Part shown: positions 1 to 64,000 of the stretch, one piece after another
How positions within the stretch are numbered: position 1 is the stretch's first letter
How the letters are laid out: the number at the start of each line of letters is the position of its first letter
Virus record (IMG/VR): IMGVR_UViG_3300012943_000001
Coordinates: 103,743 to 167,742 of that record
DNA length: 64,000 nt
Direction: 5' to 3' (one strand)
DNA from: a virus
Lineage: Duplodnaviria > Heunggongvirae > Uroviricota > Caudoviricetes
Notes under the pieces: model-generated
What the model was told of the DNA's origin: nothing
Seen by the model: only the letters and a program-made list of their open reading frames with translations
The model's database searches: none
Translations under genes and position numbers: made by a program

Positions 1-167
1 ATATGCGAGTTAAGCATGTGCAGGCGAAATGCGTCATAGAAGCTTACGAAAAATATTTAGCTCGTGGAGGATTTTATCTTACTAAATCAGACTGTGAAAA
101 ATTAAATCGTTTAGTCAAAAGAATCAAAAAGTCAAATCAAAGAGGTATTACATGTATCGTTTAGCAA
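1..167 (+). CDS. 3' end of an upstream gene (hypothetical, partial)
   Basis: Open frame 3 from the window edge to TAG at ~165-167; overlaps the next start. Confidence 0.3.
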
Positions 168-1024
168 TTATAGGGTCTCGAAAATTTTCAGATTATTCCT
201 TACTATGTGGTGAGATGGGCAAATTGCCCAAACCCGCACTCATCGTAAGTGGTGGAGCTAAAGGGGCAGATACTTTAGGCAAGAGGTATGCGGACGAGCA
301 TGGAGTACCTACGAAGATTTTCCCGGCTATCTGGCGTCCAGAAGGCGAGGGTGGCCCTATGGACAAAGGTGCGGGCATGAAGAGGAACGTCGATATCGTA
401 GACGAGTCCACCGCCGTTCTTGCGTTCTGGGACGGAGACTCTACAGGAACAATGCACAGTATCAACCTTTGTATTCTGAAGAAGAAGTTTGTCAAGATTG
501 TCTACACGGGTCTTCCAAAGAAGTTGGACGAGAAAGACATTTTCGGATTCTCTGGCAAGCACCGCTGGCTTAGTAACATGTGGCCTGTCGAGATTGAGGT
601 CAATGGTATCAAGTTCGACTCCGTAGAGAACGCGTATCAGGCTTGTAAGTTCGCTGGACAACTTGACCTTATCAAGAAGCTGTCTACAATGCCAGCTCTG
701 AAGACGAAGAGCGAAGCAAAAAAGCACATCGTCACAACGGTAGACTTCCACGGCAAGAAGGTCAAGTTCATGAAGATGCTTCTTAAGAAGAAGTTTGAGA
801 ACCCATGTCTACGTCAGAAGCTCTTGAATACTGGTACAATCCATATTGAAGAGACGAATACTTGGGGCGACGATTTCTGGGGATGCTGCCCGCAGGGTGT
901 GGGCGAAAATAATTTAGGCAAACTTCTTATGGAAATTAGGCAGGAGCTTGCTGATAATGCTACGTACAAATTCGAGCGTGCAGAGGAACGCCAACAAGCA
1001 TTAAAAGACGCACAGCAACCATGA
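152..1024 (+). CDS. SLOG (DUF2493-like) / NADAR (YbiA-like) fusion protein
   Basis: N-term IIGSRKF...IVSGGAKGADTLG (SLOG/DprA-like Rossmann); C-term KHRWLSNMWP...FDSVENAYQACKF (YbiA/NADAR motif). Confidence 0.7.
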   Translation: MYRLAIIGSRKFSDYSLLCGEMGKLPKPALIVSGGAKGADTLGKRYADEHGVPTKIFPAIWRPEGEGGPMDKGAGMKRNVDIVDESTAVLAFWDGDSTGTMHSINLCILKKKFVKIVYTGLPKKLDEKDIFGFSGKHRWLSNMWPVEIEVNGIKFDSVENAYQACKFAGQLDLIKKLSTMPALKTKSEAKKHIVTTVDFHGKKVKFMKMLLKKKFENPCLRQKLLNTGTIHIEETNTWGDDFWGCCPQGVGENNLGKLLMEIRQELADNATYKFERAEERQQALKDAQQP

Positions 1025-1836
1025 AGAAAATTCTAGTCATCGGAGATAGTTGTTTAGATGTATTCATTAAGGGAACGGTAAATCGCCTATGTCCAGAGGC
1101 TCCCGTTCCGGTCTTGAATCCTACGAGCAAGACCATCAATCAAGGGATGGCGGGAAACCTAGAGGCGAATCTCCGCACTCTTGGACCAGACAATGAAATC
1201 GTCTTCATTACGAATACGTGTTCAATCACAAAGACTCGTTATGTAGATACCGCATCCGGCTACATACTTTTGAGAGTAGACGAGAACGACAAAATCAAAG
1301 ACCCATTGACCCTTGAGAGTCTTTACAAGACACTTCTAGCAATTGACATGTCCTTGAAGGATTTTCACTCTATTGTGATTTCAGATTATGATAAAGGGTA
1401 TCTTCCGATAGATAATTTGGAGAGCATCATCTCTTGTATAAAGCAGCATACAGACGCCATTATCTTCATGGACACAAAGAAGATTTTGGGCAATTGGTCC
1501 AAACAAGTTGATATCGTCAAAATCAACTCGAAAGAGTATCAAGAGCAACTGAAGTATCATTACCATCCAGAAGACTACTGTAAGACCCTAATTGTTACAT
1601 TAGGGGCAAAAGGTTCACAAATTGTAAAAGGGGACCACGTTGTCCATGTCGAAGGTAAACGCGTAGAAGTCATGGATGTGAGCGGAGCCGGAGACACTTA
1701 TCTCGCAGCTTTGGTCACCATATATGTAAACAACGACCTCATACAAGGGGCGATGCGTTACGCTAATTTTGCGGCTGCGGTCGCAGTGTCTAAGCATGGA
1801 GTCGTAACAGTCAAAAATACAGAGGTGGAGGTTTAA
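1021..1836 (+). CDS. PfkB-family carbohydrate kinase (HldE/RfaE domain-I-like)
   Basis: ILVIGDSCLDVFI...RLCPEAPVPV N-term as in heptose-7-P kinase; GAGD motif (VSGAGDTYLAAL); ATGA overlap with the upstream gene. Confidence 0.65.
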   Translation: MKKILVIGDSCLDVFIKGTVNRLCPEAPVPVLNPTSKTINQGMAGNLEANLRTLGPDNEIVFITNTCSITKTRYVDTASGYILLRVDENDKIKDPLTLESLYKTLLAIDMSLKDFHSIVISDYDKGYLPIDNLESIISCIKQHTDAIIFMDTKKILGNWSKQVDIVKINSKEYQEQLKYHYHPEDYCKTLIVTLGAKGSQIVKGDHVVHVEGKRVEVMDVSGAGDTYLAALVTIYVNNDLIQGAMRYANFAAAVAVSKHGVVTVKNTEVEV

Positions 1837-2291
1837 TGGGAGTACAAAAGGAGGTCTTTACCTTCAAAAAACAAATCGGCGTAGGTAACGTGGGAGAGAA
1901 TTTATTCTTGAAGACCTATGCGGGTTCAACAAAGAGTACAGACCTCAAGTACGATTTCACTTATAAAGGTAAGAAGGTCGAACTAAAGACCGACACTTAC
2001 CCAATGGAAAAGACCTCGAATTTCTTTATGGAACAATACGGAAGTATTGAAGACAAGAAACTCGGCGGACCTTGGAGGGCGTCACAAGACGAAGTTGATT
2101 ATTTCGTATATCTATATCTGGCGGACAAGAAGTTTTTCTGGTTTGAAACCAAAAGTCTTGTGAAGTTCTTAGACGAATGCGTCAAAGATTTACGTGGCAA
2201 ATCTGTGTGGAACAGAGGCTATACAACATTTGGATTTGCGGTTCCAAGAGCTTTAGTAGACGATTTGATTATCAAGAGAGACCAAGCATGA
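1836..2291 (+). CDS. hypothetical protein
   Basis: 151-aa ORF, TAATG overlap with the upstream gene, no recognised motif. Confidence 0.5.
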   Translation: MGVQKEVFTFKKQIGVGNVGENLFLKTYAGSTKSTDLKYDFTYKGKKVELKTDTYPMEKTSNFFMEQYGSIEDKKLGGPWRASQDEVDYFVYLYLADKKFFWFETKSLVKFLDECVKDLRGKSVWNRGYTTFGFAVPRALVDDLIIKRDQA

Positions 2292-3058
2292 AAGAAATGT
2301 TATTCTCATACATAGGAGGTTCGTCGATGTACGGACTTCCTAAAGTAGAGAGTTCCGACAAGGACTACTACGCTATTGGCACCTACAAAGATTTAGGTGG
2401 CGAGGCTCGCCTGTACCCACGCAAGAGGTGGAATCAGAAGAAGCGTACTAAGGCATGGGACGTAGAATATATTGAGCTGTGTGCGTTCTTTACCTACCTA
2501 ATGAACGGGCATATCTTCTACGTAGAGTCTTTATTCGTTCCGAAGAACGCCGTGCATATCAAGAATGATAAGTTTGAGCGTTTGGTTCTAGACAACGTTC
2601 CCAAGCTAATAGACCGCAATCAAGTCCTCGACAATATCTTTGAGAACGCGGAGCATATACAGGCCAGAAACTTGGAATGGGTAGAACTTCTTCGAAGCAA
2701 GATTCTTCCTACCAACCCCGAGAAGAAAATTATAGCGGGCATAGAGAGGATGCATCAGGAATTTATTCGTAAGGGGTTCTTCCATAGAGATTATCTCCAT
2801 GCTATCAGAGTCGCATCATCATCCATATCATTGATGAAAGATGGCGTCTATGGTACGCAGCTCGCAGACTTCGACCCAGAGGCTTTTGAGTTTTGCAGTA
2901 GGTTGAAGCAAAGACCAGAAGATTTTGAGAAGAAGGACGTAGACCAATTCTTGGAATCTCGCCTAGACATACTAAAGAAATTCGACTTCATATTAGATGA
3001 CCAATTCGAATTCAACACGTCTTACGTGCAGTCAGTGATTAAGGAATTCTACCCTTGA
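2288..3058 (+). CDS. MNT-type (Pol-beta superfamily) nucleotidyltransferase
   Basis: GGSSMYGLPKVESSDKDYY matches the GS-x9-13-DhDh NTase motif; start moved to the ATG at 2288 (ATGA overlap) instead of 2177. Confidence 0.5.
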   Translation: MKEMLFSYIGGSSMYGLPKVESSDKDYYAIGTYKDLGGEARLYPRKRWNQKKRTKAWDVEYIELCAFFTYLMNGHIFYVESLFVPKNAVHIKNDKFERLVLDNVPKLIDRNQVLDNIFENAEHIQARNLEWVELLRSKILPTNPEKKIIAGIERMHQEFIRKGFFHRDYLHAIRVASSSISLMKDGVYGTQLADFDPEAFEFCSRLKQRPEDFEKKDVDQFLESRLDILKKFDFILDDQFEFNTSYVQSVIKEFYP

Positions 3059-3085
3059 CTCTTTTGACACTTCTGAGTAAGATAG
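3055..3085 (+). promoter_or_regulatory. sigma70-like promoter (CTTGACT...-10 TAAGAT) upstream of dnaE
   Basis: cccTTGACTcttttgacacttctgagTAAGATagg. Confidence 0.5.
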
Positions 3086-3088
3086 GGT

Positions 3089-5734
3089 ATGCCCTTTGCT
3101 GACAGCTTTAAGCCTTACGGAAACCTTGGATTACACGGCGTACGCCTTCCACAATTTCAAATTGAAAAGAAGTATTACGACCGCCTGAGCATTTCCGACA
3201 AGGCAGACAACGCAACCTTTCTTAAAGAGCTTTGCAGAAAAGCCTTCGTCGAGAAAGGTCTTGGGCAAGCAACTAACAAGGCGGAATACGAGGATAGAGC
3301 GAAGATGGAGCTGGAGGTTTTTAGAGACCTTGGCTTCACTGACTACGTACTTCTTATTTGGGACATTCTTAATTTCTGCCATGAGAATGATATTCCAGTA
3401 GGTCCGGGTCGTGGCTCTGCCGCAGGCTCTTTAGTCCTTTATTTAATTGGCATTACGAATATCGACCCAATTAAAAACGGATTATACTTCGAACGTTTCG
3501 TATCGAAGAGCCGTGCAAAGAAAACGGTCGTTGACGGCATTACGTACTTGGACGGCTCCCTCCTTCCCGACGTTGACTCTGACATTTGTTACTACAAGCG
3601 TTACAAGGTCATCGACTATATTCAGAACAAGTTCCCGGGCAGAACTTGCAAAATTCTCACGGTAAATACTCTGTCTGGCAAGCTCGTATTAAAGGAGGCG
3701 GTCAAGACCGTCCTTGAGTATGCGGAAGATGACGTTAAAGTATTAGCAGGCTACATTGAAAAGGTTTTCGGCGTAGTTGAGAGTCTACATAAAGCTGAAA
3801 CCAAAGAAGGTGAAATCAAGAAGTGGGTTAGTCTCCCTAAGAAGAAATATGAGTTTACAACCAATAAGCAGACATATGAGATTGCCCGCAAGCTAGAAGA
3901 CCTTCCAAAAAACTTTGGCGTCCACCCTTCCGCTCTCGTAGTCAGCTACGATAAGTTGGAGAACTTCTGCCCTGTCCAATTGGCGAAGGTTAAGAAGGAA
4001 GAAGAGGGTTCTGAAATCCATACCGTATCGGGATTCGATATGAACTGGGTGGCAGAGTTTGCAGTTAAGGTTGACGTACTTGGTCTCCGTTCCGTCTCCA
4101 TTGTGGATGACGTATGCAAAATGTTGAAGTTGGATATCAATAGCGTTGACCTAAGCGACCCGAAGATTTATCAACCACTTCAGGACTTGAGGACGCCGCA
4201 TGGTATTTTCCAAATCGAAGCGAATACCCAGTACAAGGCTTGCAAAGATGTAAAACCAAATAGTTTGGCGGAGGTGTCTGACCTTATGGCTCTCGCACGT
4301 CCGGGAGCCTTGGACTATATTAAGAACTATGTCGAAAACAAAGGTGGCAAAGAGGTGGTTAAAGTTCACCCTGAGCTAGACAAGATTCTCGGCGAGACTA
4401 AGAATGTGGCTTTGTATCAAGAGCAAATGATGCAGATTGCCCATAAAGTTTTTGGCTTCACACTTGATGAAGCTGAAATTTTGCGTCGTATCGTTGGTAA
4501 GAAGAAGGTAGACCAAATGCCTGAATGGAAGGAGAAAGTTTACAAGAAGGCTGAAGAAAACGGACTATCCAAAGAGATTGGCGATATGTATTGGAAGATT
4601 CTGGACGACTCTTCTAATTACTCATTCAACAAATCTCACTCTGTCAGCTATGCAACGCTGGCAACGTGGACTCTTTATCTGAAGTTTAATCATCCTCAAT
4701 ACTTCTTCCTCGCTCTTTTGAAGATGGCGAAACATGAGCCAAAGCCTCTTGAAGAAATTTCCAAGATTTCCAAGGAACTTCACTACTTCAATATAAAACT
4801 CCTGCCTCCTGATTTGCTGTTGAGCGATATGGAATTCCGCATCGAGGGTCGCGATATCCGTTACGGACTTGGCTCTATGAAGAGCGTGTCCGAAAAGACT
4901 ATGGCGGCATTGACGACATTTAGGAGTGAAGACGTTTCCAGCAAAGTGACTAACAAGTTTCAATTGTTCCAAGCAGCCAAACAGGCGAAGCTTAACATTG
5001 GCGTTCTGTCCGTTCTAATTCAAGCCGGTGCATTGGCGTCCCTAAAGGGAAGCCGTAGCTACAACGTCATGGAAGCTCAGGTCTTTAATAAACTCTCAGA
5101 CACAGAGAAGAGATTCTTATTAGATATGGGCGAAGAGTTTAACTATGATGTATTCGTGGCCCTAAAGACCATTGTCAAAGAGAAGAGGATGAGAGAGAAT
5201 GGCAAGACGCCAATCATCAAGGACACTCGTTACGCAACCATTCAAAAGCACTGCGAAAAATATCTGAAGATTTATCAGATGAACGCTAAGAACGAGCCGC
5301 TTGCAAACTGGTTCTTTGAAAATAAGCTGTTAGGTTATTCTTACAGCAGCACGCTTTATGATATCTTGAAAGGGGAAATTAAAGGGCTCTCCCCATTGGA
5401 AGACTTCGACACTTACGAACAGAATGATAAGGTTGTGTTTGCGGGCGTAGTCAAGGAAGCTAAAGCAAGCAAGAGCAAGAAGGGAAAGAATATGTTCCGT
5501 CTAGTTGTAGAAGACGGCAACAAATCTCTTGGGACAATCATGTTCGACCATACCTTTGACGAGTGGAAGATGGACCATAGGGATGAAGCGGGCAAACCAA
5601 TCTTTCCTGAAGAAGAGGATATTGTTGTCATCGTAGGCAAGAAATCTAATGACATTGTGTTTCTAGATAATATGACGGTACTAGACGGCAAAGTATACCT
5701 CAAGCTTTCTGAACTCAAAGACAAGGACGAATAA
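3089..5734 (+). CDS. dnaE: DNA polymerase III alpha (DnaE) catalytic core lacking an N-terminal PHP domain
   Basis: GPGRGSAAGSLVLYLIGITNIDP palm/fingers signature; 881 aa; the sigma70-like promoter and -10 TAAGAT lie just upstream. Confidence 0.8.
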   Translation: MPFADSFKPYGNLGLHGVRLPQFQIEKKYYDRLSISDKADNATFLKELCRKAFVEKGLGQATNKAEYEDRAKMELEVFRDLGFTDYVLLIWDILNFCHENDIPVGPGRGSAAGSLVLYLIGITNIDPIKNGLYFERFVSKSRAKKTVVDGITYLDGSLLPDVDSDICYYKRYKVIDYIQNKFPGRTCKILTVNTLSGKLVLKEAVKTVLEYAEDDVKVLAGYIEKVFGVVESLHKAETKEGEIKKWVSLPKKKYEFTTNKQTYEIARKLEDLPKNFGVHPSALVVSYDKLENFCPVQLAKVKKEEEGSEIHTVSGFDMNWVAEFAVKVDVLGLRSVSIVDDVCKMLKLDINSVDLSDPKIYQPLQDLRTPHGIFQIEANTQYKACKDVKPNSLAEVSDLMALARPGALDYIKNYVENKGGKEVVKVHPELDKILGETKNVALYQEQMMQIAHKVFGFTLDEAEILRRIVGKKKVDQMPEWKEKVYKKAEENGLSKEIGDMYWKILDDSSNYSFNKSHSVSYATLATWTLYLKFNHPQYFFLALLKMAKHEPKPLEEISKISKELHYFNIKLLPPDLLLSDMEFRIEGRDIRYGLGSMKSVSEKTMAALTTFRSEDVSSKVTNKFQLFQAAKQAKLNIGVLSVLIQAGALASLKGSRSYNVMEAQVFNKLSDTEKRFLLDMGEEFNYDVFVALKTIVKEKRMRENGKTPIIKDTRYATIQKHCEKYLKIYQMNAKNEPLANWFFENKLLGYSYSSTLYDILKGEIKGLSPLEDFDTYEQNDKVVFAGVVKEAKASKSKKGKNMFRLVVEDGNKSLGTIMFDHTFDEWKMDHRDEAGKPIFPEEEDIVVIVGKKSNDIVFLDNMTVLDGKVYLKLSELKDKDE

Positions 5735-6096
5735 TGTCACAAGAATTCTTGATGAACAGAAAGATTCTGGCTAGACATAAGCTTGTAGACTTCTATGGCT
5801 GCAACCCAAACATACTAAGCTTTTCAAAGTTCCTAGAACCTATCATGATGGAAGCGAGCCAGAAGGCTGGCTGCTTTATGGTTGGAGTGAAGGCTCACCA
5901 GTTTAATCCAGTAGGGGCGACCGTGGTTGTATTGGTTGCCGAATCGCACCTATCCATTCACACTTGGCCCGAACATCATAAGGCTCTCGTAGATATCTTC
6001 GCCTCTGGAGACCTAGACTTTGAGGCGGCAATCAATCATATTCACAACGCACTTCAAGCAACTTCACGTAAAGTGATAGACGTAGAAAGAGGATAA
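5734..6096 (+). CDS. speD: S-adenosylmethionine decarboxylase proenzyme (class 1b)
   Basis: ESHLSIHTWPE self-cleavage/pyruvoyl motif; ~120 aa. Confidence 0.8.
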   Translation: MSQEFLMNRKILARHKLVDFYGCNPNILSFSKFLEPIMMEASQKAGCFMVGVKAHQFNPVGATVVVLVAESHLSIHTWPEHHKALVDIFASGDLDFEAAINHIHNALQATSRKVIDVERG

Positions 6097-7583
6097 TGGA
6101 CGACTTCATATTTGAGGAGATTACTATTAACTCCCAAGGCAGAAATTTTGCCGCAGCAATCAAGGCGAAGGAACAGCTTTATAAATCGAAGAACATCGAG
6201 GTTTACGATACAGAAGCGTTTGGCCGCTGCCTGTATTTGGATGGCTCATTGCAGCTCTGCGAGAAATACGAGCACATGTACCATGAGGCTATCGTACATC
6301 CCGGACTGTACAACGTCCCTAGTCTTCAAAAGGTTTTGATTATTGGTGGTGGCGACGGAGGCACGCTCAGAGAGGTCTTGAAATATAAAGGTCTCAAGAA
6401 GGTCGTGTTCTGTGAAATCCTTCCTGAGATTGTAGATGTCTCTAGGCAACATCTGCCATTTACAAAGCTAGAAGATAGCTTGCAGAATCCTATCGTCGAA
6501 TTGGTTTATCAAGACGGTGCAAAATACGTACAGTCTACTAAAGAATACTTTGACGCAGTAATCGTAGACTGCTCAGACCCGCAAGGTAATTCTGAAGTCT
6601 TATACTCTAGAGAATTTTTGACAAATTGCAGAGAGAGAATTTCTCAGGATGGAAGCTTTGCCATACAAGCAACCAACGCATTTGTAAGAGACGCGTTCGT
6701 AAGAAAATTAGAGTACGAACTTCGTCGTATATTCGGTATGGTAAAGTATATGTTCGTGCCCATTCCTAGTTATGTTACAGGTGGCATAGGCTTCTTTTTC
6801 GCTGGGGATAGAAACAGCCCCAAAAGCGGCCTACCCGCAGACCTCAAGTTTATTAACGAGAGAACTATTGCGGCTGGGTTTGCAATGTGTCATGACGTAC
6901 TCTATAAAAACAAACTAGAAGAGTTGTTCGATAAATACTGCGAAACATTCCTTAACTGGAAAGAAAAGCTTAGTCCCGCAGAACTTGAATACGTGCTCAG
7001 TTCATTTCAGTTTGAAAGCGAGCCCGTGTCTGAAGAAGGGCAGGTCAAACATTTAGAGTTTGGACATTCTGTAATGAAGGGTGGCGTTAGCTGCGAATAC
7101 TTGACGGTCATGACTGAAGAGAACGACGAAGAGATGCAGCCTCTAACCAAAGAGCTTATCAAGAAAAGAAAAGCCGTTATTCCAAAAGGGCTGAAGGTGA
7201 AGGGAGTTCGATTCTGCACAATGTTTAAGACGTGTGAGTACATAATGGTTTTGACGTTGGACGAACTCCGTGTCCACTATCCAGAGCTTTATGCCAAGAA
7301 GCCAGACCGTTGTTACGATAAAGTTCGGGTGCATTTGGCGTATTCTAACACTAGGTTTTGCATGGCCTCTGCCGTATTTTCAGACCTCAGTCGCAGATAC
7401 TATGTCGGTATCATGGATTGGGAGGCGGAGCTTATTCGCCCCGGAACAGACATAAAGCTTACCAGAGACAAGTTGAATAGCTACGGAAAAGTTCTAATTG
7501 ACGCATTCGGAAGAGAAGGAGTCCGCCCTTACGAGGTAATCTGGAAAAACAAGGACTGCTACGACATCTCGTTCGCGGCATAA
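6096..7583 (+). CDS. speE: spermidine synthase-like aminopropyltransferase with a ~200-aa C-terminal extension
   Basis: VLIIGGGDGGTLREVLKY signature; DGAKY and VDCSDP motifs; C-terminal 200 aa unassigned. Confidence 0.75.
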   Translation: MDDFIFEEITINSQGRNFAAAIKAKEQLYKSKNIEVYDTEAFGRCLYLDGSLQLCEKYEHMYHEAIVHPGLYNVPSLQKVLIIGGGDGGTLREVLKYKGLKKVVFCEILPEIVDVSRQHLPFTKLEDSLQNPIVELVYQDGAKYVQSTKEYFDAVIVDCSDPQGNSEVLYSREFLTNCRERISQDGSFAIQATNAFVRDAFVRKLEYELRRIFGMVKYMFVPIPSYVTGGIGFFFAGDRNSPKSGLPADLKFINERTIAAGFAMCHDVLYKNKLEELFDKYCETFLNWKEKLSPAELEYVLSSFQFESEPVSEEGQVKHLEFGHSVMKGGVSCEYLTVMTEENDEEMQPLTKELIKKRKAVIPKGLKVKGVRFCTMFKTCEYIMVLTLDELRVHYPELYAKKPDRCYDKVRVHLAYSNTRFCMASAVFSDLSRRYYVGIMDWEAELIRPGTDIKLTRDKLNSYGKVLIDAFGREGVRPYEVIWKNKDCYDISFAA

Positions 7584-7589
7584 TTTTCC

Positions 7590-7620
7590 TTGACTTTCAG
7601 TTAAATGTCTGCATTACTCC
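7590..7620 (+). promoter_or_regulatory. conserved CTTGACTTT-type promoter
   Basis: ccTTGACTttcag...; upstream of the HNH gene. Confidence 0.4.
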
Positions 7621-7630
7621 TCGTACAACC

Positions 7631-8323
7631 ATGAAAATCGTAGCACCTCAAGACCGTACTACCCTTCTTCTTAACTCAGCGTACATGCCCATCAACATCA
7701 CGACGGCAAGGGCTGCGTTCAACCACGTCATTACGGGTAGAGTTAAGCCAATCGACCGCTTCGGTATGCCCCACGGCTTCCCAGAGGACGATAAAGGACA
7801 TCTTATCACGGACATCACCCAGCATTACTGGTTCTTGTTCAAGGACGTACTTGACGGTACGCAAGAGAAGGATGGCACCGTAACCCCTTATGACGAGCGG
7901 GATGGCATCTACTTTGCCAACCAACCCATTCTTCGAAGTGCCCAAGGCTCATGGCCTATTCCTACTATCGCTCTCACTACGAGTAAGTTTTTCCGCAACA
8001 AAACGAGCGGAAAGATTACAATTCAAAGGCTTGCGAAGCACTACAAGAACGTTTGCCAAATTTGTAACCAAAAGTTTCCAACGGCTCAACTTACCATTGA
8101 GCACGTCTTTGCCCGCTCGAAGGGTGGAGCTAACGACGAAACCAACTGCATTCCTACGTGCCAGCCATGTAATTCGCAGAAGGCGGACATCGTTCCATAC
8201 TTCGACAGCAATGGCGTGAACCTTGAAGACAAGATTCAACCTCTTCCTTCTTTCTTGGTTGCGAACCAATCAGACGCTCGTCCCGAGTGGAGTCAGTACA
8301 TCGTACCTACGTACAAGCACTAA
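7631..8323 (+). CDS. HNH endonuclease
   Basis: CQICNQKF...HVFARSKGGANDETNCIPTCQPCNSQK (HNH with Cys pairs). Confidence 0.7.
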   Translation: MKIVAPQDRTTLLLNSAYMPINITTARAAFNHVITGRVKPIDRFGMPHGFPEDDKGHLITDITQHYWFLFKDVLDGTQEKDGTVTPYDERDGIYFANQPILRSAQGSWPIPTIALTTSKFFRNKTSGKITIQRLAKHYKNVCQICNQKFPTAQLTIEHVFARSKGGANDETNCIPTCQPCNSQKADIVPYFDSNGVNLEDKIQPLPSFLVANQSDARPEWSQYIVPTYKH

Positions 8324-8330
8324 GCATCAA

Positions 8331-8370
8331 GCAAAGAATCTTTAACCGGGTTCTTTGCTTGACTTTTTGT
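8331..8370 (+). terminator. intrinsic terminator candidate (overlaps the next promoter)
   Basis: GCAAAGAA-(loop)-TTCTTTGC then TTGACTTTTTG. Confidence 0.4.
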
Positions 8371-8390
8371 AAACGATGGGTATCATGACT
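8359..8390 (+). promoter_or_regulatory. conserved CTTGACTTT-type promoter upstream of clpB
   Basis: gcTTGACTttttgtaaacgatgggTATCATgac. Confidence 0.45.
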
Positions 8391-8392
8391 AC

Positions 8393-10879
8393 ATGAACGA
8401 AAATCTGACGCCACGTCTTAAGGAACTTCTTAAAAGGGCTCGTAAGCGGGCCGTGGAACTTAAAAACGACTACATCGGAGTAGAGCACGTTTTCCTAGCT
8501 TGGCTAGAAGGAACTAGCTCAGGACAGTCTACGGACGTTCTTAAGAAAACGGGTGTTGCGTTTGATAAGATTAAAGAGCTTATCTACAGGGCAATCTTAC
8601 CAGAGGTAGGTAAGGAAGCAGATATTACGAAAGCTATTGACCTGAACGCAGAGCTTGTAGCCAATATAAAAGAAGCGAAGACTATTGCAGATAACATCGG
8701 CAATGAGTATGTAGGCATTGAACATTTTATCATAGCTCTCTTCAATAATGAAGACGGCTTGATTTTCAAAACGTTGGACAGCTTGTCTGTCAACGTCGTA
8801 GATGTTAAGAAAGCTATCTCAGACAGTCTTTCGACTAAAGAGGTTGAACGTACAAAAATTCCTTCTGGCGGTCCAGTTAAAGACGAGTCTGAAGGCAAGA
8901 CGGGTGGAGACTCCATGCTTCGAAAGTTCTCTATTGAACTTGTGGAGCGAGCGTCTAAAGGGGAGCTTGACCCGGTTATCGGTCGTGAGGACGAAGTTAA
9001 GCGTGTCATCAGAATTCTTGCTCGCAAGAAAAAGAACAATCCTGTCTTAGTTGGTTCTGCGGGTGTGGGTAAGACTTCTGTTGTCGAAGGCTTGGCCCTT
9101 CGTATCTACGAAAAGAACGTCCCTCTTGCTCTACAGGACAAACGCATCTTTGCGTTAGACCTTGGCCGCATGATTGCGGGTACGGTTTATAGAGGTCAGT
9201 TTGAAGAGCGTCTAAAGAAAATCATGGAGGAAGTGAAGGCGAATAAGAATTTTATCGTCTTCATCGACGAGCTTCACACGGTCATCGGAGCAGGTGGAGC
9301 AGAAGGCTCTATGGATGCCTCCAACATGATTAAGCCCGCTCTTGCACGTGGAGACTTCAATTGCATAGGTGCAACCACACTCGACGAATATAGGAAGTAC
9401 ATTGAAAAAGACCCAGCTTTGGAACGCAGATTCCAAGGCGTACATGTGGGAGAGCCTAACCCAAAAGATACCGTTCTTATCCTTAAGGGTGCGGCAAAGT
9501 CATATGAGAAGTTTCACGGCGTCAAGTATCCTCTAGAAGTCATCGAAGCAATTGTAGATTTGTCTACTCGCTTCATCAGAGATAGATTCCAACCCGACAA
9601 GAGCTTTGACGTTCTTGACGAAATTGGTGCGGCTGTAAAGCTTGCGAATGGTAAAGTCTCTGGTGATAGACTTGAGACGGAAACAAAGCTCACAGAAATC
9701 AAAAAACTTAAGGCTCAGGTTATCAAAGAAGAGAGATATGAAGAAGCGGGCAAACTCAAAGAAGAAGAGGCTCGTCTTGAATTCGAACTCGCAAAGTACA
9801 AAGATACGGAGAAGACGAAAAAGAGTGTAGTTAAACTTGCGGATGTCCACGAGGTTATTAGCAAGTGGACGGGAGTTCCCGTGGGTGAATTGAGCAAGTC
9901 TGATAAAGAGAAGCTTCTGAATATCGGGGCGACTCTCAAAGCGGTCGTAGTTGGTCAGGACGAAGCAGCAGACGCGGTTGCGAAGAGACTTAAGAAATAC
10001 AACACTCCACTCAAAGACGAGAAGCGTCCAATTGGTGGATTCCTGTTTGTAGGTCCAACGGGCAGCGGCAAGACACTACTTGCCCAAACCGTCGCAGTGA
10101 AACACTTTGGTACTGAAGCGGAGAAATGCTTCCTAGAACTCGACATGAGCGAGTACGTAGATTCTGTATCCGCGAACAGACTGATTGGTCCTCCTCCCGG
10201 ATATGTAGGTTATGATGAAGGCGGCACACTTACCAAGTTCGTAAGAGAGAATCCGTATTCAGTTATCTTGTTTGACGAAATTGAGAAGGCTCACTACCAA
10301 GTAAGACTCCTCCTTCTTCAAATCTTAGATAAGGGATGCTTGACAGACAACAAAGGCATTGTGGTCGATTTCAAGAACACAATCATCATCGCCACCACGA
10401 ACGAGGCTATGGACGTTGCAAAAAGCATGGGCTTTGGAACTGCGGAAAGTATCAAAGAAAGTGTGCGTTCAAATATGATTACAAAGCTCAAGCAAACTTT
10501 TTCGCCTGAGCTTATCAACAGATTTGAAATTGCTTTCTTCAATAAATTGACAAAAGACACCGCTCGCCAAGTGGCAGAACTTGAAATTGCAAAGCTGAAT
10601 GGACGCCTTATAAAAGCCAAAGCCAAAGTTAAATGCCAGCCTGACGCTCTCGACCTCATATTGAAGAAGGGTTTTGATGACACGCTAGGTGCAAGGAATA
10701 TGCGAAGCGAAGTGGAGCGTCTGATAGAAGATGCTTTGACAGATGATTTCCTTAAGGAGAATATACCAGAAAACAGTGTAATTGTATTCAGAGCGGAGAA
10801 TGATTCTCTCGCTTATGAAATAACAAAAGAAACATATGAACACACTACTTCTCGTATATCTAGTCTGGCTACCTCTTAG
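8393..10879 (+). CDS. clpB: ClpB/ClpA-family AAA+ chaperone (two nucleotide-binding domains)
   Basis: Clp_N repeat N-term; Walker A GSAGVGKT and GPTGSGKT; coiled-coil M-domain between the NBDs. Confidence 0.85.
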
Positions 10880-11057
10880 CACAGTCTTCTATGAAACAGT
10901 TAAGAAAGACCAAATCGTAAATAAGAAGAAGAAAGCCCTTTTCTTGGCTCTCACGCTTCCTTCTTCATGGTTCTTCGTTCTTAATGAAAGCGTAGCAAAG
11001 CTTGCAACAAAACTACCATTCGTCGCGAAAGTTGCGAAATGGTTTGTTAAGAAGTAA
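10836..11057 (+). CDS. small membrane protein (hypothetical)
   Basis: 73 aa, hydrophobic N-term [11 protein letters not shown]; overlaps the clpB 3' end. Confidence 0.3.
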   Translation: MNTLLLVYLVWLPLSTVFYETVKKDQIVNKKKKALFLALTLPSSWFFVLNESVAKLATKLPFVAKVAKWFVKK

Positions 11058-11064
11058 TCTTCTG

Positions 11065-11090
11065 GGCCGGTAGAAATACCGGCCTTTTTA
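11065..11090 (+). terminator. rho-independent terminator
   Basis: GGGCCGGTAgaaaTACCGGCC + TTTTTATT. Confidence 0.7.
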
Positions 11091-11093
11091 TTG

Positions 11094-11125
11094 TTGACTT
11101 TTTTGACATTGTGGATATTATAGAT
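11094..11125 (+). promoter_or_regulatory. conserved TTGACTTTT-type promoter
   Basis: tgTTGACTtttttgacattgtggatATTATAgat. Confidence 0.5.
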
Positions 11126-11179
11126 GATGAAATCCGCAGTAAGTGCGGCTTGTCTTAACAATCAAAAGAGGAAATACAT

Positions 11180-12082
11180 ATGGATATCCACGGATATTCC
11201 GCACACATTCTTGTGAATGGTCGGAAGGTAAAAGAGTATCGCCACAAGGGACTTACGTTCATTGAGGCCAAAGACGGAACAGAGTTTACCGTCGAAGTAA
11301 AGAATCATACAGGCCAGAGAATTTTGGCAATTGTATCGGTCGATGGACTAGATATCATCGACGGAAAATCGGCAACGAGCAAGTCTCGCGGTTATATCAT
11401 TAACCCGCATTCAGCAGATACATTCTCTGGATGGCGTCGAAGCAAAGAGCAGGTTGCTTCTTTCAAGTTCACAACTAAAGAGAAGAGCTATGCAACAGAG
11501 AAGGGCGAAGGTCAGAACAACGGTGTCATCGCAATCAGATTGATTGCGGAGAAACTTAAGCCGTTCATTCCACAGTTTGTCGCTCCCGCACCTGAACCGT
11601 ATCAATGGCCGTCTCAACCACGTACCCCATTCCTTCCTCCATCCTTTGGAGACCATGTGATTTCAGGTACATCAGCACCTACATTAGGTGGAGGAACAAC
11701 AACCAGCAACAGACCGCGTACTCGTGTAACGTATAGTGCTAACGGACTATTTGCAGGTCCAGCCACCAGAGGAGTACAACCAGCTCAGGCGGAAACGTTC
11801 AACTACTCTGTACAATCAACTAGTCTTAATGAAGAGTCTGTGGCAGTTGCGGGTGCATCATTTGATATGGGCACGGGTTGGGGCACAGCCAAAGAAGAGA
11901 AGGTTGTCGAAACTGAATTCGAATACGGCGTAGAGCTTGGCACATTAGAGTTCTTCTATGCAAGCCGCGACGCACTTAAAGCAATGGGTATTCCATTGGT
12001 AACGCAAAGAGAAGTCCCAGCCCTTCCACGAGGATTTAAGGACGCACCATACGCACAACCACCAAAAGACTGGAGAGGGTAA
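11180..12082 (+). CDS. hypothetical protein
   Basis: 300-aa ORF after a terminator plus promoter. Confidence 0.55.
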   Translation: MDIHGYSAHILVNGRKVKEYRHKGLTFIEAKDGTEFTVEVKNHTGQRILAIVSVDGLDIIDGKSATSKSRGYIINPHSADTFSGWRRSKEQVASFKFTTKEKSYATEKGEGQNNGVIAIRLIAEKLKPFIPQFVAPAPEPYQWPSQPRTPFLPPSFGDHVISGTSAPTLGGGTTTSNRPRTRVTYSANGLFAGPATRGVQPAQAETFNYSVQSTSLNEESVAVAGASFDMGTGWGTAKEEKVVETEFEYGVELGTLEFFYASRDALKAMGIPLVTQREVPALPRGFKDAPYAQPPKDWRG

Positions 12083-12083
12083 T

Positions 12084-12740
12084 ATGCAAAACAACATTTC
12101 AAAAACAGCAAAGAAAATCGCGAACCTTATCGTTGTAGATAGAAGTAGCTCCATGTCTACTATTAGAGACAAGGTTATCCTTGGCTTTAACGAGCAACTT
12201 CAAAGTATCAAAACGCTGGACGAAACAAATGGAACGAAAAGTTCTGTCAGCATCGTCTACTTTGATTCAGGCGTAGAAGTTCCAGTCACGAAAGCGGACC
12301 CATTAAGTTTGGAACCTCTTACATCGACAAGTTACGTGCCGAATGGTATGACTGCGTTCTACGATGGTCTTGCAATGGGTATTAAGAACTTGGAAGACGC
12401 CCTAGGTTCAGAGCTAGGTGAGACTGAAGTGCTTGTCACGACAATCACGGACGGTCAAGAGAACAGCTCTAGGAAATATACGGGCTCACAGGTCGCGGAC
12501 CTAATCAAACAGTTCCAAACGGACTACGGTTGGACCTTTAATTTCATTGGGGCAAACATTGATACCGAACAATTGGCACAGACTCTAAACGTCTCTGCAT
12601 CAAACGCTATCAACTTTGCAGCCACAGACGAAGGAACAAAAGTTGCATTCGACACTTTAAGAATGGCAAGAACTTCGTACTATACTAAGAAGCTTTCGGG
12701 AGAAGATACCACTCAGGACTTCTACTCGGGATTAAAATAA
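12084..12740 (+). CDS. von Willebrand factor A (vWA) domain protein
   Basis: MIDAS DxSxS motif (VVDRSSSMS). Confidence 0.7.
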   Translation: MQNNISKTAKKIANLIVVDRSSSMSTIRDKVILGFNEQLQSIKTLDETNGTKSSVSIVYFDSGVEVPVTKADPLSLEPLTSTSYVPNGMTAFYDGLAMGIKNLEDALGSELGETEVLVTTITDGQENSSRKYTGSQVADLIKQFQTDYGWTFNFIGANIDTEQLAQTLNVSASNAINFAATDEGTKVAFDTLRMARTSYYTKKLSGEDTTQDFYSGLK

Positions 12741-12754
12741 ATAACGTTACATAT

Positions 12755-13162
12755 ATGGAACTACAAGGTAAAATCATCCTTATCAAGGAAACAGAAACAG
12801 TCGGTGCGAATGGCTTTCAAAAGAGAGAGTTCGTAATCGAGACAGCGGACCAATACCCACAAAAGATTAAACTTGAATTCACAAAAGACAAGTGCGGCTT
12901 GCTCGACAACTATGCTGTCGGTGCAAACGTGAAGGTTGACTTCAATCTTAGGGGTTCAGAGTACAACGGTAAATACTACGTCACGGTTCAAGCGTGGAAG
13001 ATTGGTGCAGCAACGGCAGCAGCAGGTGGCTCCGCTCCACGTGCAGGTGGTCCAACGACCGCTCGCCGTCCAGCAGCAGGTCCACGTGCGGGAGGCTCAC
13101 CAGCCCCTCGTCAACCACAACCGCCTGTAAATGATGCAGGTGGCGAAGACGCACCGTGGTAA
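12755..13162 (+). CDS. DUF3127-like small OB-fold protein with a Pro/Ala/Gly-rich tail
   Basis: N-terminal 85 aa conserved-looking; C-term AAGGSAPRAGGPTTARRPAAG low complexity. Confidence 0.5.
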   Translation: MELQGKIILIKETETVGANGFQKREFVIETADQYPQKIKLEFTKDKCGLLDNYAVGANVKVDFNLRGSEYNGKYYVTVQAWKIGAATAAAGGSAPRAGGPTTARRPAAGPRAGGSPAPRQPQPPVNDAGGEDAPW

Positions 13163-13187
13163 TCGACTTGATTAGTGTATGATTTAT

Positions 13188-13216
13188 GGGGAGTCCAGAA
13201 ATGGACTCCCTTTTTG
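13188..13216 (+). terminator. rho-independent terminator
   Basis: GGGGAGTCCagaaaTGGACTCCC + TTTTT. Confidence 0.7.
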
Positions 13217-13217
13217 T

Positions 13218-13247
13218 TTGACAAATTCGAAAGCTTTGAGTAAGATG
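13218..13247 (+). promoter_or_regulatory. sigma70-like promoter (TTGACA ... TAAGAT)
   Basis: tTTGACAaattcgaaagctttgagTAAGATgcg. Confidence 0.5.
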
Positions 13248-13252
13248 CGTGG

Positions 13253-13825
13253 ATGCGTATAGCACTAGACTTAGACGGGGTACTCGTCAACTTCACCAAA
13301 GCGGCCTGTAAGAAGATGGGCGAACCGTATCCAAGCAAGCTAGTATTCCCTAGTTACTCGTGGATATTCGACAAGTACGGCAAGCAGTCTTGTTACAAGA
13401 GGCTTCGCGGCCACCACTTCTGGGTAGAGATGGAGAAGTATCCGTGGGCAGACAAGCTCGTGAGTCTTGTAGATGAATTGTCTGATGGCAATTGGATGTT
13501 TCTTACAAAGCCGATGAGAGACCCGTATTGTTTCTCTGGTAAAGCTGAATGGTTGATGAAACACTATCCACAATACATGGATAGACTGACTATCATCAGC
13601 GGACCTAAAGAAGAGTTCGTCAGGAATATGTATGATATTCTCATTGATGATAAACCTGAGAATATTCAGGAGTGGAGTAAGAGTGGAGGCAGTCCCTTTT
13701 ATTGGCACGAAGTATCCGATGACATAGACGACGAAGTTATTGAGGAAAGACTCGAAAAGCTTAAGAAGCATATTCTCGGTCTAGTAGAATACAAAGAACG
13801 CATGAGCGGCCACAAAGACTTTTAA
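13253..13825 (+). CDS. HAD-superfamily 5'(3')-deoxyribonucleotidase
   Basis: MRIALDLDGVLVNF (HAD motif I DxDGV). Confidence 0.7.
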   Translation: MRIALDLDGVLVNFTKAACKKMGEPYPSKLVFPSYSWIFDKYGKQSCYKRLRGHHFWVEMEKYPWADKLVSLVDELSDGNWMFLTKPMRDPYCFSGKAEWLMKHYPQYMDRLTIISGPKEEFVRNMYDILIDDKPENIQEWSKSGGSPFYWHEVSDDIDDEVIEERLEKLKKHILGLVEYKERMSGHKDF

Positions 13826-13840
13826 CTCAACCCATATCAT

Positions 13841-14287
13841 ATGAAAATCAGTATCGACGCAGACGACCTAGAACTCATTCTCCGCAAGCATAAAATCGAC
13901 CAGAAGGTCGCGGAGTTTATTGTCAAAGATGCAGAGCAAGTTGCAGAGGACAACAAGCCAGACCCAACGGGCAAGGCACCAAAAGCCAAGTATAAGTATT
14001 TGGTTGTAGCCTCAGACCCAGACGGCTTGATTCCAAACCTTGAGAACGTTCCAATGTGGGTGTTCAAAGTACCAGAGGAAGAAAAGCACACGGAAGTGAT
14101 GGCTCGCTTCTTCAAAGGTGTCTACGACTTCAATGCCAAGTCCAGAAAGGGTAGGAAGAATCCTATTAAGTCTGTGGGTGACGGTATCCAAGCGGTGGGT
14201 TCAAAGCACTTCAAACCAGCGAAGAGCCCAATCGTAACAAAGGAGCCAGTCATTGTTCTCGTCACTGATAACAAGATTCCTAACTGA
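13841..14287 (+). CDS. hypothetical protein
   Basis: 148-aa ORF. Confidence 0.5.
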   Translation: MKISIDADDLELILRKHKIDQKVAEFIVKDAEQVAEDNKPDPTGKAPKAKYKYLVVASDPDGLIPNLENVPMWVFKVPEEEKHTEVMARFFKGVYDFNAKSRKGRKNPIKSVGDGIQAVGSKHFKPAKSPIVTKEPVIVLVTDNKIPN

Positions 14288-14460
14288 CGCAATATAATTG
14301 CAATTGTAATATAGAGAAAGGAGATGACCGCACTCAGAAACTAAATTTCAAAATGTAGGAAACGAGAAGGCCGCAAGAATATATTTTCGTGTAACCTTCG
14401 ACGAGCGAGTATCACTCAAGAAGAGTGCGACCGCTTTAACGTTTTTATCAAATCTACACT

Positions 14461-15399
14461 ATGAAAATTAGTTCTATGAGAACCGACACACTGCATGTTG
14501 TCACGGTCATCTCCAATCCAATCAGATTCAAATCTCGTTATGCACTATACGAGAATTTCAAGAGACAAGTAGCTTGTGCGGGAGCGAAACTCTGGACGGT
14601 AGAAATCGCATTTGGCGATAGACCGTTTGAAGTTACTGAGGCGGGAAACCCATATCATCTTCAGCTACGAACCTTTGAGGAGTTGTGGCACAAAGAGAAT
14701 ATGATTAACCTCATGATTCAAAGACTACCTTTGGATTGGGAGTATGTAGCTTGGGTTGACGCAGACATTCTTTTCCACAGACCAGATTGGGTTGAAGAGA
14801 CCGTCCACCAACTTCAACATTATATGGTCATCCAAATGTTTAGTCATGCAATCGACTTGTGTCCAAACTACAAGTGCATGAAGCAGCACAACGGATTTGT
14901 ATGGTCCTATTTTCAAAATGGATTTGAGTCTCCAAAGGGCTACGGTTACAAGAAGTATGGCCTATGGCACCCGGGCTTTGCGTGGGCAGCGAGACGCGAA
15001 GCGATTGACACTCTTGGAGGTTTGATTGATTTTGGTATTTTGGGTGCAGGTGACAGACATATGGCAACGGCCCTTATCGGTTGCGTCGAAGACTCCGTTC
15101 CTCCAAACATTGGTAAGGCTTACTTGAATGAGCTTAAGATTTGGGAGAAGAGAGCGGCCAAGTTGGACAAAGATATTGGCTACATGGAAGGAACCATCAG
15201 TCACTATTGGCACGGTAAGAAGAAAGACAGAAGATATACAGAGCGTTGGAAGATTCTTATCGACAATCAATACGACCCTGACACAGACATCAAGAGAGAT
15301 TGGCAAGGTTTGTGGCAGCTTGCGGGCAATAAGCCAAGGCTTAGAGACCAAATCCGCTCTTACTTCAGAGCGAGAAACGAAGATTCAATCGACGTTTAA
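14461..15399 (+). CDS. putative GT-A fold glycosyltransferase
   Basis: DxD-like WVDADI after a beta-strand-rich N-term; weak. Confidence 0.45.
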   Translation: MKISSMRTDTLHVVTVISNPIRFKSRYALYENFKRQVACAGAKLWTVEIAFGDRPFEVTEAGNPYHLQLRTFEELWHKENMINLMIQRLPLDWEYVAWVDADILFHRPDWVEETVHQLQHYMVIQMFSHAIDLCPNYKCMKQHNGFVWSYFQNGFESPKGYGYKKYGLWHPGFAWAARREAIDTLGGLIDFGILGAGDRHMATALIGCVEDSVPPNIGKAYLNELKIWEKRAAKLDKDIGYMEGTISHYWHGKKKDRRYTERWKILIDNQYDPDTDIKRDWQGLWQLAGNKPRLRDQIRSYFRARNEDSIDV

Positions 15400-15407
15400 C
15401 AGTTTAA

Positions 15408-15436
15408 GACGCATCGTAAATGGTGCGTCTTTTTTC
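15408..15436 (+). terminator. rho-independent terminator
   Basis: AGACGCAtcgtaaatggTGCGTCT + TTTTTT. Confidence 0.65.
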
Positions 15437-15462
15437 TTGACTTTCGCAACAGGATAGGCAGA
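15437..15462 (+). promoter_or_regulatory. conserved CTTGACTTT-type promoter upstream of the PARP gene
   Basis: tcTTGACTttcgcaacaggataggcagaatg. Confidence 0.45.
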
Positions 15463-16866
15463 ATGCACGCTATGCCTATCCCTAGCGAATCCTTCGGAAC
15501 AAGTCCGTTCGACTCTAAGTTCGACGTAGTTAAATCTGTCACGCTTCAAATGACGGACTTTGCCGAGGGAAACAACAAGTTCTATCAGATGGAGCTGCAC
15601 AAGGGCGATAGCGGCAAGTTCCGCATCTTCTCCGCGTACGGACGCACGGGCAAGACTCCAGTGAAGGAAGAGCGTATTCCTCGTGACGAAGCTCACGCTA
15701 TCTCTGAGATGGATAAGATTCAAAAGTCCAAAGAGAAAAAGGGCTATCGCAAAGTAGATATGGTTGCGACGAACCACGGTACGGACGTAGGCAACGCGAA
15801 GATTCTTTCTCAGGATTTCAAGAAGGATAAGGTAGTTGCCCCAAACAAGAATCAAAAGGCCGCGATTCAGCTAGAAGCCTCCATTGTGGGATTGGTAGAA
15901 CGCCTGTACTCTGAGGCTGGACAAAGCTGTAAGAGCCAGCTTAACGGCTCCCTGCAATCGACCGCATCCAATCCTCTAGGTACGCTTTCTCTTACTCAGC
16001 TTCAGGAAGGTAAAGACATCATTCTGAAAGTTAACGCTCTTCTGTCACAGAAGAAAAGCCTTATCGACTCTATTGAGCCAGAGGTCGTCGAACTTTCAAA
16101 CGCGTTCTATAGTGCAATCCCCCAAGAAATCCCATTGCGTCCAAAAGATGCAGACGGGCGTAAGGAATGGATTCGTAGATTTGCTTTGAACAACTCAAAG
16201 ATTCTTGACGAAAAGAATGACTTGCTAGACCTGCTTGGCGACGTTAAAGGCATGATGGCTGGTTTCGCCACAGACGATATCGCCGTCAAGTATAACGAGC
16301 TGAATTGCAAAGTCGAAGTCGCTCCTACCGACAAGTTCCGTTGGGCCAAGGACTATTTGGAGTCTTCCCAGTCCCGCCACCACAATTGGAAGCTTATCGT
16401 TAAGAAAGTTTGGCAGATTGAAAGCAAAGGACAGAGCGGCTATCGTAGTACGGTAGAGAAGATTGGAAATGTCCAGCAACTTTTCCACGGCTCCCGTGCA
16501 TCAAATATCATGGGTATCTGCAAAAAAGGCTTGCTATTACGTCCGCCCGGTGCATATGTTACCGGAAGCATGTTCGGCAACGGTCTTTACTTTGCCGACC
16601 AATCCACAAAATCTTCTCAGTACGCCACCGCACGTTTCGGAGGAAGCTCCTCAAGCTATGGTAACTCGTATTTCATGTTCATTGCGGATGTCGCATTGGG
16701 CAAGATTATGAAGTATCAAGACTCCCAAAGCTATCTACAGAAAGCTCCTCACGGCTACGACTCTGTACAGGGCGAAAAGGGCCGCAGTCTAGTACACAAC
16801 GAATTTATCGTCTACGATATCAAACAAAACGAACTCAAATACTTAATCGAATTCGAACAAAGGTAA
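15463..16866 (+). CDS. poly(ADP-ribose) polymerase-like protein (WGR + PARP catalytic domain)
   Basis: H-Y-E triad: FHGSRASN, GNGLYFADQS, NEFIVYD; WGR-like FYQMELH...FSAYGRTGKT at the N-term. Confidence 0.8.
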   Translation: MHAMPIPSESFGTSPFDSKFDVVKSVTLQMTDFAEGNNKFYQMELHKGDSGKFRIFSAYGRTGKTPVKEERIPRDEAHAISEMDKIQKSKEKKGYRKVDMVATNHGTDVGNAKILSQDFKKDKVVAPNKNQKAAIQLEASIVGLVERLYSEAGQSCKSQLNGSLQSTASNPLGTLSLTQLQEGKDIILKVNALLSQKKSLIDSIEPEVVELSNAFYSAIPQEIPLRPKDADGRKEWIRRFALNNSKILDEKNDLLDLLGDVKGMMAGFATDDIAVKYNELNCKVEVAPTDKFRWAKDYLESSQSRHHNWKLIVKKVWQIESKGQSGYRSTVEKIGNVQQLFHGSRASNIMGICKKGLLLRPPGAYVTGSMFGNGLYFADQSTKSSQYATARFGGSSSSYGNSYFMFIADVALGKIMKYQDSQSYLQKAPHGYDSVQGEKGRSLVHNEFIVYDIKQNELKYLIEFEQR

Positions 16867-16869
16867 TAT

Positions 16870-17775
16870 ATGAAAATCGCACAACTCAAAGTCGGAGATA
16901 GAGTCTTTCTTGACGCGTCTCTTGGTAGGAAATGGGACGAAGGTCAGGACAATCCATACTCTGACGGCCAATACGGAAATCTGGATGGCGAAGTTACCGC
17001 TATCAAATCTACTTGGGTAGATGTCAAATGGGATAACGGTCAAATCAATAGCTATGGAGATAATGACCTTAACTTGGCAGCGAACAGGCCGCAGGCTCAC
17101 GCCCCAGCTTCCGCCGCTCCAAGCGTCACGGTCACTCCTACTGGAACGACCACTGCACCTGTAGCTTCCAAGCCAGCAGAGGCAAAGATTATCATTACGG
17201 CAGCGGCTTTGGCCCTCCCTGATTTGGAGACCGCTGTAGCAAGAGTCGTTTCCAAGTTCACGAACGATTCGTTGACATTCTCCGCCTATGATGTCACGTC
17301 TCGCCTTCGTCAGGAAATCAATTCGAAGCAAATCGAAATCTCCAGCATTCCAGTGTCCGATGTAGACGGCGTACAAACCCGTCGCATTGTTCACGCTGAC
17401 GTTCGCCCAATCGTCACTCGCCTTGTCGCGGGTATCCCAGCATACACAAAGCGTCTTAGTGCGAATGGTGACTACATTGAGTACGCAACAATCGTTCCTA
17501 CTCCAATCCGTACTGCGAAAGCTCCTACTGTTACGGTGACGCCAACCGCAACGACGACCTCTGGCGTCTTGGGCTCCAAGACATCCGCGTCTCCTCGTGC
17601 TCACAAAATCACGCAGGAATACGTTACGGCAAAGCGTACCACCACGCTTAAGGCAATCCAGAGCCGTATCAAAAACGACGCTCCAACGGTTCGAGAAATC
17701 GAAACGATTGCAGTGGGGCTCGGGTTCAAGGTCACACCAAAGACCCCGTACTACGCAACGGAAGTTTCAGTCTAA
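16870..17775 (+). CDS. hypothetical protein with Thr/Pro-rich internal repeats
   Basis: Two PxVTVTPTxTTT repeats ~140 aa apart. Confidence 0.5.
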   Translation: MKIAQLKVGDRVFLDASLGRKWDEGQDNPYSDGQYGNLDGEVTAIKSTWVDVKWDNGQINSYGDNDLNLAANRPQAHAPASAAPSVTVTPTGTTTAPVASKPAEAKIIITAAALALPDLETAVARVVSKFTNDSLTFSAYDVTSRLRQEINSKQIEISSIPVSDVDGVQTRRIVHADVRPIVTRLVAGIPAYTKRLSANGDYIEYATIVPTPIRTAKAPTVTVTPTATTTSGVLGSKTSASPRAHKITQEYVTAKRTTTLKAIQSRIKNDAPTVREIETIAVGLGFKVTPKTPYYATEVSV

Positions 17776-17783
17776 TCTACGAA

Positions 17784-17810
17784 CCCTCGAAGAAATTCGG
17801 GGGTTTTTTC
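17784..17810 (+). terminator. rho-independent terminator
   Basis: CCCTCGAAgaaaTTCGGGGG + TTTTTT. Confidence 0.65.
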
Positions 17811-17842
17811 TTGACTTCTAACCCAAAGTCTGGACACTGTAC
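17811..17842 (+). promoter_or_regulatory. conserved CTTGACTT-type promoter upstream of the macro gene
   Basis: tcTTGACTtctaacccaaagtctggacactgTACGTC. Confidence 0.4.
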
Positions 17843-17845
17843 GTC

Positions 17846-18337
17846 ATGATTACAGAACGAATCGGTAACCTTCTGACGGACCCGCAAGTGAACGTCATCG
17901 CTCACCAGTGTAATTGTTTCCATACAATGGGAGGAGGTATCGCTCGCATCATCGCTCAGATGTATCCTGAAGCCGTCCGTGCAGATAATGAAACCCCTCA
18001 CGGTGACGAAAGTAAGATGGGTACGTTCTCCGTAGCGACTGTACAGAGAGGCGATAAAAAAATCCGCATCGTCAATATGTATGGTCAATACAAGACGAGC
18101 AATACGGAGCGTATGACCCGATACGACGCTCTACACGACGCTCTTTTCGAGCTTGAGGCAACGATTCGTGCCAGCGTTAACGTAGACCAATACATTGTAG
18201 GAGTTCCCTACGGATTGGGCTCGGCTCTTGGCGGAGGTTCGTGGACCATTGTGCGGGCAATCCTCGAACGCATCTTTGGTAAATCGCCCGTCCAACTTCA
18301 TATTATTCGACTTCCTGATGTTCCAGACCTCGAATAA
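17846..18337 (+). CDS. macro domain protein (ADP-ribose binding / hydrolase)
   Basis: NVIAHQCNCFHTMGGGIARII matches the macro VNAAN...GGGV core. Confidence 0.75.
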   Translation: MITERIGNLLTDPQVNVIAHQCNCFHTMGGGIARIIAQMYPEAVRADNETPHGDESKMGTFSVATVQRGDKKIRIVNMYGQYKTSNTERMTRYDALHDALFELEATIRASVNVDQYIVGVPYGLGSALGGGSWTIVRAILERIFGKSPVQLHIIRLPDVPDLE

Positions 18338-18339
18338 GC

Positions 18340-18372
18340 TTGACTTTCCTAACACGTTAAAATACCGTCCAC
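18340..18372 (+). promoter_or_regulatory. conserved CTTGACTTTCC-type promoter upstream of pncA
   Basis: gcTTGACTttcctaacacgttaaaataccg. Confidence 0.45.
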
Positions 18373-18379
18373 TCGCAAC

Positions 18380-19180
18380 ATGAATATCCAACTCCTCATT
18401 ATCGACCCGCAGATTGACTTCTGCGACCCCAAAGGTGCCTTATCTGTCAAAGGTGCCGACCAAGACATGGTTCGCCTCGCCGCGATGATTAAGAAGCATC
18501 ACGCTTCCATCGACGACATCCGCGTGACTCTCGACAGTCACCAGAAAATCCACATCGCCCACCCAATCTGTTGGGTTGACGCACAAGGTAAACATCCTGC
18601 CCCTTTCACCCTCATTACTGAGGCGGACGTTGCGGGTAGCAGCCCGAAGTGGAAGGCTTACAATCCAGCTTGGCAGAAACGTCAAGTTGATTACGTCAAG
18701 GCTCTCAGCACGGGTGGCCGCTACGTTCTCGTTATCTGGCCTGAGCATTGCCTTATCGGCACGCCCGGTCACGCGGTATACCCAACCCTCGGCGAAGCCC
18801 TTGCGGTATGGCAGGACGAAAACTTCGGCATGATTGACTTCGTGACCAAAGGTTCGAATCCATTCACCGAACACTATAGCGTCGTCAAAGCGGACGTTCC
18901 CGATATCGGAGACCCGACTACAAATATCAACACCAGCTTCATCAAGCGTCTTGAAGATGCGGACGTGATTTTGGTTGCGGGTGAAGCTCTCTCGCACTGT
19001 GTCGCTAATTCGGTTCGCGATATCGCACTCGAATTCGGCGACGAACATATCAAGAAATTCGTTCTTCTTGAAGACGCAACAAGTCCAGTCACCGGCTTTG
19101 AAAAGATGGCCGACGACTTCGTGACAGAGATGAAGGCGAAGGGTATGCAAATCGCCAAGACCACGACCTTCTTCAAGTAA
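18380..19180 (+). CDS. pncA: isochorismatase-family amidase, nicotinamidase (PncA)-like
   Basis: IIDPQIDFC (Asp), SHCVANS (Cys) triad elements; 266 aa. Confidence 0.65.
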   Translation: MNIQLLIIDPQIDFCDPKGALSVKGADQDMVRLAAMIKKHHASIDDIRVTLDSHQKIHIAHPICWVDAQGKHPAPFTLITEADVAGSSPKWKAYNPAWQKRQVDYVKALSTGGRYVLVIWPEHCLIGTPGHAVYPTLGEALAVWQDENFGMIDFVTKGSNPFTEHYSVVKADVPDIGDPTTNINTSFIKRLEDADVILVAGEALSHCVANSVRDIALEFGDEHIKKFVLLEDATSPVTGFEKMADDFVTEMKAKGMQIAKTTTFFK

Positions 19181-19213
19181 GAGGTCTCAACGCCAATATC
19201 AATCTCTATATTT

Positions 19214-19951
19214 ATGCCTAAACTAATGGGTAAGAATGATTCCGTGGTACTTAGCACGGTATCGAATTTCGGGTTTTCAGGTACACGTCCTGAAGCCCTC
19301 GGTGCAAGCGAGTACACAATTGTGTCCATCGCTGTAGACATTTCGGGCTCTGTAGCAAGTTACGAAGCAAGTCTCGTAGAAGCCTACAAGAACATTATCG
19401 GCTCTTGCCGCAAGAATCCTCGTGCCGAAAATCTTCTGGTGCGTGGAGTGACCTTCAACGAAAATCTGAGCGAGTTGCACGGCTTTGTAGGTCTCGACAC
19501 TATCAAAGAAGACCAACTCAGTCTTCACGCTCACGGCGGCACAGCCCTCTTCGACTCTGCCTTGGAAGGTGTTGAAGCTCTTGGCAAGTACGGCAAGACG
19601 CTCTTCGATATGGACTATTTGGTCAATGGAGTTCTCTTCATTGTGACCGATGGCGACGACACAAGCTCCCGCCTCGCGTCCCCAGACAAGATTAAGGCCG
19701 CTTTGGAGAAGGTTCGCAAGACGGAAGTCCTCGAATCTATCAAAGTGATTCTTATCGGTGTGGGCGACCAGAACTCGGTTCAGCAATACCTCGACACTCT
19801 CCATAAGAACGCAGGTTTCGACCAGTTCGCGTGGATTGGTGGTGCAGATGCCAAAGCCCTCGCCAAGATGGCTGCATTCGTCAGCAACAGCATTAGCTCC
19901 AGTTCGCAGGCGTTGGGTACAGGTGGCCCATCCCAGAATCTTACAGTCTAA
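19214..19951 (+). CDS. vWA domain protein
   Basis: AVDISGSVAS MIDAS motif. Confidence 0.6.
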   Translation: MPKLMGKNDSVVLSTVSNFGFSGTRPEALGASEYTIVSIAVDISGSVASYEASLVEAYKNIIGSCRKNPRAENLLVRGVTFNENLSELHGFVGLDTIKEDQLSLHAHGGTALFDSALEGVEALGKYGKTLFDMDYLVNGVLFIVTDGDDTSSRLASPDKIKAALEKVRKTEVLESIKVILIGVGDQNSVQQYLDTLHKNAGFDQFAWIGGADAKALAKMAAFVSNSISSSSQALGTGGPSQNLTV

Positions 19952-20298
19952 TGTCTGAGGTATCCAAAGAGCTGGCTCAAAAGATAGCCGACGAAATCAG
20001 GGAGAAGCTTATCGAAAAGTACATCACTGTACTTAACGAGGCTTACGATGCGGACCCTGCGGCTATCCACGCCTTGCTCCTCAACAGGATTCCCTGTAAC
20101 GAAAAGCTCGCAAATCATCCTACGATTCAGGTCACTGAAGAAACCGTTCCAAAGCAAACGTACTATTCGGTTGGCGTACTAGGTCTACTAAATGGACTTA
20201 TTGCGTCAGCTACAGGTACGTGTGTGGCGGCGAAGTTCTCCGAGCCTGATAAGGAAGGGCGAGCGACGCTCCTAGGGTTTCAAAAATACAACGGATAA
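19951..20298 (+). CDS. hypothetical protein
   Basis: ATGTCTGA overlap with the upstream gene; followed by an intrinsic terminator. Confidence 0.5.
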   Translation: MSEVSKELAQKIADEIREKLIEKYITVLNEAYDADPAAIHALLLNRIPCNEKLANHPTIQVTEETVPKQTYYSVGVLGLLNGLIASATGTCVAAKFSEPDKEGRATLLGFQKYNG

Positions 20299-20303
20299 CC
20301 AAC

Positions 20304-20326
20304 GGGGAGGGTAACCTCCCCTTTTT
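20304..20326 (+). terminator. rho-independent terminator
   Basis: GGGGAGGgtaaCCTCCCC + TTTTT. Confidence 0.7.
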
Positions 20327-20331
20327 AATTT

Positions 20332-20634
20332 ATGAGTTCGCTATTTATAACGAAATCAAGGTACGACCATATCACTAACTTGTTCACTTCGCTATCTATG
20401 GAGAAGTATAAAGCGGGCGTACCTATGGGTAAAGAATTCGTCTTTGAACTTAAGAAGGATAAGTTCATGAGCCTACAAGAACACTTTGGAGAAAACGCAA
20501 AATCCTTTTTTGATTCAGCGATACAATCTGATGGATTCTACCTCGTAGATGACATAGGTGTTCTGTCGGGTTGGGCAGGTCTCCGCCATATCAGAAAAGG
20601 TAAAGTGACGAACTACATAACTTATAGGTCATAA
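20332..20634 (+). CDS. hypothetical protein
   Basis: 100-aa ORF. Confidence 0.45.
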   Translation: MSSLFITKSRYDHITNLFTSLSMEKYKAGVPMGKEFVFELKKDKFMSLQEHFGENAKSFFDSAIQSDGFYLVDDIGVLSGWAGLRHIRKGKVTNYITYRS

Positions 20635-20635
20635 T

Positions 20636-21139
20636 ATGGAATGCTATAGAATCGAGAACGCCACCGCTATTGGCGGACAAAGATTGGTGGGTGTAGATAT
20701 GAGCAGTTACCCAATCAAAAAGGGAAACTGTTTTGACGTAAAGGTGGGTGAGGAGTACGTAGGTATAGTTAATTTTGGAGCGGAGAATTTAAGAGAGCTT
20801 GTTAAGAGAGGTCTGACGTGGCCTATCAAAATCAAACGTCTCGCTTCTAACGTAGGTTTGATTGTGGACGAGCGTATCCCAGACCACTGGTATCAAGATA
20901 GATACTGTGAGGTATGCACTCCTGAAGCGTTCCTCAATCACTTCCAACTTATGCGGCGTGAGCGTGCGGTGGCACGTGGAGACCGTGAAATTCTACCGGG
21001 CGGATACGTAAGGTCTAGAATAGGTCCGAATCCCGTTTTTGACTACGTTGGAGAGAAAAAGATTGACTTTAAGAACTGGCATTTCAAGATAGAAACCGAA
21101 GTCGTGCAACAGTTCGGCGACGACGGCAAACCACTATGA
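20636..21139 (+). CDS. hypothetical protein
   Basis: 167-aa ORF. Confidence 0.5.
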   Translation: MECYRIENATAIGGQRLVGVDMSSYPIKKGNCFDVKVGEEYVGIVNFGAENLRELVKRGLTWPIKIKRLASNVGLIVDERIPDHWYQDRYCEVCTPEAFLNHFQLMRRERAVARGDREILPGGYVRSRIGPNPVFDYVGEKKIDFKNWHFKIETEVVQQFGDDGKPL

Positions 21140-21327
21140 CGATAGGCAAATACAAAGTCTACCCATTCGAGAAGGTCGAAACGATTGACGGCGTTTGGGG
21201 AGACTGGAAATGCGAGATAGAAGACACTGCGGGCAACCTCAGCATCGGCTATATCGAAGGCGACGGTGGCCTGTTCGAAGAATCTACACTCAAAGACGAA
21301 AACGGAAATCTTATTCCTCATGATTAA
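21136..21327 (+). CDS. hypothetical small protein
   Basis: 63 aa, ATGA overlap with the upstream gene. Confidence 0.4.
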   Translation: MTIGKYKVYPFEKVETIDGVWGDWKCEIEDTAGNLSIGYIEGDGGLFEESTLKDENGNLIPHD

Positions 21328-22174
21328 CACAGACTCATACTATGAAATTGGGGCCGGGCATGTCTTCAATCAAGACTATGCTGATAGCGGTTTCTTTACT
21401 ACTCCCGAGAATGGGAAGAAGTATTACTATGCCGTGGTATCTGATGGATGCTCTGGGTCGAAGGATAGTGACATCGGGGCTCGCTGGATGGCGAAGAATT
21501 TCCCTATCGTTGCACGTGCGGCTCTTATGGGTGAGACAAGCGTCTCTCTACGTGAGAACATCGAGCATGTTCTTGTAGAGAAGATGAAGTCTGAAGAGCG
21601 GCTTTGGTCGATTGCTGGCGAAGCGTACGACGCAACGCTCGTGGCGGTCATCTATGACGAGACCCTAGACGTACTTCATTCCTTCGCTTGGGGCGACGGA
21701 CATATCTTACTCGTAGCCAAAGAGGGCGTATCATTTCTTACTTCAATCAAGTATCGCTCTAACGCTCCATACTATCTATCGTATAGAGTTAGTGTAGATA
21801 GAGAGATGCGGTATGAAGAGTTTTTTGGAAACAATTATGCCGACGTTACCTACAATCTTCTTACGGACGAAAATATTGTCCGTGTTGTAGAGAAGGATGA
21901 ATTCAAAAAGAAGTTTGTGTATGACGAAGTTCCGGGGGCGTCAAAGCTTATCAAGCACGCTCTAGTTATGACCGATGGCGTAGAGACGTATCATAGAAAG
22001 TTCGATGTAGATACCACTATGTCTATGCGTAACGTCTTCAGTCAATTTTCACAATACAAAAACACTCACGGCGAGTTCGTCAAACGTAGAATGCAAAAGG
22101 TCAAGTCCTTCGCAGAGAAGGAAGAGTGGCAGCACTTTGACGACATCAGCGTGGCAACAATTAGTCTGGTATGA
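21320..22174 (+). CDS. PP2C/SpoIIE-like Ser/Thr phosphatase
   Basis: YYAVVSDGCSGSKDSD and LVMTDGVETY resemble PP2C metal-binding motifs; start taken at the ATG overlapping the upstream stop (ATGATTAA). Confidence 0.55.
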   Translation: MINTDSYYEIGAGHVFNQDYADSGFFTTPENGKKYYYAVVSDGCSGSKDSDIGARWMAKNFPIVARAALMGETSVSLRENIEHVLVEKMKSEERLWSIAGEAYDATLVAVIYDETLDVLHSFAWGDGHILLVAKEGVSFLTSIKYRSNAPYYLSYRVSVDREMRYEEFFGNNYADVTYNLLTDENIVRVVEKDEFKKKFVYDEVPGASKLIKHALVMTDGVETYHRKFDVDTTMSMRNVFSQFSQYKNTHGEFVKRRMQKVKSFAEKEEWQHFDDISVATISLV

Positions 22175-23049
22175 GCGACCACAAACCAATTCATTTTCAC
22201 GTCTACGACCCATCTACCTCTTTCTTCAAGTCGAGCAAGAACGATGCGGCCAAAAGATTCGTAGTGCTCTGTAACAATTCAGAGAACTGTGAGCTTCATA
22301 AGAAAGGCACGTGCATACTCAGAAGCTTTTGGGGAGGCGGATGTCCGTATGGATATTGTTCTAATGAAGAAGGCTATACAAGAAGAGCCAGAGGGTTTGG
22401 GACATGGATTCGCAAGCAGGGAGAGATGTATAAAGGCGTCCCGTCTATTTCATCGCCTCCGAAGAAGCTTGCGGTGGTGGGAGACTACATCTATATCCCG
22501 TACGCTCATGCAAACATGAACAAGGAAGTTCCTTTCCTTGGTCATGGTGGGTTTATGTCCTCTGGTAGCAACTTCATTAAGAAAGAGGATTGGACCATAC
22601 ATAATATTGCGAAGATAGTCGCGTTCCATCCACAAGCTTTGATGGGAGGCTATATCGACTCATATTGGAAAGAGGAAGTCCCCCTTTTCCTTTCTCACCT
22701 TGAAGAGGTAATGCCTGACATGTATAAAGAGTTGCTGGCGACATATCCGCAATTCATAAAAAGCTTCAATCTCCTCGCTCCCAAAAACTACGTAGGCCGC
22801 AAAGCTAAAGTAAAAACTCTTTCGCCATGTACGTTCCGTACTAAAGGTTCTCAAGACGGGGACTATAAAGTTACGTGGATTTGGGACGGGAAAGTATTGA
22901 AGACGGCTTCGGATTCGGTCTACCAGTCCATATGGGGAAGTGTCAATAAATATGAGAGTTTGGAAATGACGCTCATACCTAATGACGACTCCGTTATCGA
23001 AATCACAGACAACGCTCAGGTAAATGCTGGCACCGTATTCGTTGACTGA
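22171..23049 (+). CDS. Cys-rich hypothetical protein
   Basis: CNNSENCELHKKGTCILRSFWGGGCPYGYC cluster. Confidence 0.5.
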   Translation: MSDHKPIHFHVYDPSTSFFKSSKNDAAKRFVVLCNNSENCELHKKGTCILRSFWGGGCPYGYCSNEEGYTRRARGFGTWIRKQGEMYKGVPSISSPPKKLAVVGDYIYIPYAHANMNKEVPFLGHGGFMSSGSNFIKKEDWTIHNIAKIVAFHPQALMGGYIDSYWKEEVPLFLSHLEEVMPDMYKELLATYPQFIKSFNLLAPKNYVGRKAKVKTLSPCTFRTKGSQDGDYKVTWIWDGKVLKTASDSVYQSIWGSVNKYESLEMTLIPNDDSVIEITDNAQVNAGTVFVD

Positions 23050-25166
23050 TGTCTTTATTCAATAAAATACTTTCCGCATACGGGATACGTAAAGGCGTAG
23101 GGAAATCTTATTTCAATTTCAATCCATATCTACCGCCCCCACCGATACCAATGCCGCCAGTGGCGACGCCAATGCCCACACCGCCTCCTCCTATTACGCC
23201 AATAGGCAAGCCGTACAATCCTTGGGCGAATGTTAACGTAACTTTTAATCCATACACTCTAAATAATAAAAAGAATCTCCCGGCGTTAGGCGTGTCCGGT
23301 GCGTTCCCTACCTGCATGGTTACGGGTCTGTCATCGCCAAGTAGTGGAAGTTTTTGGCACACCTACGGCAGAAGTAATCCCATTTATCCTGCACCAGTTA
23401 GCTCCGAACTAGAAGCCGAAGAGTTCCAAACCCATTTTAGTAGAAACACCTCAGCACGAATTCCAACCAATATGCTAAACAACTTAACAGTTAACGGAAA
23501 GAAGCTTTCCCTTAAGCAGTCTGACTATAAAGCGTCGGGTGGTGAAGGCGTCGTGTATGTAAAGCACGGAGAAGCTTTCAAGATTTATCATAATCCAAGT
23601 AAGATGATTCCTGTAGGTAAGATTCAGGAACTCAAAGAACTTGCACTTGGAAATGTCTTGGGACCAACCGATATTATCTACGAAGGTAATGCTCCAGTTG
23701 GATTCGTCATGAAGTACGTAAGCGATTCAGAGTTCCTGTGCAAGTTGTTCACGAAGGGATTCCGTGACAAGAATCAAATTACGCACGACAATATTAACGG
23801 GCTCGTACTGAATATGCAGAAGACTTTGGAGCATATTCATACTAAGAAAATTTTGGTGGTAGATTACAACGAGATGAATTTCTTGGTGAACAACGCCTAC
23901 GACACCGTATATCATATCGACGTAGACTCATGGCAGACTCCATCATACCCAGCCACGGCAATCATGGAGTCGATTCGTGACCGCTCTATCAAGAATAATA
24001 AGTGGACTGAAGGCAGTGATTGGTTTAGCTTCGCCGTCGTTGCATTTCAATTGTACTTGGGATGTCATCCGTATAAAGGTCGTCATCCAGACTTTGCTCC
24101 AAAGGATTGGCTGAAGATGATGGACCAGAACGTAAGCATCTTCAATAAGCAATGCAGGCTTCCGCCCGCATCACAGACGCTTGACGCTATCCCAAAAGGT
24201 CACCTCAAATGGTTTGAAGGCGTCTTTGAACGTGGAGAAAGAAATGCTCCGCCTCTTCCAGACCAAATGCCAGCCTTGGCGAGACTCAAGCCTACTATTG
24301 TTCAGTCGAACGCGAAGTTTGATATTTCGGGCGTACGCAAGTATAGTTCGAACCTTCAGATGATTCGCTTCATTGACGGAATTTGCTATGCTCTTACTGA
24401 GACGGGAGTTTATGGAGACTCTAAAGAGTTCGCCACATTCGCAAAAGAAACCGGCTACGTTTCTCGTAGGACGGTTAAAGACATCGTGCCCGTACAGGGA
24501 GACTCGCCACTTATTATTGAGTGGAATAAGATTGCGGCAAAGCTTACCTACAAGACTTTTGCTGGCGTAGAGGTCGGAGCGATTGAGTCGAATGGCTTTT
24601 TCGTTTCCAATCGTTGCGTCTATACCGTGCTTCGTGACAGTTTGATTGAGGTCTCGTTTATAAATAAAGGCGTCAAGATAAACGCTCCGCAGCAATCAGT
24701 GGCGAACATCTTCCATAATCATCAAGTCTTTGACGGATTCGTAGCACAGAACATGCTTAACACTTGCCGCTTTGCCATTCCAGTGAAGGCGGGTCTGTGT
24801 GTCAATCTCCATATGAAGGAGCTGGACAAGTACCGCATCATTGACGGCAAGTATGAATCGGGCGTTCTTATCGTCATCGTCGAAAAATCGGGTAAGTACG
24901 ATAGGTTCACTTTCATCCTCGACAAAACCTTCAGCAGCTATACATATCGGAAGGAAGAGGGCGTGATTGCTTACGACATCAACTTCGCAGTTAAAGACAA
25001 CGGAGTGTGCGTCGCAACCAATGACGACAAGATTGAAGCTTTTGTTACCTACGACAAGGTAAAGCTTTTGGAGTCGCCACTAGACGACAACGAACCTTTG
25101 GTGGCGTTTAAGAACGACATTTACTTCTACGCGGGGGACGGCTTATTCAAGCTGGCATCTAAATAA
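23049..25166 (+). CDS. eukaryote-like (Hanks-type) protein kinase with a Pro-rich N-terminus and a C-terminal domain
   Basis: G-loop ASGGEGVVYVK, Lys AFKIY, catalytic loop VVDYNEMNFLV, DVDS (DFG-like). Confidence 0.6.
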   Translation: MSLFNKILSAYGIRKGVGKSYFNFNPYLPPPPIPMPPVATPMPTPPPPITPIGKPYNPWANVNVTFNPYTLNNKKNLPALGVSGAFPTCMVTGLSSPSSGSFWHTYGRSNPIYPAPVSSELEAEEFQTHFSRNTSARIPTNMLNNLTVNGKKLSLKQSDYKASGGEGVVYVKHGEAFKIYHNPSKMIPVGKIQELKELALGNVLGPTDIIYEGNAPVGFVMKYVSDSEFLCKLFTKGFRDKNQITHDNINGLVLNMQKTLEHIHTKKILVVDYNEMNFLVNNAYDTVYHIDVDSWQTPSYPATAIMESIRDRSIKNNKWTEGSDWFSFAVVAFQLYLGCHPYKGRHPDFAPKDWLKMMDQNVSIFNKQCRLPPASQTLDAIPKGHLKWFEGVFERGERNAPPLPDQMPALARLKPTIVQSNAKFDISGVRKYSSNLQMIRFIDGICYALTETGVYGDSKEFATFAKETGYVSRRTVKDIVPVQGDSPLIIEWNKIAAKLTYKTFAGVEVGAIESNGFFVSNRCVYTVLRDSLIEVSFINKGVKINAPQQSVANIFHNHQVFDGFVAQNMLNTCRFAIPVKAGLCVNLHMKELDKYRIIDGKYESGVLIVIVEKSGKYDRFTFILDKTFSSYTYRKEEGVIAYDINFAVKDNGVCVATNDDKIEAFVTYDKVKLLESPLDDNEPLVAFKNDIYFYAGDGLFKLASK

Positions 25167-25167
25167 A

Positions 25168-25539
25168 GTGTACAGGCTGACAGGTACGATTAGGTATGGT
25201 AACTCATGGGCGTGGGTGGAATGTCCTTATGACGTAGGGGCATACTACCGGCATATCGTCAAGTGGTTGAGCGGGAAACAACTCAGTTCTCCACTTAACG
25301 GGGCTCATATCACTCTGGTTGCTGGAAAATACGAAGCCAACGCGAGCACGCATCCAATGTGGAGGGCTCACGAAGGCAAGCCCATAAACTTTACTTACGG
25401 AGTCCTTTCCGGCATTGAAAGCTATTACTGGCTCACAATCGAGGAAGATTCTGAGTTGAGAAATTTTCGTCGCGAATTAGATTTACCGCCAGAGCTAAAG
25501 TGGCCCTTTCACCTAACGATTGGGAAAGAAAATCCTTGA
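25168..25539 (+). CDS. 2H phosphoesterase superfamily protein (LigT/CPDase/Acb1-like)
   Basis: Two H-x-T-x motifs: GAHITLV and PFHLTIG; 123 aa. Confidence 0.6.
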   Translation: MYRLTGTIRYGNSWAWVECPYDVGAYYRHIVKWLSGKQLSSPLNGAHITLVAGKYEANASTHPMWRAHEGKPINFTYGVLSGIESYYWLTIEEDSELRNFRRELDLPPELKWPFHLTIGKENP

Positions 25540-25568
25540 CTTTTGAAAACGACCGTAAAAGCTCGTCC
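25536..25568 (+). promoter_or_regulatory. conserved CTTGACTTTTGAAAAC-type promoter upstream of pncB
   Basis: ccTTGACTtttgaaaacgaccgtaaaagctcg. Confidence 0.45.
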
Positions 25569-25570
25569 GC

Positions 25571-26794
25571 ATGATTATCACTAGTCTCCTCGACCTCGAC
25601 CTGTATAAGCTGACGGTAGGCCAAGTCATCTTCAAAAACTTCCGCTTCGTCCGGGCGAAGTACCGCATGACGGTTCGCAATGGCAAGCAGATTAACTTCT
25701 GGCATGGAGACATCGCTCGCCAGATGGAAGTTGAGATTAAAGCTCTTGAAAACTTGAGTCTACAACCTGACGAGGCAGACTATCTTCGCAAGTTGGGTTT
25801 GGGATTCGAAGAGTCGTATCTACGTTTTCTTTCGAACAAGCCTATGGAAGGTTGCTTCGTTAGATACGTTCATCAAGAAAGCATAAAGTTTACAGACAAC
25901 GACTACGTTCCTGAAGTACATGGAGAATGGTGCAGAGCTATGCTTTACGAAATCTTCTGTCTTAGTATCGCGAATGAAATTTTCGCTAGGCAGTATTGCA
26001 GGTTCAATAATGTCAAATACGATTGGCTTACAGAGGCGGGAGAGGTTCGCCTTGCAAAGAAGATTGCATATCTTCAAGAACATAAAGCGGGAAACTACTG
26101 TAAACATCCGATGTCGATTTCGGAGTTCGGTACGCGTCGCCGGTTGAGTCATGCTTGGCAAGCTCATGTCGTCAAGGAACTCTATAGCAGCGGAGTAATC
26201 AATGCCACGAGTAACGTTTACTTCGGAAAGCTATTCGACATTCCTGTTCGCGGCACTTTCGGCCACGAGTTCACAATGGGTATGCAAGCCTTAACCCGCG
26301 TGCAAGACAGTCAGAAAGAAGCGTTGTGGCTTTGGCATAGAGAGTGGAATGGAAAGCTTTCACTTGCTTTAGACGATACGCTTGGCGATGCGAAGTTCGT
26401 CCAAGATTTTGATAAGGACTTAGCTATGGCTTATTCGGGCCTTCGTCACGATTCGGGCGAGCCAGAGGCGTGGACGGAAGACCGCATCACTATGTATCAT
26501 AGGCTCGACGTGAATCCAGAACAGAAGACTCTTTTGTACTCAGACGGGCTGGACGTTCATAAAGCGGTAGCACTACGCAACCTTGTGGGCTTACGAGCCA
26601 TTCCGAAGTTCGGTATCGGTACGAATTTTACCAACGATACGTTCTCGCCTGTCCCGCAGGTTGTCATGAAGATTGTTCATTGCAACGGTCAACATGTTGC
26701 AAAGCTTTCGAACAATCCCGCCAAGGCTTGCTGCGATGACCCTGAATATCTCCGCTACATCAAGCACATTTCGGGAGTGAAAGATTCAGCTTGA
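25571..26794 (+). CDS. pncB: nicotinate phosphoribosyltransferase
   Basis: N-term SLLDLDLYKLTVGQV typical of NAPRTase; 407 aa. Confidence 0.8.
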   Translation: MIITSLLDLDLYKLTVGQVIFKNFRFVRAKYRMTVRNGKQINFWHGDIARQMEVEIKALENLSLQPDEADYLRKLGLGFEESYLRFLSNKPMEGCFVRYVHQESIKFTDNDYVPEVHGEWCRAMLYEIFCLSIANEIFARQYCRFNNVKYDWLTEAGEVRLAKKIAYLQEHKAGNYCKHPMSISEFGTRRRLSHAWQAHVVKELYSSGVINATSNVYFGKLFDIPVRGTFGHEFTMGMQALTRVQDSQKEALWLWHREWNGKLSLALDDTLGDAKFVQDFDKDLAMAYSGLRHDSGEPEAWTEDRITMYHRLDVNPEQKTLLYSDGLDVHKAVALRNLVGLRAIPKFGIGTNFTNDTFSPVPQVVMKIVHCNGQHVAKLSNNPAKACCDDPEYLRYIKHISGVKDSA

Positions 26795-26822
26795 CTTTCC
26801 TAGAACGATTTTCATCCTCCTA
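26791..26822 (+). promoter_or_regulatory. conserved CTTGACTTTCC-type promoter upstream of nadE
   Basis: gcTTGACTttcctagaacgattttcatcc. Confidence 0.45.
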
Positions 26823-26826
26823 ACCC

Positions 26827-28545
26827 ATGAAAGTTCTCCTCGCCCAGCTTAATCCCGTCGTAGGTGACCTCGAAGGCAACTTTGCCAAGGTCCGCGAAGT
26901 CATTCTGAAGCACGCGGGCAGTCATGATTTGATTGTCTTTCCCGAGTTGACCCTCACTGGCTACCCGCCAAACGACCTGCTTCTCCGTAAGGGATTCGTG
27001 GACGAACAACTCGTCTACGTAGACAAGGTTCGCAAGCTTTCCTACCGTACGCCCGAATGCACCATCCTCATTGGTGCCGTGACGAACAATGAAGAGGTGG
27101 GTAAGCCTCTTCGCAACTCCGCCCTTGGGTTTAACAACGGACATCGTATCGTCACCTATCACAAGCAACTCCTCCCTACCTATAATATCTTCGACGAGAA
27201 TCGTTATTTTGAACCGGGCAATGGAGATGGTTGCGTCTTCCATATCAATACGAAGAAACACGGCAAGGTTGTCTTGGGTCTTCTTATTTGCGAAGACTGT
27301 TGGAATGATGAAGCTGTGTGCGACGCACCACTCTATCCAACCAATCCTGTTCAGAAGGTATTCGAGAACGAGTTCGACCTTCCTAAAGTACAGGCCGTCA
27401 TCACTCTCAACGCTTCCCCTTCGGACGTAGGCAAGCATTCGTATCGCTACACTATGTATTCGACTTTATCGGAGAAGTGTGGCGTGCCGTTCGTCTATGT
27501 TAATTCGGTAGGTGGGCAAGATTCGCTCGTGTTCGATGGACACAGTTTTGTTGTGGATGGCAAGTCGATTTGGTACGCCAAAGGATTTGTTGAAGACCTA
27601 TGGAGTGCGGAGATTCTGGTGCCACAGCCAAACATGCCCGCCCTTCAAGTCCCGCAGTATCATCGCGAGATGCTTATCATTGAGCATTTGAAGCTCGGCC
27701 TCAAAGACTATGTTACCAAGAACGGTTTTCAGAAGGTTGTTGTAGGTAGCTCGGGCGGCATTGATAGTGCCGTCGTACTCATGATTGCGAAGGAAGCCCT
27801 TGGTGCAGAGAACGTCTTTGCGGTTACTATGCCGTCGAAGTTTTCGAGTGAAGGTAGTTGGAAAGACTCGGAAGTCCTCTGTGATAACCTTGGCGTCAAG
27901 CTATACAACCGTCCAATCATCGACGAAGTTCTGGCTTCGATTGAAGCATTTAAGAAGTCGTTTGGTGTAGAGCCAAGCCGCATGACCATCGAGAATATGC
28001 AGGCCCGCATCCGTGGCCGCATCCTCATGGAGTTCAGCAATCATTTTGGTGCCCTCGTTCTATCGACTGGTAACAAATCGGAAATGAGTGTGGGTTACTG
28101 CACTATCTATGGTGACATGTGCGGTGGACTCAGCCTCATTGCAGACCTCTATAAGATGGAAGTCTATGCGGTCGCCAAGTTCCATAACGAGAATCATAGC
28201 GAGCCAATCATTCCTAAAGACATCGTGGACAAAGCCCCTTCGGCTGAACTCTGGGAAGGTCAGAAAGACACTGACAGCCTGCCTCCATATCCAGTCCTCG
28301 ACGCAGTTCTAAAGCTTTATTTGGAGCGTGACCTCATGTCGTACGAAGAGATTCAAGAGGCGAAGCTCCTTATCGAGAACATGAGCCTGAAGGATATCAA
28401 ACGAATCCTCAAGATGACGGACAACGCAGAGTTCAAACGTCGTCAGGCCGCACCTGTCATCCGTATTCATAAGCGTGCGTTCGGATTCGGTCGTAATCTA
28501 CCAATCACCCAACGCTACAAGGTCAGCTACGAAAACGTACTGTGA
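26827..28545 (+). CDS. nadE: glutamine-dependent NAD+ synthetase (nitrilase + NadE domains)
   Basis: MKVLLAQLNP nitrilase start; SGGIDSAVV PP-loop; 572 aa. Confidence 0.85.
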   Translation: MKVLLAQLNPVVGDLEGNFAKVREVILKHAGSHDLIVFPELTLTGYPPNDLLLRKGFVDEQLVYVDKVRKLSYRTPECTILIGAVTNNEEVGKPLRNSALGFNNGHRIVTYHKQLLPTYNIFDENRYFEPGNGDGCVFHINTKKHGKVVLGLLICEDCWNDEAVCDAPLYPTNPVQKVFENEFDLPKVQAVITLNASPSDVGKHSYRYTMYSTLSEKCGVPFVYVNSVGGQDSLVFDGHSFVVDGKSIWYAKGFVEDLWSAEILVPQPNMPALQVPQYHREMLIIEHLKLGLKDYVTKNGFQKVVVGSSGGIDSAVVLMIAKEALGAENVFAVTMPSKFSSEGSWKDSEVLCDNLGVKLYNRPIIDEVLASIEAFKKSFGVEPSRMTIENMQARIRGRILMEFSNHFGALVLSTGNKSEMSVGYCTIYGDMCGGLSLIADLYKMEVYAVAKFHNENHSEPIIPKDIVDKAPSAELWEGQKDTDSLPPYPVLDAVLKLYLERDLMSYEEIQEAKLLIENMSLKDIKRILKMTDNAEFKRRQAAPVIRIHKRAFGFGRNLPITQRYKVSYENVL

Positions 28546-28910
28546 ATAAACTCAGGGAAGCTAAGAGGCTCGTCAGGTCCGCAAAGACCAAAGCGGATTT
28601 GAAAGCTTTAGGATTTAGACAGACCCGGGTCTTTAATAGTACGGTGGACTTTATCTACATTCACCATGAGCTTCAAGCCGTGGTGAAAGAGTCGTGGATT
28701 GTAGGGGAACGCCCTCCACGTCGCTTACGAATTCCGACTGAGAGATTTTTCTGTCCAGCATTCAACAGGTTGGTAATACTACAACCCTTTGCAGATACAA
28801 GGGAAGGTGGTAGAGCTTTAGACCTACTGAGAGTTTCCTATCTCAGTGCCGACCCAAAGTCTTCGAATGCAGCTTGGTTTGACGGCAAACCCGTTTACAT
28901 CGACTGGTAA
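28542..28910 (+). CDS. hypothetical protein
   Basis: 122 aa, 4-bp overlap with the upstream gene. Confidence 0.5.
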   Translation: MNKLREAKRLVRSAKTKADLKALGFRQTRVFNSTVDFIYIHHELQAVVKESWIVGERPPRRLRIPTERFFCPAFNRLVILQPFADTREGGRALDLLRVSYLSADPKSSNAAWFDGKPVYIDW

Positions 28911-28913
28911 AGC

Positions 28914-28946
28914 TTGACATTCTGAAAAATTCAGCTACTCTCTGCA
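28914..28946 (+). promoter_or_regulatory. sigma70-like promoter (TTGACA) upstream of nadD
   Basis: gcTTGACAttctgaaaaattcagctactctctg. Confidence 0.4.
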
Positions 28947-28948
28947 CC

Positions 28949-29554
28949 ATGAGACGCAAAGCCATTTTGGGTGGAGCCTTTGACCCAATTCATAACGACC
29001 ATATCCGCATGGGCTACGGCATCATGTACATGGGACTGGTTAATGAAGTTCACTACACTCCTTGTTACAAACACAAGTTTGGCAAGGATATGGCAACCGT
29101 AGACCATCGTCTAGCTATGGGGTTCGAAGGTCTTCAGGAAGCAAGAAAGAAGTACGCGATGGACTTCCGACTTTCGAGAGAAGAGTTCCGAATTCAGCAC
29201 GAAGGCAGCACGTACGAATATCTAACTCAACATATTTATCCAAAGTATAAAGAAGCTCAAGACGAATACTACTTCGTCATTGGCTCTGACAACGCGGTCC
29301 AAATCGAAAAGTTTCATTGTTGGCAGGAGTTGATTAAAATTATCAACTTCATCGTTGTACGTAGAGACGGCTTTATGGCGTCGGGCAACGAATGGTTTAT
29401 GCAGAAGCCTCACCGCTTTGTTGACCTTGGGCTTGCAGGTCTTTCCTCAACTTTGATTCGCGATACGATAAAGAGTCAGGGTCATATCGGCATCAAAGAT
29501 ATGGTGCCCGAATCTGTCTACGAGTATATTACCAAGCACAATCTATACAAATGA
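28949..29554 (+). CDS. nadD: nicotinate/nicotinamide mononucleotide adenylyltransferase
   Basis: GGAFDPIHNDH (H/TxGH) motif; SDNAVQI. Confidence 0.75.
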   Translation: MRRKAILGGAFDPIHNDHIRMGYGIMYMGLVNEVHYTPCYKHKFGKDMATVDHRLAMGFEGLQEARKKYAMDFRLSREEFRIQHEGSTYEYLTQHIYPKYKEAQDEYYFVIGSDNAVQIEKFHCWQELIKIINFIVVRRDGFMASGNEWFMQKPHRFVDLGLAGLSSTLIRDTIKSQGHIGIKDMVPESVYEYITKHNLYK

Positions 29555-30081
29555 GCAAGAAAAATTACCCAATGCCTTCTATCACTGGTGACGTTATTGT
29601 ATATGACGTGTTTTACCAGAAGATTCTTCTTATCAAACGTAAGAAAGACCCGTTCGCCAATACGTGGGCTATCGTAGGCGGATTCTTCAATGCAGAGACG
29701 CATGACGAAGGCGTACAGGACGCATCGGTTGAGGCGGCAGCTATTCGTGAGCTGAAGGAAGAGACCAATATCGACCTCGCACAAATCACGCCTTTAGGCG
29801 GATGCACGTTCCGCTTTCTCACGCTCCAAGACGCTCCCGGTCGTGACCCTCGTGGCCGCGTCGTAACTGCGGTCTATACACTCCGCATTACGAGTGGACA
29901 GGTCATGGACAAGATTCGCGTGGAAGCCAAGCCGCTTGACGACGCTGAAGATATGAAGTGGTTTTCCATCTTTGAGCTTGTTGAAGAAGACAAGATTCCT
30001 TTGGCGTTTGACCATAGGGATTCGATTCGCCAACTCTTCTATCAAGAATTCGGAGGCAGACCGTGGCTGACGAAAAAGTAA
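29551..30081 (+). CDS. Nudix hydrolase (probable ADP-ribose pyrophosphatase)
   Basis: Nudix box GGFFNAETHDEGVQDASVEAAAIRELKEETNI; 4-bp overlap with nadD. Confidence 0.75.
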   Translation: MSKKNYPMPSITGDVIVYDVFYQKILLIKRKKDPFANTWAIVGGFFNAETHDEGVQDASVEAAAIRELKEETNIDLAQITPLGGCTFRFLTLQDAPGRDPRGRVVTAVYTLRITSGQVMDKIRVEAKPLDDAEDMKWFSIFELVEEDKIPLAFDHRDSIRQLFYQEFGGRPWLTKK

Positions 30082-30434
30082 CATGGGAAGGAACGTCTTT
30101 TGGCAAGGCTATAGACTCGCACGTAGCTGAAATCAAAGACTGGCCTTATGTTATTGTTTTTTGGTGCGGATTAAAGGAGCAAGAGTACAACGAAGCCGTC
30201 TTAAACAATACTGGATTCCCTTACGCCTTCCTGTCTTTAATGAAGGCGGACGGTCCAGACAAGGTAGAGAACTATGAGTTCATTTACTTTGTTAAGATGA
30301 CCGAGGAAATGTATGAGTCATACTTTGGCTCAATGTTTGCGTCAGCTTTCAAAACAACTTACTTTAGAATTTACTACAATGGAGACTTCGTTGGAGGATA
30401 CATCAAAAAACCCGTCACGCCGACCGGCGATTGA
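30063..30434 (+). CDS. hypothetical protein
   Basis: 123-aa ORF. Confidence 0.45.
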   Translation: MADEKVTWEGTSFGKAIDSHVAEIKDWPYVIVFWCGLKEQEYNEAVLNNTGFPYAFLSLMKADGPDKVENYEFIYFVKMTEEMYESYFGSMFASAFKTTYFRIYYNGDFVGGYIKKPVTPTGD

Positions 30435-30459
30435 GGGCGAGTATTATTCGAATATCTTA

Positions 30460-31074
30460 ATGTTGTCGCGGGAGAATAAACCTCTTGCTTCAATAGGGGA
30501 GAAACGTGCGAATTGGTATGTCCAGCGAAAAGGTTTGGCAGAAGACGTGCAGGATGAAGAAACTAAGAAACTCTTCCCGTCTTTTCGCCGCATCATTCGT
30601 CTTAAGTTCAAAGCTAAGATGGAAGACCGGACGGACCCGTTCTATCTAGAAGTTAAAGAGACGCAGTGCGTTGTTTGTGGTGGTAGAGAAAATCTCTCAC
30701 TTCATCACGTTGTTCCTTCGTGCGTTCGCAAACATTTTCCTGAAGAACATAAGAAACACTCGCATAGCTGGTGTGTTCTATTATGCTCCCACCATCATCA
30801 CCTCGCGGATAAGCTTGCTCTAGAGCTTCATGAACAAGAACTGAAGGATTTGGAGGAAGGTATCCGCCTACACGCGGCACAGGCCCGCGAAGCGTGGGGT
30901 CGAAACTTCATTGCTCGCCAAGGTGGGCTCGAAAAGGTGAAAGAGCTTTACCGAGAAAAGTTTCTTCAAATCGAACCTCAGCATCTTCCGTCAGGATTTC
31001 TCGAAGACCATCTAACGCTTGAGAAATTTCTTGACTTTCCAGAAACATCGTGCGACAATCCGCCCATCAGTTAA
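30460..31074 (+). CDS. Cys/His-rich zinc-binding (HNH-like) protein
   Basis: CVVCGG...LHHVVPSC...CSHHHH; start moved to the internal ATG to avoid overlap with the upstream ORF. Confidence 0.45.
   Translation: MLSRENKPLASIGEKRANWYVQRKGLAEDVQDEETKKLFPSFRRIIRLKFKAKMEDRTDPFYLEVKETQCVVCGGRENLSLHHVVPSCVRKHFPEEHKKHSHSWCVLLCSHHHHLADKLALELHEQELKDLEEGIRLHAAQAREAWGRNFIARQGGLEKVKELYREKFLQIEPQHLPSGFLEDHLTLEKFLDFPETSCDNPPIS
31031..31062 (+). promoter_or_regulatory. conserved CTTGACTTTCCAGAAAC-type promoter (inside the 3' end of the upstream ORF)
   Basis: tcTTGACTttccagaaacatcgtgcgacaatcc. Confidence 0.45.
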
Positions 31075-31083
31075 ATTCATTCT

Positions 31084-31341
31084 ATGAGATTCCTACTTAT
31101 CCCTCTCGTCCTCATCCTTCTCGTCTGGGTACTTATCAAGTTCTACAAGTCCCGCCGCGTCGATAAATTTTTAGACAGCGTAGTCACGAAGCCAACTCCC
31201 AACAGTGCGGAAGCTCTTGCTCAAGAGGTAGACCGCATCAAAGAGGAGGAGGAACGCACAAAACGAGCAATCGAAACCCGCAAGGAAGAAATCGCTCGCG
31301 AACACGACTCTCTGTCTAAACTAACAAAAAACACAAAATAA
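31084..31341 (+). CDS. small single-pass membrane protein with a coiled-coil
   Basis: LLIPLVLILLVWVLI TM then EEEERTKRAIETRKEE. Confidence 0.5.
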   Translation: MRFLLIPLVLILLVWVLIKFYKSRRVDKFLDSVVTKPTPNSAEALAQEVDRIKEEEERTKRAIETRKEEIAREHDSLSKLTKNTK

Positions 31342-31342
31342 C

Positions 31343-32680
31343 ATGTCCCTCCGCAACTCAGATTCAGAAGGCTTCGGCTCTTCTATCAAAGACAAGTTCA
31401 AGATTGGTGCAGGCATCTTCGCGGTGCTCATCGTACTCAGTCTTTTCTTCGGTGCCATTGGTAAGAACGATGACCAAAACTGGCAAGTCCTCCAATACCC
31501 GAACGGCAACGTCCAAGTCATCAACACTCCCGGTTACTACTTGAAGTGGTTCGGCTCCGTTACGACCTATCCTCGTAACTGGCAGGTCGAATACAACGCT
31601 CATGACGGAGCGGACTGGTCCACCAAAGTGACGTTTAATGATGGTGGCTGGGCTCATATGGATTCTATCATCCGTTTTGCCTCCCCATCTGACACTGACA
31701 AGCAGCGTGCATTCCATCGTTTGTTTGCCGGTAGCGAAAAGAATGTAGAGTCTGCTGTTTGGGCTCACTTGTCTGACGCTATGAAGTCCTCTGGACCAGT
31801 AATGTCCACGTCCGAACACCAATCTGCCCGCCGCTCTGAATTCAACGCACTCGTACAAGAGCAGCTTGATAAAGGTCTCTTCGAAATGAAGAAAGTTGAG
31901 AAGCAGCTTCTTGACCAGACCGACGAAAAGGGTAAGCCAATCACGGTCTACGCCACCGAAGTCCTCGTTGACAAGGAAGGTAAGTCCCTCGTTTCTAAAA
32001 CTTCTCCTCTTACAGATTTCGGCATCAAAATTACGCAGTTCTCTATTACGGATGTCCGCTATGACGAGCAGACCGTCAAGCAGTTCGTAACAAAGAAAGA
32101 AGCGTTCCTCGCCGCAGAAAACTCCAAAGCTCAACGCGAGAAGGAAGTTCAGGAACGTCTCATGGTTACCGAAAAGGGTCTTCGTGAGAAGGCTGAAGCT
32201 GAAGCCGCAGCTAACAAGCAAAAGGCCACAGAAGTTATCAATGCCCAACGTGAGAAAGAAGTCGCCGAACTCAACGCTAACCGTGAGAAGGTCGTCGCTG
32301 AAACCAACGCCGCTCGTGAATACGCCGTCGCCAAGCTCACTAAAGAGCAGGCTGAGGTTAAGGCAAATCAAGAGCTTGAAGTTGCCCGCATCGGTCGTCA
32401 AGCCGCTGAGGAAGACGCCAAGAAGCAGATTGTCCTCGCTCAGGCCAAGAAGGAAAGCATCGCCCTCGGTGGTGCAATTACAGAGCGTGACCGCGTGCTT
32501 GCCGAAATTAGCCGCGACCGCGACGTTCAGGTTGCAGCTCAGTTGTCCAAGATTGCTACACCTTCGACCATTATCAGCGGTGGTGGAGCAAATGGTGGTG
32601 GCGATACACAGTCCACTCTCATGAACCTCGTGCTTATGAAGAGCATGGGAGTTCTCCCAGAGACGCCAGCCAAGAAGTAA
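31343..32680 (+). CDS. SPFH/band-7 (prohibitin/HflK-like) membrane protein
   Basis: N-terminal TM, SPFH core, C-terminal Ala/Glu/Lys coiled-coil repeats (AQREKEV...). Confidence 0.75.
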   Translation: MSLRNSDSEGFGSSIKDKFKIGAGIFAVLIVLSLFFGAIGKNDDQNWQVLQYPNGNVQVINTPGYYLKWFGSVTTYPRNWQVEYNAHDGADWSTKVTFNDGGWAHMDSIIRFASPSDTDKQRAFHRLFAGSEKNVESAVWAHLSDAMKSSGPVMSTSEHQSARRSEFNALVQEQLDKGLFEMKKVEKQLLDQTDEKGKPITVYATEVLVDKEGKSLVSKTSPLTDFGIKITQFSITDVRYDEQTVKQFVTKKEAFLAAENSKAQREKEVQERLMVTEKGLREKAEAEAAANKQKATEVINAQREKEVAELNANREKVVAETNAAREYAVAKLTKEQAEVKANQELEVARIGRQAAEEDAKKQIVLAQAKKESIALGGAITERDRVLAEISRDRDVQVAAQLSKIATPSTIISGGGANGGGDTQSTLMNLVLMKSMGVLPETPAKK

Positions 32681-32702
32681 GGAAAGTCTAGTTAAGTTTA
32701 CA

Positions 32703-32730
32703 AGCCGCTCAGAAATGGGCGGCTTTTTGC
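32703..32730 (+). terminator. rho-independent terminator after the SPFH gene
   Basis: AGCCGCtcagaaatggGCGGCT + TTTTG. Confidence 0.6.
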
Positions 32731-32760
32731 TTGACAAATGCCAGAGGTTACCCATAGTGA
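32731..32760 (+). promoter_or_regulatory. sigma70-like promoter (TTGACA) after a terminator
   Basis: gcTTGACAaatgccagaggttacccaTAGTGAaat. Confidence 0.4.
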
Positions 32761-32956
32761 AATCATGTTCGGAAAAGCGTCTCAAGAGATTTCCAAATAC
32801 CTCACGACAGGTATGCATCACTCGACTAACGAGGCTCAGGAACGTGTGACTCAAATCATAGAGAAATGCGTGGCTGAAGAAGCTCGAAACCATACGCCTT
32901 CAGAATTTGCTATTAAGCTTTTCCAAATTGCATCCTCACCAGACTATTCCATATGA
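32738..32956 (+). CDS. hypothetical small protein
   Basis: The first ATG lies inside the promoter -35; the true start is more likely the internal ATG ~32765. Confidence 0.35.
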   Translation: MPEVTHSEIMFGKASQEISKYLTTGMHHSTNEAQERVTQIIEKCVAEEARNHTPSEFAIKLFQIASSPDYSI

Positions 32957-33426
32957 ACTTGTTCAATATTGAAAACGCTTTCGAGCGTAATAAAGCTCGC
33001 GGTTGGCCTACAACCTATTTCGCTATCGACATCCACGATACCATCTTCAAGGGTGCGTACAAACTCGACAACCCCGGCAAGACGTTCTATCCTTGGGCCA
33101 AGGAAGTGCTCCTCAATCTAACCAACAACCCGGGCGTCTCTATCATCCTCTACACCGCCAGCCACCACGGACCTGCCAGAGATGTAGAACGGTGGCTCTA
33201 TGAGCACGGAATACGCATTCTAGACATCAACCACAACCCGGACCATCGTAGCAACGAGCTGTGCGATTTCTCCAAGAAGTTTCACTTCGACGTTCTTTTG
33301 GATGACAAGGGCGGCTTTGAAGGCTGGCATGATTGGTTCCTTATCATGCATGAGTTGAAACGCATCGGTCAATGGGTAGACGAACCTAAAGCTACTGAGT
33401 CAAAGAAGTCACTCACAAAGAATTGA
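32953..33426 (+). CDS. hypothetical protein (possible HAD-like)
   Basis: FAIDIHDTIF weakly resembles HAD motif I. Confidence 0.45.
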   Translation: MNLFNIENAFERNKARGWPTTYFAIDIHDTIFKGAYKLDNPGKTFYPWAKEVLLNLTNNPGVSIILYTASHHGPARDVERWLYEHGIRILDINHNPDHRSNELCDFSKKFHFDVLLDDKGGFEGWHDWFLIMHELKRIGQWVDEPKATESKKSLTKN

Positions 33427-33427
33427 A

Positions 33428-33460
33428 CTTGACTTTCCGAACAGCTTGTCAATACTCAAC
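33428..33460 (+). promoter_or_regulatory. conserved CTTGACTTTCCGAAC-type promoter upstream of lemA
   Basis: acTTGACTttccgaacagcttgtcaatactc. Confidence 0.5.
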
Positions 33461-33476
33461 CAGCAATCTCAAAACT

Positions 33477-34061
33477 ATGAAAGCACTCATTATCGTAGGC
33501 GTAATCGCCCTCCTCGCTGGCCTTTGGGCTATAGCTAGTTACAACGGTCTCGTCAACAAAGACGTAGAGGTTCAAGAGAAGTGGGCTCAGGTAGAAAACG
33601 TCTACCAGCGTCGCTTCGACCTCATTCCTAACTTGGTTGAAACCGTAAAAGGTGCAGCCAACTTCGAAAAGTCCACCTTCGTGGAGGTCACTGAGGCTCG
33701 TGCCAAGGTAGGCCAAATCAGCGTGGACATGAAGAATGCGGCCCCAACCGTCGAACAGTTGAAGCAATTCCAGCAAGCTCAACAAGGCTTAGGTGCGGCA
33801 ATGTCCCGCCTTATCGCAGTTGCGGAAAATTATCCACAACTCAAAGCGAACGAGAACTTCCTCGCCCTTCAGACTCAAATCGAAGGTACAGAGAATCGCA
33901 TTTCAGTTGAGCGTCGTAATTATAACACGGTCGTAGCATCATACAATAGTGCGGTCCGTCGTTTCCCCGGTAACATTTTTGCGGGCATCTTTGGCTTCCA
34001 AGTCAAGGCTCCGTTCGAGTCTGAAAAGGGTGCCGATAAAGCTCCTAAAGTTTCCTTCTAA
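33477..34061 (+). CDS. lemA: LemA family membrane protein
   Basis: TM then YNGLV...EKWAQVENVYQRRFDLIPNLVETVKG (LemA hallmark); start taken at the internal ATG after the promoter. Confidence 0.8.
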   Translation: MKALIIVGVIALLAGLWAIASYNGLVNKDVEVQEKWAQVENVYQRRFDLIPNLVETVKGAANFEKSTFVEVTEARAKVGQISVDMKNAAPTVEQLKQFQQAQQGLGAAMSRLIAVAENYPQLKANENFLALQTQIEGTENRISVERRNYNTVVASYNSAVRRFPGNIFAGIFGFQVKAPFESEKGADKAPKVSF

Positions 34062-34771
34062 TGAAGAAGTTCCTTCTAGTCCTCTCTCTGTTTTGTGCGA
34101 CGTTCGCGTTTGCAGAGACAGACCTCGCGGCCCCAACTCGCCTCTTCACTGATAAAGCCAATGTAGTGTCTTCGGACGTTGCATTGGATGTTGAAGTGAA
34201 GCTCAATCAGCTCAACGAGGCAACCACGACTGAGTTCGCGGTCTATATTGTTCCGACGCTCGACACAGAGTCCAGCTTGGAAGACTATACACAACGTACG
34301 GCTCAACGCTGGGGCACGGGCAAAGCCGACAAGAACAATGGTCTCGTACTTTTCCTGTTCGCCAAAGACAGCGAAGGTTATAAACGCATTCGTTTCGAGA
34401 CTGGATATGGACTAGAAGGTGCGTTCCCGGACGCCAAGGCAAAGCTTATCATCGAGCGTGCTATCGTTCCCCTTCTGAAGGAAGATAAGTGGAATGAGGC
34501 TGTACAGGCAGGCGTAGATGCTGCCATCGCAGAAATCAAAGGTGAGTACGAGGTTCCAAAGGCTCCAAGCAATGCCAAACTATACCTCAAGCTTGGGGCG
34601 TTCCTTTTCGGTATCTGGCTCGTTTGTATTTGCATTTGGCCTAAATATACTTGGGAGATTACTTGTATGTTCCTCGACGTACTTTTGACCTCTTCAAAGA
34701 GTAGTGGCAGCAAGGGATACTCGGGCGGAGGCGGAAGCTTCGGTGGCGGTGGAGCGTCAGGGAAAGCTTAA
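34061..34771 (+). CDS. TPM-domain (TLP18.3/YgcG-like) phosphatase-fold protein
   Basis: Signal peptide, TPM core, C-terminal TM and Gly-rich tail; TAATGA overlap with lemA. Confidence 0.75.
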   Translation: MKKFLLVLSLFCATFAFAETDLAAPTRLFTDKANVVSSDVALDVEVKLNQLNEATTTEFAVYIVPTLDTESSLEDYTQRTAQRWGTGKADKNNGLVLFLFAKDSEGYKRIRFETGYGLEGAFPDAKAKLIIERAIVPLLKEDKWNEAVQAGVDAAIAEIKGEYEVPKAPSNAKLYLKLGAFLFGIWLVCICIWPKYTWEITCMFLDVLLTSSKSSGSKGYSGGGGSFGGGGASGKA

Positions 34772-34772
34772 C

Positions 34773-35030
34773 ATGGACCCAACTCCCCTTCATCAACAAT
34801 CCGTCCTATCGGTATGCCTTAAGCTCGTGGTATCCATTGGGATAGTCGTAACGATAGCGAACCTCGTTCCTGATAAGGTAGCGACGCTTCTTATGACGTG
34901 GAGCATTCTTGGCTTCATAGCTTTTCCTATCCAAACCACAACTGCGTTGTGGAAACATTTCCTTCATAGCCCTATAATAGGTTTCTATGAAATCTTAGAC
35001 CGCATTCAACAAAGGTTCTCCCGTGGATAA
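34773..35030 (+). CDS. small membrane protein
   Basis: Two predicted TM helices; start at the internal ATG just after the TPM stop. Confidence 0.4.
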   Translation: MDPTPLHQQSVLSVCLKLVVSIGIVVTIANLVPDKVATLLMTWSILGFIAFPIQTTTALWKHFLHSPIIGFYEILDRIQQRFSRG

Positions 35031-35235
35031 ACCTATCCTGCCTCAAGAGTACGCCCATGAGTGGACGATTACTATCAAAGCTGACGACCCAAAGGGAGCA
35101 ATGGATGCAGTATGGGCATGTTGGGAAGCTTGGCAAAAGAAAGTGGAGCCGCTTGGAGGGGCGTGTCCTGCGTGCATGGGCAATCGTATGACCTATGACG
35201 TTCATAAGACTAAATCACCTCCTAAAACAGAATAA
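35023..35235 (+). CDS. hypothetical small protein
   Basis: 70 aa, CPAC motif. Confidence 0.4.
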   Translation: MDKPILPQEYAHEWTITIKADDPKGAMDAVWACWEAWQKKVEPLGGACPACMGNRMTYDVHKTKSPPKTE

Positions 35236-35237
35236 TT

Positions 35238-35420
35238 ATGCTTAGAAATCAATATCTCCGTGCCCGCCACAAAGCCTTCAAAGCTCAAAAGAACTTCGAA
35301 AAACATCGCATAGGCGATTGGAGATGGTGTTATTGGTACGCCGTCCATAAGAAGTGGGCTATCAAAGCTGACAAACTTTCCTGTATGTCTACGGCTGAGA
35401 AGGCCGCAATCCTTTACTAA
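35238..35420 (+). CDS. hypothetical small basic protein
   Basis: 60 aa, Trp/Lys-rich. Confidence 0.4.
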   Translation: MLRNQYLRARHKAFKAQKNFEKHRIGDWRWCYWYAVHKKWAIKADKLSCMSTAEKAAILY

Positions 35421-35421
35421 C

Positions 35422-35895
35422 ATGACTCCAGTCCTCTATATCCTAATGCGTACCGACCTTCCTAGCATGAATGCTGGCAAGGCAATGGCTCAGGCATCGC
35501 ACGCTTCAAACGCTTTTGTTAAAATGGCGGAGGGAGACCTACATGAAATTCGTGCTCAAATGACAGAGCAATGGAAGACTGAAACCAGTCAGGGCTTTGG
35601 TACGGTTCTTGTTCTCGCAGCCACACAAAAGGAAATCGAGGATGCTGTAGAAGCGGCCAGACTCAATATGCTTATTGCGGGTCAAGTCACAGACCCAACA
35701 TACCCTTATCGAGTAGACAATATCGAAATCGCAAACCTCATTCCTACGTCTGTTGATACAGCTCCTCGCTCTGTACCTTTAGATACAAAGACTCCCGTAA
35801 CTCTCTATAGAAGAGAAGTGACTTGCGGCTTTATATTTGGCGACAAAGACGACTATGCTGGTGAGGTAGTCAAACATCTAAAGCTCCATCCATAG
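35422..35895 (+). CDS. PTH2-family peptidyl-tRNA hydrolase
   Basis: RTDLPSMNAGKAMAQASHAS matches the PTH2 R.DL...GK..AQ..HA core. Confidence 0.65.
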   Translation: MTPVLYILMRTDLPSMNAGKAMAQASHASNAFVKMAEGDLHEIRAQMTEQWKTETSQGFGTVLVLAATQKEIEDAVEAARLNMLIAGQVTDPTYPYRVDNIEIANLIPTSVDTAPRSVPLDTKTPVTLYRREVTCGFIFGDKDDYAGEVVKHLKLHP

Positions 35896-35899
35896 TTCA

Positions 35900-36781
35900 A
35901 TGAACGTAAAGTGGCTGATAGAGGACTTCGACGCGGACAACAAAATCTGGGAGACGGTCGCGGAGGTAAGACGCCTCGGCCTACCCTGTGAGATTGCTGA
36001 CTACTACAATTTCTATCTCAACGGCAACGTTGTAGAAGATGGGAAGAAGGTCTTGTCGAAGTTTCAGGATGACGATTGCGTCATCTTCCAAGGCTCCATT
36101 CAGCTCGCCCTCTGGATTAAGAGGAACAAGCCGTGGGTGCCGGGAATGTGGTTTGAACCTGAGAAGTTCAAATGCACGTACTTCTACTCGTACTTGGGTG
36201 AATTCCTATTCAATCAAGACTATATCTTTTCGACCATTGGAGAGTACAAGCGTCGTCGCGACATGTTCTACCACCTTGTTGGCAAGGATGATTGCTTGTT
36301 CATGCGTCCTGACAACGGGACGAAATCATTCACTGGTCAAATCTTTAAGAAGGAAACCCACAATACAGATTGGGCTTTCTTCGACACGTACACAAAGGCT
36401 GAAGACATTGTAGTCATTGCTCCACCAAAGCGTATTCACGCTGAGTATAGATTTGTCATAGGAGGCGACGAGATTGTAGGAGCGAGTATGTATCGCTATG
36501 AAGACAAGGCCCGCCTAATGCCGGGAGCCCCAAAGCGTGCTCATAATGTCGTCAAGGAAATCGTCAAGGTCATCAACAAAGACATGAAGATTGGAGCTAT
36601 GTATGTCGTTGACATAGCGGAAGACTACGATGACAAATACAGCCTCATGGAAATCAATTGCTTCAACTGTGCAGGTCTATACGAGACAGACAGGAAGGCG
36701 GTCGTAGCCGCAGCGAATCAACTCGCTTGGAACGAGTATCAAGAGTATATGAAGGTAGAAGAAGAGTTTTCTCAGTCTTAA
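35900..36781 (+). CDS. ATP-grasp fold enzyme (paralog 1)
   Basis: EYRFVIGGDEIVGASMYRY and MEINCFN resemble ATP-grasp B-loop / Mg-binding E-x-N. Confidence 0.55.
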   Translation: MNVKWLIEDFDADNKIWETVAEVRRLGLPCEIADYYNFYLNGNVVEDGKKVLSKFQDDDCVIFQGSIQLALWIKRNKPWVPGMWFEPEKFKCTYFYSYLGEFLFNQDYIFSTIGEYKRRRDMFYHLVGKDDCLFMRPDNGTKSFTGQIFKKETHNTDWAFFDTYTKAEDIVVIAPPKRIHAEYRFVIGGDEIVGASMYRYEDKARLMPGAPKRAHNVVKEIVKVINKDMKIGAMYVVDIAEDYDDKYSLMEINCFNCAGLYETDRKAVVAAANQLAWNEYQEYMKVEEEFSQS

Positions 36782-36784
36782 GAG

Positions 36785-37525
36785 ATGAAAACCATAGCAT
36801 ACATTCAGAAGGTTGGTGGCGAGTTCCCCAACATCAACTTTCTTACAGCTTATATTGCTCTGAAGAGATTCTTTGGATACAGGATTGTATTCTTTGAGAA
36901 CGTCGAAGAGATACTGGACTACGTAACTAAAGAGACGATTGTCTTTGGCGGCATTCCTGTTATGGATAAGGTCTTTAAGAGGCTTGGCGTCAATCCCATT
37001 ATCCCGTATTATCCTTATAGGCTAATAGATTTTACTGGACGCAAGGTCTGGAAGATGAGCGTCAAGAACGTTCGTCACGACGTTGAGAACGGAGCCGCAT
37101 TCTTTGTGAAGCCCGTAGAGGAAATGAAGAAGAGCTTCAACGGAATGATTATGTCGAAGTTCCTGCATCTTCTACCCATGCATCATTTAGACGAGGATGT
37201 TATGGTATGGTGTTCGGAAATCATCAAGCTCGAATCAGAGTACCGATGCTATATTCATAGAGAGCAGGGAGTGTTGGGTTGTAAGCATTATGCGGGCGAT
37301 TGGAAGAAGATGATTGATACATCCCTTCCTGAAGTAATGCGGCATATCTATTACGACAAGTCTCCTATCGCCTATAGTATCGACCTAGGAGTAACAGACA
37401 AGGGAGAGACCGTTCTCGTGGAATGTAATGACGCATTGTCACTTGGATGCTATGGCTTAGACCCTTCTTTGTATGGATGTATGATTGTAGACAGATGGAA
37501 AGAAATAATGAATGAGCCAAGGTAA
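36785..37525 (+). CDS. ATP-grasp fold enzyme (paralog 2)
   Basis: EYRCYIHREQ..., VLVECNDA motif; tandem to paralog 1. Confidence 0.55.
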   Translation: MKTIAYIQKVGGEFPNINFLTAYIALKRFFGYRIVFFENVEEILDYVTKETIVFGGIPVMDKVFKRLGVNPIIPYYPYRLIDFTGRKVWKMSVKNVRHDVENGAAFFVKPVEEMKKSFNGMIMSKFLHLLPMHHLDEDVMVWCSEIIKLESEYRCYIHREQGVLGCKHYAGDWKKMIDTSLPEVMRHIYYDKSPIAYSIDLGVTDKGETVLVECNDALSLGCYGLDPSLYGCMIVDRWKEIMNEPR

Positions 37526-37823
37526 GAAACAGGTCCGAAACAATTTCCGCGAATCCGTCTTCAAGAGAGATGGTTACAGATGCCGCGTATGCAAGAAGGT
37601 AGACGCTTTAGACGCTCACCACATCACGGACCGTAACGAGATGCCAAATGGCGGCTACGTCAAAGAGAACGGTATCAGCTTGTGTCCTGAGTGTCACCTC
37701 AAGGCAGAGAAGTTTCATATCTACGGCGGCAGAATCTATGAGACGGGCTTCCACCCCGACGACCTTTACAGACGCATCAACTCTTCAAAAGAAAAGGCGA
37801 CCAAAGCAAGTGAGCTACTATAA
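37512..37823 (+). CDS. HNH endonuclease (small)
   Basis: CRVCKK...AHHITDRNE...SLCPECH. Confidence 0.6.
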   Translation: MSQGKKQVRNNFRESVFKRDGYRCRVCKKVDALDAHHITDRNEMPNGGYVKENGISLCPECHLKAEKFHIYGGRIYETGFHPDDLYRRINSSKEKATKASELL

Positions 37824-37863
37824 ACCATCCTCCATCAAGCTCGTCGAATACAATCTCTTGAAG

Positions 37864-38211
37864 ATGTCGGACGAGAAAGTTTGGGCAAGACTTCTCCCTC
37901 TTACGCTTCCAATGGGTTTGGCAAGAGGAGCGTTCGAAGATATACAGTCTCGTAGTCATTCTTATGAGAAAGCAAAGATTTGCGTAGCTAAAGTGAATGG
38001 CCGCATTGTAGCGTGGGCATTCGTCAATAAGTTGGCGGGTATGACCTATTCCAGTTTGTGGGCGTTCACGCATCCATCTTATCGTCAAAAGGGATTACAG
38101 AGTGAGTACCTGATGCCGTACTGGGCCAAACGGGAAAAGAAATGCGGGTATCAGAACGACAACCTGCGTCGCAAGAAAACCTTTGCCGCTTACGAGCGAG
38201 CCAAAGCTTGA
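37864..38211 (+). CDS. GNAT-family N-acetyltransferase
   Basis: Motif A-like YRQKGLQSE; start at the internal ATG after the HNH stop. Confidence 0.5.
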   Translation: MSDEKVWARLLPLTLPMGLARGAFEDIQSRSHSYEKAKICVAKVNGRIVAWAFVNKLAGMTYSSLWAFTHPSYRQKGLQSEYLMPYWAKREKKCGYQNDNLRRKKTFAAYERAKA

Positions 38212-38240
38212 CTTTTTCGAAACGTTAGGGTATCTTAAAG
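38208..38240 (+). promoter_or_regulatory. conserved CTTGACTTTTTCGAAACG-type promoter upstream of dCMP deaminase
   Basis: gcTTGACTttttcgaaacgttagggTATCTTaaa. Confidence 0.5.
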
Positions 38241-38242
38241 GG

Positions 38243-38761
38243 ATGTCTGAAACCCTGCCAATCCCTTCATGGGACGAACTCTTCATGCGTCACGCCTATC
38301 TGATTGCGTCCAAGTCGAAAGACCAACGTACAAAGATTGGTGCAATCCTAGTAAGAGACAAACACGTCATTAGTGAAGGGTTTAACGGTCTGCCAATGGG
38401 TGTATGCGACCATGACCCTCTCCGCCAACTCCGCCCCGAAAAATACTTCTGGTTCGAACATGCTGAACGCAATTCCGTTTATTGTTGTGCCCGTTACGGC
38501 ATCCGCTCCGAAGGAGCTGTTATGTTTACTCAGGGCATCCCCTGTGCGGATTGTGCCAGAGCAGTTATTCAAGCGGGCGTATCCGAAGTCGTGGTTCATA
38601 AACAATGGCAGGAGTTTGAGACCAAGTTCTATTGGGAGAAATGGTTGGACTCCAGCAAGCGGTCTTCGGCAATGCTTAAAGAGGCGGGAATTCAAGTCAG
38701 AGTATATGATGGAGTTTTGGGACTCAAAGGTATGTTAGATGGGAAAGTGATAGATGTATGA
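38243..38761 (+). CDS. dCMP deaminase
   Basis: HAERNS and PCADCA zinc-binding motifs; start at the internal ATG downstream of the promoter. Confidence 0.8.
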   Translation: MSETLPIPSWDELFMRHAYLIASKSKDQRTKIGAILVRDKHVISEGFNGLPMGVCDHDPLRQLRPEKYFWFEHAERNSVYCCARYGIRSEGAVMFTQGIPCADCARAVIQAGVSEVVVHKQWQEFETKFYWEKWLDSSKRSSAMLKEAGIQVRVYDGVLGLKGMLDGKVIDV

Positions 38762-39087
38762 GCACTGCATACCACTTTATTATAAAGGAAATCGACTTAG
38801 TAGATGATTGCAGGCATAAAAGATACTTCAGACTCTCTTTAACAGGAACAAGAGCAATCACCAGCCTCAACTATTTCTTTTGGGGCACAAAACGCAGAAA
38901 CTACAAACCTAGCTACGTCAAAGGCACTCACCTGTACTATTGTCAAAGAGAGCATGAGTTTAACGAAGACCAAGAACGCCATAAGAAACAAAACCTTCAT
39001 TGGAAGGGCGAACTAATAGAGGTAGACTCTATCTGGGCATTCTATAAGGCAATCGGCTACGACTATAAGAAACAAAAATGGGTATGA
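38758..39087 (+). CDS. hypothetical protein
   Basis: 109 aa. Confidence 0.45.
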   Translation: MSTAYHFIIKEIDLVDDCRHKRYFRLSLTGTRAITSLNYFFWGTKRRNYKPSYVKGTHLYYCQREHEFNEDQERHKKQNLHWKGELIEVDSIWAFYKAIGYDYKKQKWV

Positions 39088-39470
39088 AACTAAAATTTAG
39101 AGTTTGGGATAGAAAACAATTTCGCTACCTTGCGACCGTAGATGGTTCTTGGTACGAGCTATTCTCCACCCGTGAAGAGTCTCTTCGAGTCGAACGCTCT
39201 GGTCAACGCGGCTTCCTATCTCTTGGGTACGCCATCCAAAGAGACGACCTCTTTATCGTCGAACAATATACTGGCGTAAACGATAACTACGGTACAGAAA
39301 TCTATCTCAACGACATCGTTGAAGTGAACGGGCAGAGCAGACGCATCGTCTATAGATACAGCGGTTTTTATTGCGAAGGTTCAGACTATGGGTTAAATAC
39401 TGTTTGGTTTAGAGGGGGAGACCCCAAAGTCGTAGCCTGTATGGCAGACACAATTCTTACAACATCATGA
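39078..39470 (+). CDS. YopX-like phage protein
   Basis: N-term MKLKFRVWDRKQ typical of the YopX family. Confidence 0.5.
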   Translation: MGMKLKFRVWDRKQFRYLATVDGSWYELFSTREESLRVERSGQRGFLSLGYAIQRDDLFIVEQYTGVNDNYGTEIYLNDIVEVNGQSRRIVYRYSGFYCEGSDYGLNTVWFRGGDPKVVACMADTILTTS

Positions 39471-40807
39471 TTCCATTGAATAAACTTAAAGCGGTCCATA
39501 TCTTTGGTGGAGGCACGGTCGCCCATATCACGAACCACTTCGCGGTATCTGCCCCTGCGTACGGAGCCACGGCCAGACAGCTTGAACTTATTATTCGTAC
39601 GAACGAGCATGGATGGTTTGACAACTGTTACACAGAGACGCATTTTACAAAGATGGCAGACCCGCAAGGCGACTCTAGGTTTGTCCTAGAGACTAATGAA
39701 GACGTTGCCGCCCGCATTGAAGGGTTGAAGAAAAGCCCGAACACTAAAGTTATCTTCTTTAACTGTGCGTTGGTAGATTGGACACCTACAGAAGGAACGT
39801 TGTGGCCTCGCGACGGCTCAGACAGTTACGAGAGTTTGAAAGCCGAGAGTCTTGGGAAGTATGGTCCTCGTCTTAATTCCAGAGACCATAGAGACATCGA
39901 CATTAGATTCAAACCTGCTGAGAAAATCATCTCCAACATTCGTAAAGGCCGCAAAGACATCTTCCTTGTAGGTTTCAAGACAACTTGCGGAGCGTCCAAG
40001 CAAGAGATGTTTGAGAAGGGACTCAGGCTTTGTAAGGAGGGTTCTGTTAATCTTGTCCTCGTAAATGATACAAAGACGCGTTGGAATATGATTGTAACGC
40101 CCGAAGAGGTGACTTATCATGAGACGAGCGACCGCATTGACGCCCTCCGCAACCTTGTCGAAATGGCGTGGCTTCGTTCTCAGCTTACATTCACTCAGTC
40201 AACAGTGATTGCAGGCGACCCCGTACCGTGGACAGACCCGCGAGTTCCTAGCTCGCTCCGTAAGATTGTAGACCACTGTGTAAGCGGCTCTGCGTATAAA
40301 GTGTTTAACGGTGCGACCGTAGGTCACTTTGCTTGTAAGCTTTCTGATACGGAATTCCTGACTTCAATCCGTAAGTCTGACTTCAATAAACTTTACGAGA
40401 ACGGTCTTGTCTATGTAAAGACGGACGGACCCGATAGCGTCATTGCTTACGGAGCGAAACCTTCAGTAGGTGGACAGTCTCAACGCATCGTCTTCAACGA
40501 CCATAAGGGTTTTGACTGTATCGTTCATTTCCATTGCCCACTTCGCCCCGGAAATCCGGGCAACATTCCAATCCGCTCTCAGCGTGAGGTAGAATGCGGC
40601 TCGCATCAATGCGGTAAGAATACTTCTGACGGTCTCGGTCATTTTACAGTAGCAAACAGCACGGGTTCGTATGTTATTAAAGCGGTCATGCTTGACCAGC
40701 ATGGCCCAAATATCGTCTTCCATAAAGACACGCCTCCTCGGCTCGTCATCGACTTTATTGAGAGAAATTTCGACCTCACGAAGAAGACGGGAGGCTATCA
40801 CCTATGA
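39467..40807 (+). CDS. hypothetical protein (446 aa)
   Basis: Gly-rich N-term VHIFGGGTVAHI (Rossmann-like?); Cys cluster near the C-term. Confidence 0.55.
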   Translation: MIPLNKLKAVHIFGGGTVAHITNHFAVSAPAYGATARQLELIIRTNEHGWFDNCYTETHFTKMADPQGDSRFVLETNEDVAARIEGLKKSPNTKVIFFNCALVDWTPTEGTLWPRDGSDSYESLKAESLGKYGPRLNSRDHRDIDIRFKPAEKIISNIRKGRKDIFLVGFKTTCGASKQEMFEKGLRLCKEGSVNLVLVNDTKTRWNMIVTPEEVTYHETSDRIDALRNLVEMAWLRSQLTFTQSTVIAGDPVPWTDPRVPSSLRKIVDHCVSGSAYKVFNGATVGHFACKLSDTEFLTSIRKSDFNKLYENGLVYVKTDGPDSVIAYGAKPSVGGQSQRIVFNDHKGFDCIVHFHCPLRPGNPGNIPIRSQREVECGSHQCGKNTSDGLGHFTVANSTGSYVIKAVMLDQHGPNIVFHKDTPPRLVIDFIERNFDLTKKTGGYHL

Positions 40808-41169
40808 GTCCGATTAAACAAAAAATCGCAATCGCGGAAGCGTGTGGTTGGGCGTGGCTTATGTACAATGCACGTCCCGTTCTGTTTGACGCGGACTTTT
40901 GGGCCAAGCATCCAGAAACAAAGAAGCACCAAATCACCGCAGAAGAATTGGCGGACTCGTATCAATTAGAGATTGGGATGGGCGGTCTTCCCGACTATCT
41001 AAACGACTTAAACGCAATGCACGAGGCGGAGAAGTTTTTAACATCAACAGACCTAGGTTGGAAATATATTGAAGTTCTTAAGAAAGTGACTTTCGAATTG
41101 CCTTGGTGTGCGACGGCCCGTCAACGAGCAGAAGCATTCCTTAAAACACTCGACCTTTGGACATCGTGA
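40804..41169 (+). CDS. hypothetical protein
   Basis: 121 aa. Confidence 0.5.
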   Translation: MSPIKQKIAIAEACGWAWLMYNARPVLFDADFWAKHPETKKHQITAEELADSYQLEIGMGGLPDYLNDLNAMHEAEKFLTSTDLGWKYIEVLKKVTFELPWCATARQRAEAFLKTLDLWTS

Positions 41170-41843
41170 GATACGAAGACAAAACACTTGAATTTAGGCA
41201 CTTTCTAAAAACCAACCTTCCGGGTCATGAAGCACTCGTTGATTACGTACTTCTGAATCCGAAGTTTATGTTATGGAGCGGCTGTTCTCATAAAGACCGC
41301 CATCATTACGGTATTGGTGGACTTCAATATCATACGTGGGAAGTTGTTCACCTTTGTAATGTGAACGCCTACACTATGGACATAATATGTAAGGGTAAGA
41401 AGGAGATAAATAAAGTTGTACTTCTCCTCGCCGCTTTGTATCATGACGTAGGCAAGATGTGGGATTATGTACCCGTAAAACCTTCAAGGCCCTCGGAAGA
41501 CTCTCCTGTAAGAGAGGTTGATTTTCAAGGATTGCAAGACTACGCAAGAAATGGAGCGGCAGACTTTATTCAATGGAAAGGTGCCAGTCACAAACGTACT
41601 ATCCATCATATTTCCCGCTCTGGTGTCGAATGGACTAAAGCTGTAACTCAGACTGGCGTGGGCAAAGAGATTGAAGACGAGGTTCTTCATTGCATCCTTT
41701 CCCACCACGGCCAAAGAGAGTGGGGCTCACCAGTTGCACCAAAGAGTCGTGAAGCATGGATGCTATTCCTTTGTGACGGCATCAGTGCAAGAATGAACGA
41801 CGCGGATTCATTTGATATGAAGGGGCAGGTTAAAAACGTATAA
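41157..41843 (+). CDS. HD-domain phosphohydrolase
   Basis: H...LLAALYHDVGK HD motif. Confidence 0.65.
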   Translation: MDIVRYEDKTLEFRHFLKTNLPGHEALVDYVLLNPKFMLWSGCSHKDRHHYGIGGLQYHTWEVVHLCNVNAYTMDIICKGKKEINKVVLLLAALYHDVGKMWDYVPVKPSRPSEDSPVREVDFQGLQDYARNGAADFIQWKGASHKRTIHHISRSGVEWTKAVTQTGVGKEIEDEVLHCILSHHGQREWGSPVAPKSREAWMLFLCDGISARMNDADSFDMKGQVKNV

Positions 41844-42118
41844 TGGGCGTCCAATACGAAACCTTCATGGGTGGTTACACTCCGATATGTAACAACTGCG
41901 GGGTTTCTCTATGTTGGGATATCAGTCCAAATGATTACGAAGAAGATAAAGACTTCTGGGAACAGTGGACTTGCAAAGATTGTAATCCGAACTATCAAGG
42001 AGCCTTAAAACGTTGGAGAGTCGAAAATGTCAAACGAACTAGAAGCGGAAGCGGCAAGACTGAAGGTCATACAAGACAAGGACCAGAAATGGCGAAAAGG
42101 CCCAAAGATAACACGTAA
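41843..42118 (+). CDS. small zinc-ribbon protein
   Basis: CNNCG...CKDC; 3' end overlaps the next gene. Confidence 0.4.
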   Translation: MGVQYETFMGGYTPICNNCGVSLCWDISPNDYEEDKDFWEQWTCKDCNPNYQGALKRWRVENVKRTRSGSGKTEGHTRQGPEMAKRPKDNT

Positions 42119-42329
42119 AGATATAGACCTTGCAATTAAGAACGGAGGCGAATTAAGAATGCCTCCAGACGAATTCGAGCAAGTAGACAAGACAATTAAA
42201 TTTGGAAAGCACAAAGGCAAAACATATAGCTTCGTATACAAAAACGATTCAAGATGGTTCTATTGGGCTATGGACAACATCCAAGGGTTCAGAGCCAAAG
42301 CAGAGGCGGCAAAATATCAAAATGATTAA
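42027..42329 (+). CDS. small protein with an FGKHKGKTY motif
   Basis: Good RBS GGAGAG-8nt-ATG; shares a FG.[HY]KG.TY...W motif with 42806..42997. Confidence 0.45.
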   Translation: MSNELEAEAARLKVIQDKDQKWRKGPKITRKDIDLAIKNGGELRMPPDEFEQVDKTIKFGKHKGKTYSFVYKNDSRWFYWAMDNIQGFRAKAEAAKYQND

Positions 42330-42816
42330 GAAATTTAGAGTAAGAGACATGGCACGCAAGTGCTGGTTAGATACCACAGAAACGTCACTACACGCGTTTA
42401 CAGACTACTTCATAGACTTTAGTGGTCTTGTCAGGGCGACCGAAGGGGCTATAGGAGAGTCTTCTAAAATGGAGTATGCGAATTTAGACCATACAGATTA
42501 TGGAGTGCGTCCTATAGTCTTTACAAGAGAAGAGGAACGCTTCAAGGTCCAGCAATACATCGGAATGAAGGACAAGGACGGTAAGGAAATCTTCGAGGGT
42601 GATATTGTAGGAGGGTTTGGCCGCGAATTTGTAGTCGAATTTGGCATTGCCCGACGTACTATAGGTAGTGGTACGTCCGCTTACGAGATTGACATTCCCT
42701 GTTTCTATTTCCTAGATACATCTACAAGCGAGAAAGTCTTTCCTATATGCGAGACAGACTCCCGCCTTCACGACCTAGCCTCCTTAACTATTACTGGCAC
42801 TATATTTGATAAGTAA
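42322..42816 (+). CDS. YopX-like phage protein (second paralog)
   Basis: MIKKFRVRDMARK N-term; start at the internal ATG overlapping the upstream stop. Confidence 0.5.
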   Translation: MIKKFRVRDMARKCWLDTTETSLHAFTDYFIDFSGLVRATEGAIGESSKMEYANLDHTDYGVRPIVFTREEERFKVQQYIGMKDKDGKEIFEGDIVGGFGREFVVEFGIARRTIGSGTSAYEIDIPCFYFLDTSTSEKVFPICETDSRLHDLASLTITGTIFDK

Positions 42817-42997
42817 AATGGTACTTCTTATTGGCGACGAATCCAACGCGACGCCAGCTTCAGATAACAAACTAACATTCGGTTGCTATAAGGGACAAAC
42901 TTATCAGTGGCTTTACGAAAACGACGGGGAATATTGGACATGGTGTATGAAAAACGTGTCGTGGTTCAGAGATAAGGTAAACAAACTAGTGTGCTGA
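42806..42997 (+). CDS. small protein with an FGCYKGQTY motif
   Basis: Paralogous motif to 42027..42329. Confidence 0.4.
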   Translation: MISKMVLLIGDESNATPASDNKLTFGCYKGQTYQWLYENDGEYWTWCMKNVSWFRDKVNKLVC

Positions 42998-43005
42998 AAT
43001 TGGTC

Positions 43006-43038
43006 TTGACTTTCCCAAAACACCACCAACACTGACCG
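43006..43038 (+). promoter_or_regulatory. conserved CTTGACTTTCCCAAAAC-type promoter upstream of the RNA ligase gene
   Basis: tcTTGACTttcccaaaacaccaccaacactg. Confidence 0.45.
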
Positions 43039-43041
43039 CTT

Positions 43042-44154
43042 ATGAAAATCGTCCTCTCAGATATCGACCCAGAGTCTTTCATGGTTCATCCGCACGAGAT
43101 TGCGGGTGAGACCTGCTATCTGGTTCAGCCTATCCATATCGGTGCAAAGTGGACCAAATCCAACTTGCACCAACGGTCCTCCGTGTGGAACGCTCAGGGC
43201 GAACTCGTTTCCGCTTCCTTCAAGAAATTCTTCAATTGGGCAGAGCAGCCAGACCTTGCATACACTCCTTTCTCCCTGACGGCGAACGGTGGATGTGAGT
43301 TGATTGAGAAAATCGACGGTTCTACTCTTATCGTTTCGAGGTATAAGGGCCAGACTATCATCCGTACTCGTGGTACAACCGACGCCTCTAAACTCGACAA
43401 CGGTCATGAAATCGAGTGGTTGAAAGACAAGTATCCTCGTGCGTTCAAGTTCCCAGATAAAGATGGGAATGACTACGAGACCGCACCGTACTCATTGATT
43501 TATGAGTGGGTATCTCCAGAGAATAAAATCGTATTGAATTATGGTGAAGACCCAGACATTTATTTGACTGCGGTTATCAACCATGACACCTATACACTTT
43601 GGCCTCAAGACGAAGTAGATGTTCTCGCAACCCTTCTTCTAGTGAAACGTCCAGCTCGCTATAACTTCGCGTCCGTGGCAGAAATGCTTGCGGCTGTCGA
43701 AGACCTAAAGGGCAAGGAAGGTCTCTGCGTCTACTGTAACAAGGGTCAAGATATCCGTAAGGTTAAGTCCGCATGGTATCTCGCGTTGCACCGTATGAAG
43801 ACGGAGTTTGGTTCGTACGAGCGTGTAGTAGACTTCTACTTCACGATGAACAAGCCAACCTATCAGGAATACTACCAGTTCATTGTAGATAACTACGATT
43901 TCGAATTGGCAGAGCAGTGCCGTGGTCATATCTCAAAGGTATGCGACGGCATGAAAGAGGTTGCCGTTCTGATTGCGGCTATGACCGAAAAGGTTGAACC
44001 ACTCCGTACGAAGTCCCGCAAGGATGCAGCCGCAGTAATTCTTCAAGCTTATGGCTTGACAAATCGCTCAGGCATGGCATTCTCCATCCTCGACAACAAG
44101 CCACTCAAGGTAGACGACTACAAAAAACTCCTGTACCAAGTAACGAAGGACTAA
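43042..44154 (+). CDS. ATP-dependent RNA/DNA ligase-family nucleotidyltransferase (Rnl-like)
   Basis: Motif I EKIDGS, motif IV EGLCVY, motif V RKVKS. Confidence 0.6.
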   Translation: MKIVLSDIDPESFMVHPHEIAGETCYLVQPIHIGAKWTKSNLHQRSSVWNAQGELVSASFKKFFNWAEQPDLAYTPFSLTANGGCELIEKIDGSTLIVSRYKGQTIIRTRGTTDASKLDNGHEIEWLKDKYPRAFKFPDKDGNDYETAPYSLIYEWVSPENKIVLNYGEDPDIYLTAVINHDTYTLWPQDEVDVLATLLLVKRPARYNFASVAEMLAAVEDLKGKEGLCVYCNKGQDIRKVKSAWYLALHRMKTEFGSYERVVDFYFTMNKPTYQEYYQFIVDNYDFELAEQCRGHISKVCDGMKEVAVLIAAMTEKVEPLRTKSRKDAAAVILQAYGLTNRSGMAFSILDNKPLKVDDYKKLLYQVTKD

Positions 44155-44155
44155 A

Positions 44156-44479
44156 ATGATTCCCGACAAGCTCCTTAATCTCAGCTATACCAAGCACGCG
44201 ATTAGGGAAGCTTGTTGCGAACGTTTTGGTAGTATAGAGCATCGTCCCAAGAATTTTATAAAGGTGGGTTGCAAGGCGGTGACCGAAAGTGCAGAGAAGC
44301 CTAACGTTATCAAAGCTACCTATATCTATGACGACTGGCGAGATGTCATTTTAGTCATAGACACCATAACTAAAACCGTAATTACAAACTACCTCAAACC
44401 CGCCCAAAACAAAGGCGTATTCAAAGGTCGATTTCGAATTCAGCCAAAGCATGAGCTACAAACTTTTTCTCGACGATGA
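44156..44479 (+). CDS. hypothetical protein
   Basis: 107 aa. Confidence 0.45.
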   Translation: MIPDKLLNLSYTKHAIREACCERFGSIEHRPKNFIKVGCKAVTESAEKPNVIKATYIYDDWRDVILVIDTITKTVITNYLKPAQNKGVFKGRFRIQPKHELQTFSRR

Positions 44480-44813
44480 ACGCATTCCTCAAAAAGTTTT
44501 TTGGGTTCCGCTTCCACTAGGCCCTTGGGTAATTGTCCGTTCTTACAACGAGTTCGTAGAGCACATCACAAAGAACGGTCTACCTGAGTTCATCTCTTTT
44601 GACCACGATTTATCCTTCGAAGACCAGAACGTTGGGGGAAAATCCCCAGACGAATACAAGGAAAAGACCGGGATGCACTGTGCTCACTGGCTGGTTAACT
44701 TTTGCCTTGACAATAACCTCAAGTGTCCTAACTTCACGGTCCACAGTATGAATCCAGTTGGTGCCAGAAACATCCGCTGCCTCCTCCAAGACTTTATCAT
44801 CTCACAAGAATGA
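44451..44813 (+). CDS. hypothetical protein
   Basis: 120 aa. Confidence 0.45.
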   Translation: MSYKLFLDDERIPQKVFWVPLPLGPWVIVRSYNEFVEHITKNGLPEFISFDHDLSFEDQNVGGKSPDEYKEKTGMHCAHWLVNFCLDNNLKCPNFTVHSMNPVGARNIRCLLQDFIISQE

Positions 44814-45262
44814 CGCTTTCAAATCTAGCTTTCAAACTCGCCGTGTTCTACCACGAGGGACAGACGCGTGAAAACGGTGTACCGTATATCACTCACCCTA
44901 TCGCCGTGGCAGAGATTGCCGTCGAATCAGTTGGCAACCTCTATTCTGAGGAAGTCATCGACATCATCAAAGCAATCGCTGACCTCCACGACGTTTTAGA
45001 AGACTGCGAAAAGAAGGGTGCGAGTGTCCAGTCTCTCAAGGAAAGCTTTAAGGGCTTCGCCAGAGCTGACGACGTAATCGACGCCGTAGTTTGCCTCACG
45101 AAAGTTGCGGGCGAATCATATTTCGTATATCTACAACGTGTCAAAGCTAACGAGTTTGCCAGAATCGTCAAGCTCGCAGACCTCCAACATAACCTCGGCG
45201 ACCTGCCTCCGGGCAAACGCCGAGACAAGTATCTCCTCGCTCAGTATTTCCTCCTCAACTAA
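44810..45262 (+). CDS. small alarmone hydrolase (RelA/SpoT HD domain, Mesh1-like)
   Basis: FYHEGQTRENGVPYITHP and LHDVLEDC match (p)ppGpp hydrolase HD motifs; 150 aa. Confidence 0.7.
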   Translation: MTLSNLAFKLAVFYHEGQTRENGVPYITHPIAVAEIAVESVGNLYSEEVIDIIKAIADLHDVLEDCEKKGASVQSLKESFKGFARADDVIDAVVCLTKVAGESYFVYLQRVKANEFARIVKLADLQHNLGDLPPGKRRDKYLLAQYFLLN

Positions 45263-45263
45263 A

Positions 45264-45938
45264 ATGAAGATTCCAAAGTTCGATACAGTTAAGACGAAGA
45301 TTTTCTTCGGAAGCGACTTCCACTTGTCGCACAAGCAGCCATTCATTTGGCAGGCACGTGGCTTCAATTCGATTGAGGAGCACGCTAATTTCATCATTGA
45401 CGAGACGAACAAGGTTGTTGGTGAAGACGACATCCTGTTTTACTTGGGCGATTTCTCGCTCAACTCGACGCCTGACGAGACGCGTGCATACTTCCGTCGA
45501 TTCAAGACGAAGCACATCTATTACATTTGGGGCAACCACGAGTCCAACACTTGGGCTATCTATCAGGACGCAATCCGGGAGAAGTTCAAGGGTCTTCCAT
45601 TCGTGCCTCCAGAGGTTTATCATTTCACATGGGAGAACGTGACGTTCTTTGGTAAGAGCCTTATGGTTAATATCAATGGACAAATCGTAATCCTATCGCA
45701 CTTCGCCCATTACATTTGGGATACGATGCAGCACGGTGCGTGGAATATTTGCGGCCATAGTCATGGCAACTGTGCGGAGCTTGTACCAGAGGCGGCATTT
45801 GGTAAGGTTCTAGACGTTGGCGTGGATGTCGCCGTAAAGCTCAACGCAAGTCCTGTCGTATCGTTTGAAGAGGTGGAGGAAATCCTCTACAAGAAGGCGA
45901 TTCAAGTTCGAGACCATCACAATAAGCAGACAACATGA
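45264..45938 (+). CDS. calcineurin-like metallophosphoesterase (polynucleotide 3'-phosphatase candidate)
   Basis: GDFHL, GDF, GNHE motifs; start at the internal ATG immediately after the upstream stop. Confidence 0.7.
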   Translation: MKIPKFDTVKTKIFFGSDFHLSHKQPFIWQARGFNSIEEHANFIIDETNKVVGEDDILFYLGDFSLNSTPDETRAYFRRFKTKHIYYIWGNHESNTWAIYQDAIREKFKGLPFVPPEVYHFTWENVTFFGKSLMVNINGQIVILSHFAHYIWDTMQHGAWNICGHSHGNCAELVPEAAFGKVLDVGVDVAVKLNASPVVSFEEVEEILYKKAIQVRDHHNKQTT

Positions 45939-46414
45939 TTTCAGAGTTCCATATGTTAGTTGGTATCGTTGGCTCTGGCAAGAGCACGTTATGCAAGAAG
46001 TTACTTGTAGATAAGCAAGCGACTCTTGTCAGCTCTGACGATATACGCCTAGAGGTTTGTGGCAACATGACAGACCAATCCAAGAATGGCTTAATCTTTA
46101 CAAAGATTATTCCTGAGAGGATTAAGGCTGGACTGAAGGCGGGCAACGTTGTGTACGACGCAACGAACTATAACCGCAAGTCTCGCCGTGAGTGGTTGAC
46201 TCTAGCCAAGTCTCTAGGTGCGAGGACGGTAGTTCATCAAATGCTAACCCCATTCGATGAGTGCCGTCGTCGTAATGCCGCACGCCTAGAGCGTGTTGTG
46301 CCTGACTTCGTAATCGACAAGATGGTTGCGGGTTGGGAAGCTCCAGACATGAACATCGAGAAAATCGACGAAATCATCCTAGTATCTGAGAGTGGCGTTG
46401 CGAAAGTTGCTTGA
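45935..46414 (+). CDS. pnk: polynucleotide 5'-kinase domain protein (T4 Pnk kinase-like)
   Basis: P-loop GIVGSGKST; VVYDATNYNRKSRREW resembles the T4 Pnk DxTN...R segment. Confidence 0.7.
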   Translation: MISEFHMLVGIVGSGKSTLCKKLLVDKQATLVSSDDIRLEVCGNMTDQSKNGLIFTKIIPERIKAGLKAGNVVYDATNYNRKSRREWLTLAKSLGARTVVHQMLTPFDECRRRNAARLERVVPDFVIDKMVAGWEAPDMNIEKIDEIILVSESGVAKVA

Positions 46415-46442
46415 CTTTCCCGCCATTCTCGGTACTCTTAAC
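46411..46442 (+). promoter_or_regulatory. conserved CTTGACTTTCC-type promoter
   Basis: gcTTGACTttcccgccattctcggTACTCTtaa. Confidence 0.45.
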
Positions 46443-46465
46443 GTTTTACCTAATCAAATCTTACT

Positions 46466-46933
46466 ATGTCCAAAATCAATCTCGCCAAAGCCCTCAAAGT
46501 CAAAAATTCCCTTATCAGCGAAATCAATCGCTCCAAGGCTGTCTTTGCTCGTGAAAACTCCCGTAAGGAAGGCTCCACGTCCAAGGTTGACCGCGAACAG
46601 CTCTGGGACCAAATCTCCGTCAAAACCCAGCAGTTGGTCAAGCTGAAGGGGCAAATCGCCGCCGCGAACATTGCCATCTATCCAACGCTTGCCCTTATGG
46701 AGGAGGCTAAGTCTGCAATCACGTTCCTACAGCAGCTCAATACTACAGACGGAAAGGTCGTTGAGCATAGCCGCTATGGTACGGGTCCAAACCTTGAGAC
46801 GAACTTCTCCGCCTTCATCACGCAAGATGGGGTGGATAAGAGGGTCAACGAGTTTCAGAAGATTATCGAAGACGCACAAGATGCGGTGGACGCCTATAAC
46901 GCAACCACATTCATCGAAGTCTCATTCGTCTAA
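46466..46933 (+). CDS. hypothetical protein
   Basis: 155 aa after the promoter at 46411. Confidence 0.5.
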   Translation: MSKINLAKALKVKNSLISEINRSKAVFARENSRKEGSTSKVDREQLWDQISVKTQQLVKLKGQIAAANIAIYPTLALMEEAKSAITFLQQLNTTDGKVVEHSRYGTGPNLETNFSAFITQDGVDKRVNEFQKIIEDAQDAVDAYNATTFIEVSFV

Positions 46934-47151
46934 CACTTTGGGCCGCTGGTTCGGCGTCTAACAGGCACGGGAGTATTTTAATGACGAAAGTCATTGGAAA
47001 TCTATCTATAACGATAATGATAAGGAGTAAAGGCTTCGGCCCTAATAAGGTTCAACGCTCATGAACTCAAAAGTTATCAATTAAAGATTAAGAATCAAAA
47101 CTCTGTTTCCCTCACGTTTGTTATTCGCCGGATTAGCGGTTCATTTATTTT

Positions 47152-47304
47152 ATGATAAGATTCGCCATCGCGTTCTTATTGGGAGCGGCAGTCGCACTTT
47201 GGTTCCCCTTGTTTATCAAGGCGGTCCTCTGCCTCATTGGGTACGTAATCGTTGCGTCCTTAGCTACTCTCCTCTTCTTGGCTATCGTGGGTAGCAAGGC
47301 TTGA
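47152..47304 (+). CDS. small hydrophobic peptide (~50 aa, two TM)
   Basis: Manual ORF MIRFAIAFLLGAAVALWFPLF...; not in the ORF track (<60 aa). Confidence 0.35.
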   Translation: MIRFAIAFLLGAAVALWFPLFIKAVLCLIGYVIVASLATLLFLAIVGSKA

Positions 47305-47332
47305 CTTTACTGAAACGGCTACTAGAATGAAT
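47301..47332 (+). promoter_or_regulatory. conserved CTTGACTTTACTGAAACG-type promoter (-10 TAGAAT)
   Basis: gcTTGACTttactgaaacggctacTAGAATgaa. Confidence 0.55.
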
Positions 47333-47355
47333 TTCATGATTAACTCCCAACCCTA

Positions 47356-47649
47356 ATGGCTATTGTCAAAACAACCCGCTATTACCTGAATGTTTTTGGA
47401 AGCATTCAGAGAGACTTCAAGACTACAGCGTCCGAAGGCTCCAACAATAGAGACGACGTATTCGAATATACATTCCCAAACGACGAACTATTCTTTCAGC
47501 ATTTTTATCGACTCAATATCAAAACCGCTCAGGGCAAACTTCTAAAGGGTAAAACCTTGGTGGGGGTCTATACAAGAAGGGGTCTGGAAAAGAAAGACCG
47601 CCCTCGCCCCCGAATGAACAGCCAAAAATTCAGAGAACGCGACGAATGA
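47356..47649 (+). CDS. hypothetical protein
   Basis: 97 aa after the promoter at 47301. Confidence 0.45.
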   Translation: MAIVKTTRYYLNVFGSIQRDFKTTASEGSNNRDDVFEYTFPNDELFFQHFYRLNIKTAQGKLLKGKTLVGVYTRRGLEKKDRPRPRMNSQKFRERDE

Positions 47650-47858
47650 AAAAAGCATTTACATTAGTGGAAATCATGGTCGTCGTTTGTATCATAGGGG
47701 TTGTAGCCGCTATGGCAATTCCCGCCTTTCAAAAGCTCAAAGAGAGTAAAGCGAATGCAGATAAACGCAGGTCTCCACACAGAGTCGAACAAGTACAATC
47801 CTATACTCCTCCCGAGGAAATCATAATCAACGGTTATAAATATCGCCTAGTAAGGTAA
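47646..47858 (+). CDS. type IV pilin-like (prepilin N-terminal methylation motif) small protein
   Basis: KKAFTLVEIMVVVCIIGVVAAMAIP is a canonical class III signal / pilin N-terminus. Confidence 0.5.
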   Translation: MKKAFTLVEIMVVVCIIGVVAAMAIPAFQKLKESKANADKRRSPHRVEQVQSYTPPEEIIINGYKYRLVR

Positions 47859-47860
47859 CA

Positions 47861-48889
47861 ATGGCAGTGGCAAGAAAATTAGCGTCCATCCAAAAAATTC
47901 TAGACATACTTCCCCATGCAAACGCGGACACGTTAGAGATTGCCCGCGTCTTGGGTTGGAAGGTTTGCGTCAAGAAGGGCGAGTTCAAAGTAGGAGACTA
48001 CTGTGTCTACATGGAGATTGACTCTATGTTGCCGCAGAAACCTGAGTTTGAATTCCTTCGTTCCAAAGGATTCAGGATTAAAACCGTCAGGCTCCGTGGA
48101 GAAGTGTCTCAGGGCATCGCATTCCCACTATCTATCCTTGATGGATATAAGGTTCACGACCAGCATCAGGAGATACCTTACTTAGAAGATTTGGATGTCA
48201 CTGAGCTTATTGGCGTCGTCAAGTACGAGCCCGCAATCCACTTCGCTATTGGCGGAGAGATTAAGGGTCATTTCCCAGAGTTTTTGAAGAAGACGGACGA
48301 GACCCGCATCCAAGCCTTTCCTCGTCTCCTAGACCGCTACAAGGGCGAACGCTTCTACGTTACAGAGAAGTTGGACGGCTCTTCCATGACCGTATATTTC
48401 AAAGACGGTATGTTTGGTATTTGCAGTCGTAACTACGAACTTAGAGAGACTGAAGGTAACGCTCTATGGGCAACCGCAAAGAGGCTCCACCTACCCGAGA
48501 AACTTACGGCTTTTGGTCGCAATATTGCGATTCAGGGTGAGCTTATCGGTCCGGGCATCCAAGGTAACAAATACAAGGTCAAAGAACATCAGTTCCGTCC
48601 GTTCAACGCTATCAACATCAATGAGGCGAAACGTATTGGAGCTGTCGAACTGTTCTCTTTGTGCTCTGCACTAGACCTAGAGCCCGTTCCTGTAATCGAC
48701 TTCTGGTTCGTTCTTAACCATACTGTAGACGATATAGTGTCGTACGCAGAGGGTAAGAGTGCTTTGAATTCAAACACGGAAAGAGAGGGTGTCGTCATTC
48801 GTTACATCGAAGAGAAGTACGACGAAGACATTGGAGACTTGAGCTTCAAAGTCATCAGCCCTAACTTCCTGCTTAAATCAGACGAGTAA
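47861..48889 (+). CDS. RNA ligase, DRB0094/Rnl5 family
   Basis: N-terminal OB LASIQKI...ADTLEIARVLGWKVCVKKGEFKVGDYCVYMEIDS; motif I EKLDGSS. Confidence 0.75.
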   Translation: MAVARKLASIQKILDILPHANADTLEIARVLGWKVCVKKGEFKVGDYCVYMEIDSMLPQKPEFEFLRSKGFRIKTVRLRGEVSQGIAFPLSILDGYKVHDQHQEIPYLEDLDVTELIGVVKYEPAIHFAIGGEIKGHFPEFLKKTDETRIQAFPRLLDRYKGERFYVTEKLDGSSMTVYFKDGMFGICSRNYELRETEGNALWATAKRLHLPEKLTAFGRNIAIQGELIGPGIQGNKYKVKEHQFRPFNAININEAKRIGAVELFSLCSALDLEPVPVIDFWFVLNHTVDDIVSYAEGKSALNSNTEREGVVIRYIEEKYDEDIGDLSFKVISPNFLLKSDE

Positions 48890-48890
48890 T

Positions 48891-49412
48891 ATGCTGGCAC
48901 CGGCCTATGACCATAAAGACAATCTCTCAGAGGTCTGGGTTCAGTATTCGACGCATCCAGACTTCAAATTCTGGAATGCGGAGCCAACATATCATTTCAC
49001 TCCAGACATTTACCCTACTCAAAAGAAAGAAGAGTGGGTAAGCGTAGATGATAGCGGCAAGATTCATGGCTACTTCTGTGCGTGGGTAGACAAGAACACG
49101 TTCTGCCTCAATGATATTGGCATAGTAAGGTTTGTGGAAGGTAAGCGGTTTTCGCTTGACTTTTGCAGGTACATTGCTAGTATCAGGAAACGGTACAGGC
49201 TAGCACGTTGGGCTTGTATCGAAGGCAATCCCGCCTCAGCGTCTTATGACCATATGGTCAAGTTGCTAGGCGGCAAAAAGGTCGGAACGTTCACCAATAA
49301 GGTGCGGCTATCTGATGGCCAATTCTACAACGAAACTTGGTACGAAGCTCCGGGCGTTGTGCCGCTAAAAAATTACTTCAATGCTAAGAAACAAGCAGAC
49401 CGACAAGGATAA
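48891..49412 (+). CDS. hypothetical protein
   Basis: 173 aa. Confidence 0.5.
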   Translation: MLAPAYDHKDNLSEVWVQYSTHPDFKFWNAEPTYHFTPDIYPTQKKEEWVSVDDSGKIHGYFCAWVDKNTFCLNDIGIVRFVEGKRFSLDFCRYIASIRKRYRLARWACIEGNPASASYDHMVKLLGGKKVGTFTNKVRLSDGQFYNETWYEAPGVVPLKNYFNAKKQADRQG

Positions 49413-50049
49413 AAGCATTCTCAAGCTTCAAAGAGAGTTGAGCCGTCTATGGCAAGCTAAGTGGAACTATCCGCTAATTGAAGTGGACGTTCCATATCAA
49501 AACGGTTGGACGAAATCATTCGAACTTCGTGACGACATTTCCCGTCGTACAGACGCGGCGGTATTCAAGAAGATTCTGAAAAGGATTAACTCTAAAGTAT
49601 TTTGCCGAACCAAGAACTTCCTAAAACGAGATGGTACAGCAATCCCTCATGACCTAGACGTAATTGGAGTAAATGAGTGGGAGGGTTTGGGTTGGCCTGA
49701 GCATTACAAGAAGTATTTCTATTTTGGCTACATCATTCGCCACCGCCGCATTATTAAATGCTATAGCTTCATTAACTCCTACTATTTCGTAGATAAGATT
49801 GAGCCTCATATCATAACTCATCAACGCGTCGTTATTCCTCAAGTAGAATCTCGCATTGCAGAGATTCGTGCAAAGATGAGTCGTGGTCTATGGAATAGAC
49901 TGAATAATCTCAAGGGATGTCGTCGTATGTCTGACGACTGGCGTCTTTCTAAACAGCGAGCTTTTGAAGCTTTGAACACTAAAGAAATCGAAGATATCCG
50001 CTACGAGTCTATCCGTTTCAACCCTTACAAAGACCAAACCAATGATTGA
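49381..50049 (+). CDS. hypothetical protein
   Basis: 222 aa. Confidence 0.5.
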   Translation: MLRNKQTDKDKSILKLQRELSRLWQAKWNYPLIEVDVPYQNGWTKSFELRDDISRRTDAAVFKKILKRINSKVFCRTKNFLKRDGTAIPHDLDVIGVNEWEGLGWPEHYKKYFYFGYIIRHRRIIKCYSFINSYYFVDKIEPHIITHQRVVIPQVESRIAEIRAKMSRGLWNRLNNLKGCRRMSDDWRLSKQRAFEALNTKEIEDIRYESIRFNPYKDQTND

Positions 50050-50446
50050 CCCTATCGTAATCAAAGAGACCCAAGTCCATCATAAAGGCTGGGGTAAAGA
50101 AGTATGGATTGCCAACAACGCAAAATATTGCGGCAAAATACTCTATTTCAACAAGGGTGCAGAATTTTCCATGCACTACCATATGCTGAAGCATGAGACT
50201 TTTTACATTCTTAGTGGCAAGATTGTTTTACGAGGATTCGACCTGAGCGACGCCACCCCGCACGAAGAGACCTACGGACCGGGCACGGTCATCGTAATCC
50301 CCGCAGGAAACCCACACAAGATTTTCGCCATCGAAGAGACCGTCGTCATCGAAGTAAGTACGCAACACTTTGAGGATGACTCGTATAGGATTCAGAGGGG
50401 CGACTCTCAGAAGACCGTCTTCGCCGAGGCGGTAAGAACCGCTTGA
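50042..50446 (+). CDS. cupin-fold protein
   Basis: MHYHMLKHETFYILSG ... NPHKI (cupin metal-site pattern). Confidence 0.6.
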   Translation: MIDPIVIKETQVHHKGWGKEVWIANNAKYCGKILYFNKGAEFSMHYHMLKHETFYILSGKIVLRGFDLSDATPHEETYGPGTVIVIPAGNPHKIFAIEETVVIEVSTQHFEDDSYRIQRGDSQKTVFAEAVRTA

Positions 50447-50475
50447 CTTTCTGGAAACGCTAGGGAGAATGTAAA
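50443..50475 (+). promoter_or_regulatory. conserved CTTGACTTTCTGGAAACG-type promoter
   Basis: gcTTGACTttctggaaacgctagggaGAATGTaaa. Confidence 0.5.
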
Positions 50476-50477
50476 AC

Positions 50478-50933
50478 ATGCAGTTAACCGAATTCGTAAA
50501 ACAAACAGTCCGCAACTTCGACTCGACCGTAAAAAAAGCCGAGGAAAAAGCGGAAGAGATAGAAGCCGCCAAAAGCTGTGCAAAAGATGAATTATCTAAA
50601 TATCTAGAATGCTATATTGAAGAGTTCGTTCTTGAAGGTCGTGTAGTGACCTACCCTCGTCCTCGCAACCTTAAAATCTCATTCGACAATCATGAGGTCG
50701 TCTCAATTTCAATTACGAATCATGAACTGGGGTGCCGCGTAGTAATAAACTGCCCTCTATCCGATAAACACAGCGACACGTTTGCATTTCGAGTTAGCTC
50801 CAAAGAAGATGTAGACACGCTATTTACCAAGAAAGATAATCTCGACCTATTAACTTTAATCAAACAATCTATCTTAAATCATTTCAACTCTGGCGTAAAA
50901 ATCGTTCTTGACTCAGTTCTAAGTAGGTTATAA
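50478..50933 (+). CDS. hypothetical protein
   Basis: 151 aa after the promoter at 50443. Confidence 0.5.
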   Translation: MQLTEFVKQTVRNFDSTVKKAEEKAEEIEAAKSCAKDELSKYLECYIEEFVLEGRVVTYPRPRNLKISFDNHEVVSISITNHELGCRVVINCPLSDKHSDTFAFRVSSKEDVDTLFTKKDNLDLLTLIKQSILNHFNSGVKIVLDSVLSRL

Positions 50934-50934
50934 T

Positions 50935-51330
50935 ATGTCTCCAGCAGAAGTCATCAAGCTTTGGAAATCAATCGAACAAGAAAAACAATTTAAGGACGCA
51001 CTCAAAGAAAGCGGGTTTCGTTACATAGGAAGCGGGCTAGAGTCCGTGGTGTATGCAAAGCCTCGGTCAGAGTTTGTAGTTAAAGTTTGTGATGGTAGGA
51101 TAGCGACCCATAAATTAAAAGACCCACAATTAGAAAAATATCGACTAGGCTACATTTTTACAAACAGACGAAAAAGCGTCGGTATTCAAATGCGAGTAAA
51201 TAGGTCCAACCGTTATAGAGCTTGGGCTCAGATTAGAGACTCGGTAAATACAGACCTTTCTGAATTTGACATACATCAACAAAATGTAGGCTGGTATAAA
51301 GGTAAGCCCGTAATCATTGACTACGTATGA
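50935..51330 (+). CDS. hypothetical protein
   Basis: 131 aa. Confidence 0.5.
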   Translation: MSPAEVIKLWKSIEQEKQFKDALKESGFRYIGSGLESVVYAKPRSEFVVKVCDGRIATHKLKDPQLEKYRLGYIFTNRRKSVGIQMRVNRSNRYRAWAQIRDSVNTDLSEFDIHQQNVGWYKGKPVIIDYV

Positions 51331-51776
51331 AAACTAGGTATAAGGTAGCTATTAGCATCATCGCTCTCGCATTAACCGCACACTTCTTTAAGATTTGTAC
51401 GTACTCAGCGTATTACGCAGGCAAATTAGATGGAGCAAAAGAAAATGGCGACTATGTTATTCAGGTCAATAAGCAGGCGGCAAAGGAAAGGCAAGAAGGC
51501 ATCAAGAGTGACTGGATAAAGATTCTCACCCCAGACGGCAGAGCTTATTATAAGACAGATTTGGCCGCTCCTACGCTCTTTGTGGAGCAGATGGACTACG
51601 TTTCATTCGACAAGGGAACCTACGCCTTCAAACCGCAAGACTTCGATATCTTTGAAATCTTCTACATCGTCCACAATCATCCTGATGACGGCATCAAGTT
51701 TGAAGTACCGGCTCAGGAAGACCCAGAGGATTCAATCCCTGAAGGTAAGTATGGCGGCAAGTTTCGTCTTCTTTGA
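51327..51776 (+). CDS. hypothetical membrane-anchored protein
   Basis: N-terminal TM VAISIIALALTAHF. Confidence 0.5.
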   Translation: MKTRYKVAISIIALALTAHFFKICTYSAYYAGKLDGAKENGDYVIQVNKQAAKERQEGIKSDWIKILTPDGRAYYKTDLAAPTLFVEQMDYVSFDKGTYAFKPQDFDIFEIFYIVHNHPDDGIKFEVPAQEDPEDSIPEGKYGGKFRLL

Positions 51777-51784
51777 AAAGTCTC

Positions 51785-51815
51785 TTGACAAATCGACCAA
51801 ACCAGATATACTCTA
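51785..51815 (+). promoter_or_regulatory. sigma70-like promoter (TTGACA ... TATACT)
   Basis: tcTTGACAaatcgaccaaaccagaTATACTcta. Confidence 0.5.
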
Positions 51816-51833
51816 GCACATCAAGTTTAACAT

Positions 51834-52058
51834 ATGGCGTTCACACTCAAATCCAAAAAATCTCTCTCGACGATTCTCTCGTCTTTTCAAAAAACACTTG
51901 CAGAGCTTCAAGTTCTAACCGAAGCAAACCAAGCTGAGGTAGCAACCAATCAGACGAGGATAGCGTCTCTTCAGGAGACCAACGCAAATCTCGACGCAGA
52001 GACGAAACAGGCGGCAGTGGTGGCGACAAACCTCAAGTCAATCTTGGGTCAACAGTAA
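51834..52058 (+). CDS. small coiled-coil protein
   Basis: 74 aa; promoter at 51785. Confidence 0.4.
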   Translation: MAFTLKSKKSLSTILSSFQKTLAELQVLTEANQAEVATNQTRIASLQETNANLDAETKQAAVVATNLKSILGQQ

Positions 52059-52145
52059 GTTCTTTCAAATAAACAATTTAAGCGAATTTTGTGGAGTGTG
52101 CAAACCGTGCTTCACAGGGGAAAAGATTAGTGTTCTAAGTTTTGA

Positions 52146-52176
52146 GTTGACAAACGGTTCGAAAATTTCCTCAGAT
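52146..52176 (+). promoter_or_regulatory. sigma70-like promoter (TTGACAAACGG)
   Basis: gagTTGACAaacggttcgaaaatttcctcag. Confidence 0.4.
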
Positions 52177-52192
52177 TTCTAAAAATAAAGCT

Positions 52193-52225
52193 TGATTTTC
52201 GAAACATTCAGTGTAATATAGGTTG
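52193..52225 (+). promoter_or_regulatory. conserved CTTGATTTTCGAAAC-type promoter (-10 TAATAT) upstream of the tRNA-array leader
   Basis: gcTTGATTttcgaaacattcagtgTAATATagg. Confidence 0.5.
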
Positions 52226-52429
52226 TAGAAAATTAAGAAAGCAGCAGATGTATAAAACAATTTCCAGTTCATTTAGTAACCCGGCCTCTTCAAGAGCTGC
52301 CCTACCGTTGTCCCATCTCTGGGTCCGCGTAGGAAATCAAGAAGATAAGGGTAATCAGGGTCTCTCTAAGAAAGAGATATAAGGAATAACAAAACACTTT
52401 TGTAATCCGAATATCGTAAAACTTAAAGA

Positions 52430-52460
52430 GGCCCAAGAAGAAATTCTTGGGTCTTTTTTA
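52430..52460 (+). terminator. rho-independent terminator
   Basis: GGCCCAAGAAgaaaTTCTTGGGTC + TTTTTTATT. Confidence 0.7.
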
Positions 52461-52657
52461 TTAACAATTCTCAGGTTGTCGGTAACCACAAAACCGACAC
52501 TAACGTCCGAAGTCACAGTAGGGCGTCCAAACCAGAAGTGCGTCTAGTTTAACTAGGGCCGCTGAGAGGGACGAAACAAATGCCAAGTTTTACGGTATTG
52601 GATTATGTAATAGGTGGCGTCGCGGCCTTGCTCTATATGAGCAGAACGGCGACAAAT

Positions 52658-52733
52658 GGGGATGTAGCTCAGTTGGTAGAGCACCTGCTTTGCAAGCAGA
52701 TTGTCGCAGGTTCGACCCCTGTCATCTCCACCA
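52658..52733 (+). tRNA. tRNA-Ala(TGC)
   Basis: GGGGATGTAGCTCAG...TTCGACC...CTCCACCA; loop TTTGCAA; G3:U70. Confidence 0.8.
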
Positions 52734-52782
52734 TTTCATTGACGCGGTTGTTACTACACGGGTTAGTCAGGAAGTAACATTT

Positions 52783-52858
52783 GGGGGCAAAGCATTGCTG
52801 GCAATGCGTCTGTCTTGCACACAGAAAACTGCGGGTTCGACTCCCGCTGTCTCCACCA
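52783..52858 (+). tRNA. tRNA-Ala(TGC)-like, atypical D-arm
   Basis: GGGGGCA...loop CTTGCAC...TTCGACT...TGTCTCCACCA; G3:U70 present. Confidence 0.5.
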
Positions 52859-52992
52859 ATTTCGTATCAGTGAGTTCAATAGCAAAAGCCGCAAGGTGAA
52901 GTAACTATTATTCATAAGCTCTGTCTGAGCAAGTCGGGTTAAAATCCGAAAGCTGATACAAGCCCGCATATAGGTTGCGGGTGTTAATTTAT

Positions 52993-53067
52993 GGCCCGGT
53001 AGTTTAGAAGTTAGAATACCTGTCTTTCACACAGGAGATGAGGGAGCGTTACCCTCTCGGGCTACCA
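52993..53067 (+). tRNA. tRNA-Glu(TTC)-like, unusual T-loop
   Basis: Loop CTTTCAC; D-loop TAGAAGTTAG as in Glu; T-loop AGCGTTA non-canonical. Confidence 0.45.
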
Positions 53068-53150
53068 TTTATATGACGGCGTAGAGGTTCGGTATTACTA
53101 CGACTCGTAGATACCGTCATTAGCTTGAGATTAGATACCTCAAGCGTTAA

Positions 53151-53240
53151 GGAGAGGTGTCAGAGCGGTTTATTGAGTCTGTCTTGAAAACAGAAGGGTT
53201 GTAAAAGGCCCCGTGGGTTCAAATCCCACCCTCTCCTCCA
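53151..53240 (+). tRNA. tRNA-Ser(TGA), type II
   Basis: GGAGAGG...loop CTTGAAA...long variable arm...TTCAAAT...CCTCTCCTCCA. Confidence 0.75.
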
Positions 53241-53297
53241 TTTTTCTGTTGTGAATGTTCAGCGGGCCTAGCGACCCGCCTATAGAGTGAGCAATGG

Positions 53298-53323
53298 GAA
53301 GCAACTAGCGGGTTGCTTTTTGT
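53298..53323 (+). terminator. rho-independent terminator candidate inside the tRNA array
   Basis: GAAGCAACtagcggGTTGCTT + TTTTG. Confidence 0.5.
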
Positions 53324-53397
53324 GTCAGAAAGGGCACGATATAAAAGACGAATACGATGGAACGCGGTCGTCTCTAAATAATACGGAGTTCCACCAC

Positions 53398-53487
53398 GGA
53401 GAGTTGGGCGAGTGGTTTATGCCGAGACTTTGCTAAAGTCTTGCTGCCGAAAGGTGGCCGGGGGTTCGAATCCCTCATTCTCCGCCA
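53398..53487 (+). tRNA. tRNA-Ser(GCT), type II
   Basis: Loop TTGCTAA, long variable arm, TTCGAAT T-loop, CCA. Confidence 0.7.
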
Positions 53488-53491
53488 ATTT

Positions 53492-53567
53492 GGTTGTATA
53501 GTGTAAAGGTCGCATTGGTAGATTGTCAATCTACAGGTCGGGGTTCAACTTCCCCGTACAACCGCCA
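53492..53567 (+). tRNA. tRNA-Asp(GTC)
   Basis: Loop TTGTCAA; TTCAACT T-loop; ...CAACCGCCA. Confidence 0.7.
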
Positions 53568-53573
53568 ATTTAT

Positions 53574-53647
53574 GGTTCCATCGTTCAACGGATAGGACAG
53601 CATCCTTCTAAGTTGCATATGGGGGTTCGATTCCCTCTGGAACTACC
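53574..53647 (+). tRNA. tRNA-Arg(TCT)
   Basis: Loop CTTCTAA, stem GCATC/GTTGC (one U.U); TTCGATT. Confidence 0.65.
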
Positions 53648-53652
53648 ATTTA

Positions 53653-53728
53653 TAGAGTCATCGTTCAACGGATAGGACTTAAGTTTCCTAAACTTAGTAT
53701 CAGGGTTCGATTCCCTGTGACTCTACCA
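53653..53728 (+). tRNA. tRNA-Arg(CCT)
   Basis: Stem TAAGT/ACTTA, loop TTCCTAA; TTCGATT; ACCA. Confidence 0.7.
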
Positions 53729-53738
53729 TTCAGTTTAT

Positions 53739-53814
53739 GGACGATTAGCACAGCGGCTAATGCACCTGCTTTACACGCAGGCTACCGGGGGTTCGAGTCC
53801 GTCATCGTCTACCA
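53739..53814 (+). tRNA. tRNA-Val(TAC)
   Basis: Loop TTTACAC; TTCGAGT; ...CGTCTACCA. Confidence 0.7.
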
Positions 53815-53926
53815 TTTAGGTTTGCTCACCAGCCTTTGTAATAGTGAGTCTTTTGATGATTAAGGTGAAAATCATCCAGTATACATAGTGGATTATGTCA
53901 TCGTCTTCTTTACGATAAAAGAAAAT

Positions 53927-54001
53927 GGGTTGTAAGCATAGGTGGCGATGCTCTAGGCTCTTAACCTTGAGAACGGGGTTCGATTCCCCGACAACCCACC
54001 A
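53927..54001 (+). tRNA. tRNA-Lys(CTT)
   Basis: GGGTTGT...loop CTCTTAA...TTCGATT...ACAACCCACCA. Confidence 0.65.
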
Positions 54002-54005
54002 TTTT

Positions 54006-54078
54006 GACGCGTTAGCCAAGCGGCAAGGCGGCTCTCTGCAAAAGGGTCTAGACTGGTTCGACTCCAGTACGTGTCTCC
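54006..54078 (+). tRNA. tRNA-Cys(GCA)
   Basis: Loop CTGCAAA; GGTTCGACTCC; discriminator U + CCA as in Cys. Confidence 0.7.
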
Positions 54079-54125
54079 AATTATGAATTATAAGGAAAGA
54101 GAAAATAGAAACGCAGAATAGTTAT

Positions 54126-54199
54126 TGGCCTATGATGTAATGGTAGCGTCTTCGCTTGATAGGCGAATGGTTAGGGTTCGATTCCCTGTAGGCCAACCA
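54126..54199 (+). tRNA. tRNA-Ile(GAT)
   Basis: Stem TTCGC/GCGAA, loop TTGATAG; TTCGATT; ...GGCCAACCA. Confidence 0.65.
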
Positions 54200-54274
54200 G
54201 TTTATGACTCGACACCGTTGTGGCGAAAACCTTTTTGAAGGTTAATAACTCGCTCTTCGCTTTAGAGTCTCTTT

Positions 54275-54351
54275 GGAAATATAGCTCAACTGGTTAGAGC
54301 AGCATCCTTTTAAGTTGTTGGTTGTGGGTTCGAGTCCCGCTATTTCCACCA
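54275..54351 (+). tRNA. tRNA-Lys(TTT)
   Basis: GGAAATATAGCTCAACTGG...loop CTTTTAA...TTCGAGT...TATTTCCACCA. Confidence 0.7.
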
Positions 54352-54484
54352 ATTTCCGTTAGTAGTAACACCCCTATAATTAGACGAACCTTAAGTCATC
54401 GCTCTTTTTGAAGCTGGGACTACGTGTTTACTCGTAGTAAATAGTCTCGTGTGGAAACGAGTAGCTACGACGGAATTAGTTTAT

Positions 54485-54558
54485 GGACCTTTAGTGTAAT
54501 GTAGCACGAGAACCTTTGAAGTTCTCCAGTGTAGGTTCAAGTCCTACGGGGTCTGCCA
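54485..54558 (+). tRNA. tRNA-Gln(TTG)
   Basis: Stem AGAAC/GTTCT, loop CTTTGAA; discriminator G; TTCAAGT. Confidence 0.6.
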
Positions 54559-54563
54559 ATTTT

Positions 54564-54637
54564 GGGTTTATGGTGTAATGGCTGCACAGCGTCCTTTTAA
54601 GTCGTATGTCACGGTTCGAGTCCGTGTAGACCCACCA
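54564..54637 (+). tRNA. tRNA-Lys(TTT), second divergent copy
   Basis: Stem GCGTC/GTCGT (U.U), loop CTTTTAA; TTCGAGT; ACCA. Confidence 0.55.
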
Positions 54638-54643
54638 ATTTAT

Positions 54644-54718
54644 TGTTCTATTGTGTAATGGTTAGCACGGCATCCTTTGAAGTTGCTTGTCCTCGTTCGA
54701 ATCGAGGTAGAACAGCCA
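54644..54718 (+). tRNA. tRNA-Gln(TTG), second copy (U1:A72, G73)
   Basis: TGTTCTA...loop CTTTGAA...TTCGAAT...TAGAACAGCCA. Confidence 0.65.
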
Positions 54719-54813
54719 GTCTCCAACGGCGGGTAGGCCCGTCAAACAATATAGGAAGTCCTAACAAAACATATATCAGAAGGAGTAGGTGAAATCTTCT
54801 GAGCTTCCACTAT

Positions 54814-54888
54814 GCAAGTGTCGTCCAATGGATAGGACATCAGATTACGAATCTGAGAACGGGGGTTCGACTCCCTCCACTTGTACCA
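54814..54888 (+). tRNA. tRNA-Arg(ACG)
   Basis: Stem TCAGA/TCTGA, loop TTACGAA; TTCGACT; ACCA. Confidence 0.65.
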
Positions 54889-54894
54889 ATTTAT

Positions 54895-54970
54895 GGATAC
54901 GTGAGATAATGGAAGTCTGCTTGTCTTCGAAACAAGTTCTATGTAGGTTCGAGTCCTACCGTGTCCACCA
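54895..54970 (+). tRNA. tRNA-Arg(TCG)
   Basis: Stem CTTGT/ACAAG, loop CTTCGAA; TTCGAGT. Confidence 0.6.
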
Positions 54971-55114
54971 ATTTGCGGTCATACCGCAGCGTTTAGTAGT
55001 AATAGTTGCGAAGCAAAGTTCAATGCCGCATGTTAAAGTCAAAGTCTTCTTTGTAAAGATGATGAGCCCAGTACGGGTAATGTGCGAAACGTTTAAGCTA
55101 GACGTAGAATTTAT

Positions 55115-55209
55115 AGAGGGGTCGCATAGTTGGCCTAGTGCGTTCGCTTGGAAAGCGAATGGTCGGTTAAAAACCCGGCCCGCGAGTTCGAATCTCGCTC
55201 CCTCTGCCA
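55115..55209 (+). tRNA. tRNA-Ser(GGA), type II
   Basis: Loop TTGGAAA; long variable arm; TTCGAAT; ...CCCTCTGCCA. Confidence 0.65.
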
Positions 55210-55219
55210 AGTTTCTTAT

Positions 55220-55306
55220 GGAGATGACGCCGCAATTGGTAGCGGTATTCGGCTGTAAACCGAACGCCTTCGGGCACTGTGGGTTCGAATCCCTCCAGCT
55301 CCACCA
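55220..55306 (+). tRNA. tRNA-Tyr(GTA), type II
   Basis: Loop CTGTAAA; variable hairpin GCC-TTCG-GGC; one acceptor mismatch. Confidence 0.6.
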
Positions 55307-55311
55307 TTTAT

Positions 55312-55397
55312 GGGAGTCATGACAATCGGCTAGTCGCTTCGCTGTAAACGAAGTAACCCGCGAAGGGTGGCAGGTTCAATTCCTGCGGCTCCCACCA
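55312..55397 (+). tRNA. tRNA-Tyr(GTA), second divergent copy
   Basis: Stem CTTCG/CGAAG, loop CTGTAAA; variable ACCC-GCGA-AGGGT; TTCAATT. Confidence 0.6.
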
Positions 55398-55404
55398 AGT
55401 TTAT

Positions 55405-55479
55405 AGGGTGTTCGTCCAATTGGTAGGACAACTGTCTCCAAAATAGTGAATCTCGGTTCAAGTCCGAGGCACCCTGCCA
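55405..55479 (+). tRNA. tRNA-Trp(CCA)
   Basis: Loop CTCCAAA; discriminator G; TTCAAGT. Confidence 0.65.
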
Positions 55480-55558
55480 CCTTCCGACGCCCGTCTATAG
55501 ACTCGTCTATAGCTTGCGAAGAAGTTTGTGCGTTTGGGTTCGCCTTAAAAAGCCCTAT

Positions 55559-55633
55559 GGGATGGTAGCTCCAATGTAGAGCAGATGCCTGAAGAGCATC
55601 GTGTTGTCGGTTCAAGTCCGACCCTTCCCACCA
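55559..55633 (+). tRNA. tRNA-Phe(GAA)
   Basis: Stem GATGC/GCATC, loop CTGAAGA; TTCAAGT; ACCA. Confidence 0.65.
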
Positions 55634-55639
55634 ATTTAT

Positions 55640-55716
55640 TATGTCGAACGAACCATCGGTTGGACGACCTGACTGTTAATCAGGTGAAGCAAGTTCGAAC
55701 CTTGCCGACATAGCCA
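55640..55716 (+). tRNA. tRNA-Asn(GTT)-like, atypical D-arm
   Basis: Stem CCTGA/TCAGG, loop CTGTTAA; TTCGAAC; GCCA end; D-stem poorly paired. Confidence 0.4.
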
Positions 55717-55722
55717 TTTTAT

Positions 55723-55799
55723 TCCGCGTTAGCTCAGTTGGCAGTAGCGAGTGTCTGTTAAACACTAGGTCGTACGTTCGAACCGTACACGCGGAGCCA
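55723..55799 (+). tRNA. tRNA-Asn(GTT)
   Basis: TCCGCGTTAGCTCAGTTGG...loop CTGTTAA...TTCGAAC...ACGCGGAGCCA. Confidence 0.75.
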
Positions 55800-55839
55800 A
55801 ATTTCAGTTGAAAAATTAACGAGTCCTGTTAATATCAGG

Positions 55840-56391
55840 ATGTCGGTTCAATCAGATAGGGTCAAACTTTGGAGAAAACAAACCAAGCTACGTATCGTTC
55901 AGGCGATGGGTGGAAAGTGTCAGTGTTGCGGATACAACAAATGTGTAGACGCCTTAGAGATTCATCACCTAGACCCAGAGGAGAAGTCCTTTACGGTCTC
56001 TGCATTAAGAGCGAATCACGGAAGCTGGGACTCCATAGTGAAAGAACTTAGAAAGTGTGTAATGCTTTGCGGCATCTGTCACGCAGAGTACCACGCGGGC
56101 ATGAGAGAAATTCCCGCAGACGCCCAAAGATTCAACGAAGAATACGTTGACTACAAAGCGTTGGGCAAAGAAAAGAGTTTCTGCCCAATTTGTAAAGAAG
56201 AGAAAGAGGAGTTCAACAAAACATGCTCGTACAAGTGTGCGGCTGTATACAAGGCTCCAATAGATTGGTCTAAGTACGACTTGAAGAAAATGTACGTGGA
56301 CGAAAAGAAAACTCAAACAGAGATTGGCACAATAGTTGGCCTGTCTGATGTTGCGGTTAGTAAGCGACTTAAAAAGTTGGGTCTCAAATAA
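55840..56391 (+). CDS. HNH homing-type endonuclease
   Basis: CQCCGYNKCVDALEIHHLDP...CGICHAEYH; inserted between tRNA genes. Confidence 0.7.
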   Translation: MSVQSDRVKLWRKQTKLRIVQAMGGKCQCCGYNKCVDALEIHHLDPEEKSFTVSALRANHGSWDSIVKELRKCVMLCGICHAEYHAGMREIPADAQRFNEEYVDYKALGKEKSFCPICKEEKEEFNKTCSYKCAAVYKAPIDWSKYDLKKMYVDEKKTQTEIGTIVGLSDVAVSKRLKKLGLK

Positions 56392-56398
56392 TTTTTAT

Positions 56399-56477
56399 AC
56401 GAACGTAGTGCTAGTCTGGTTAAGCGACTCGATTTGGAATCGAGATTTCGCGGGTTCAAATCCCGCCGTTCGTACCA
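56399..56477 (+). tRNA. tRNA-Pro(TGG)
   Basis: Stem CTCGA/TCGAG, loop TTTGGAA; TTCAAAT; ...CGTTCGTACCA. Confidence 0.55.
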
Positions 56478-56496
56478 TTTGTTAGTGTTAGTATAT

Positions 56497-56574
56497 CCGT
56501 CATTAGCGTAATCTGGCTATCGCGTTTCGTTTGGGGCGAAGAGACTGCTGGTTCGAATCCAGCATGGCGGACCA
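56497..56574 (+). tRNA. tRNA-Pro(TGG), second copy
   Basis: Loop TTTGGGG; TTCGAAT; ...ATGGCGGACCA; long D-loop. Confidence 0.5.
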
Positions 56575-56579
56575 TTTAT

Positions 56580-56652
56580 TCACTCGTAGTTTAGTATAAA
56601 ATTCCCTCGCTTTAGAGGGTGACACGCGGCTTATAACCCGTCGAGTGAGCCA
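56580..56652 (+). tRNA. tRNA-like gene with a 6-nt anticodon loop (GCTTTA)
   Basis: Perfect acceptor TCACTCG/CGAGTGA + GCCA; stem CCCTC/GAGGG closes a 6-nt loop; no GG in the D-loop. Confidence 0.35.
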
Positions 56653-56717
56653 TTCTTGCAAGACCGTGAAGCTTGAGGTTGCAACCTTGAGTGAGTGACG
56701 GAAAGCGAAACGTACGT

Positions 56718-56790
56718 GGTGAAGTAACCCAGTGGAAGAGGTAGGCCCGTTAAAGGGCCTCAAGCGTTGGTTCGAATCCAACCTTTGCCG
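56718..56790 (+). tRNA. tRNA-like gene with a 6-nt anticodon loop (GTTAAA), no encoded CCA
   Basis: Acceptor GGTGAAG/CTTTGCC (2 G.U); stem GGCCC/GGGCC; T-arm GTTGG-TTCGAAT-CCAAC. Confidence 0.35.
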
Positions 56791-56875
56791 TATGCGTACT
56801 GAGTAGCATAACTTTATCTAGTGGTTCGCCACTTAGAACCTTCAGGTCTCCATGAAGCAAAACCGGAGACATTAT

Positions 56876-56952
56876 GGGCGTGTGGCGTAATTGGTAAACG
56901 CGTTTGACTCAAAATCAAAATTCTGTCGGTTCGAGTCCGACCTCGCCTACCA
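56876..56952 (+). tRNA. tRNA with anticodon CAA (Leu-like decoding) but a class I body
   Basis: Stem TTTGA/TCAAA, loop CTCAAAA; TTCGAGT; ...CTCGCCTACCA; one acceptor mismatch. Confidence 0.45.
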
Positions 56953-56956
56953 CTTT

Positions 56957-57087
56957 GGGGAGTTAGTTAAAAACTAATCATCCACTTCGACATTTCTCTG
57001 GCAACAGTAGCTATGAAGAGGATTACATCGGAAAAACAAATGCCTGTAAAGCGTTAATAGGAGGTTCGAATCCTCCACTCCCCACCA
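56957..57087 (+). tRNA. elongated tRNA-like gene (~131 nt) with an internal insertion
   Basis: GGGGAGT...(approx 70-nt insert)...GGAGGTTCGAATCCTCC ACTCCCC A CCA; perfect 7-bp acceptor. Confidence 0.35.
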
Positions 57088-57150
57088 ATTTACTTTTCAA
57101 CGCTCGAAGTCCTACGGGACAAGGGCCGAAAAGAAACAGAAAGGATAACA

Positions 57151-57237
57151 ATGGAATTCGTAACTATTGCTATCGCTGCTTATGCGGTTATCGGTTTGCT
57201 ATATCAAATGGCAAAAGCGTACCCGGCAGTTAAATAA
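57151..57237 (+). CDS. small hydrophobic peptide (28 aa)
   Basis: RBS AGGATAACA-ATG; MEFVTIAIAAYAVIGLLYQMAKAYPAVK; followed by an intrinsic terminator. Confidence 0.3.
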   Translation: MEFVTIAIAAYAVIGLLYQMAKAYPAVK

Positions 57238-57246
57238 GAAAACAAA

Positions 57247-57278
57247 TGGGGGCGGCTCTGTAATGGGGTCGCCCCTTT
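57247..57278 (+). terminator. rho-independent terminator after the small peptide ORF
   Basis: GGGGGCGGCtctgtaatggggtCGCCCC + TTTCTATT. Confidence 0.5.
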
Positions 57279-57282
57279 CTAT

Positions 57283-57358
57283 TGATGAATGGTGTAACTG
57301 GCAACACGCTTGATTCTGACTCAAGAGACTCTAGGTTCAACTCCTAGTTCATCAGCCA
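57283..57358 (+). tRNA. tRNA-Gln(CTG) (U1:A72, G73)
   Basis: TGATGAA...stem CTTGA/TCAAG, loop TTCTGAC...TTCAACT...TTCATCAGCCA. Confidence 0.7.
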
Positions 57359-57364
57359 ATTTAT

Positions 57365-57442
57365 GGACGCGTAGCTCAGTTATGTAAGAGCATCGGCTTG
57401 AAACACCGAGGGTCGGCGACTCAGCATCGCCCACGTCCACCA
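57365..57442 (+). tRNA. tRNA-Phe(GAA)-like, non-canonical T-loop
   Basis: GGACGCGTAGCTCAG...loop TTGAAAC; T-loop CTCAGCA; ACCA. Confidence 0.4.
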
Positions 57443-57448
57443 GTTTAT

Positions 57449-57563
57449 GGGCGTCTAGTGTTGAATCCGTAACTCGTACGGAAGTTGAAATACAAGGAAG
57501 CACATCGCGTAGTTGAAGAACGATGACCGCGAAGGTACGGGTTCAAATCCCGAACGTCCACCA
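57449..57563 (+). tRNA. elongated tRNA-like gene (~115 nt)
   Basis: GGGCGTC...CGTAC[~55 nt]GTACG...GGGTTCAAATCCCG AACGTCC A CCA. Confidence 0.3.
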
Positions 57564-57709
57564 CTTTTAGCGACCGCACCAGCTTACGTGAAGATTCGTA
57601 CATTTCGAAGCGTGGACGCACGTGTAGGACCGCAGGCCCCTATATCTTTCGGTATAGAGATTTCCCTGAGACGGGCCGCTAAACAATTTCCAGTAGTCAC
57701 AGTCAGACA

Positions 57710-57781
57710 TTCATCGTAGCTTAATGGTTAAGCAATTGTCTCAAACACAGTATATTGTAGGTTCAAATCCTACCGATACCG
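57710..57781 (+). tRNA. tRNA-like (loop CTCAAAC), weak acceptor, no CCA
   Basis: D-arm GCTT-AATGGTTA-AAGC; T-arm GTAGG-TTCAAAT-CCTAC; acceptor only 4 bp. Confidence 0.3.
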
Positions 57782-57823
57782 CAAGGTATTACCTGTCTGG
57801 CAAATTTTCTCTGGAAAATCTTT

Positions 57824-57898
57824 GGTTGTATAGCTCAATGGTTGAGCAATCTCTTGATAAGGGATAGGTTGTCGGTTCGAACCCGGCTGCAACCACCA
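57824..57898 (+). tRNA. tRNA-Ile(GAT), second copy
   Basis: GGTTGTATAGCTCAATGG...loop TTGATAA...TTCGAAC...TGCAACCACCA. Confidence 0.7.
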
Positions 57899-57943
57899 AT
57901 TCTCTGTTGGCTTGACGGAGCTAAAAATATTGAGCCTTCTTAT

Positions 57944-58021
57944 GGTGTCGTAGGTGTAATTGGCTTTGCATACTAGACTGTGAATCTGGGGGAACGAATT
58001 CGAATTTCGTACGACACACCA
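57944..58021 (+). tRNA. tRNA-His(GTG) with encoded G-1
   Basis: G-GTGTCGT...loop CTGTGAA...TTCGAAT...ACGACACACCA. Confidence 0.7.
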
Positions 58022-58026
58022 TTTAT

Positions 58027-58103
58027 GGCCGTTTAGCCCAATTGGCAGAGGCGTCTGCCTTAGAAGCAGAATGTTGAGGGTTCGAGTCCCTTGGCGGCTA
58101 CCA
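58027..58103 (+). tRNA. tRNA with anticodon TAG (Leu-like decoding), short variable arm
   Basis: Stem TCTGC/GCAGA, loop CTTAGAA; TTCGAGT; ...GGCGGCTACCA. Confidence 0.5.
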
Positions 58104-58267
58104 CTTTAAGGTACTAAAATGTTTTTACTACCTACAGATACTAAAACTATGGAGGATGCTATGACAATGCTAAACGCGAAAGAGAGCAAGCACATCACGG
58201 GCTTGACAATCGGAAGTTAAAGAGAGTTAGGGTTAGAGAACACCATCATAGAGATTACGATTTCTAT

Positions 58268-58624
58268 TTGAGTTATGGAGATATGCTTAAACGCTTTCCC
58301 GTAACTAAGCAAGGCGACCCAGAAGGCTACGACCCAATTCAATGCTACGTCCTAATCGACTCGCATGGAGAACGGAGCGGGCCTCACCCTTGCAATGACC
58401 CTGACACTTTAGACAAAGTTTTAAGAGGCAAAGAGAACGTAAACCTGCAAATCAAAATGTGGGTTGAGTCAGTAATGGACAGCACTCTTTGGCCTGAAGA
58501 AGTGAAAGAGTATACGAAAGATTATCCTGAGTGGGTATTCAAATCGTTCCTCAATCAATTGCATAGAGAGATAGTTAAGAAGATAGGATTCGTTCCTACC
58601 TTTATGAAAGTTTCGCCGCAGTGA
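58268..58624 (+). CDS. hypothetical protein
   Basis: 118-aa ORF (TTG start) between tRNA genes. Confidence 0.45.
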   Translation: MSYGDMLKRFPVTKQGDPEGYDPIQCYVLIDSHGERSGPHPCNDPDTLDKVLRGKENVNLQIKMWVESVMDSTLWPEEVKEYTKDYPEWVFKSFLNQLHREIVKKIGFVPTFMKVSPQ

Positions 58625-58635
58625 TGCGGCTTTGT

Positions 58636-58712
58636 GGCCGGATGACGGAATTGGCATACGTATTGGTCTAAGAAGCCAAGTTTTGTGGGTTCGACTCCCA
58701 CTTCGGCTACCA
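58636..58712 (+). tRNA. tRNA, anticodon read as AAG (uncertain)
   Basis: Stem TTGGT/GCCAA, loop CTAAGAA; TTCGACT; ...TTCGGCTACCA. Confidence 0.4.
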
Positions 58713-58717
58713 CTTTT

Positions 58718-58809
58718 GGGAGTGTAATGTAATGTAGCATCGCACGTTTTATAAACGTGGTGCAGTAGATAACTGCCGAGTATGGGTTCAAGTCCCTTCG
58801 CTCCTACCA
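58718..58809 (+). tRNA. type II tRNA with anticodon read as TAT (unusual)
   Basis: Stem CACGT/ACGTG, loop TTTATAA; variable hairpin GCAGT-AGATA-ACTGC; TTCAAGT; ACCA. Confidence 0.4.
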
Positions 58810-58810
58810 T

Positions 58811-58953
58811 GAGAGTGAGGTGTAATGGTTGCACGTTGACGATAGCAGGCGAAAATATGAGTGAAGCTGGCTAATAACCAACCGCTCCTCAAAGCATAGC
58901 TGTAAGTCTTGAAACATGTCAAAGGAATGGGTCCGAATCCCACGCTCTCTCCA
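58811..58953 (+). tRNA. elongated tRNA-like gene (~143 nt)
   Basis: GAGAGTG...(approx 80-nt insert)...TGGGTCCGAATCCCA CGCTCTC T CCA. Confidence 0.3.
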
Positions 58954-59047
58954 ATTTTGTGAGGGTAGGATAGGTTGTTGCAAATGATAATGTCTTTAGG
59001 TAACTTGCCGCGTAAAGAGTCCTATCTCGAATCACAATCAATTTTAT

Positions 59048-59122
59048 GGCGATATCTTCTAATGGCTAGGAAGGCTGGTTCTCAACCAGATAATCGGGGT
59101 TCGATTCCCCGTATCGCTACCA
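59048..59122 (+). tRNA. tRNA-Glu(CTC)-like
   Basis: GGCGATA...loop TTCTCAA (4-bp stem)...TTCGATT...TATCGCTACCA. Confidence 0.45.
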
Positions 59123-59337
59123 ATTTATGGCGAAGTGCGAGAAAGCTTTAAGTCGCGGTTAAAGTGCAGTGCTTAATAAGCCACTTACGTCACCAATTTA
59201 TAAATACACTCTAGTATCAAATTTCCAGACAGCATAACGAGCGGTTCGACTCCGCCCGAGCATCCCTAAGAAGATGCCGAGGGAACGCTGGAGAACATTT
59301 CTAACTTGAAAAATAGTTAGAGACGGATATAATTCGG

Positions 59338-59721
59338 ATGAAACAAAAGATTTTGAAACTCCTATCCGAAGGAAAGAGTCAGAAGGAAGTGGTAAGACTG
59401 TTGGGTTGCTCATCGGCGACGGTCTGGTATCATTCCTCAGATAAAGCGAAAGCAATAGTTCTACGGAACAACGCAAAGAACAAAACCGACTCTAAGAGAA
59501 GATTGAAAGAAGAGTTCGGAGGAAAGTGTATGTGTTGTGGATACAACAAAAGCTTCAGAGCGTTACACTTTCATCATAAAGACCCGTCTAAAAAGGACGA
59601 CGATATCAATAGCCTTGTAAGTAGAGGTCAGATTACACAAGCACGAGAAGAAGCAAAGAAATGCGTTCTTGTCTGTGCAAACTGCCACGCGGAAATCCAC
59701 GAAGGTATCCGCACCATATAA
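59338..59721 (+). CDS. HNH homing-type endonuclease (paralog of 55840..56391)
   Basis: CMCCGYNKSFRALHFHHKDP...CANCHAEIH. Confidence 0.7.
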   Translation: MKQKILKLLSEGKSQKEVVRLLGCSSATVWYHSSDKAKAIVLRNNAKNKTDSKRRLKEEFGGKCMCCGYNKSFRALHFHHKDPSKKDDDINSLVSRGQITQAREEAKKCVLVCANCHAEIHEGIRTI

Positions 59722-59864
59722 TTTCAGTAGTTACGTAGAGACTTTCATCGTCTATTAAACGAGTGTTTGTGAGGTTCGAATCCCACTCGCCCCACCATTT
59801 ATGGGGCGATACGCAAATGGTAAAGCGGCTAAAATCGTCTCTGCAATTTTTCTCTGAAAACTAA

Positions 59865-59940
59865 GCTGTAGAAGTTCAAAAGGTTGAACGACTCATTGGT
59901 AATGAGTAGGCAGCGGGTTCGATTCCCGCCTATAGCTCCA
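59865..59940 (+). tRNA. tRNA-Thr(GGT)
   Basis: GCTGTAG...GTTC/GAAC D-stem...stem ACTCA/TGAGT, loop TTGGTAA...TTCGATT...CTATAGCTCCA. Confidence 0.7.
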
Positions 59941-59988
59941 CTTTCAACTTGAAGATTACGCCCCTTTGGCGTATAATCTTTAAGACAT

Positions 59989-60064
59989 GCACCAGTATCA
60001 TAGCGGCTAATGAGCTACTTTGCCAAAGTAGATATCGCGGGTTCGAATCCCGCCTGATGCACCA
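59989..60064 (+). tRNA. tRNA-Gly(GCC)
   Basis: Stem CTACT/AGTAG, loop TTGCCAA; TTCGAAT; ...CTGATGCACCA. Confidence 0.65.
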
Positions 60065-60068
60065 ATTT

Positions 60069-60332
60069 ATGATTAAAAGACTAATAGGCCGATTTCAAAT
60101 CTGGCGTTTCAAACGTCAAAACCCAAAGAAAGCGATTGACGTAGAGATGCCCAATTCCGCTCCAGTTGTTGGCCGCTTTGAACTTAAGCCTTCAGGTCTA
60201 GATATTAATTGGCTATCAGAACCTACGCAAAGATTTCCTTACAAAGAGTCTTCACTTAACGAGTGGAAATTTCAGTGGGAAAAAGAGCGTATGAGATTGA
60301 TTAAGGTTGACCAACCTGAAAAAACTTCGTAA
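60069..60332 (+). CDS. hypothetical protein (88 aa)
   Basis: Start moved to the ATG (MIKRLIGRF) immediately after tRNA-Gly; the track ORF start lies inside the tRNA. Confidence 0.45.
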   Translation: MIKRLIGRFQIWRFKRQNPKKAIDVEMPNSAPVVGRFELKPSGLDINWLSEPTQRFPYKESSLNEWKFQWEKERMRLIKVDQPEKTS

Positions 60333-60522
60333 CATGGCCGAGCGTGAATATACAGAAGTTGGAGACGGAGTTTACTTAGGTAAGACCGGCCCTATAGAAG
60401 AAGGAGACATCGCTCCGCCAAATTCTAAAAGTCGTCGATGGGTTACGCAAAAGGGTCTAGAAGACGCGGGTGGACAATTCAAAGACGGTAAGAAAGTTCC
60501 TCCTACAGAGACAGACATATAA
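60307..60522 (+). CDS. hypothetical small protein
   Basis: 71 aa, TTG start, overlaps the upstream ORF end. Confidence 0.35.
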   Translation: MTNLKKLRNMAEREYTEVGDGVYLGKTGPIEEGDIAPPNSKSRRWVTQKGLEDAGGQFKDGKKVPPTETDI

Positions 60523-60530
60523 CATTTTTC

Positions 60531-60605
60531 GCGGGATTCATATATCGGCTATTATGTGAGTTTTCCAAACTTGACAGGTGGGTTCGACTCCCTCATCCCG
60601 CACCA
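60531..60605 (+). tRNA. tRNA-Gly(TCC)
   Basis: GCGGGAT...stem TGAGT/ACTTG, loop TTTCCAA...TTCGACT...ATCCCGCACCA. Confidence 0.55.
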
Positions 60606-60609
60606 TTTC

Positions 60610-60685
60610 GCATCGGTAACTCAATAGGTAGAGTGTCTGTGCTCCACACAGAAGGCTGCGGGTTCAATTCCTGTCCGGTGCTCCA
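60610..60685 (+). tRNA. tRNA with an ambiguous anticodon loop (GCTCCAC; TCC or 5-nt loop CTCCA)
   Basis: GCATCGG...ACTC/GAGT D-stem...TTCAATT...CCGGTGCTCCA. Confidence 0.4.
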
Positions 60686-60692
60686 ATTTCAA

Positions 60693-60768
60693 GCTGACAT
60701 AGCACAACTGGCGGTGCGTTTCTTTCGTAAAGAAAAGGTTGAGGGTTCAAATCCCTCTGTTAGCTCCA
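60693..60768 (+). tRNA. tRNA-Thr(CGT)
   Basis: Stem TTTCT/AGAAA, loop TTCGTAA; TTCAAAT; ...TGTTAGCTCCA. Confidence 0.65.
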
Positions 60769-60774
60769 TTTTAT

Positions 60775-60851
60775 GCAGGTTCTAGGGATGCTGGCTTCCC
60801 GTTTAGGCTCATAACCTTTATGTCGTGGTTCAATTCCATATCCTGCTTCCA
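60775..60851 (+). tRNA. tRNA-Met/Ile2(CAT)
   Basis: Loop CTCATAA; TTCAATT; ...TCCTGCTTCCA. Confidence 0.55.
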
Positions 60852-60854
60852 TTT

Positions 60855-61001
60855 ATGATAGAGTTATCTAGGACAGAAATCATTCGTTTCATTTGCGATA
60901 GAAGAGCTGTACATGAAGGAAGAATGACAAAAGAAGTCTTTTACGCAAAGTACAAAGAGTACGTTGACGAAAGGCCGCACCTTAAGAAACGATATAAATA
61001 A
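60855..61001 (+). CDS. small ORF (~48 aa) between tRNA genes
   Basis: MIELSRTEIIRFICDRRAVHEGRMTKEVFYAKYKEYVDERPHLKKRYK; manual. Confidence 0.25.
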   Translation: MIELSRTEIIRFICDRRAVHEGRMTKEVFYAKYKEYVDERPHLKKRYK

Positions 61002-61004
61002 TTT

Positions 61005-61080
61005 GCCGCTGAAGTTCATATGGGTGAACGCCTCACTTGTAATGAGGATGTAGTCAGTTCAAATCTGACCTGTGGCTCCA
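61005..61080 (+). tRNA. tRNA-Thr(TGT)
   Basis: GCCGCTG...stem CCTCA/TGAGG, loop CTTGTAA...TTCAAAT...CTGTGGCTCCA. Confidence 0.65.
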
Positions 61081-61083
61081 TTT

Positions 61084-61170
61084 GCCGAATTGGCTCAGTG
61101 GCAACAGCACCGCTTTTGTAAAGCGGCGAGGGAAACCTCTACGTCGGTTCGAGTCCGACATTCGGCTCCA
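61084..61170 (+). tRNA. type II Leu-like tRNA, anticodon loop TTTGTAA (assignment uncertain)
   Basis: GCCGAATTGGCTCAGTGG (Leu-like 5' end); variable hairpin GAGG-GAAA-CCTC; TTCGAGT; ...ATTCGGCTCCA. Confidence 0.5.
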
Positions 61171-61539
61171 CTATCTCACTCTCTTTGAGTCTGAGTTCAA
61201 ATTGCGAAAGTTAGGAGTAAGAGAATGACAGTTTGGACACAGTAGTTCTAAATTCTCTTCCCAACTATTTTCTGCGTTACCGTCGATATGATTAACTTCT
61301 AAAGGTACAAGTTGAGTAACGGGATGTTTGGCTGACCAGCCGCACTTGCAGCATTTAGAATTGTATTTCTGAAATAGATACTTACGAACGAATGGTTTTA
61401 TTTTCTTGGTTATTCCTGTCCAACCGATAAGCTCACGAGCTTGCCAAGTCCTGACGCTATTTTCGTAAGTCGTTTTTCCCTGACATTTTAGGGAGCAATA
61501 TTTCTTTTTAGCAGGAGCGTTACAACAGATACAAACCAT
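61171..61539 (-). CDS. HNH endonuclease
   Basis: CPNCH, NHIDGN, multiple Cys pairs; the only clear minus-strand gene, flanking the tRNA array. Confidence 0.65.
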   Translation of the reverse strand: MVCICCNAPAKKKYCSLKCQGKTTYENSVRTWQARELIGWTGITKKIKPFVRKYLFQKYNSKCCKCGWSAKHPVTQLVPLEVNHIDGNAENSWEENLELLCPNCHSLTPNFRNLNSDSKRVR

Positions 61540-61768
61540 GCTGATTATAACTTTAACCTCGCAACTTTCAACAATTTCTGTGATGTGGTTAGCTTAGAAG
61601 CAGCGAGCCTTAATGAGTGTCGATGTTCCCCGCAGGTGTAAAGATTGCGGACCAAAACATCTTAAACAATTGACCCGTGTGTGATAACAATTCGATAGGG
61701 GATGTTTATCGGTGGTCTGTCGAATGGTCACCAGACTTTGGCGTAACAGCACGCGTCCAGAATTCCTC

Positions 61769-61800
61769 TTGACTCTTTTGACAAGGATTACTAGGATAAA
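61769..61800 (+). promoter_or_regulatory. sigma70-like promoter with tandem TTGACT/TTGACA
   Basis: tcTTGACTcttttgacaaggattacTAGGATaaa. Confidence 0.45.
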
Positions 61801-61803
61801 GAG

Positions 61804-62442
61804 GTGAAGTACCTCTTAGTTCTACTGGCTCTTTTGGTCGCGGTTCCTGCGGCTCTTATCCTCACCGATGACCGTAAAGAAGTTAAGGTAGGTTACGAGT
61901 CAGCCCGCGAAGAAATGATTCGCAAGCTCCGTAAGCACGAACAACATATTAGAGAATTGGATGGAGATTACGAGTTCCAAAAGTACCGCGTAAACTACAT
62001 TAGGCGTTCAAAGCAACTTTGTGACTACATAAGGACTCAAGACGTAAAGTTCTACGAAGGCAATGAAGACCATGCCGTAGCTTATGTTAAAGGATTTGCG
62101 AGCTGGTTGCCCCGCAGTGGCATCTACATCAATCCAGCGTTTCTCAGCCAACTCCAAAGTGGAGATGTGATGACGCAACAAGTAATTTTGAATGAGTTAA
62201 GTCATATGGCGTTTTGGGCTGAAGACGCTCCCGTAGGTAATTGGGAGGATTTGCCCCGAGCTAAACTAGCCGACTATTCGGACTGGTACGACGCTTTGAT
62301 TATGTTTGGAGATAGGCAAGAGTATCTAGATAAAATCATTTTAGGGAAAAGTCTTGACTTTACTAACAGAATCCGTATGATTAAGTCATCATGGCAAGAA
62401 CTCATAAATCCATTCTTTCGGGCTCCAAAGGTCGCTTTGTAG
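61804..62442 (+). CDS. secreted/periplasmic hypothetical protein
   Basis: GTG start; signal/TM LLVLLALLVAVPAALIL; promoter at 61769. Confidence 0.55.
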   Translation: MKYLLVLLALLVAVPAALILTDDRKEVKVGYESAREEMIRKLRKHEQHIRELDGDYEFQKYRVNYIRRSKQLCDYIRTQDVKFYEGNEDHAVAYVKGFASWLPRSGIYINPAFLSQLQSGDVMTQQVILNELSHMAFWAEDAPVGNWEDLPRAKLADYSDWYDALIMFGDRQEYLDKIILGKSLDFTNRIRMIKSSWQELINPFFRAPKVAL

Positions 62443-62621
62443 CCATCAACGTACATAACACCAGAATCGACGACACTACGTTCGTCGGCAAGGTACTCAG
62501 GGTCTCCCCTCAGTATGTTACGATTCAATCTTTCGCCAACGCAGGCTTTAAGGGCGGCTTTGAAACCGTTCGCAGAGTCCGCAAGTTTCACAGAGACTCT
62601 ATCGTCTCCGTAACGGGCTAA
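62391..62621 (+). CDS. hypothetical small protein
   Basis: 76 aa, overlaps the upstream gene by ~50 nt. Confidence 0.3.
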   Translation: MARTHKSILSGSKGRFVAINVHNTRIDDTTFVGKVLRVSPQYVTIQSFANAGFKGGFETVRRVRKFHRDSIVSVTG

Positions 62622-62712
62622 CCAATTTGTCAGTAGCTAGGGCCAGACATTCATCGTTATTATCAAAACAACCAAAAACTGTCTACCCATTTTTCTCTGA
62701 CGAAAATTTTTC

Positions 62713-62913
62713 ATGGAAGTAAAAGAACTAGAAGGCAAGGTCGATAAGCTCAGAGCTGACATCATGCATCTCATAAGAGAATTCAAGCGTGAAACGAACT
62801 ACTCTGTAAGCGAAATCGAAGATATGACCGTTCAAACAATAAGCGGCCCGCCTGAAGTTGTTCACCTCCATATAACGGTCTCTTATGATGGACAATCAAC
62901 CTTCAGAAAGTAA
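62713..62913 (+). CDS. hypothetical small protein
   Basis: 66 aa. Confidence 0.35.
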   Translation: MEVKELEGKVDKLRADIMHLIREFKRETNYSVSEIEDMTVQTISGPPEVVHLHITVSYDGQSTFRK

Positions 62914-63100
62914 ACCAAACCTCACAAGATTAGAGGAGTGGTGTAAGCAGGAACAAGAGAAGGGTCTAATCCACGCTCACGTTTCGCATCTCACCAATGA
63001 AGACGTAGAGAGCTGGAATAAGCTGACTGAAGAAGAGCGGGCGAAGCAAGTCATGGACCTTATCGAGGCTCCCACCGTCCCTGACCCAGATTTCTTTTAA
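62885..63100 (+). CDS. hypothetical small protein
   Basis: 71 aa acidic; followed by a double-hairpin terminator. Confidence 0.35.
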   Translation: MMDNQPSESKPNLTRLEEWCKQEQEKGLIHAHVSHLTNEDVESWNKLTEEERAKQVMDLIEAPTVPDPDFF

Positions 63101-63120
63101 CTTTGGTTCGCAAGAATCGA

Positions 63121-63190
63121 ATGGTGGAGGGTGCCAAATCTGGCACCCCTAGCCCCTCCCTAAAAAAGAGGGGTTTAATTTTTTAAGAAA
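63121..63190 (+). terminator. tandem hairpins + T-tract terminator
   Basis: GGTGCCAaatcTGGCACC, CCCCTCcctaaaaaaGAGGGG then TTTAATTTTTT. Confidence 0.55.
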
Positions 63191-63207
63191 GTTCGTATAA
63201 CAAGAAT

Positions 63208-63444
63208 ATGAGCGAGAGCGAACAGATGCGGGCCGAACTTCAAGAGACCTTGAATAAACTTCGTAGCAGATGCGAAGAGAAAAGGGGAATCTGGATAGAG
63301 ACGGACTACGAAGACCTTTGTGTTTACATGGACTCTGCTTTATTCTATTTAGAATTGAATGAGTTCGCGAACTGCGTCAAAGAGATTCAGTACGCTATTG
63401 ACCTCGTAAAGAAATGCGAAGAGGACGTGGGTCCACAAATTTAA
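63208..63444 (+). CDS. hypothetical small protein
   Basis: 78 aa. Confidence 0.4.
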   Translation: MSESEQMRAELQETLNKLRSRCEEKRGIWIETDYEDLCVYMDSALFYLELNEFANCVKEIQYAIDLVKKCEEDVGPQI

Positions 63445-63445
63445 T

Positions 63446-63775
63446 ATGGATAAAGTAAAACAAGAAGTTGCAAGTTACATAGAGAATATTCTCAGAGTAT
63501 GCTATCACGATTGCTCCGATTCGGCTGAGGAGGCCGAGAAGTACGAAGCCCGTTTCAACGCCCGCAACGACGATACGATGACTATAGCAGCTTATATTGA
63601 AGAATTCGCTTTAGACATATACGCAGAGAAGTTCCAAGCTATCTACGACGCGGATTTGAAAGATTGTTCTTACTACGATACGAAGAAAGAGTTGGAAAAT
63701 CCTGTGTTTAGTTTACCAGTACCTCTTGAGAAGATTTGGGACAAACTCAAATTAGACGAGAGACATAAGAAATAA
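63446..63775 (+). CDS. hypothetical protein
   Basis: 109 aa. Confidence 0.45.
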   Translation: MDKVKQEVASYIENILRVCYHDCSDSAEEAEKYEARFNARNDDTMTIAAYIEEFALDIYAEKFQAIYDADLKDCSYYDTKKELENPVFSLPVPLEKIWDKLKLDERHKK

Positions 63776-63779
63776 TTTT

Positions 63780-63857
63780 AGGGTGTTAGCTCAGTTGGTT
63801 TAGAGCGTTTGCCTGTCACGCAAAAGGTCGCGGGTTCGAGTCCCGTACATCCTGCCA
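63780..63857 (+). tRNA. tRNA-Asp(GTC)
   Basis: AGGGTGTTAGCTCAGTTGG...loop CTGTCAC...GGTCGCGGGTTCGAGTCCCGT...ACATCCTGCCA. Confidence 0.75.
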
Positions 63858-63861
63858 GTTT

Positions 63862-64000
63862 ATGAATACATATAGTTATATTTTACTCACATACATCGAC
63901 GGCAAAACCCACAAGTTCGTCTATAACGACGTGAACAAATGTAGAAAGATATTCGGAGAATATAGAAAACGTATTCAAGATGACAAGGAAAAGGGGATTT
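63862..64000 (+). CDS. hypothetical protein, 5' partial (runs off the window)
   Basis: ATG 5 nt after the tRNA; open to the window end. Confidence 0.3.
   Translation, partial: MNTYSYILLTYIDGKTHKFVYNDVNKCRKIFGEYRKRIQDDKEKGI

Follow-up and report, generated by a model that had tools for sequence, protein, structure and literature searches.

A 64,000-nucleotide stretch of a jumbo-phage contig (the window) carries a short open reading frame, here called the mini-pilin gene, whose product begins as a type IV prepilin does and ends in a predicted β-hairpin. The mini-pilin gene is real and conserved and, in the data examined, confined to phages: it occupies the same slot in eight diverged relatives of this jumbo phage of ~205 kb, and its design is common to at least 29 representative sequences. 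Its product may well be a truncated mimic of the host's major type IV pilin, or of a pseudopilin, that alters or blocks pili, a reading of moderate confidence. Phage pilin mimics have already been reported; the hairpin-bearing family considered here is undescribed, and its function is predicted only.

Table 1. Features of the mini-pilin locus (window coordinates)
Feature	Coordinates	Strand	Remarks
Sigma-70-like promoter match	47301..47328	+	TTGACT-16-TAGAAT; precedes the two-gene unit; weak
Upstream 97-aa ORF	47356..47649	+	TGA stop overlaps the mini-pilin ATG; translationally coupled
Mini-pilin gene	47646..47858	+	70 aa + stop codon; putative truncated type IV pilin mimic
Leader peptide MKKA	47646..47657	+	Predicted prepilin-peptidase cleavage between Ala4 and Phe5; direct sequence reading
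alpha1-N segment FTLVEIMVVVCIIGVVAAMAIPAFQKLK	47658..47741	+	Mature residues 1-28; part that resembles the bacterial pilin (putative mimicry)
Variable charged linker	47742..47804	+	Residues 33-53; from alignments
C-terminal module TPPEEIIINGYKYRLVR	47805..47855	+	Predicted beta-hairpin, conserved
PHA02142/Rnl-type RNA ligase	47861..48889	+	Pfam PF21189 + PF09414; phrog_968; synteny anchor

The mini-pilin gene and its N-terminal motif

Translation of positions 47646-47858 on the plus strand yields the 70-residue product MKKAFTLVEIMVVVCIIGVVAAMAIPAFQKLKESKANADKRRSPHRVEQVQSYTPPEEIIINGYKYRLVR, and the same ORF is present among the public collection's gene calls for the source contig; the coordinates and the length given in the original prediction were exact. 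The Pfam N_methyl model that had been suggested there as a check recognizes the product above its curated cut-off (PF07963, 25.0 bits against 21.2), as does NCBIfam TIGR02532 (26.8 bits against 16.3). When all six frames of the window were scanned with a regular expression, this was the only prepilin-type N-terminus detected, apart from one spurious 30-aa TTG ORF. The models for named pilin equivalogs scored below their cut-offs, with 28.5 bits against 88.85 for TIGR01710 (T2SS GspG), 34.7 against 400 for PilA_Myxo, and 30.5 against 75 for ComGC.

Phe+1, Thr+2, Glu+5, Gly+14 and Pro+22 are all canonical in the mini-pilin, and are accompanied by a hydrophobic tract, as expected of prepilins, in which it spans ~21 residues; the sequence is FTLVEIMVVVCIIGVVAAMAIP, with a maximum Kyte-Doolittle hydropathy of 2.88 at residues 7-25. 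The initial description of a 'textbook' motif holds for Phe+1, Thr+2, Glu+5 and the hydrophobic tract, but not for the leader, which has four residues and ends in Ala. Class III leaders of bacteria comprise 6-26 residues and invariably end in Gly, a residue critical for processing, while Glu5 is dispensable for this step (PMC4471445). MKKA lies outside this canonical range, which is a deviation and not an exclusion; because a four-residue leader carries Ala in place of the critical Gly, processing of the mini-pilin may be poor or absent.

Architecture and predicted structure

The AlphaFold2 model consists of one helix (residues 7-42, pLDDT 87-98), a flexible linker of low pLDDT (59-63), and a two-stranded hairpin with strands predicted at residues 58-61 and 64-67. 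Throughout the family the C-terminus follows the consensus (I/V)x(I/V)(D/N)GxxY(R/K)LV, and in some members the hairpin is duplicated. The mature mini-pilin has only 66 residues, and neither AlphaFold2 nor hhalign revealed a complete pilin fold, that is, an alpha1 helix of ~50 residues followed by a globular beta-meander head. Long orthologues, of 97-105 aa, align with the bacterial pilin over the entire alpha1 helix (hhalign probability 99.8, 58 columns); alignments place the linker of the window copy ~30 residues short of theirs, and alpha1-C, still alignable by hhalign in the long forms, has been lost from it. Since it is without alpha1-C and the whole globular head, the mini-pilin cannot be a normal structural subunit. 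Its class III (prepilin) signal sequence is genuine, but the earlier term 'pseudopilin' does not fit the protein as a whole, which is an incomplete pilin.

Past alpha1, no similarity to the bacterial pilin was supported by hhalign, and a derivation of the hairpin from the last beta-strands of that pilin, which MAFFT juxtaposes with it, was rejected on this ground. Foldseek searches of the PDB and BFVD returned no match at E <= 0.001; a likeness of the helix plus hairpin to T4 fibritin/foldon was discarded as not significant (TM-score 0.50, query-normalised, E ~4).

Conservation and genomic context

The orthologues are under purifying selection, which rules out a chance ORF: dN/dS is ~0.07-0.15 with synonymous sites near saturation, the alpha1-N segment has a dN/dS of ~0.07, and the C-terminal module shows a pN of 0.22-0.32 against a pS of 0.68-0.78. 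None of the 29 family sequences departs from Thr2, Glu5 or Pro22, and few do from Phe1 or Gly14; towards the other end, Gly63 and Tyr66 never vary and Leu68 hardly does. To judge from the alignment, the constraint on the five N-terminal positions is far above the need of a generic membrane anchor. Four lineages have short forms (70-78 aa), all of which keep both conserved ends.

In every case in which the context of a family member was examined, it was that of a phage. No protein of this design was found when 185,579 prokaryotic genomes were scanned with a pattern, and a word-indexed search for the hairpin tail among 5.8 billion clusters retrieved only the three closest orthologues. A 1154-aa protein with nine tail matches (P0235) was set aside as a low-complexity DGYRYK repeat protein matched by chance.

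The start of the mini-pilin gene overlaps the end of a ~100-aa upstream ORF in an ATGA motif kept in all eight syntenic copies (8/8). The 97-aa ORF found here has 22 homologues, all unannotated, and each of those traced to a contig falls within the same phage group; its protein matches nothing in Pfam, PHROG or the PDB and is devoid of pilin features. On the downstream side, the RNA ligase of the relatives is 67-78% identical and always lies 0-5 nt after the mini-pilin gene, to which it is probably functionally unrelated. The promoter match agrees at 10 of 12 positions with a sigma-70 consensus that may not be the host's, and regional matches of this kind are not above background (18, against a shuffle expectation of 13.6 +/- 4.9); the terminator scan was likewise not above background.

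The claim that the gene is phage-encoded is borne out by the 205-kb contig, with its numerous PHROG matches, a PolC/DnaE-like polymerase, two RNA ligases and 42-45 tRNAs. One PHROG match on the contig is to a virion structural protein, and no capsid or terminase gene lies within the window. Related phages carry rIIA/rIIB-like genes, which in one of them (L162) adjoin the mini-pilin gene. When the 15 kb surrounding the gene were compared with deposited phages by megablast, tRNA-Ala genes gave the only matches, and no cultured phage has a DNA polymerase more than 32% identical to the one encoded here; the phage thus has no annotated close relative. A search for related loci with the single RNA ligase sequence found none, and one with a ligase alignment found 80 distant loci, where the only pilin-like ORFs nearby, in L012 and L021, proved unrelated to the mini-pilin.

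Bacterial counterpart and likely host

Residues ~5-33 of the mini-pilin are 72-79% identical to ~114-aa pilins of Opitutales/Puniceicoccales (Verrucomicrobiota), and all named sources of the top matches belong to the Verrucomicrobiota (Coraliomargarita, Cerasicoccus, Lentimonas, Oceanipulchritudo, Opitutales and Puniceicoccales). The genes of these bacterial pilins are stand-alone and adjoin glycosyltransferase or PMT_2 clusters, beside which major pilin genes often sit. The bacterial homologues reached no equivalog cut-off, so that the filament in question could be of the T4P, T2SS or Com type.

The alpha1-N segments of the phage copies are 69-93% identical in amino acids to the bacterial pilin and 55-93% identical to one another, each being at least as near to the bacterial pilin as to the other phage copies, while their nucleotide identity is only 67-80%. 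The combination of high amino acid likeness with low nucleotide identity therefore points to long-term maintenance of likeness to the host, and not to recent transfer. On the similarity of the pilins alone, the host is probably a verrucomicrobium of the Opitutales/Puniceicoccales type.

Relation to known phage and bacterial pilins

Six virulent Pseudomonas phages encode truncated PilA-like proteins of ~60 N-terminal residues (P-PilA), as described by Sztanko et al. (Cell Rep 2026, PMC12952977). Like the mini-pilin, P-PilA (for instance the 59-aa ORF of phage vB_PaeM_PAO1_Ab11) is headless and consists of a short basic leader, alpha1-N and a charged tail, and both genes overlap the upstream gene by 4 nt at their start. 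By analogy, the same roles may be proposed for the two, namely entry into the pilus as a subunit that offers phages no binding site, or obstruction of its assembly. They differ in that Pseudomonas P-PilA is without the C-terminal hairpin and mimics a pilin of Pseudomonas, whereas the clade mimicked by the mini-pilin would be the Verrucomicrobiota; the mini-pilin family is further set apart by its enrichment of Ala at -1 and by its constant position beside an RNA ligase gene. Comparison of the mini-pilin with Pseudomonas phage proteins by tblastn gave 31-33% identity with E = 0.3-1, over the generic N-terminus only; because the match is limited to the N-terminus and the tails are unrelated, the likeness to P-PilA is analogous, not orthologous.

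Phages encoding P-FimU are also found among the weak tblastn matches of the mini-pilin (H25-H33). P-FimU of F10-like Pseudomonas prophages is built into T4P and blocks the adsorption of competing phages; it is a full-length minor pilin with a globular domain, functional in twitching, located at the pilus tip and expressed from the prophage (PMC12952977). It shares with the mini-pilin the character of a phage-encoded look-alike of a type IV pilus subunit that depends on host machinery, but the mini-pilin is headless and lies on a ~205-kb jumbo-phage contig. The suggestions made at the outset, namely interference with T4P or T2SS, superinfection exclusion and incorporation into pili, would by analogy match the precedent set by P-FimU and P-PilA (PMC12952977).

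Among solved structures, the best matches by sequence are to Geobacter PilA-N (PDB 9EGP, 7TGG and 2M7G/6VK9; E = 1e-7 to 8e-6). This natural protein of 61-90 aa ('geopilin domain 1') resembles the mini-pilin in being an alpha1 helix with a short tail, but it is bacterial and has no C-terminal hairpin. Geobacter PilA-N pairs with a separately encoded head protein, PilA-C; in the phage, the adjoining genes (for the 97-aa protein and the RNA ligase) encode no head domain, and the locus is not a split pilin of the Geobacter type. PilA1 and PilA2 of the archaeal provirus SNJ2 carry class III signal peptides and hijack the assembly machinery of the host (PMC12426801); unlike the mini-pilin, they are complete pilins that form dominant surface filaments, and their virus is temperate and infects archaea.

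Matches to the PHROG collection (phrog_11263, phrog_13280, phrog_10597, phrog_27437, phrog_11596 and phrog_3433, 'pilin') were obtained with 24-29 of the 29 family members each, and cover residues ~2-40 only. As no model extends over the linker or the hairpin, the mini-pilin family is not represented in PHROG or Pfam. T4-like Aeromonas phages have small ORFs with an N-methylation motif (PMC1524935), and these, together with the short phage N_methyl proteins of PHROG, share the prepilin N-terminus with the mini-pilin.

Proposed function and alternative explanations

As a truncated pilin mimic, the mini-pilin would be made together with the 97-aa protein, from a block of genes for replication, nucleotide metabolism and RNA repair. 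By comparison with pilin biology, the class III signal sequence would insert the protein into the inner membrane and leave its tail on the periplasmic side; the host-like alpha1-N (Phe1, Glu5, Gly14, Pro22) could then be recognized by the prepilin peptidase, the assembly platform and the pilin pool. A headless subunit without alpha1-C could then poison or cap assembly, or dope the filament, and the pili of infected cells would be altered or lost. The likeliest benefit would be that further pilus-dependent phages are kept from adsorbing, or that pilus or secretion functions are shut down during infection, with the C-terminal hairpin probably providing one more periplasmic contact. This family-specific hairpin, absent from the original prediction, may itself be the functional end of the protein; since a similar hairpin occurs on viral proteins that are not anchored by a pilin segment, the tail, and not the pilin-like helix, could be what acts.

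A possible, if doubtful, explanation that takes this further is that the pilin-like part serves as a device for export and anchoring, and that the periplasmic hairpin binds a target other than the pilus, such as peptidoglycan, a secretin or a lysis/envelope factor, much as small membrane proteins of the T4 type do. The hairpin is indeed a second conserved element, sometimes duplicated, and a similar module is found at the end of viral proteins exported by other signals, namely L114 (54 aa, with a single TM segment), L109 (a lipoprotein) and L104 (a metallopeptidase that binds peptidoglycan); the position of the L162 gene beside rIIA/rIIB-like genes would also fit. A generic anchor, however, would need neither the invariant Thr2, Glu5 and Pro22 nor a sustained identity of 69-93% to one clade of bacterial pilins. 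In addition, similar hairpins are found in DnaA-C-like (L112) and MORN-like (L102) proteins, and as these appear to be cytoplasmic the resemblance may be convergent; the hairpin pattern also arises by chance within unrelated proteins of bacterial genomes.

The unusual leader evokes a third, unlikely, explanation, in which the mini-pilin is a decoy for the prepilin peptidase that is cleaved slowly or not at all; with Ala at -1 and a minimal leader, it would block the maturation of all pilins and pseudopilins, in T4P and T2SS alike. Ala occupies position -1 in 16 of the 29 family members against 19 of the 221 other prepilins retrieved, and leaders counted through -1 have a median of 5 residues in the family against 8 in those other prepilins; processing is described as depending absolutely on Gly at -1 (PMC4471445). 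Gly is nevertheless retained at -1 by the remaining 13 of 29, and Ala is also found in bacterial pilins of the mimicked clade (for example P0007, from Lentimonas), so that the local peptidase may accept it. The strict conservation of Glu5, Gly14 and Pro22 likewise exceeds what is known to be needed for recognition by the peptidase, Glu5 being dispensable for processing (PMC4471445).

Elements of these explanations could be combined in a two-part inhibitor, a quite improbable arrangement in which the helix would target the prepilin peptidase or platform, the short, Ala-terminated leader would turn the protein into a poor substrate that stalls at this site, and the hairpin would be a portable periplasmic dock. 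The metallopeptidase, the lipoprotein and the single-TM mini-protein, otherwise unrelated, would on such a scheme use it to reach the same envelope target, for instance the secretin or alignment complex.

It is very improbable that the mini-pilin is a constructive component, built into or priming pili that benefit phage or host, for instance by changing adhesion or by serving a partner virus as its receptor, with the full pilins of SNJ2 as a model. The assembly of virus-encoded pilins by host machinery is documented (PMC12426801), and Geobacter PilA-N shows that headless pilins with a partner can form filaments; against this stand the missing partner head domain beside the gene, the loss of alpha1-C from the window copy, and a context that suggests a large phage of lytic type and not a provirus. 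Finally, short, headless and ~30 residues under some orthologues as the ORF is, its interpretation as the functionless, decaying remnant of a pilin gene captured from a host, or as a gene-calling artefact, is effectively refuted by eight syntenic copies with near-saturated synonymous but low non-synonymous change, by the conserved ATGA coupling and tight downstream junction, and by an architecture shared by the family at large, with both ends retained in the short forms of four lineages.

Implications

A role in anti-phage defence has been shown only recently for phage mimics of pilus subunits, in the case of P-FimU, and the mini-pilin family adds a well-conserved, sequence-defined, headless example, from jumbo phages whose probable host phylum has been little studied. 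The similarity of the pilins also provides a host prediction (Opitutales/Puniceicoccales) for an uncultivated group of phages of ~205-222 kb. Because the protein has two separable conserved modules and naturally comes in long and short forms, clean experiments are possible, opposing helix to hairpin and Gly to Ala at -1. If pili or the prepilin peptidase are truly blocked, the mini-pilin could be used as a compact genetic tool with which to block type IV filament systems, and, should the two-part arrangement hold, its hairpin would be a new and transferable 'address tag' with which phage proteins reach type IV filament machines.

The mini-pilin gene and its prepilin-type N-terminus

The mini-pilin gene is conserved, has so far been found in phage contexts only, and retains exactly those residues by which a type IV pilin N-terminus is defined; its product mimics one clade of bacterial pilins, without the pilin head and with a second conserved module. 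The original prediction placed a phage-encoded, type IV pilin-like gene at 47646-47858, and the 70-aa ORF (MKKAFTLVEIMVVVCIIGVVAAMAIPAFQKLKESKANADKRRSPHRVEQVQSYTPPEEIIINGYKYRLVR), on the plus strand, is present exactly as described. In the Pfam check that had been proposed, it scores 25.0 bits against N_methyl (PF07963; gathering cut-off 21.2), and it reaches 26.8 bits against NCBIfam TIGR02532 (cut-off 16.3). On the basis of these profile scores and of its core residues, the protein can be assigned to the class III signal peptide/N_methyl domain superfamily; neither its -1 residue nor the length of its leader is canonical. The site falls slightly short of "textbook", as its leader consists of four residues and ends in Ala: bacterial prepilin leaders have 6-26 residues and invariably end in Gly, which is critical for cleavage, while Glu5 of the mature pilin is required for assembly and dispensable for processing (PMC4471445). 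A six-frame scan of the window revealed no other credible prepilin-type N-terminus, and the mini-pilin comes nowhere near the cut-off of any specific pilin or pseudopilin equivalog model in NCBIfam (GspG, PilA, ComGC, others). It lacks the head and so does not count as a complete pilin or pseudopilin.

Family architecture

A profile of the three closest orthologues was run exhaustively with HMMER against 1.84 billion representatives, and 29 members of the family so recovered, of 70-130 aa, were aligned. All share a class III signal sequence with the N-terminal half of the pilin helix (alpha1-N), a variable, charged linker, and a C-terminal module, (I/V)x(I/V)(D/N/E)GxxY(R/K)L(V/I), usually followed by P/E, in which Gly and Tyr are invariant and which is doubled in six members. 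Thr2, Glu5 and Pro22 (mature numbering) occur in every member, and Phe1, Gly14, Ala18 and Met19 in almost every one. In the AlphaFold2 model obtained with the family alignment (mean pLDDT 79.7), residues 7-42 form a predicted helix (pLDDT 87-98), which a flexible linker joins to a predicted beta-hairpin with strands at 58-61 and 64-67 (pLDDT 63-71); a run with a shallower alignment gave an identical topology. In profile-profile comparisons, the 97-105-aa forms align to the bacterial pilin along the full length of alpha1 (58 columns, probability 99.8), and the C-terminal half of this helix is lost from the window copy. Four lineages have short forms (70-78 aa), each of which keeps both conserved ends, so that helix and hairpin appear to be the functional minimum.

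A conserved, translationally coupled slot

Eight diverged copies occupy one conserved slot: those of the window (70 aa), L163 (72 aa; NCBI GCA_040384425.1, 222-kb contig), L101 (75 aa), L164 (78 aa; GCA_040384045.1, 218-kb contig), L100 (97 aa), L002 (99 aa; JGI, 208-kb contig), L097 (103 aa) and L162 (105 aa). In the copies, the mini-pilin ATG and the TGA stop of an upstream ORF of ~100 aa overlap as ATGA, and the gene for a PHA02142-type RNA ligase begins 0-5 nt past the mini-pilin stop codon; flanking proteins of the relatives share 52-78% identity with their counterparts in the window. The upstream partner, 97 aa in the window, has 22 homologues and is unannotated and restricted to this phage group. 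Among three copies compared, synonymous sites are near saturation (pS 0.66-0.83), while pN is 0.11-0.15 over the first 33 codons and 0.22-0.32 over the last 17 (dN/dS ~0.07 and ~0.15, respectively, where dS could be estimated). Such low non-synonymous change despite near-saturated synonymous sites excludes a pseudogene or a gene-calling artefact.

Immediately upstream of this two-gene unit, the window has 422 nt without a called gene, in which lie a unique, strongly hydrophobic 50-aa ORF (MIRFAIAFLLGAAVALWFPLFIKAVLCLIGYVIVASLATLLFLAIVGSKA) and a promoter-like site. An IMPDH-like gene, of which the window shows no detectable remnant, occupies this position in four relatives (L002, L162, L163, L164). 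In L162, rIIA-like and rIIB-like genes are inserted directly upstream of the pair, a position from which they are absent in the window.

Genomic setting

The window derives from a 205,482-bp metagenomic contig (ENA ERZ27256383 k141_2352669), whose gene calls also contain the mini-pilin ORF, and every sizeable window ORF lies on the plus strand. Besides the products tabulated below, it codes for a PolC/DnaE-like DNA polymerase and an HNH endonuclease; numerous PHROG families are matched, one being an annotated virion structural protein, and the window holds no capsid or terminase gene. ARAGORN detects 42 tRNA genes, and Rfam gives 44 tRNA matches. No close deposited phage was found: megablast matches only tRNA-Ala, and the DNA polymerase is at most 32% identical to those of deposited phages. 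In relatives, rIIA/rIIB-like genes adjoin the locus. We conclude that the window belongs to an uncultivated jumbo phage and is its region for replication, nucleotide metabolism and RNA repair.

Metabolic and host-takeover-type genes lie in two regions. An RNA-repair-like cluster, to which relatives add HD and metallophosphatase proteins, is located just upstream of a very large array of tRNA genes; it resembles a module for tRNA repair and may serve as counter-defence against anticodon nucleases.

Features of the window and of loci on other viral contigs
Feature	Locus	Coordinates	Strand	Remark
Metabolic/host-takeover-type genes	window	152-10879	+	
NADAR/YAcAr (SLOG) protein	window	152-1024	+	
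PfkB-family kinase	window	1021-1836	+	
Spermidine synthase	window	6096-7583	+	495 aa
Lon-like ATP-dependent protease	window	8393-10879	+	
Metabolic/host-takeover-type genes	window	23049-30081	+	
705-aa protein	window	23049-25166	+	sub-threshold protein-kinase match
NAD synthetase	window	26827-28545	+	
NUDIX hydrolase	window	29551-30081	+	
RNA-repair-like cluster	window	43042-48889	+	
T4 Rnl1-like RNA ligase	window	43042-44154	+	
cREC_REC protein	window	44451-44813	+	
AAA_33/KTI12-like kinase	window	45935-46414	+	
Stretch without called gene	window	46934-47355		
Hydrophobic ORF	window	47152-47304		
Promoter-like site	window	47301-47328		
PHA02142-type RNA ligase	window	47861-48889	+	
tRNA array	window	52658-63857	+	
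ARAGORN "tRNA-???"	window	56717-56791		odd anticodon loop
tRNAs added by Rfam	window	57365-57439, 57713-57777, 57945-58018		beyond ARAGORN
tRNA-Ile(tat)	window	58718-58809		92 nt; may hold insertion or intron
rIIA-like and rIIB-like genes	L162	6434-9697		732 aa, HATPase_c_3; 342 aa, PF26926
Family member, then N_methyl ORF	L160	10001-10457		
Two adjacent prepilin-type ORFs	L089	3001-3667		126 and 92 aa
Four prepilin-type ORFs	L092	1048-3578		95-331 aa
Five tandem MORN-like repeat paralogues	L102	8682-10830	-	motif at C-terminus
C-terminal motif of peptidoglycan-binding, HExxH metallopeptidase protein	L104	10734-10762		
C-terminal motif of lipoprotein	L109	1119-1147	-	
C-terminal motif of 54-aa single-TM protein	L114	2537-2565		

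Likeness to bacterial pilins and phage contexts of the family

Over its first 33 residues, the mini-pilin shares 72-79% identity with numerous proteins of ~113-119 aa, and all organism-named matches are Verrucomicrobiota (Coraliomargarita, Cerasicoccus, Lentimonas, Oceanipulchritudo, Opitutales or Puniceicoccales). In the three bacterial loci inspected, the gene stands alone after a long upstream gap and is followed by glycosyltransferase, methyltransferase or PMT_2 genes, an arrangement that would be typical of major pilin loci with pilin-glycosylation genes; NCBIfam does not separate these homologues among T4P PilA, T2SS GspG and Com-type subunits. Over 29 codons from Phe1, phage copies share 69-93% of amino acids with the bacterial pilin and 55-93% among themselves, each being at least as close to the bacterial pilin as to other phage copies. 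Nucleotide identity is only 67-80%; the pattern fits an old capture, kept host-like by selection, and does not fit a recent transfer. The mini-pilin gene, as the sole basis of host prediction, points to Opitutales/Puniceicoccales-type bacteria.

A tail-only, word-indexed search of 5.8 billion clusters returned the three closest orthologues and nothing else, the wider family being reached only by the exhaustive profile search. All inspectable contexts of family members are phage-like, and they include a second phage type (L160/L161; 23 contigs, up to 47 kb) in which the family member is followed by a 43-aa N_methyl ORF (MNIKNNKGFTLVELFFALFIIACIGGGLTLFYLIVKALLKFIG in L160) and which has neither the 97-aa partner nor the RNA ligase. 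When [IV]I[DN]GKxY[RK]LV was turned into a degenerate DNA pattern and scanned against 185,579 species-representative prokaryotic genomes, it gave 45 matches, all of them internal hairpins of unrelated proteins or non-coding frames, and none joins the module to a prepilin N-terminus; within the limited sensitivity of this pattern, which covers ~6 of the 29 members, bacterial genomes lack the family. On other large viral contigs (L160, L089, L092), prepilin-type ORFs stand in tandem, many of them with the minimal leader MKK(A/G).

Proposed mechanism and alternatives

We give an even chance to the proposal that the mini-pilin is a head-less pilin mimic that alters or removes host pili. By extension from pilin biology, it would be a protein of the inner membrane whose tail lies in the periplasm, and alpha1-N would be recognized by the prepilin peptidase and the assembly platform (PMC4471445). 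Because it has no head it could not serve as a normal subunit, and the expected outcome is either that assembly is capped or poisoned or that head-less subunits are doped into filaments. Pili on infected cells would thus be changed or removed, the benefit probably being superinfection exclusion or pilus/secretion shutdown. The best solved-structure matches by sequence are the Geobacter PilA-N pilins, which are naturally head-less and by analogy with which a helix-only pilin is structurally viable. Precedents support this reading: prophage P-FimU is incorporated at the pilus tip and blocks adsorption of competing phages, and six virulent Pseudomonas phages encode truncated PilA-like proteins (P-PilA) of ~60 residues, with putative roles only, whose two suggested modes of action are those proposed here (PMC12952977). 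In its proposed function the mini-pilin most resembles these proteins, and the 59-aa ORF of phage Ab11 is laid out alike, down to a 4-nt overlap with the upstream gene. They are nevertheless not orthologous, since their tails are unrelated and the likeness reaches no further than the generic N-terminus.

It is unlikely, though worth weighing, that the pilin-like helix merely exports and anchors the hairpin, whose target would not be pili. A mini-pilin-like motif, ...(V/I)I(D/N)GKxY(K/R)LV(P/E)..., closes unrelated viral proteins on IMG/VR contigs, and similar hairpins terminate the membrane, lipoprotein, peptidoglycan-binding and MORN-like proteins of L114, L109, L104 and L102, which speaks for an anchor device; however, invariant Glu5 and Pro22 and sustained host-pilin likeness are unexpected for a generic anchor, some bearers appear cytoplasmic (L112, DnaA-C-like), and bacterial proteins, too, acquire the pattern by chance. 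The motif, found at the protein start in L103/L108/L110/L111 and L112, could be a portable hairpin module or a product of convergence. A decoy for prepilin peptidase is a distinctly improbable reading, suggested by the enrichment of Ala at -1 (16 of 29 members, against 19 of 221 other prepilins retrieved) and by the minimal leader (median of 5 residues counted through -1, against 8), and weakened by Gly at -1 in the remaining 13 members and by the possibility of Ala in bacterial pilins of the same clade (Lentimonas P0007). There is a slim chance that the mini-pilin is a two-part inhibitor, its hairpin being a portable address tag for type IV filament machinery. A constructive pilus component, in the style of archaeal virus SNJ2, is very improbable, as no head-domain partner is encoded nearby, and a remnant or artefact, hardly credible at all, is refuted by selection and synteny.

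Phage ORFs with N-methylation motifs have been on record since 2006 (PMC1524935), and pilin mimicry by phages is now experimentally established, so that the existence of the gene should not surprise a specialist. The matches of the mini-pilin to PHROG families of short N_methyl proteins are confined to residues ~2-40, and no existing model covers its linker or hairpin. What is new lies in the family itself: the conserved hairpin, the enrichment of Ala at -1 with a minimal leader, the strict translational coupling to an unannotated, group-restricted partner, the long and short forms, which make up a natural series, and the presence of the family in jumbo phages whose hosts are probably Verrucomicrobiota.

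Follow-up and report, generated by a model that had tools for sequence, protein, structure and literature searches.

What is the function of the dense run of tRNA genes at positions 52658-61170 of the window (the whole 64,000-nucleotide stretch analyzed here), and are its repeated isoacceptors directed against anticodon nucleases? With default settings, ARAGORN called 41 tRNA genes in this interval, all on the plus strand, and the first to the last gene exactly spanned it; Asp-GTC at 63780 was also called outside the main interval. Rfam RF00005 added four genes scoring at or above the gathering score: 57713-57777, 57945-58018 (His-GTG), 57365-57439 (the second Phe-GAA) and 55641-55711 (the second Asn-GTT, borderline at 29.1 bits). 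Relaxed ARAGORN gave two extra candidates: a Met-CAT gene (60775) and a weak one resembling tRNA-Tyr (57018). The tally by ARAGORN and Rfam is 45 well-supported genes and up to 47 candidates (Table 1), and the sequence-only reading of about 50 genes was a fair estimate. All default ARAGORN calls but one encode their own CCA end, as do the relaxed-threshold additions His and Phe b, and a TTTAT leader precedes most tRNA genes of the array. The interval contains about 45 co-oriented, cloverleaf-competent tRNA genes and forms the principal tRNA array of a jumbo phage that has not been cultivated. The phage source is supported by many PHROG matches, a DnaE-type polymerase and relatives with rIIB-like genes; no virion genes were found within the 64-kb window.

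Five further tRNAs (Asp-GTC b, Val-GAC, two Met and Leu-TAA) lie downstream of the interval in the 205-kb source contig. When these are counted, all 20 amino acids are served by one tRNA or more, where most had been expected from folding by eye, and essentially all sense codons are readable by wobble. The phage's own genes use codons evenly.

Table 1. Repair-module genes, tRNA genes and endonuclease ORFs of the window.
Feature	Position	Strand	Evidence
Rnl1-family RNA ligase	43042..44154	+	Pfam RNA_lig_T4_1 2e-16; PDB T4 Rnl1 2c5u 4.5e-5
cREC cyclic-phosphate-processing domain protein	44451..44813	+	Pfam cREC_REC 3e-22
HD-domain phosphohydrolase	44810..45262	+	Pfam HD 2e-4; NCBIfam SpoT/RelA HD region 5e-12
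Metallophosphoesterase, candidate 3'-end healing enzyme	45264..45938	+	Pfam Metallophos 3e-4, just over cut-off; limits from contig's gene calls
Pnkp-type polynucleotide 5'-kinase (P-loop)	45935..46414	+	AAA_33 1e-21; TIGR04075 kinase region 2e-15; PDB C. thermocellum Pnkp kinase domain 4gp6 1.7e-9, T4 PNK 1ly1 8e-5
NgrRnl/DRB0094-type ATP-dependent RNA ligase	47861..48889	+	PHA02142 OB domain 2e-32; RNA_ligase 3e-24; PDB Naegleria RNA ligase 5cot 3e-68; TIGR02306 204 bits, above cut-off
tRNA-Ala(TGC) a	52658..52733	+	ARAGORN; Rfam 68.3 bits; L003 ortholog 0.83
tRNA-Ala(TGC) b	52783..52858	+	ARAGORN; Rfam 58.8 bits; 0.63 vs copy a; L003 ortholog 0.91
tRNA-Glu(TTC)	52993..53067	+	ARAGORN; Rfam 51.5 bits
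tRNA-Ser(TGA), class II	53151..53240	+	ARAGORN; Rfam 56.3 bits
tRNA-Ser(GCT), class II	53398..53487	+	ARAGORN; Rfam 50.1 bits
tRNA-Asp(GTC) a	53492..53567	+	ARAGORN; Rfam 48.5 bits
tRNA-Arg(TCT), Arg-CCT-type body, Lys-type U30·U40 arm	53574..53648	+	ARAGORN; Rfam 54.6 bits
tRNA-Arg(CCT)	53654..53728	+	ARAGORN; Rfam 56.4 bits
tRNA-Val(TAC)	53739..53814	+	ARAGORN; Rfam 51.4 bits
tRNA-Lys(CTT)	53927..54001	+	ARAGORN; Rfam 52.8 bits
tRNA-Cys(GCA)	54006..54079	+	ARAGORN; Rfam 49 bits; L003 and L004 orthologs 0.89
tRNA-Ile(GAT) a	54126..54199	+	ARAGORN; Rfam 54.7 bits
tRNA-Lys(TTT) a, cell-type U30·U40 arm	54275..54351	+	ARAGORN; Rfam 68.7 bits
tRNA-Gln(TTG) a	54485..54558	+	ARAGORN; Rfam 50.9 bits
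tRNA-Lys(TTT) b, arm GCGTC/GTCGT with U30·U40	54564..54637	+	ARAGORN; Rfam 57.8 bits
tRNA-Gln(TTG) b, Lys-type U30·U40 arm	54644..54718	+	ARAGORN; Rfam 54.1 bits
tRNA-Arg(ACG)	54814..54888	+	ARAGORN; Rfam 62.2 bits
tRNA-Arg(TCG)	54895..54970	+	ARAGORN; Rfam 57.6 bits
tRNA-Ser(GGA), class II	55115..55209	+	ARAGORN; Rfam 48.4 bits
tRNA-Tyr(GTA) a, class II	55220..55306	+	ARAGORN; Rfam 38.2 bits
tRNA-Tyr(GTA) b, class II	55312..55397	+	ARAGORN default; L002 ortholog 0.90; sole Rfam match tRNA-Sec model, below threshold
tRNA-Trp(CCA)	55405..55479	+	ARAGORN; Rfam 53.4 bits
tRNA-Phe(GAA) a	55559..55633	+	ARAGORN; Rfam 56.4 bits
tRNA-Asn(GTT) b, marginal	55640..55714	+	Rfam 29.1 bits at gathering score; no ARAGORN call; by eye, acceptor TATGTCG/CGACATA, G73, CCA
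tRNA-Asn(GTT) a	55723..55799	+	ARAGORN; Rfam 55.1 bits
HNH homing-endonuclease-like ORF, within array	55840..56391	+	phrog_35854 HNH endonuclease 7e-32
tRNA-Pro(TGG) a	56399..56477	+	ARAGORN; Rfam 55.4 bits
tRNA-Pro(TGG) b	56497..56574	+	ARAGORN; Rfam 54.5 bits; nearest L002 Pro-CGG, 0.77
Atypical tRNA-like gene	56717..56791	+	ARAGORN 'tRNA-???'; Rfam 39.5 bits
tRNA-Leu(CAA), 77 nt	56876..56952	+	ARAGORN; Rfam 67.7 bits
Weak Tyr(GTA)-like candidate, probably degenerate	57018..57087	+	Relaxed ARAGORN only; Rfam 22.4 bits, below gathering score
tRNA-Gln(CTG)	57283..57358	+	ARAGORN; Rfam 63.2 bits
tRNA-Phe(GAA) b	57365..57442	+	Rfam 42.1 bits; relaxed ARAGORN
tRNA-like element, truncated acceptor stem	57713..57777	+	Rfam 52.1 bits, model positions 4-67
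tRNA-Ile(GAT) b	57824..57898	+	ARAGORN; Rfam 63.8 bits
tRNA-His(GTG)	57945..58021	+	Rfam 48 bits; relaxed ARAGORN
tRNA-Leu(TAG), 77 nt	58027..58103	+	ARAGORN; Rfam 53.9 bits
tRNA-Leu(AAG), 77 nt	58636..58712	+	ARAGORN; Rfam 52.3 bits
tRNA-Ile(TAT), 92 nt, extra (variable) arm	58718..58809	+	ARAGORN; Rfam 38.3 bits
tRNA-Glu(CTC)	59048..59122	+	ARAGORN; Rfam 56.4 bits
HTH-HNH endonuclease-like ORF, within array	59338..59721	+	Pfam HTH_23 2e-5; weak HNH match
tRNA-Thr(GGT)	59865..59940	+	ARAGORN; Rfam 61.9 bits
tRNA-Gly(GCC)	59989..60064	+	ARAGORN; Rfam 62.4 bits
tRNA-Gly(TCC) a	60531..60605	+	ARAGORN; Rfam 43 bits
tRNA-Gly(TCC) b, loop GCTCCAC (C33)	60610..60685	+	ARAGORN; Rfam 55.9 bits
tRNA-Thr(CGT)	60693..60768	+	ARAGORN; Rfam 64.1 bits
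Weak Met(CAT)-like candidate	60775..60847	+	Relaxed ARAGORN only; poor acceptor and T stems
tRNA-Thr(TGT) a	61005..61080	+	ARAGORN; Rfam 51.6 bits
tRNA-Thr(TGT) b, 87 nt, extra arm	61084..61170	+	ARAGORN; Rfam 55.7 bits
HNH endonuclease ORF, abuts array end	61171..61539	-	Pfam HNH 2.6e-4, at cut-off
tRNA-Asp(GTC) b, first scattered distal tRNA	63780..63857	+	ARAGORN; Rfam 68.9 bits

ARAGORN called most of the duplicates that had been listed by eye: two each of Ala-TGC, Lys-TTT, Gln-TTG (plus Gln-CTG), Tyr-GTA, Pro-TGG and Ile-GAT, and four Arg species. The second copies of Asn-GTT and Phe-GAA were supported only by Rfam or relaxed ARAGORN, and pairs of Gly-TCC and Thr-TGT had been missed. The copies are divergent, as had been claimed: the pairwise identity of same-anticodon duplicates is 0.59-0.68 (0.66 for tRNA-Lys(TTT) a and b), the same level as that of different-anticodon pairs (0.61±0.05, maximum 0.75). 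Since they are no more alike than background pairs and relatives retain both copies, the duplicates are not recent in-array copies. They represent old paralogues or were acquired separately.

Six related contigs have arrays with matching gene order, and conserved order is seen in L002, L003, L004, L007, L009, L010 and L011; this comparison covers the genes to about 57.4 kb and the distal Asp-Val-Met-Met-Leu set, whose order (Asp-GTC b, Val-GAC, Met, Met, Leu-TAA) is identical in L011. Among 209 reciprocal-best ortholog pairs, the stems differ at 25-33% of sites and are still 96-98% paired. In the cloverleaf of the Lys family, pairing holds in 96% of cells versus 72% in shuffles, with both-sided changes at 15 of 21 pairs. 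The stems of the array evolve via compensatory change, and this covariation in related contigs indicates that the array genes are very probably functional and that the duplicates are old.

The anticodons themselves have moved between tRNA bodies. As had been noticed, Arg-TCT 53574, Lys-TTT 54275 and Gln-TTG 54644 have in common the anticodon stem GCATC...GTTGC(T), which contains a U30·U40 mismatch. Lys-TTT 54564 is a fourth member, in which the 29-41 pair is compensated and the mismatch kept. The body of the Lys a gene is orthologous in five genomes. This body is joined to a TTT arm in two of them (the window and L007) and to a CTT arm in the other three (L002-L004); a CTT↔TTT switch by arm replacement is supported. 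The ortholog of Leu-CAA 56876 is the Leu-TAG of four relatives (identity 0.78-0.84), and a TAG↔CAA switch is likewise supported. Lys b and Gln b have the D arm and anticodon arm in common, with acceptor ends of Lys type and Gln type, respectively; the data support a Lys b→Gln b anticodon switch. The acceptor stem of Gln(TTG) b is that of Gln 19088 in L010, whose arm reads GCGTC/GTCGC. The body of Arg-TCT 53574 clusters with those of Arg-CCT genes rather than with Arg-TCT of the relatives, supporting an Arg-CCT-like body bearing TCT. Of the proposed in-array duplication followed by anticodon switching, the switching stands for these four cases, and the same-anticodon pairs as recent in-array copies do not. 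New isoacceptors arise by duplication with a single-base anticodon change, by exchange of the entire anticodon arm (17-18 nt), and by recombination with cell-type tRNAs. Among the cell-type arms taking part in this turnover is that of tRNA-Lys(UUU), which carries the U30·U40 mismatch.

The U·U stem had been taken as unusual, hinting at evasion, and could represent a phage variant that escapes nucleases. In viral contigs, the pattern carries other U34 anticodons in 37 of 79 matches. In cellular genomes, it occurs in tRNA-Lys(UUU) in all 117 callable matches, mostly from Verrucomicrobiota and Bifidobacteriaceae. It is the ordinary lysine-tRNA arm of these bacteria, likely hosts among them, and neither a phage escape variant nor a mark of nuclease evasion. 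tRNA-Lys(TTT) a is 0.83 identical to an Opitutaceae tRNA-Lys, and the Lys-UUU core of L004 matches E. coli tRNA-Lys. The phage Lys tRNA looks host-like rather than escape-mutated. Judging from the Lys tRNA arm and one sugar-transferase gene (best named matches Opitutales/Verrucomicrobia, about 50% identity), the host probably belongs to Verrucomicrobiota/Opitutales. Duplication had also been thought to favor the classic targets of anticodon nucleases. Since the duplicated anticodons cover 12 of 20 amino acids, including Ala, Gly, Phe, Pro and Ile, and His and each Arg species are single-copy, this enrichment is not specific.

Several members depart from the usual architecture. The tRNA-like gene at 56717 has a 6-bp anticodon stem, a 6-nt loop and no encoded CCA; its architecture and position recur in L002 and L003, and its stems covary. 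tRNA-Leu(CAA) 56876 is without a long variable arm and aligns with the class II tRNA-Leu of XacN1 except in this arm, where the phage gene has an 11-nt deletion. The element at 57713 sits within a long-range stem and is conserved in L002, together with the outer stem GTCAGACA/TGTCTGGC. The predicted fold of tRNA-Ile(TAT) 58718 is a cloverleaf plus an extra hairpin, and similarly long Ile-TAT genes are present in IMG/VR contigs. tRNA-Thr(TGT) b, with a fold z-score of -2.3 including its extra hairpin, shares G1-C72 and C2-G71 with the other Thr genes. The atypical or degenerate members (56717, 57018, 57713, 60775 and Gly-TCC b with C33) may have no role in decoding.

The ORF at 59338 has 74% DNA identity over 68 nt to the HNH ORF at 55909, and the relatives' arrays contain PD-(D/E)XK ORFs. 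The homing-endonuclease genes scattered through the array may be linked to the turnover of its isoacceptor genes.

The RNA ligase/PNK module said to adjoin the array is real. It comprises an Rnl1-like ligase, cREC, HD and metallophosphoesterase proteins, a Pnkp-type kinase and an NgrRnl-type ligase, and is conserved in L002-L004, L009 and L010, where the Rnl1-family ligase occupies the same position. A PDB sequence search with the metallophosphoesterase gave no match. In jumbo phages, cREC has been tied to RNA ligases (PMC7824862).

In the literature, the mechanism for such tRNAs is replacement by nuclease-insensitive tRNAs, not decoys (PMC10264068, PMC12409363), and in T5 this function was demonstrated experimentally (PMC12409363). 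The whole is, in our judgment, quite likely best explained as the main tRNA array of a jumbo phage, serving as a replacement tRNA pool together with the upstream repair module. Giant phages with both are already known, and the same toolkit has been reported for jumbo phages (PMC7824862); some of the tRNA architectures here are unusual. The array would be transcribed as polycistronic precursors, which host RNase P/E would cut, giving the phage a self-sufficient pool of replacement tRNAs. Cut tRNAs may be re-sealed by the kinase, end-healing phosphoesterases and two RNA ligases of the conserved module. Such a pool would sustain phage translation once host tRNAs are depleted, whether by tRNA-cleaving defences of the host or by phage-induced shut-off.

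ARAGORN at its default setting called 41 tRNA genes, all on the + strand and spanning exactly 52658-61170. In a permissive Rfam scan of the stretch 50000-64000, RF00005 gave 44 matches inside this span, each with at least 29 bits, the Rfam gathering score. The loci that the default ARAGORN search missed are listed in the table with the other features. Taken together, the two programs support 45 genes well, and the candidates number at most 47. The sequence-only reading had placed about 50 tRNA genes at 52658-61170, and both the number and the borders were confirmed by these tRNA callers.

The source contig (ENA ERZ27256383 k141_2352669) continues past the window, and the tRNA region runs on with it: a tRNA-Asp(GTC) is followed by Val-GAC, two Met-CAT and Leu-TAA genes, with ORFs between them. 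The array and this distal set together cover all 20 amino acids and, via wobble, essentially all sense codons. Codon usage of the phage's own genes is nearly even, and no codon is strongly preferred.

Coordinates of the features in and around the tRNA array. Positions are those of the window unless L006 (a piece of the source contig that runs past the window end) or a related contig (L002, L003) is named.
Feature	Position	Strand	Support or remark
PARP-like protein and NAD-salvage pair	15463-16866 and 25571-28545
PP2C phosphatase, kinase-like protein and two R2K-clade ATP-grasp proteins	21266-25166 and 35900-37525
Rnl1-family RNA ligase	43042-44154		Pfam RNA_lig_T4_1, 2e-16; T4 Rnl1 structures, 4.5e-5
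cREC cyclic-phosphate-processing domain	44451-44813		3e-22
HD protein	44810-45262
Metallophosphoesterase	45264-45938		weak match
P-loop kinase	45935-46414		C. thermocellum Pnkp kinase domain, 1.7e-9; T4 PNK, 8e-5; AAA_33, 1e-21
RNA ligase	47861-48889		Naegleria RNA ligase structures, 3e-68; above TIGR02306 cut-off
Second tRNA-Asn(GTT)	55641-55711		Rfam 29.1 bits, borderline; missed by ARAGORN default
HNH ORFs	55840; 59338; 61171 (-)
tRNA-like gene before Leu	56719-56790; L002 17784-17856; L003 18935-19004		same place in all three
Short Leu genes	56876-56952; 58027-58103; 58636-58712; L006 15760-15836		77 nt
Weak Tyr-like gene	57018		ARAGORN, lowered threshold only
28-aa hydrophobic ORF	57152-57276		MEFVTIAIAAYAVIGLLYQMAKAYPAVK
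Terminator-like hairpin	57248-57276		13 bp
Second tRNA-Phe(GAA)	57365-57439		Rfam; missed by ARAGORN default, regained at lowered threshold
Candidate tRNA remnants	57445-57565; 58813-58955; 59125-59198; 59722-59864		no tRNA call
Left/right box sites	57691-57813; 59725-59864; 62631-62699; L002 20850-20960
tRNA-like locus, truncated acceptor	57713-57777		Rfam 52 bits; missed by ARAGORN default
tRNA-His(GTG)	57945-58018 (Rfam match); 57944-58021 (gene with G at -1)		Rfam; missed by ARAGORN default, regained at lowered threshold
Ile(TAT), long arm	58718-58809		92 nt
Second Gly(TCC)	60610-60685		55.9 bits
Weak Met-CAT	60775		ARAGORN, lowered threshold only
Second Thr(TGT), long arm	61084-61170		87 nt
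tRNA-Asp(GTC)	63780	+	ARAGORN default, outside main array; ~ L006 10335
Distal tRNA set	L006 10335-15836 (~ window 63780-69281)		Asp-GTC, Val-GAC, Met-CAT x2, Leu-TAA
Sugar transferase (Bac_transf)	L006 13751-14374		~50% identity to best named matches
RlaP nucleotidyltransferase	L006 18918-19760		~11 kb downstream of main array

Nearly all array genes possess a 7-nt anticodon loop with U33; the exceptions are the gene at 56717 (6-nt loop), the second Gly-TCC gene (C33) and the truncated element at 57713. CCA is encoded by all default ARAGORN calls but one, and by the His gene and the second Phe gene. A TTTAT leader stands directly 5′ of most of the genes, including those without an upstream tRNA neighbour, with T at position -1 in 37/46 genes and at position -3 in 38/46. 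Spacers of 12 nt or less were found in 18/45 cases. When introns were allowed in ARAGORN, none was found in the array. The oversized tRNA-like stretches 58813-58955 and 57445-57565 were considered as intron-containing genes and rejected, because they folded no better than shuffles or gave no cloverleaf; they are treated as tRNA remnants. No CTA, TCA or TTA anticodon was called in the array. Stop-codon recoding with suppressor tRNAs was rejected on this ground and because the ORFs are long and dense under code 11. The deaminase at 38183-38761 was considered as a phage TadA for the A34 anticodons ACG and AAG; it matches dCMP-deaminase/ComEB models far better.

To compare orthologous tRNA genes, 209 reciprocal-best pairs from 7 genomes were used. 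In the acceptor and T stems, 25% of the sites differ and 97.4% and 98.5%, respectively, are still paired. In the anticodon stem, 33% of the sites differ and 95.6% are still paired, which makes it the most divergent stem (0.325 vs 0.252). Fewer than 10% of the loop sites differ. In the Lys-family alignment, 96.1% of the cloverleaf cells are paired vs 72.3% in shuffles, both-sided changes occur in 15/21 pairs, and slid controls drop to 35-49%. These results suggest that the array genes are working tRNA genes under structural selection.

Several genes depart from the usual form. All four Leu tRNAs (CAA, TAG, AAG and TAA) lack the long variable arm. The Leu-CAA gene aligns with a class II tRNA-Leu of phage XacN1 except for an 11-nt deletion of the arm, and the short Leu genes are conserved in the relatives. 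Among 80 sampled IMG/VR loci, Leu was short in 22/55, and Ser and Tyr were long in 30/30 and 12/12, respectively. In the variable region of the Ile(TAT) gene and of the second Thr(TGT) gene there is an additional hairpin. Genes of this long kind, 91-96 nt for Ile-TAT and 88 nt for Thr-TGT, were seen repeatedly in unrelated IMG/VR contigs, and the loop of the extra Ile-TAT arm is often AGAT(T/A)A. The tRNA-like gene preceding Leu, found in the window and in two relatives, has a 6-bp anticodon stem and a 6-nt loop ([G/A]T[T/C][A/G]AA), does not encode CCA, and its stems covary. In the second Gly(TCC) gene, the loop is GCTCCAC, with C for the near-universal U33. The tRNA-His gene encodes G at -1 and has A73, not C73; therefore, the G-1:C73 pairing that is usual in bacteria is not possible.

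Two boxes are confined to the tRNA region: a left one, CAGTAGNNANNNNNAGACNTTCATCGT, at three sites and a right one, TGTCTNNCNANTTTTCTCTG, at two. The boxes at 57691 form a long-range stem around the tRNA-like element with the truncated acceptor, whereas those at 62631 are almost adjacent and lie upstream of an ORF. The boxes might serve as a cassette for processing or as a promoter. The four candidate remnant stretches show a TTTAT leader with an acceptor-like 5′ end, or a T arm with CCA. At 59722-59864, beside an HNH gene, a 3′ half lies directly upstream of a 5′ half. A permuted tRNA was considered for this stretch and rejected in favour of remnants between repeated boxes, which occur also at 57691 and 62631. 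The hairpin located 3′ of the 28-aa ORF inside the array is the strongest terminator-like one of the region.

The identities of the same-anticodon pairs were 0.63 for Ala, 0.66 for Lys-TTT, 0.65 for Gln-TTG, 0.68 for Tyr, 0.67 for Phe, 0.61 for Asn, 0.65 for Pro, 0.65 for Ile-GAT, 0.67 for Gly-TCC, 0.59 for Thr-TGT and 0.67 for Asp. This range (0.59-0.68) was compared with that of the different-anticodon pairs (n=858), which have a mean of 0.609, an sd of 0.049 and a maximum of 0.753. Since the duplicates are as unlike as unrelated tRNAs, they are not recent in-array copies. Moreover, 7/11 pairs differ at loop positions 32, 37 or 38. Thus, the duplicates are divergent and not identical, as the sequence-only reading had stated. 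Its second point, the overlap with the classic targets of anticodon nucleases, is not specific, because an anticodon is duplicated for 12 amino acids, among them Ala, Gly, Phe, Pro and Ile, whereas there is one gene only for His and for each Arg species. Within the clade, Lys (3-4 genes), Asn (2-3) and Gln (2-3) have expanded the most, and several members retain the two copies of Ala-TGC, of Gln-TTG and of Lys.

No close deposited relative was found: megablast with the array returned single tRNA-Ala matches only, and the best tblastn matches of the DnaE-type polymerase were at 32% identity or below (~30%). Searches of IMG/VR, JGI metagenomes and GTDB genomes with ligase peptides, the Ser-GGA tRNA and a two-Ala-arm pattern yielded no relatives. 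All of the relatives used here were found through protein-cluster look-ups. Homologues of the RNA ligase at 47861-48889 gave six related contigs, with 67-75% protein identity; three of them are 208-222 kb. The upstream order Rnl1, cREC, phosphoesterase, kinase, ligase, cupin is common to all six, and in all six an array begins a few kb downstream of this module with the tRNA order kept. The conserved order is Ala-Ala-Glu-Ser...Asp-Arg(TCT)-Arg(CCT)-Val(TAC)...Lys(CTT)-Cys-(Met)-Ile(GAT), followed by Lys-Gln-Lys-Gln-Arg(ACG)-Arg(TCG)-Ser(GGA)-Tyr-Trp-Phe. A seventh, distal fragment (L011) keeps Asp-Val-Met-Met-Leu(TAA) in the same order. Neither a downstream 212-aa ORF nor the sugar transferase has a counterpart on the large relatives. 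Because these anchor ORFs are absent from them, the comparison of the array reaches ~57.4 kb, plus the distal set in L011. Since the tRNA order is kept, the array is an inherited feature of a clade of jumbo phages.

The window encodes a DnaE-type polymerase, a ClpB-like ATPase, NAD-salvage enzymes, a PARP-like protein, a kinase, a phosphatase and HNH endonucleases. Many of its gene families are phage-only, with PHROG matches that include the polymerase and HNH, and the relatives carry a T4 rIIB-like gene. No virion gene was found within the 64-kb window; therefore, we infer the phage status. As in jumbo-phage arrays, many co-oriented tRNA genes lie in a genome of more than 200 kb (205,482 bp). 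The PARP-like protein (WGR, PARP regulatory and PARP catalytic domains) is encoded near the NAD-salvage pair, nicotinate phosphoribosyltransferase and NAD synthetase. Elsewhere in the window are a PP2C phosphatase, a large protein with a weak protein-kinase domain and two adjacent R2K-clade ATP-grasp proteins. The best named matches of the sugar transferase are from Opitutales, Opitutaceae and Verrucomicrobia, a similarity that hints at the host. The phage probably infects Verrucomicrobiota.

An RNA ligase/PNK module beside the array had been noticed in the sequence-only reading, and protein matches now support it with an Rnl1-family ligase, a ligase of the Naegleria (NgrRnl) type and a Pnkp-type kinase. 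The Rnl1-type protein scores 60.9 bits against Pfam RNA_lig_T4_1 (cut-off 28.3); because it falls below the NCBIfam equivalog cut-off, it is assigned as a family member and not as an equivalog. The kinase is a stand-alone protein of 159 aa, and a fused HAD-type 3′-phosphatase is absent. Thus, the module does not have the T4 architecture. Judged from domain matches, its metallophosphoesterase, HD and cREC neighbours resemble bacterial Pnkp and the jumbo-phage toolkit, unlike T4 Pnkp. This toolkit, as described by Iyer et al., combines self-encoded tRNAs with Rnl1/Rnl2-class ligases, kinase, phosphoesterases, cREC and RlaP (PMC7824862). An RlaP gene is also present downstream of the array.

The three-member family with a U·U pair in the anticodon stem was found as proposed: Arg-TCT (53574), Lys-TTT (54275, hereafter Lys_a) and Gln-TTG (54644, Gln_b) all have the stem GCATC...GTTG[C/T], in which U30 faces U40. 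The second Lys-TTT gene (54564, Lys_b) has GCGTC...GTCGT as its stem, with a compensated 29-41 pair and an unchanged U30·U40 mismatch. The same arm occurs in both Lys-TTT genes of the relative L007 and in Gln-TTG of the relative L010. The body of Lys_a is clearly orthologous in the window, L007, L002, L003 and L004. Its positions 26-44, however, read AGCATCCTTTTAAGTTGT in the window and L007 vs TTCTGACTCTTAATCAGC in L002-L004. The whole arm has been replaced, and with it the anticodon (CTT to TTT). Lys_b and Gln_b have the D arm, the anticodon arm and the variable loop in common, and the window Lys_b gene is 0.80 identical to the L010 Gln gene. Their acceptor ends differ, with G1-C72 and A73 in Lys_b vs U1-A72 and G73 in Gln_b. 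For these two genes, the comparison indicates that a copy arose by duplication and then gained a new anticodon by a single-base change, together with remodelled identity elements. The window Arg-TCT is not orthologous to the 77-nt Arg-TCT genes found in the relatives; in the D and T arms it matches the Arg-CCT family next to it, and it carries the U·U arm. In four relatives, the position of Leu-CAA (56876) is occupied by its ortholog Leu-TAG, whose acceptor stem is the same and whose identity to it is 0.78-0.84.

Thus, anticodon switching in the array is real, and often the anticodon arm has moved as a unit, not by whole-gene duplication. The proposal of in-array duplication with anticodon switching stands for Lys_b and Gln_b, whereas Arg-TCT and Lys_a share only the arm, and whole-gene duplication as the origin of the three-member family was rejected for these two.

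The distribution of the U·U arm was investigated by a scan for CAGCRTCCTTNNAAGTYG followed by the T-loop, in one genome per species of bacteria and archaea. At least 120 cellular loci were obtained. Among the matches listed, every locus with an ARAGORN tRNA over the match (117/117) was tRNA-Lys(TTT). By record title, the 120 cellular matches listed comprise Verrucomicrobiota (63), Bifidobacteriaceae (42), other Actinomycetota (11) and others (4), and the Verrucomicrobiota matches listed include Opitutaceae, Opitutus and Akkermansia. Lys_a of the window is 0.83 identical to an Opitutaceae tRNA-Lys, with which it has the Verrucomicrobiota-type variable loop ...AAGTTGTTGGTT... in common. These results indicate that the U·U arm is the normal tRNA-Lys(UUU) arm of certain bacteria, which probably include the host phylum. 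The arm as a phage-specific escape variant is ruled out by the cellular scan. In the relative L004, the Lys-UUU core matches E. coli tRNA-Lys, in contrast to the Verrucomicrobiota-type arms of the window and L007. Thus, the Lys arms across the clade resemble, by sequence, cellular Lys arms of different phyla.

The same pattern in IMG/VR viral contigs gave 79 matches with a tRNA call, 42 for Lys-TTT and 37 for other anticodons: Gly-TCC (14), Thr-TGT (9), Ile-TAT (5), Glu-TTC (4), Gln-TTG (2), Arg-TCT (2) and Val-TAC (1). The acceptor stems of these 37 genes fit their anticodon identities. Therefore, reuse of the Lys arm on other U34 anticodons looks like a viral habit, the cellular side of the comparison being the at least 120 loci listed.

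We consider it likely that the array is a self-sufficient replacement tRNA pool backed by RNA repair. A different reading is that the duplicates exist mainly because each pair contains one copy that resists a host nuclease acting on the anticodon or its stem, the array being chiefly a counter-defence. The principle is established in other phages: T5 variants of tRNA-Lys, Thr and Asn neutralise PARIS, of which AriB is the nuclease (PMC12409363), and phage tRNAs carry anticodon-loop changes at nuclease sites (PMC10264068). AriB cuts the anticodon stem between positions 40 and 41 (U36-A-A-U-C/A41, cut at the slash), and U39A and A41C lead to resistance (PMC12409363). In the clade, evasion would agree with the expansion of Lys, Asn and Gln, with the fastest evolution being in the anticodon stem, with the high variability of segment 36-41 of the Lys and Asn genes between relatives, with the loop differences in 7 of the 11 pairs and with the conserved RNA-repair module adjoining the array. 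However, the Lys-UUU arms are like cellular ones from the likely host phylum, contrary to the escape mutations that evasion predicts. This one cellular comparison, in which the arms agree with Lys arms of Verrucomicrobiota and Bifidobacteriaceae, would speak against evasion if the host is indeed in Verrucomicrobiota. The divergence of the anticodon stem, measured among phage orthologs, may reflect weaker constraint, and the duplication extends to Ala, Gly, Phe, Pro and Ile. We regard nuclease evasion as possible but doubtful as the main driver of the duplicates; moreover, a decoy is not a demonstrated mechanism in the literature, whereas replacement is. It is plausible, if rather unlikely, that the paired copies are adapted to different hosts, each with its own synthetases and modification enzymes. 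One copy would then be cell-like and recently acquired and the other an old phage lineage, with arm swaps following host switches. One copy is indeed much nearer the tRNA model in many pairs (68 vs 59 bits for Ala, 69 vs 58 for Lys, 55 vs 29 for Asn, 56 vs 42 for Phe and 69 vs 48 for Asp), and the Lys-UUU arms are of the Verrucomicrobiota type in the window and L007 and of the E. coli type in L004. This pattern, however, was compared with cellular tRNAs for Lys alone.

Tuning of tRNA supply to the codon and amino-acid demand of the phage seems improbable. The set is complete, and gene number loosely tracks usage (Leu 4, Lys 3 and Thr 4 vs one each for Cys, Trp and His). However, the near-even codon usage leaves no strongly preferred codons to offset, and dosage would favour recent near-identical copies, whereas the pairs are at background identity. 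Furthermore, Val (7.3%) and Glu (6.8%) have no duplicated anticodon, whereas three genes serve Gln (3.0%). As an explanation of the duplicates, tuning by codon usage or dosage is weak. That the redundancy is largely unselected turnover by homing endonucleases and recombination, with many copies decaying, is very unlikely as the whole account. The HNH ORFs in and beside the array, the PD-(D/E)XK ORFs in the arrays of the relatives, the tRNA remnants and the weak candidates at 57018 and 60775 fit such turnover, and homing-endonuclease churn certainly contributes. However, it does not explain the long-term retention of intact pairs: the Ala, Gln-TTG and Lys pairs are kept across relatives with their stems intact and compensated.

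An array of 45-50 tRNA genes beside an RNA-repair island in a jumbo phage is of an already known kind; the clade described here is undescribed. As in T5, whose tRNA cluster has a role against PARIS (AriB) and retron Eco7, the cluster is large and includes the AriB targets Lys-UUU, Thr-UGU and Asn-GUU. In T5, however, the protective tRNAs differ from those of the host at the cleavage site (U39A, A41C), whereas here the Lys-UUU arms match the likely host phylum. HNH endonuclease genes are embedded in the T5 cluster, as in the array here. Similarly to T4, an Rnl1-family ligase and a polynucleotide kinase lie near the tRNA cluster, and the T4 region likewise contains a homing endonuclease, SegB. 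T4 has 8 tRNAs vs more than 50 in this phage. In addition, the kinase here is separate and nearest to the bacterial Pnkp kinase domain, the second ligase is of the NgrRnl type and not T4 Rnl2, and 3′-end healing would fall to a metallophosphoesterase with cREC and HD, vs the T4 HAD phosphatase fused to the kinase.

Jumbo and huge phages such as Xanthomonas phage XacN1 likewise have dozens of tRNA genes in one region and genomes of more than 200 kb (PMC7824862). The jumbo-phage toolkit, with Rnl1/Rnl2-class ligases, kinase, phosphoesterases, cREC and, further downstream, RlaP, is also matched (PMC7824862). Unlike them, this phage has no close deposited relative, and all its Leu tRNAs lack the long variable arm. 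Mycobacteriophages of cluster C1, with ~33 tRNAs per phage, are also tRNA-rich phages without a codon-usage rationale, for which nuclease insensitivity was proposed (PMC10264068). Their host and the VapC/MazF sites are known, whereas here the comparison is for Lys alone, with a cell-like arm. The gene histories recall tRNA gene recruitment ("remolding"), in which different-anticodon genes are closer than isoacceptors (here Lys_b vs L010 Gln, 0.80; Leu CAA vs TAG, 0.84; Lys CTT vs TTT, 0.75-0.87) and the acceptor and discriminator bases are changed to the new identity. In contrast to the classic cases in cells and organelles, the whole anticodon arm was often exchanged, inside a phage array. 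This detail on arm replacement and identity remodelling is useful and unsurprising in principle.

The array offers a well-resolved comparative example of a full tRNA set accompanied by an RNA-repair island, from a jumbo-phage clade not described before. Its probable host phylum, Verrucomicrobiota, has few known phages. The array illustrates routes by which a phage tRNA repertoire changes: whole-arm replacement, single-base shifts with remodelled identity, and borrowed cell-type arms. It also carries a caution. An escape-like oddity of the anticodon stem can be a normal feature of the host's tRNA; therefore, claims of evasion need the host tRNA for comparison. Viral reuse of the Lys arm on U34 tRNAs, arm-less tRNA-Leu, and long-arm Ile-UAU and Thr-UGU are worth a systematic survey.

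In the window, four genes on three body types carry the Lys-type arm. We tentatively propose, as a possibility with the balance against it, that the cellular tRNA-Lys(UUU) arm, GC[A/G]UC-CUUUUAA-GU[U/C]G[U/C] with U30·U40, is a portable module in phages. If selection and not ancestry accounts for its distribution, phages would build new U34 decoders on one privileged anticodon arm. The gain might be better decoding with an under-modified U34 or position 37, or a specific relation of the arm to some host factor by which the anticodon stem is read. The arm-less tRNA-Leu and the added-arm Ile-UAU and Thr-UGU, which recur in viral contigs, fit the idea of portable arms. If true, the arm reuse and the odd arms together would point to phage-specific rules of tRNA architecture.
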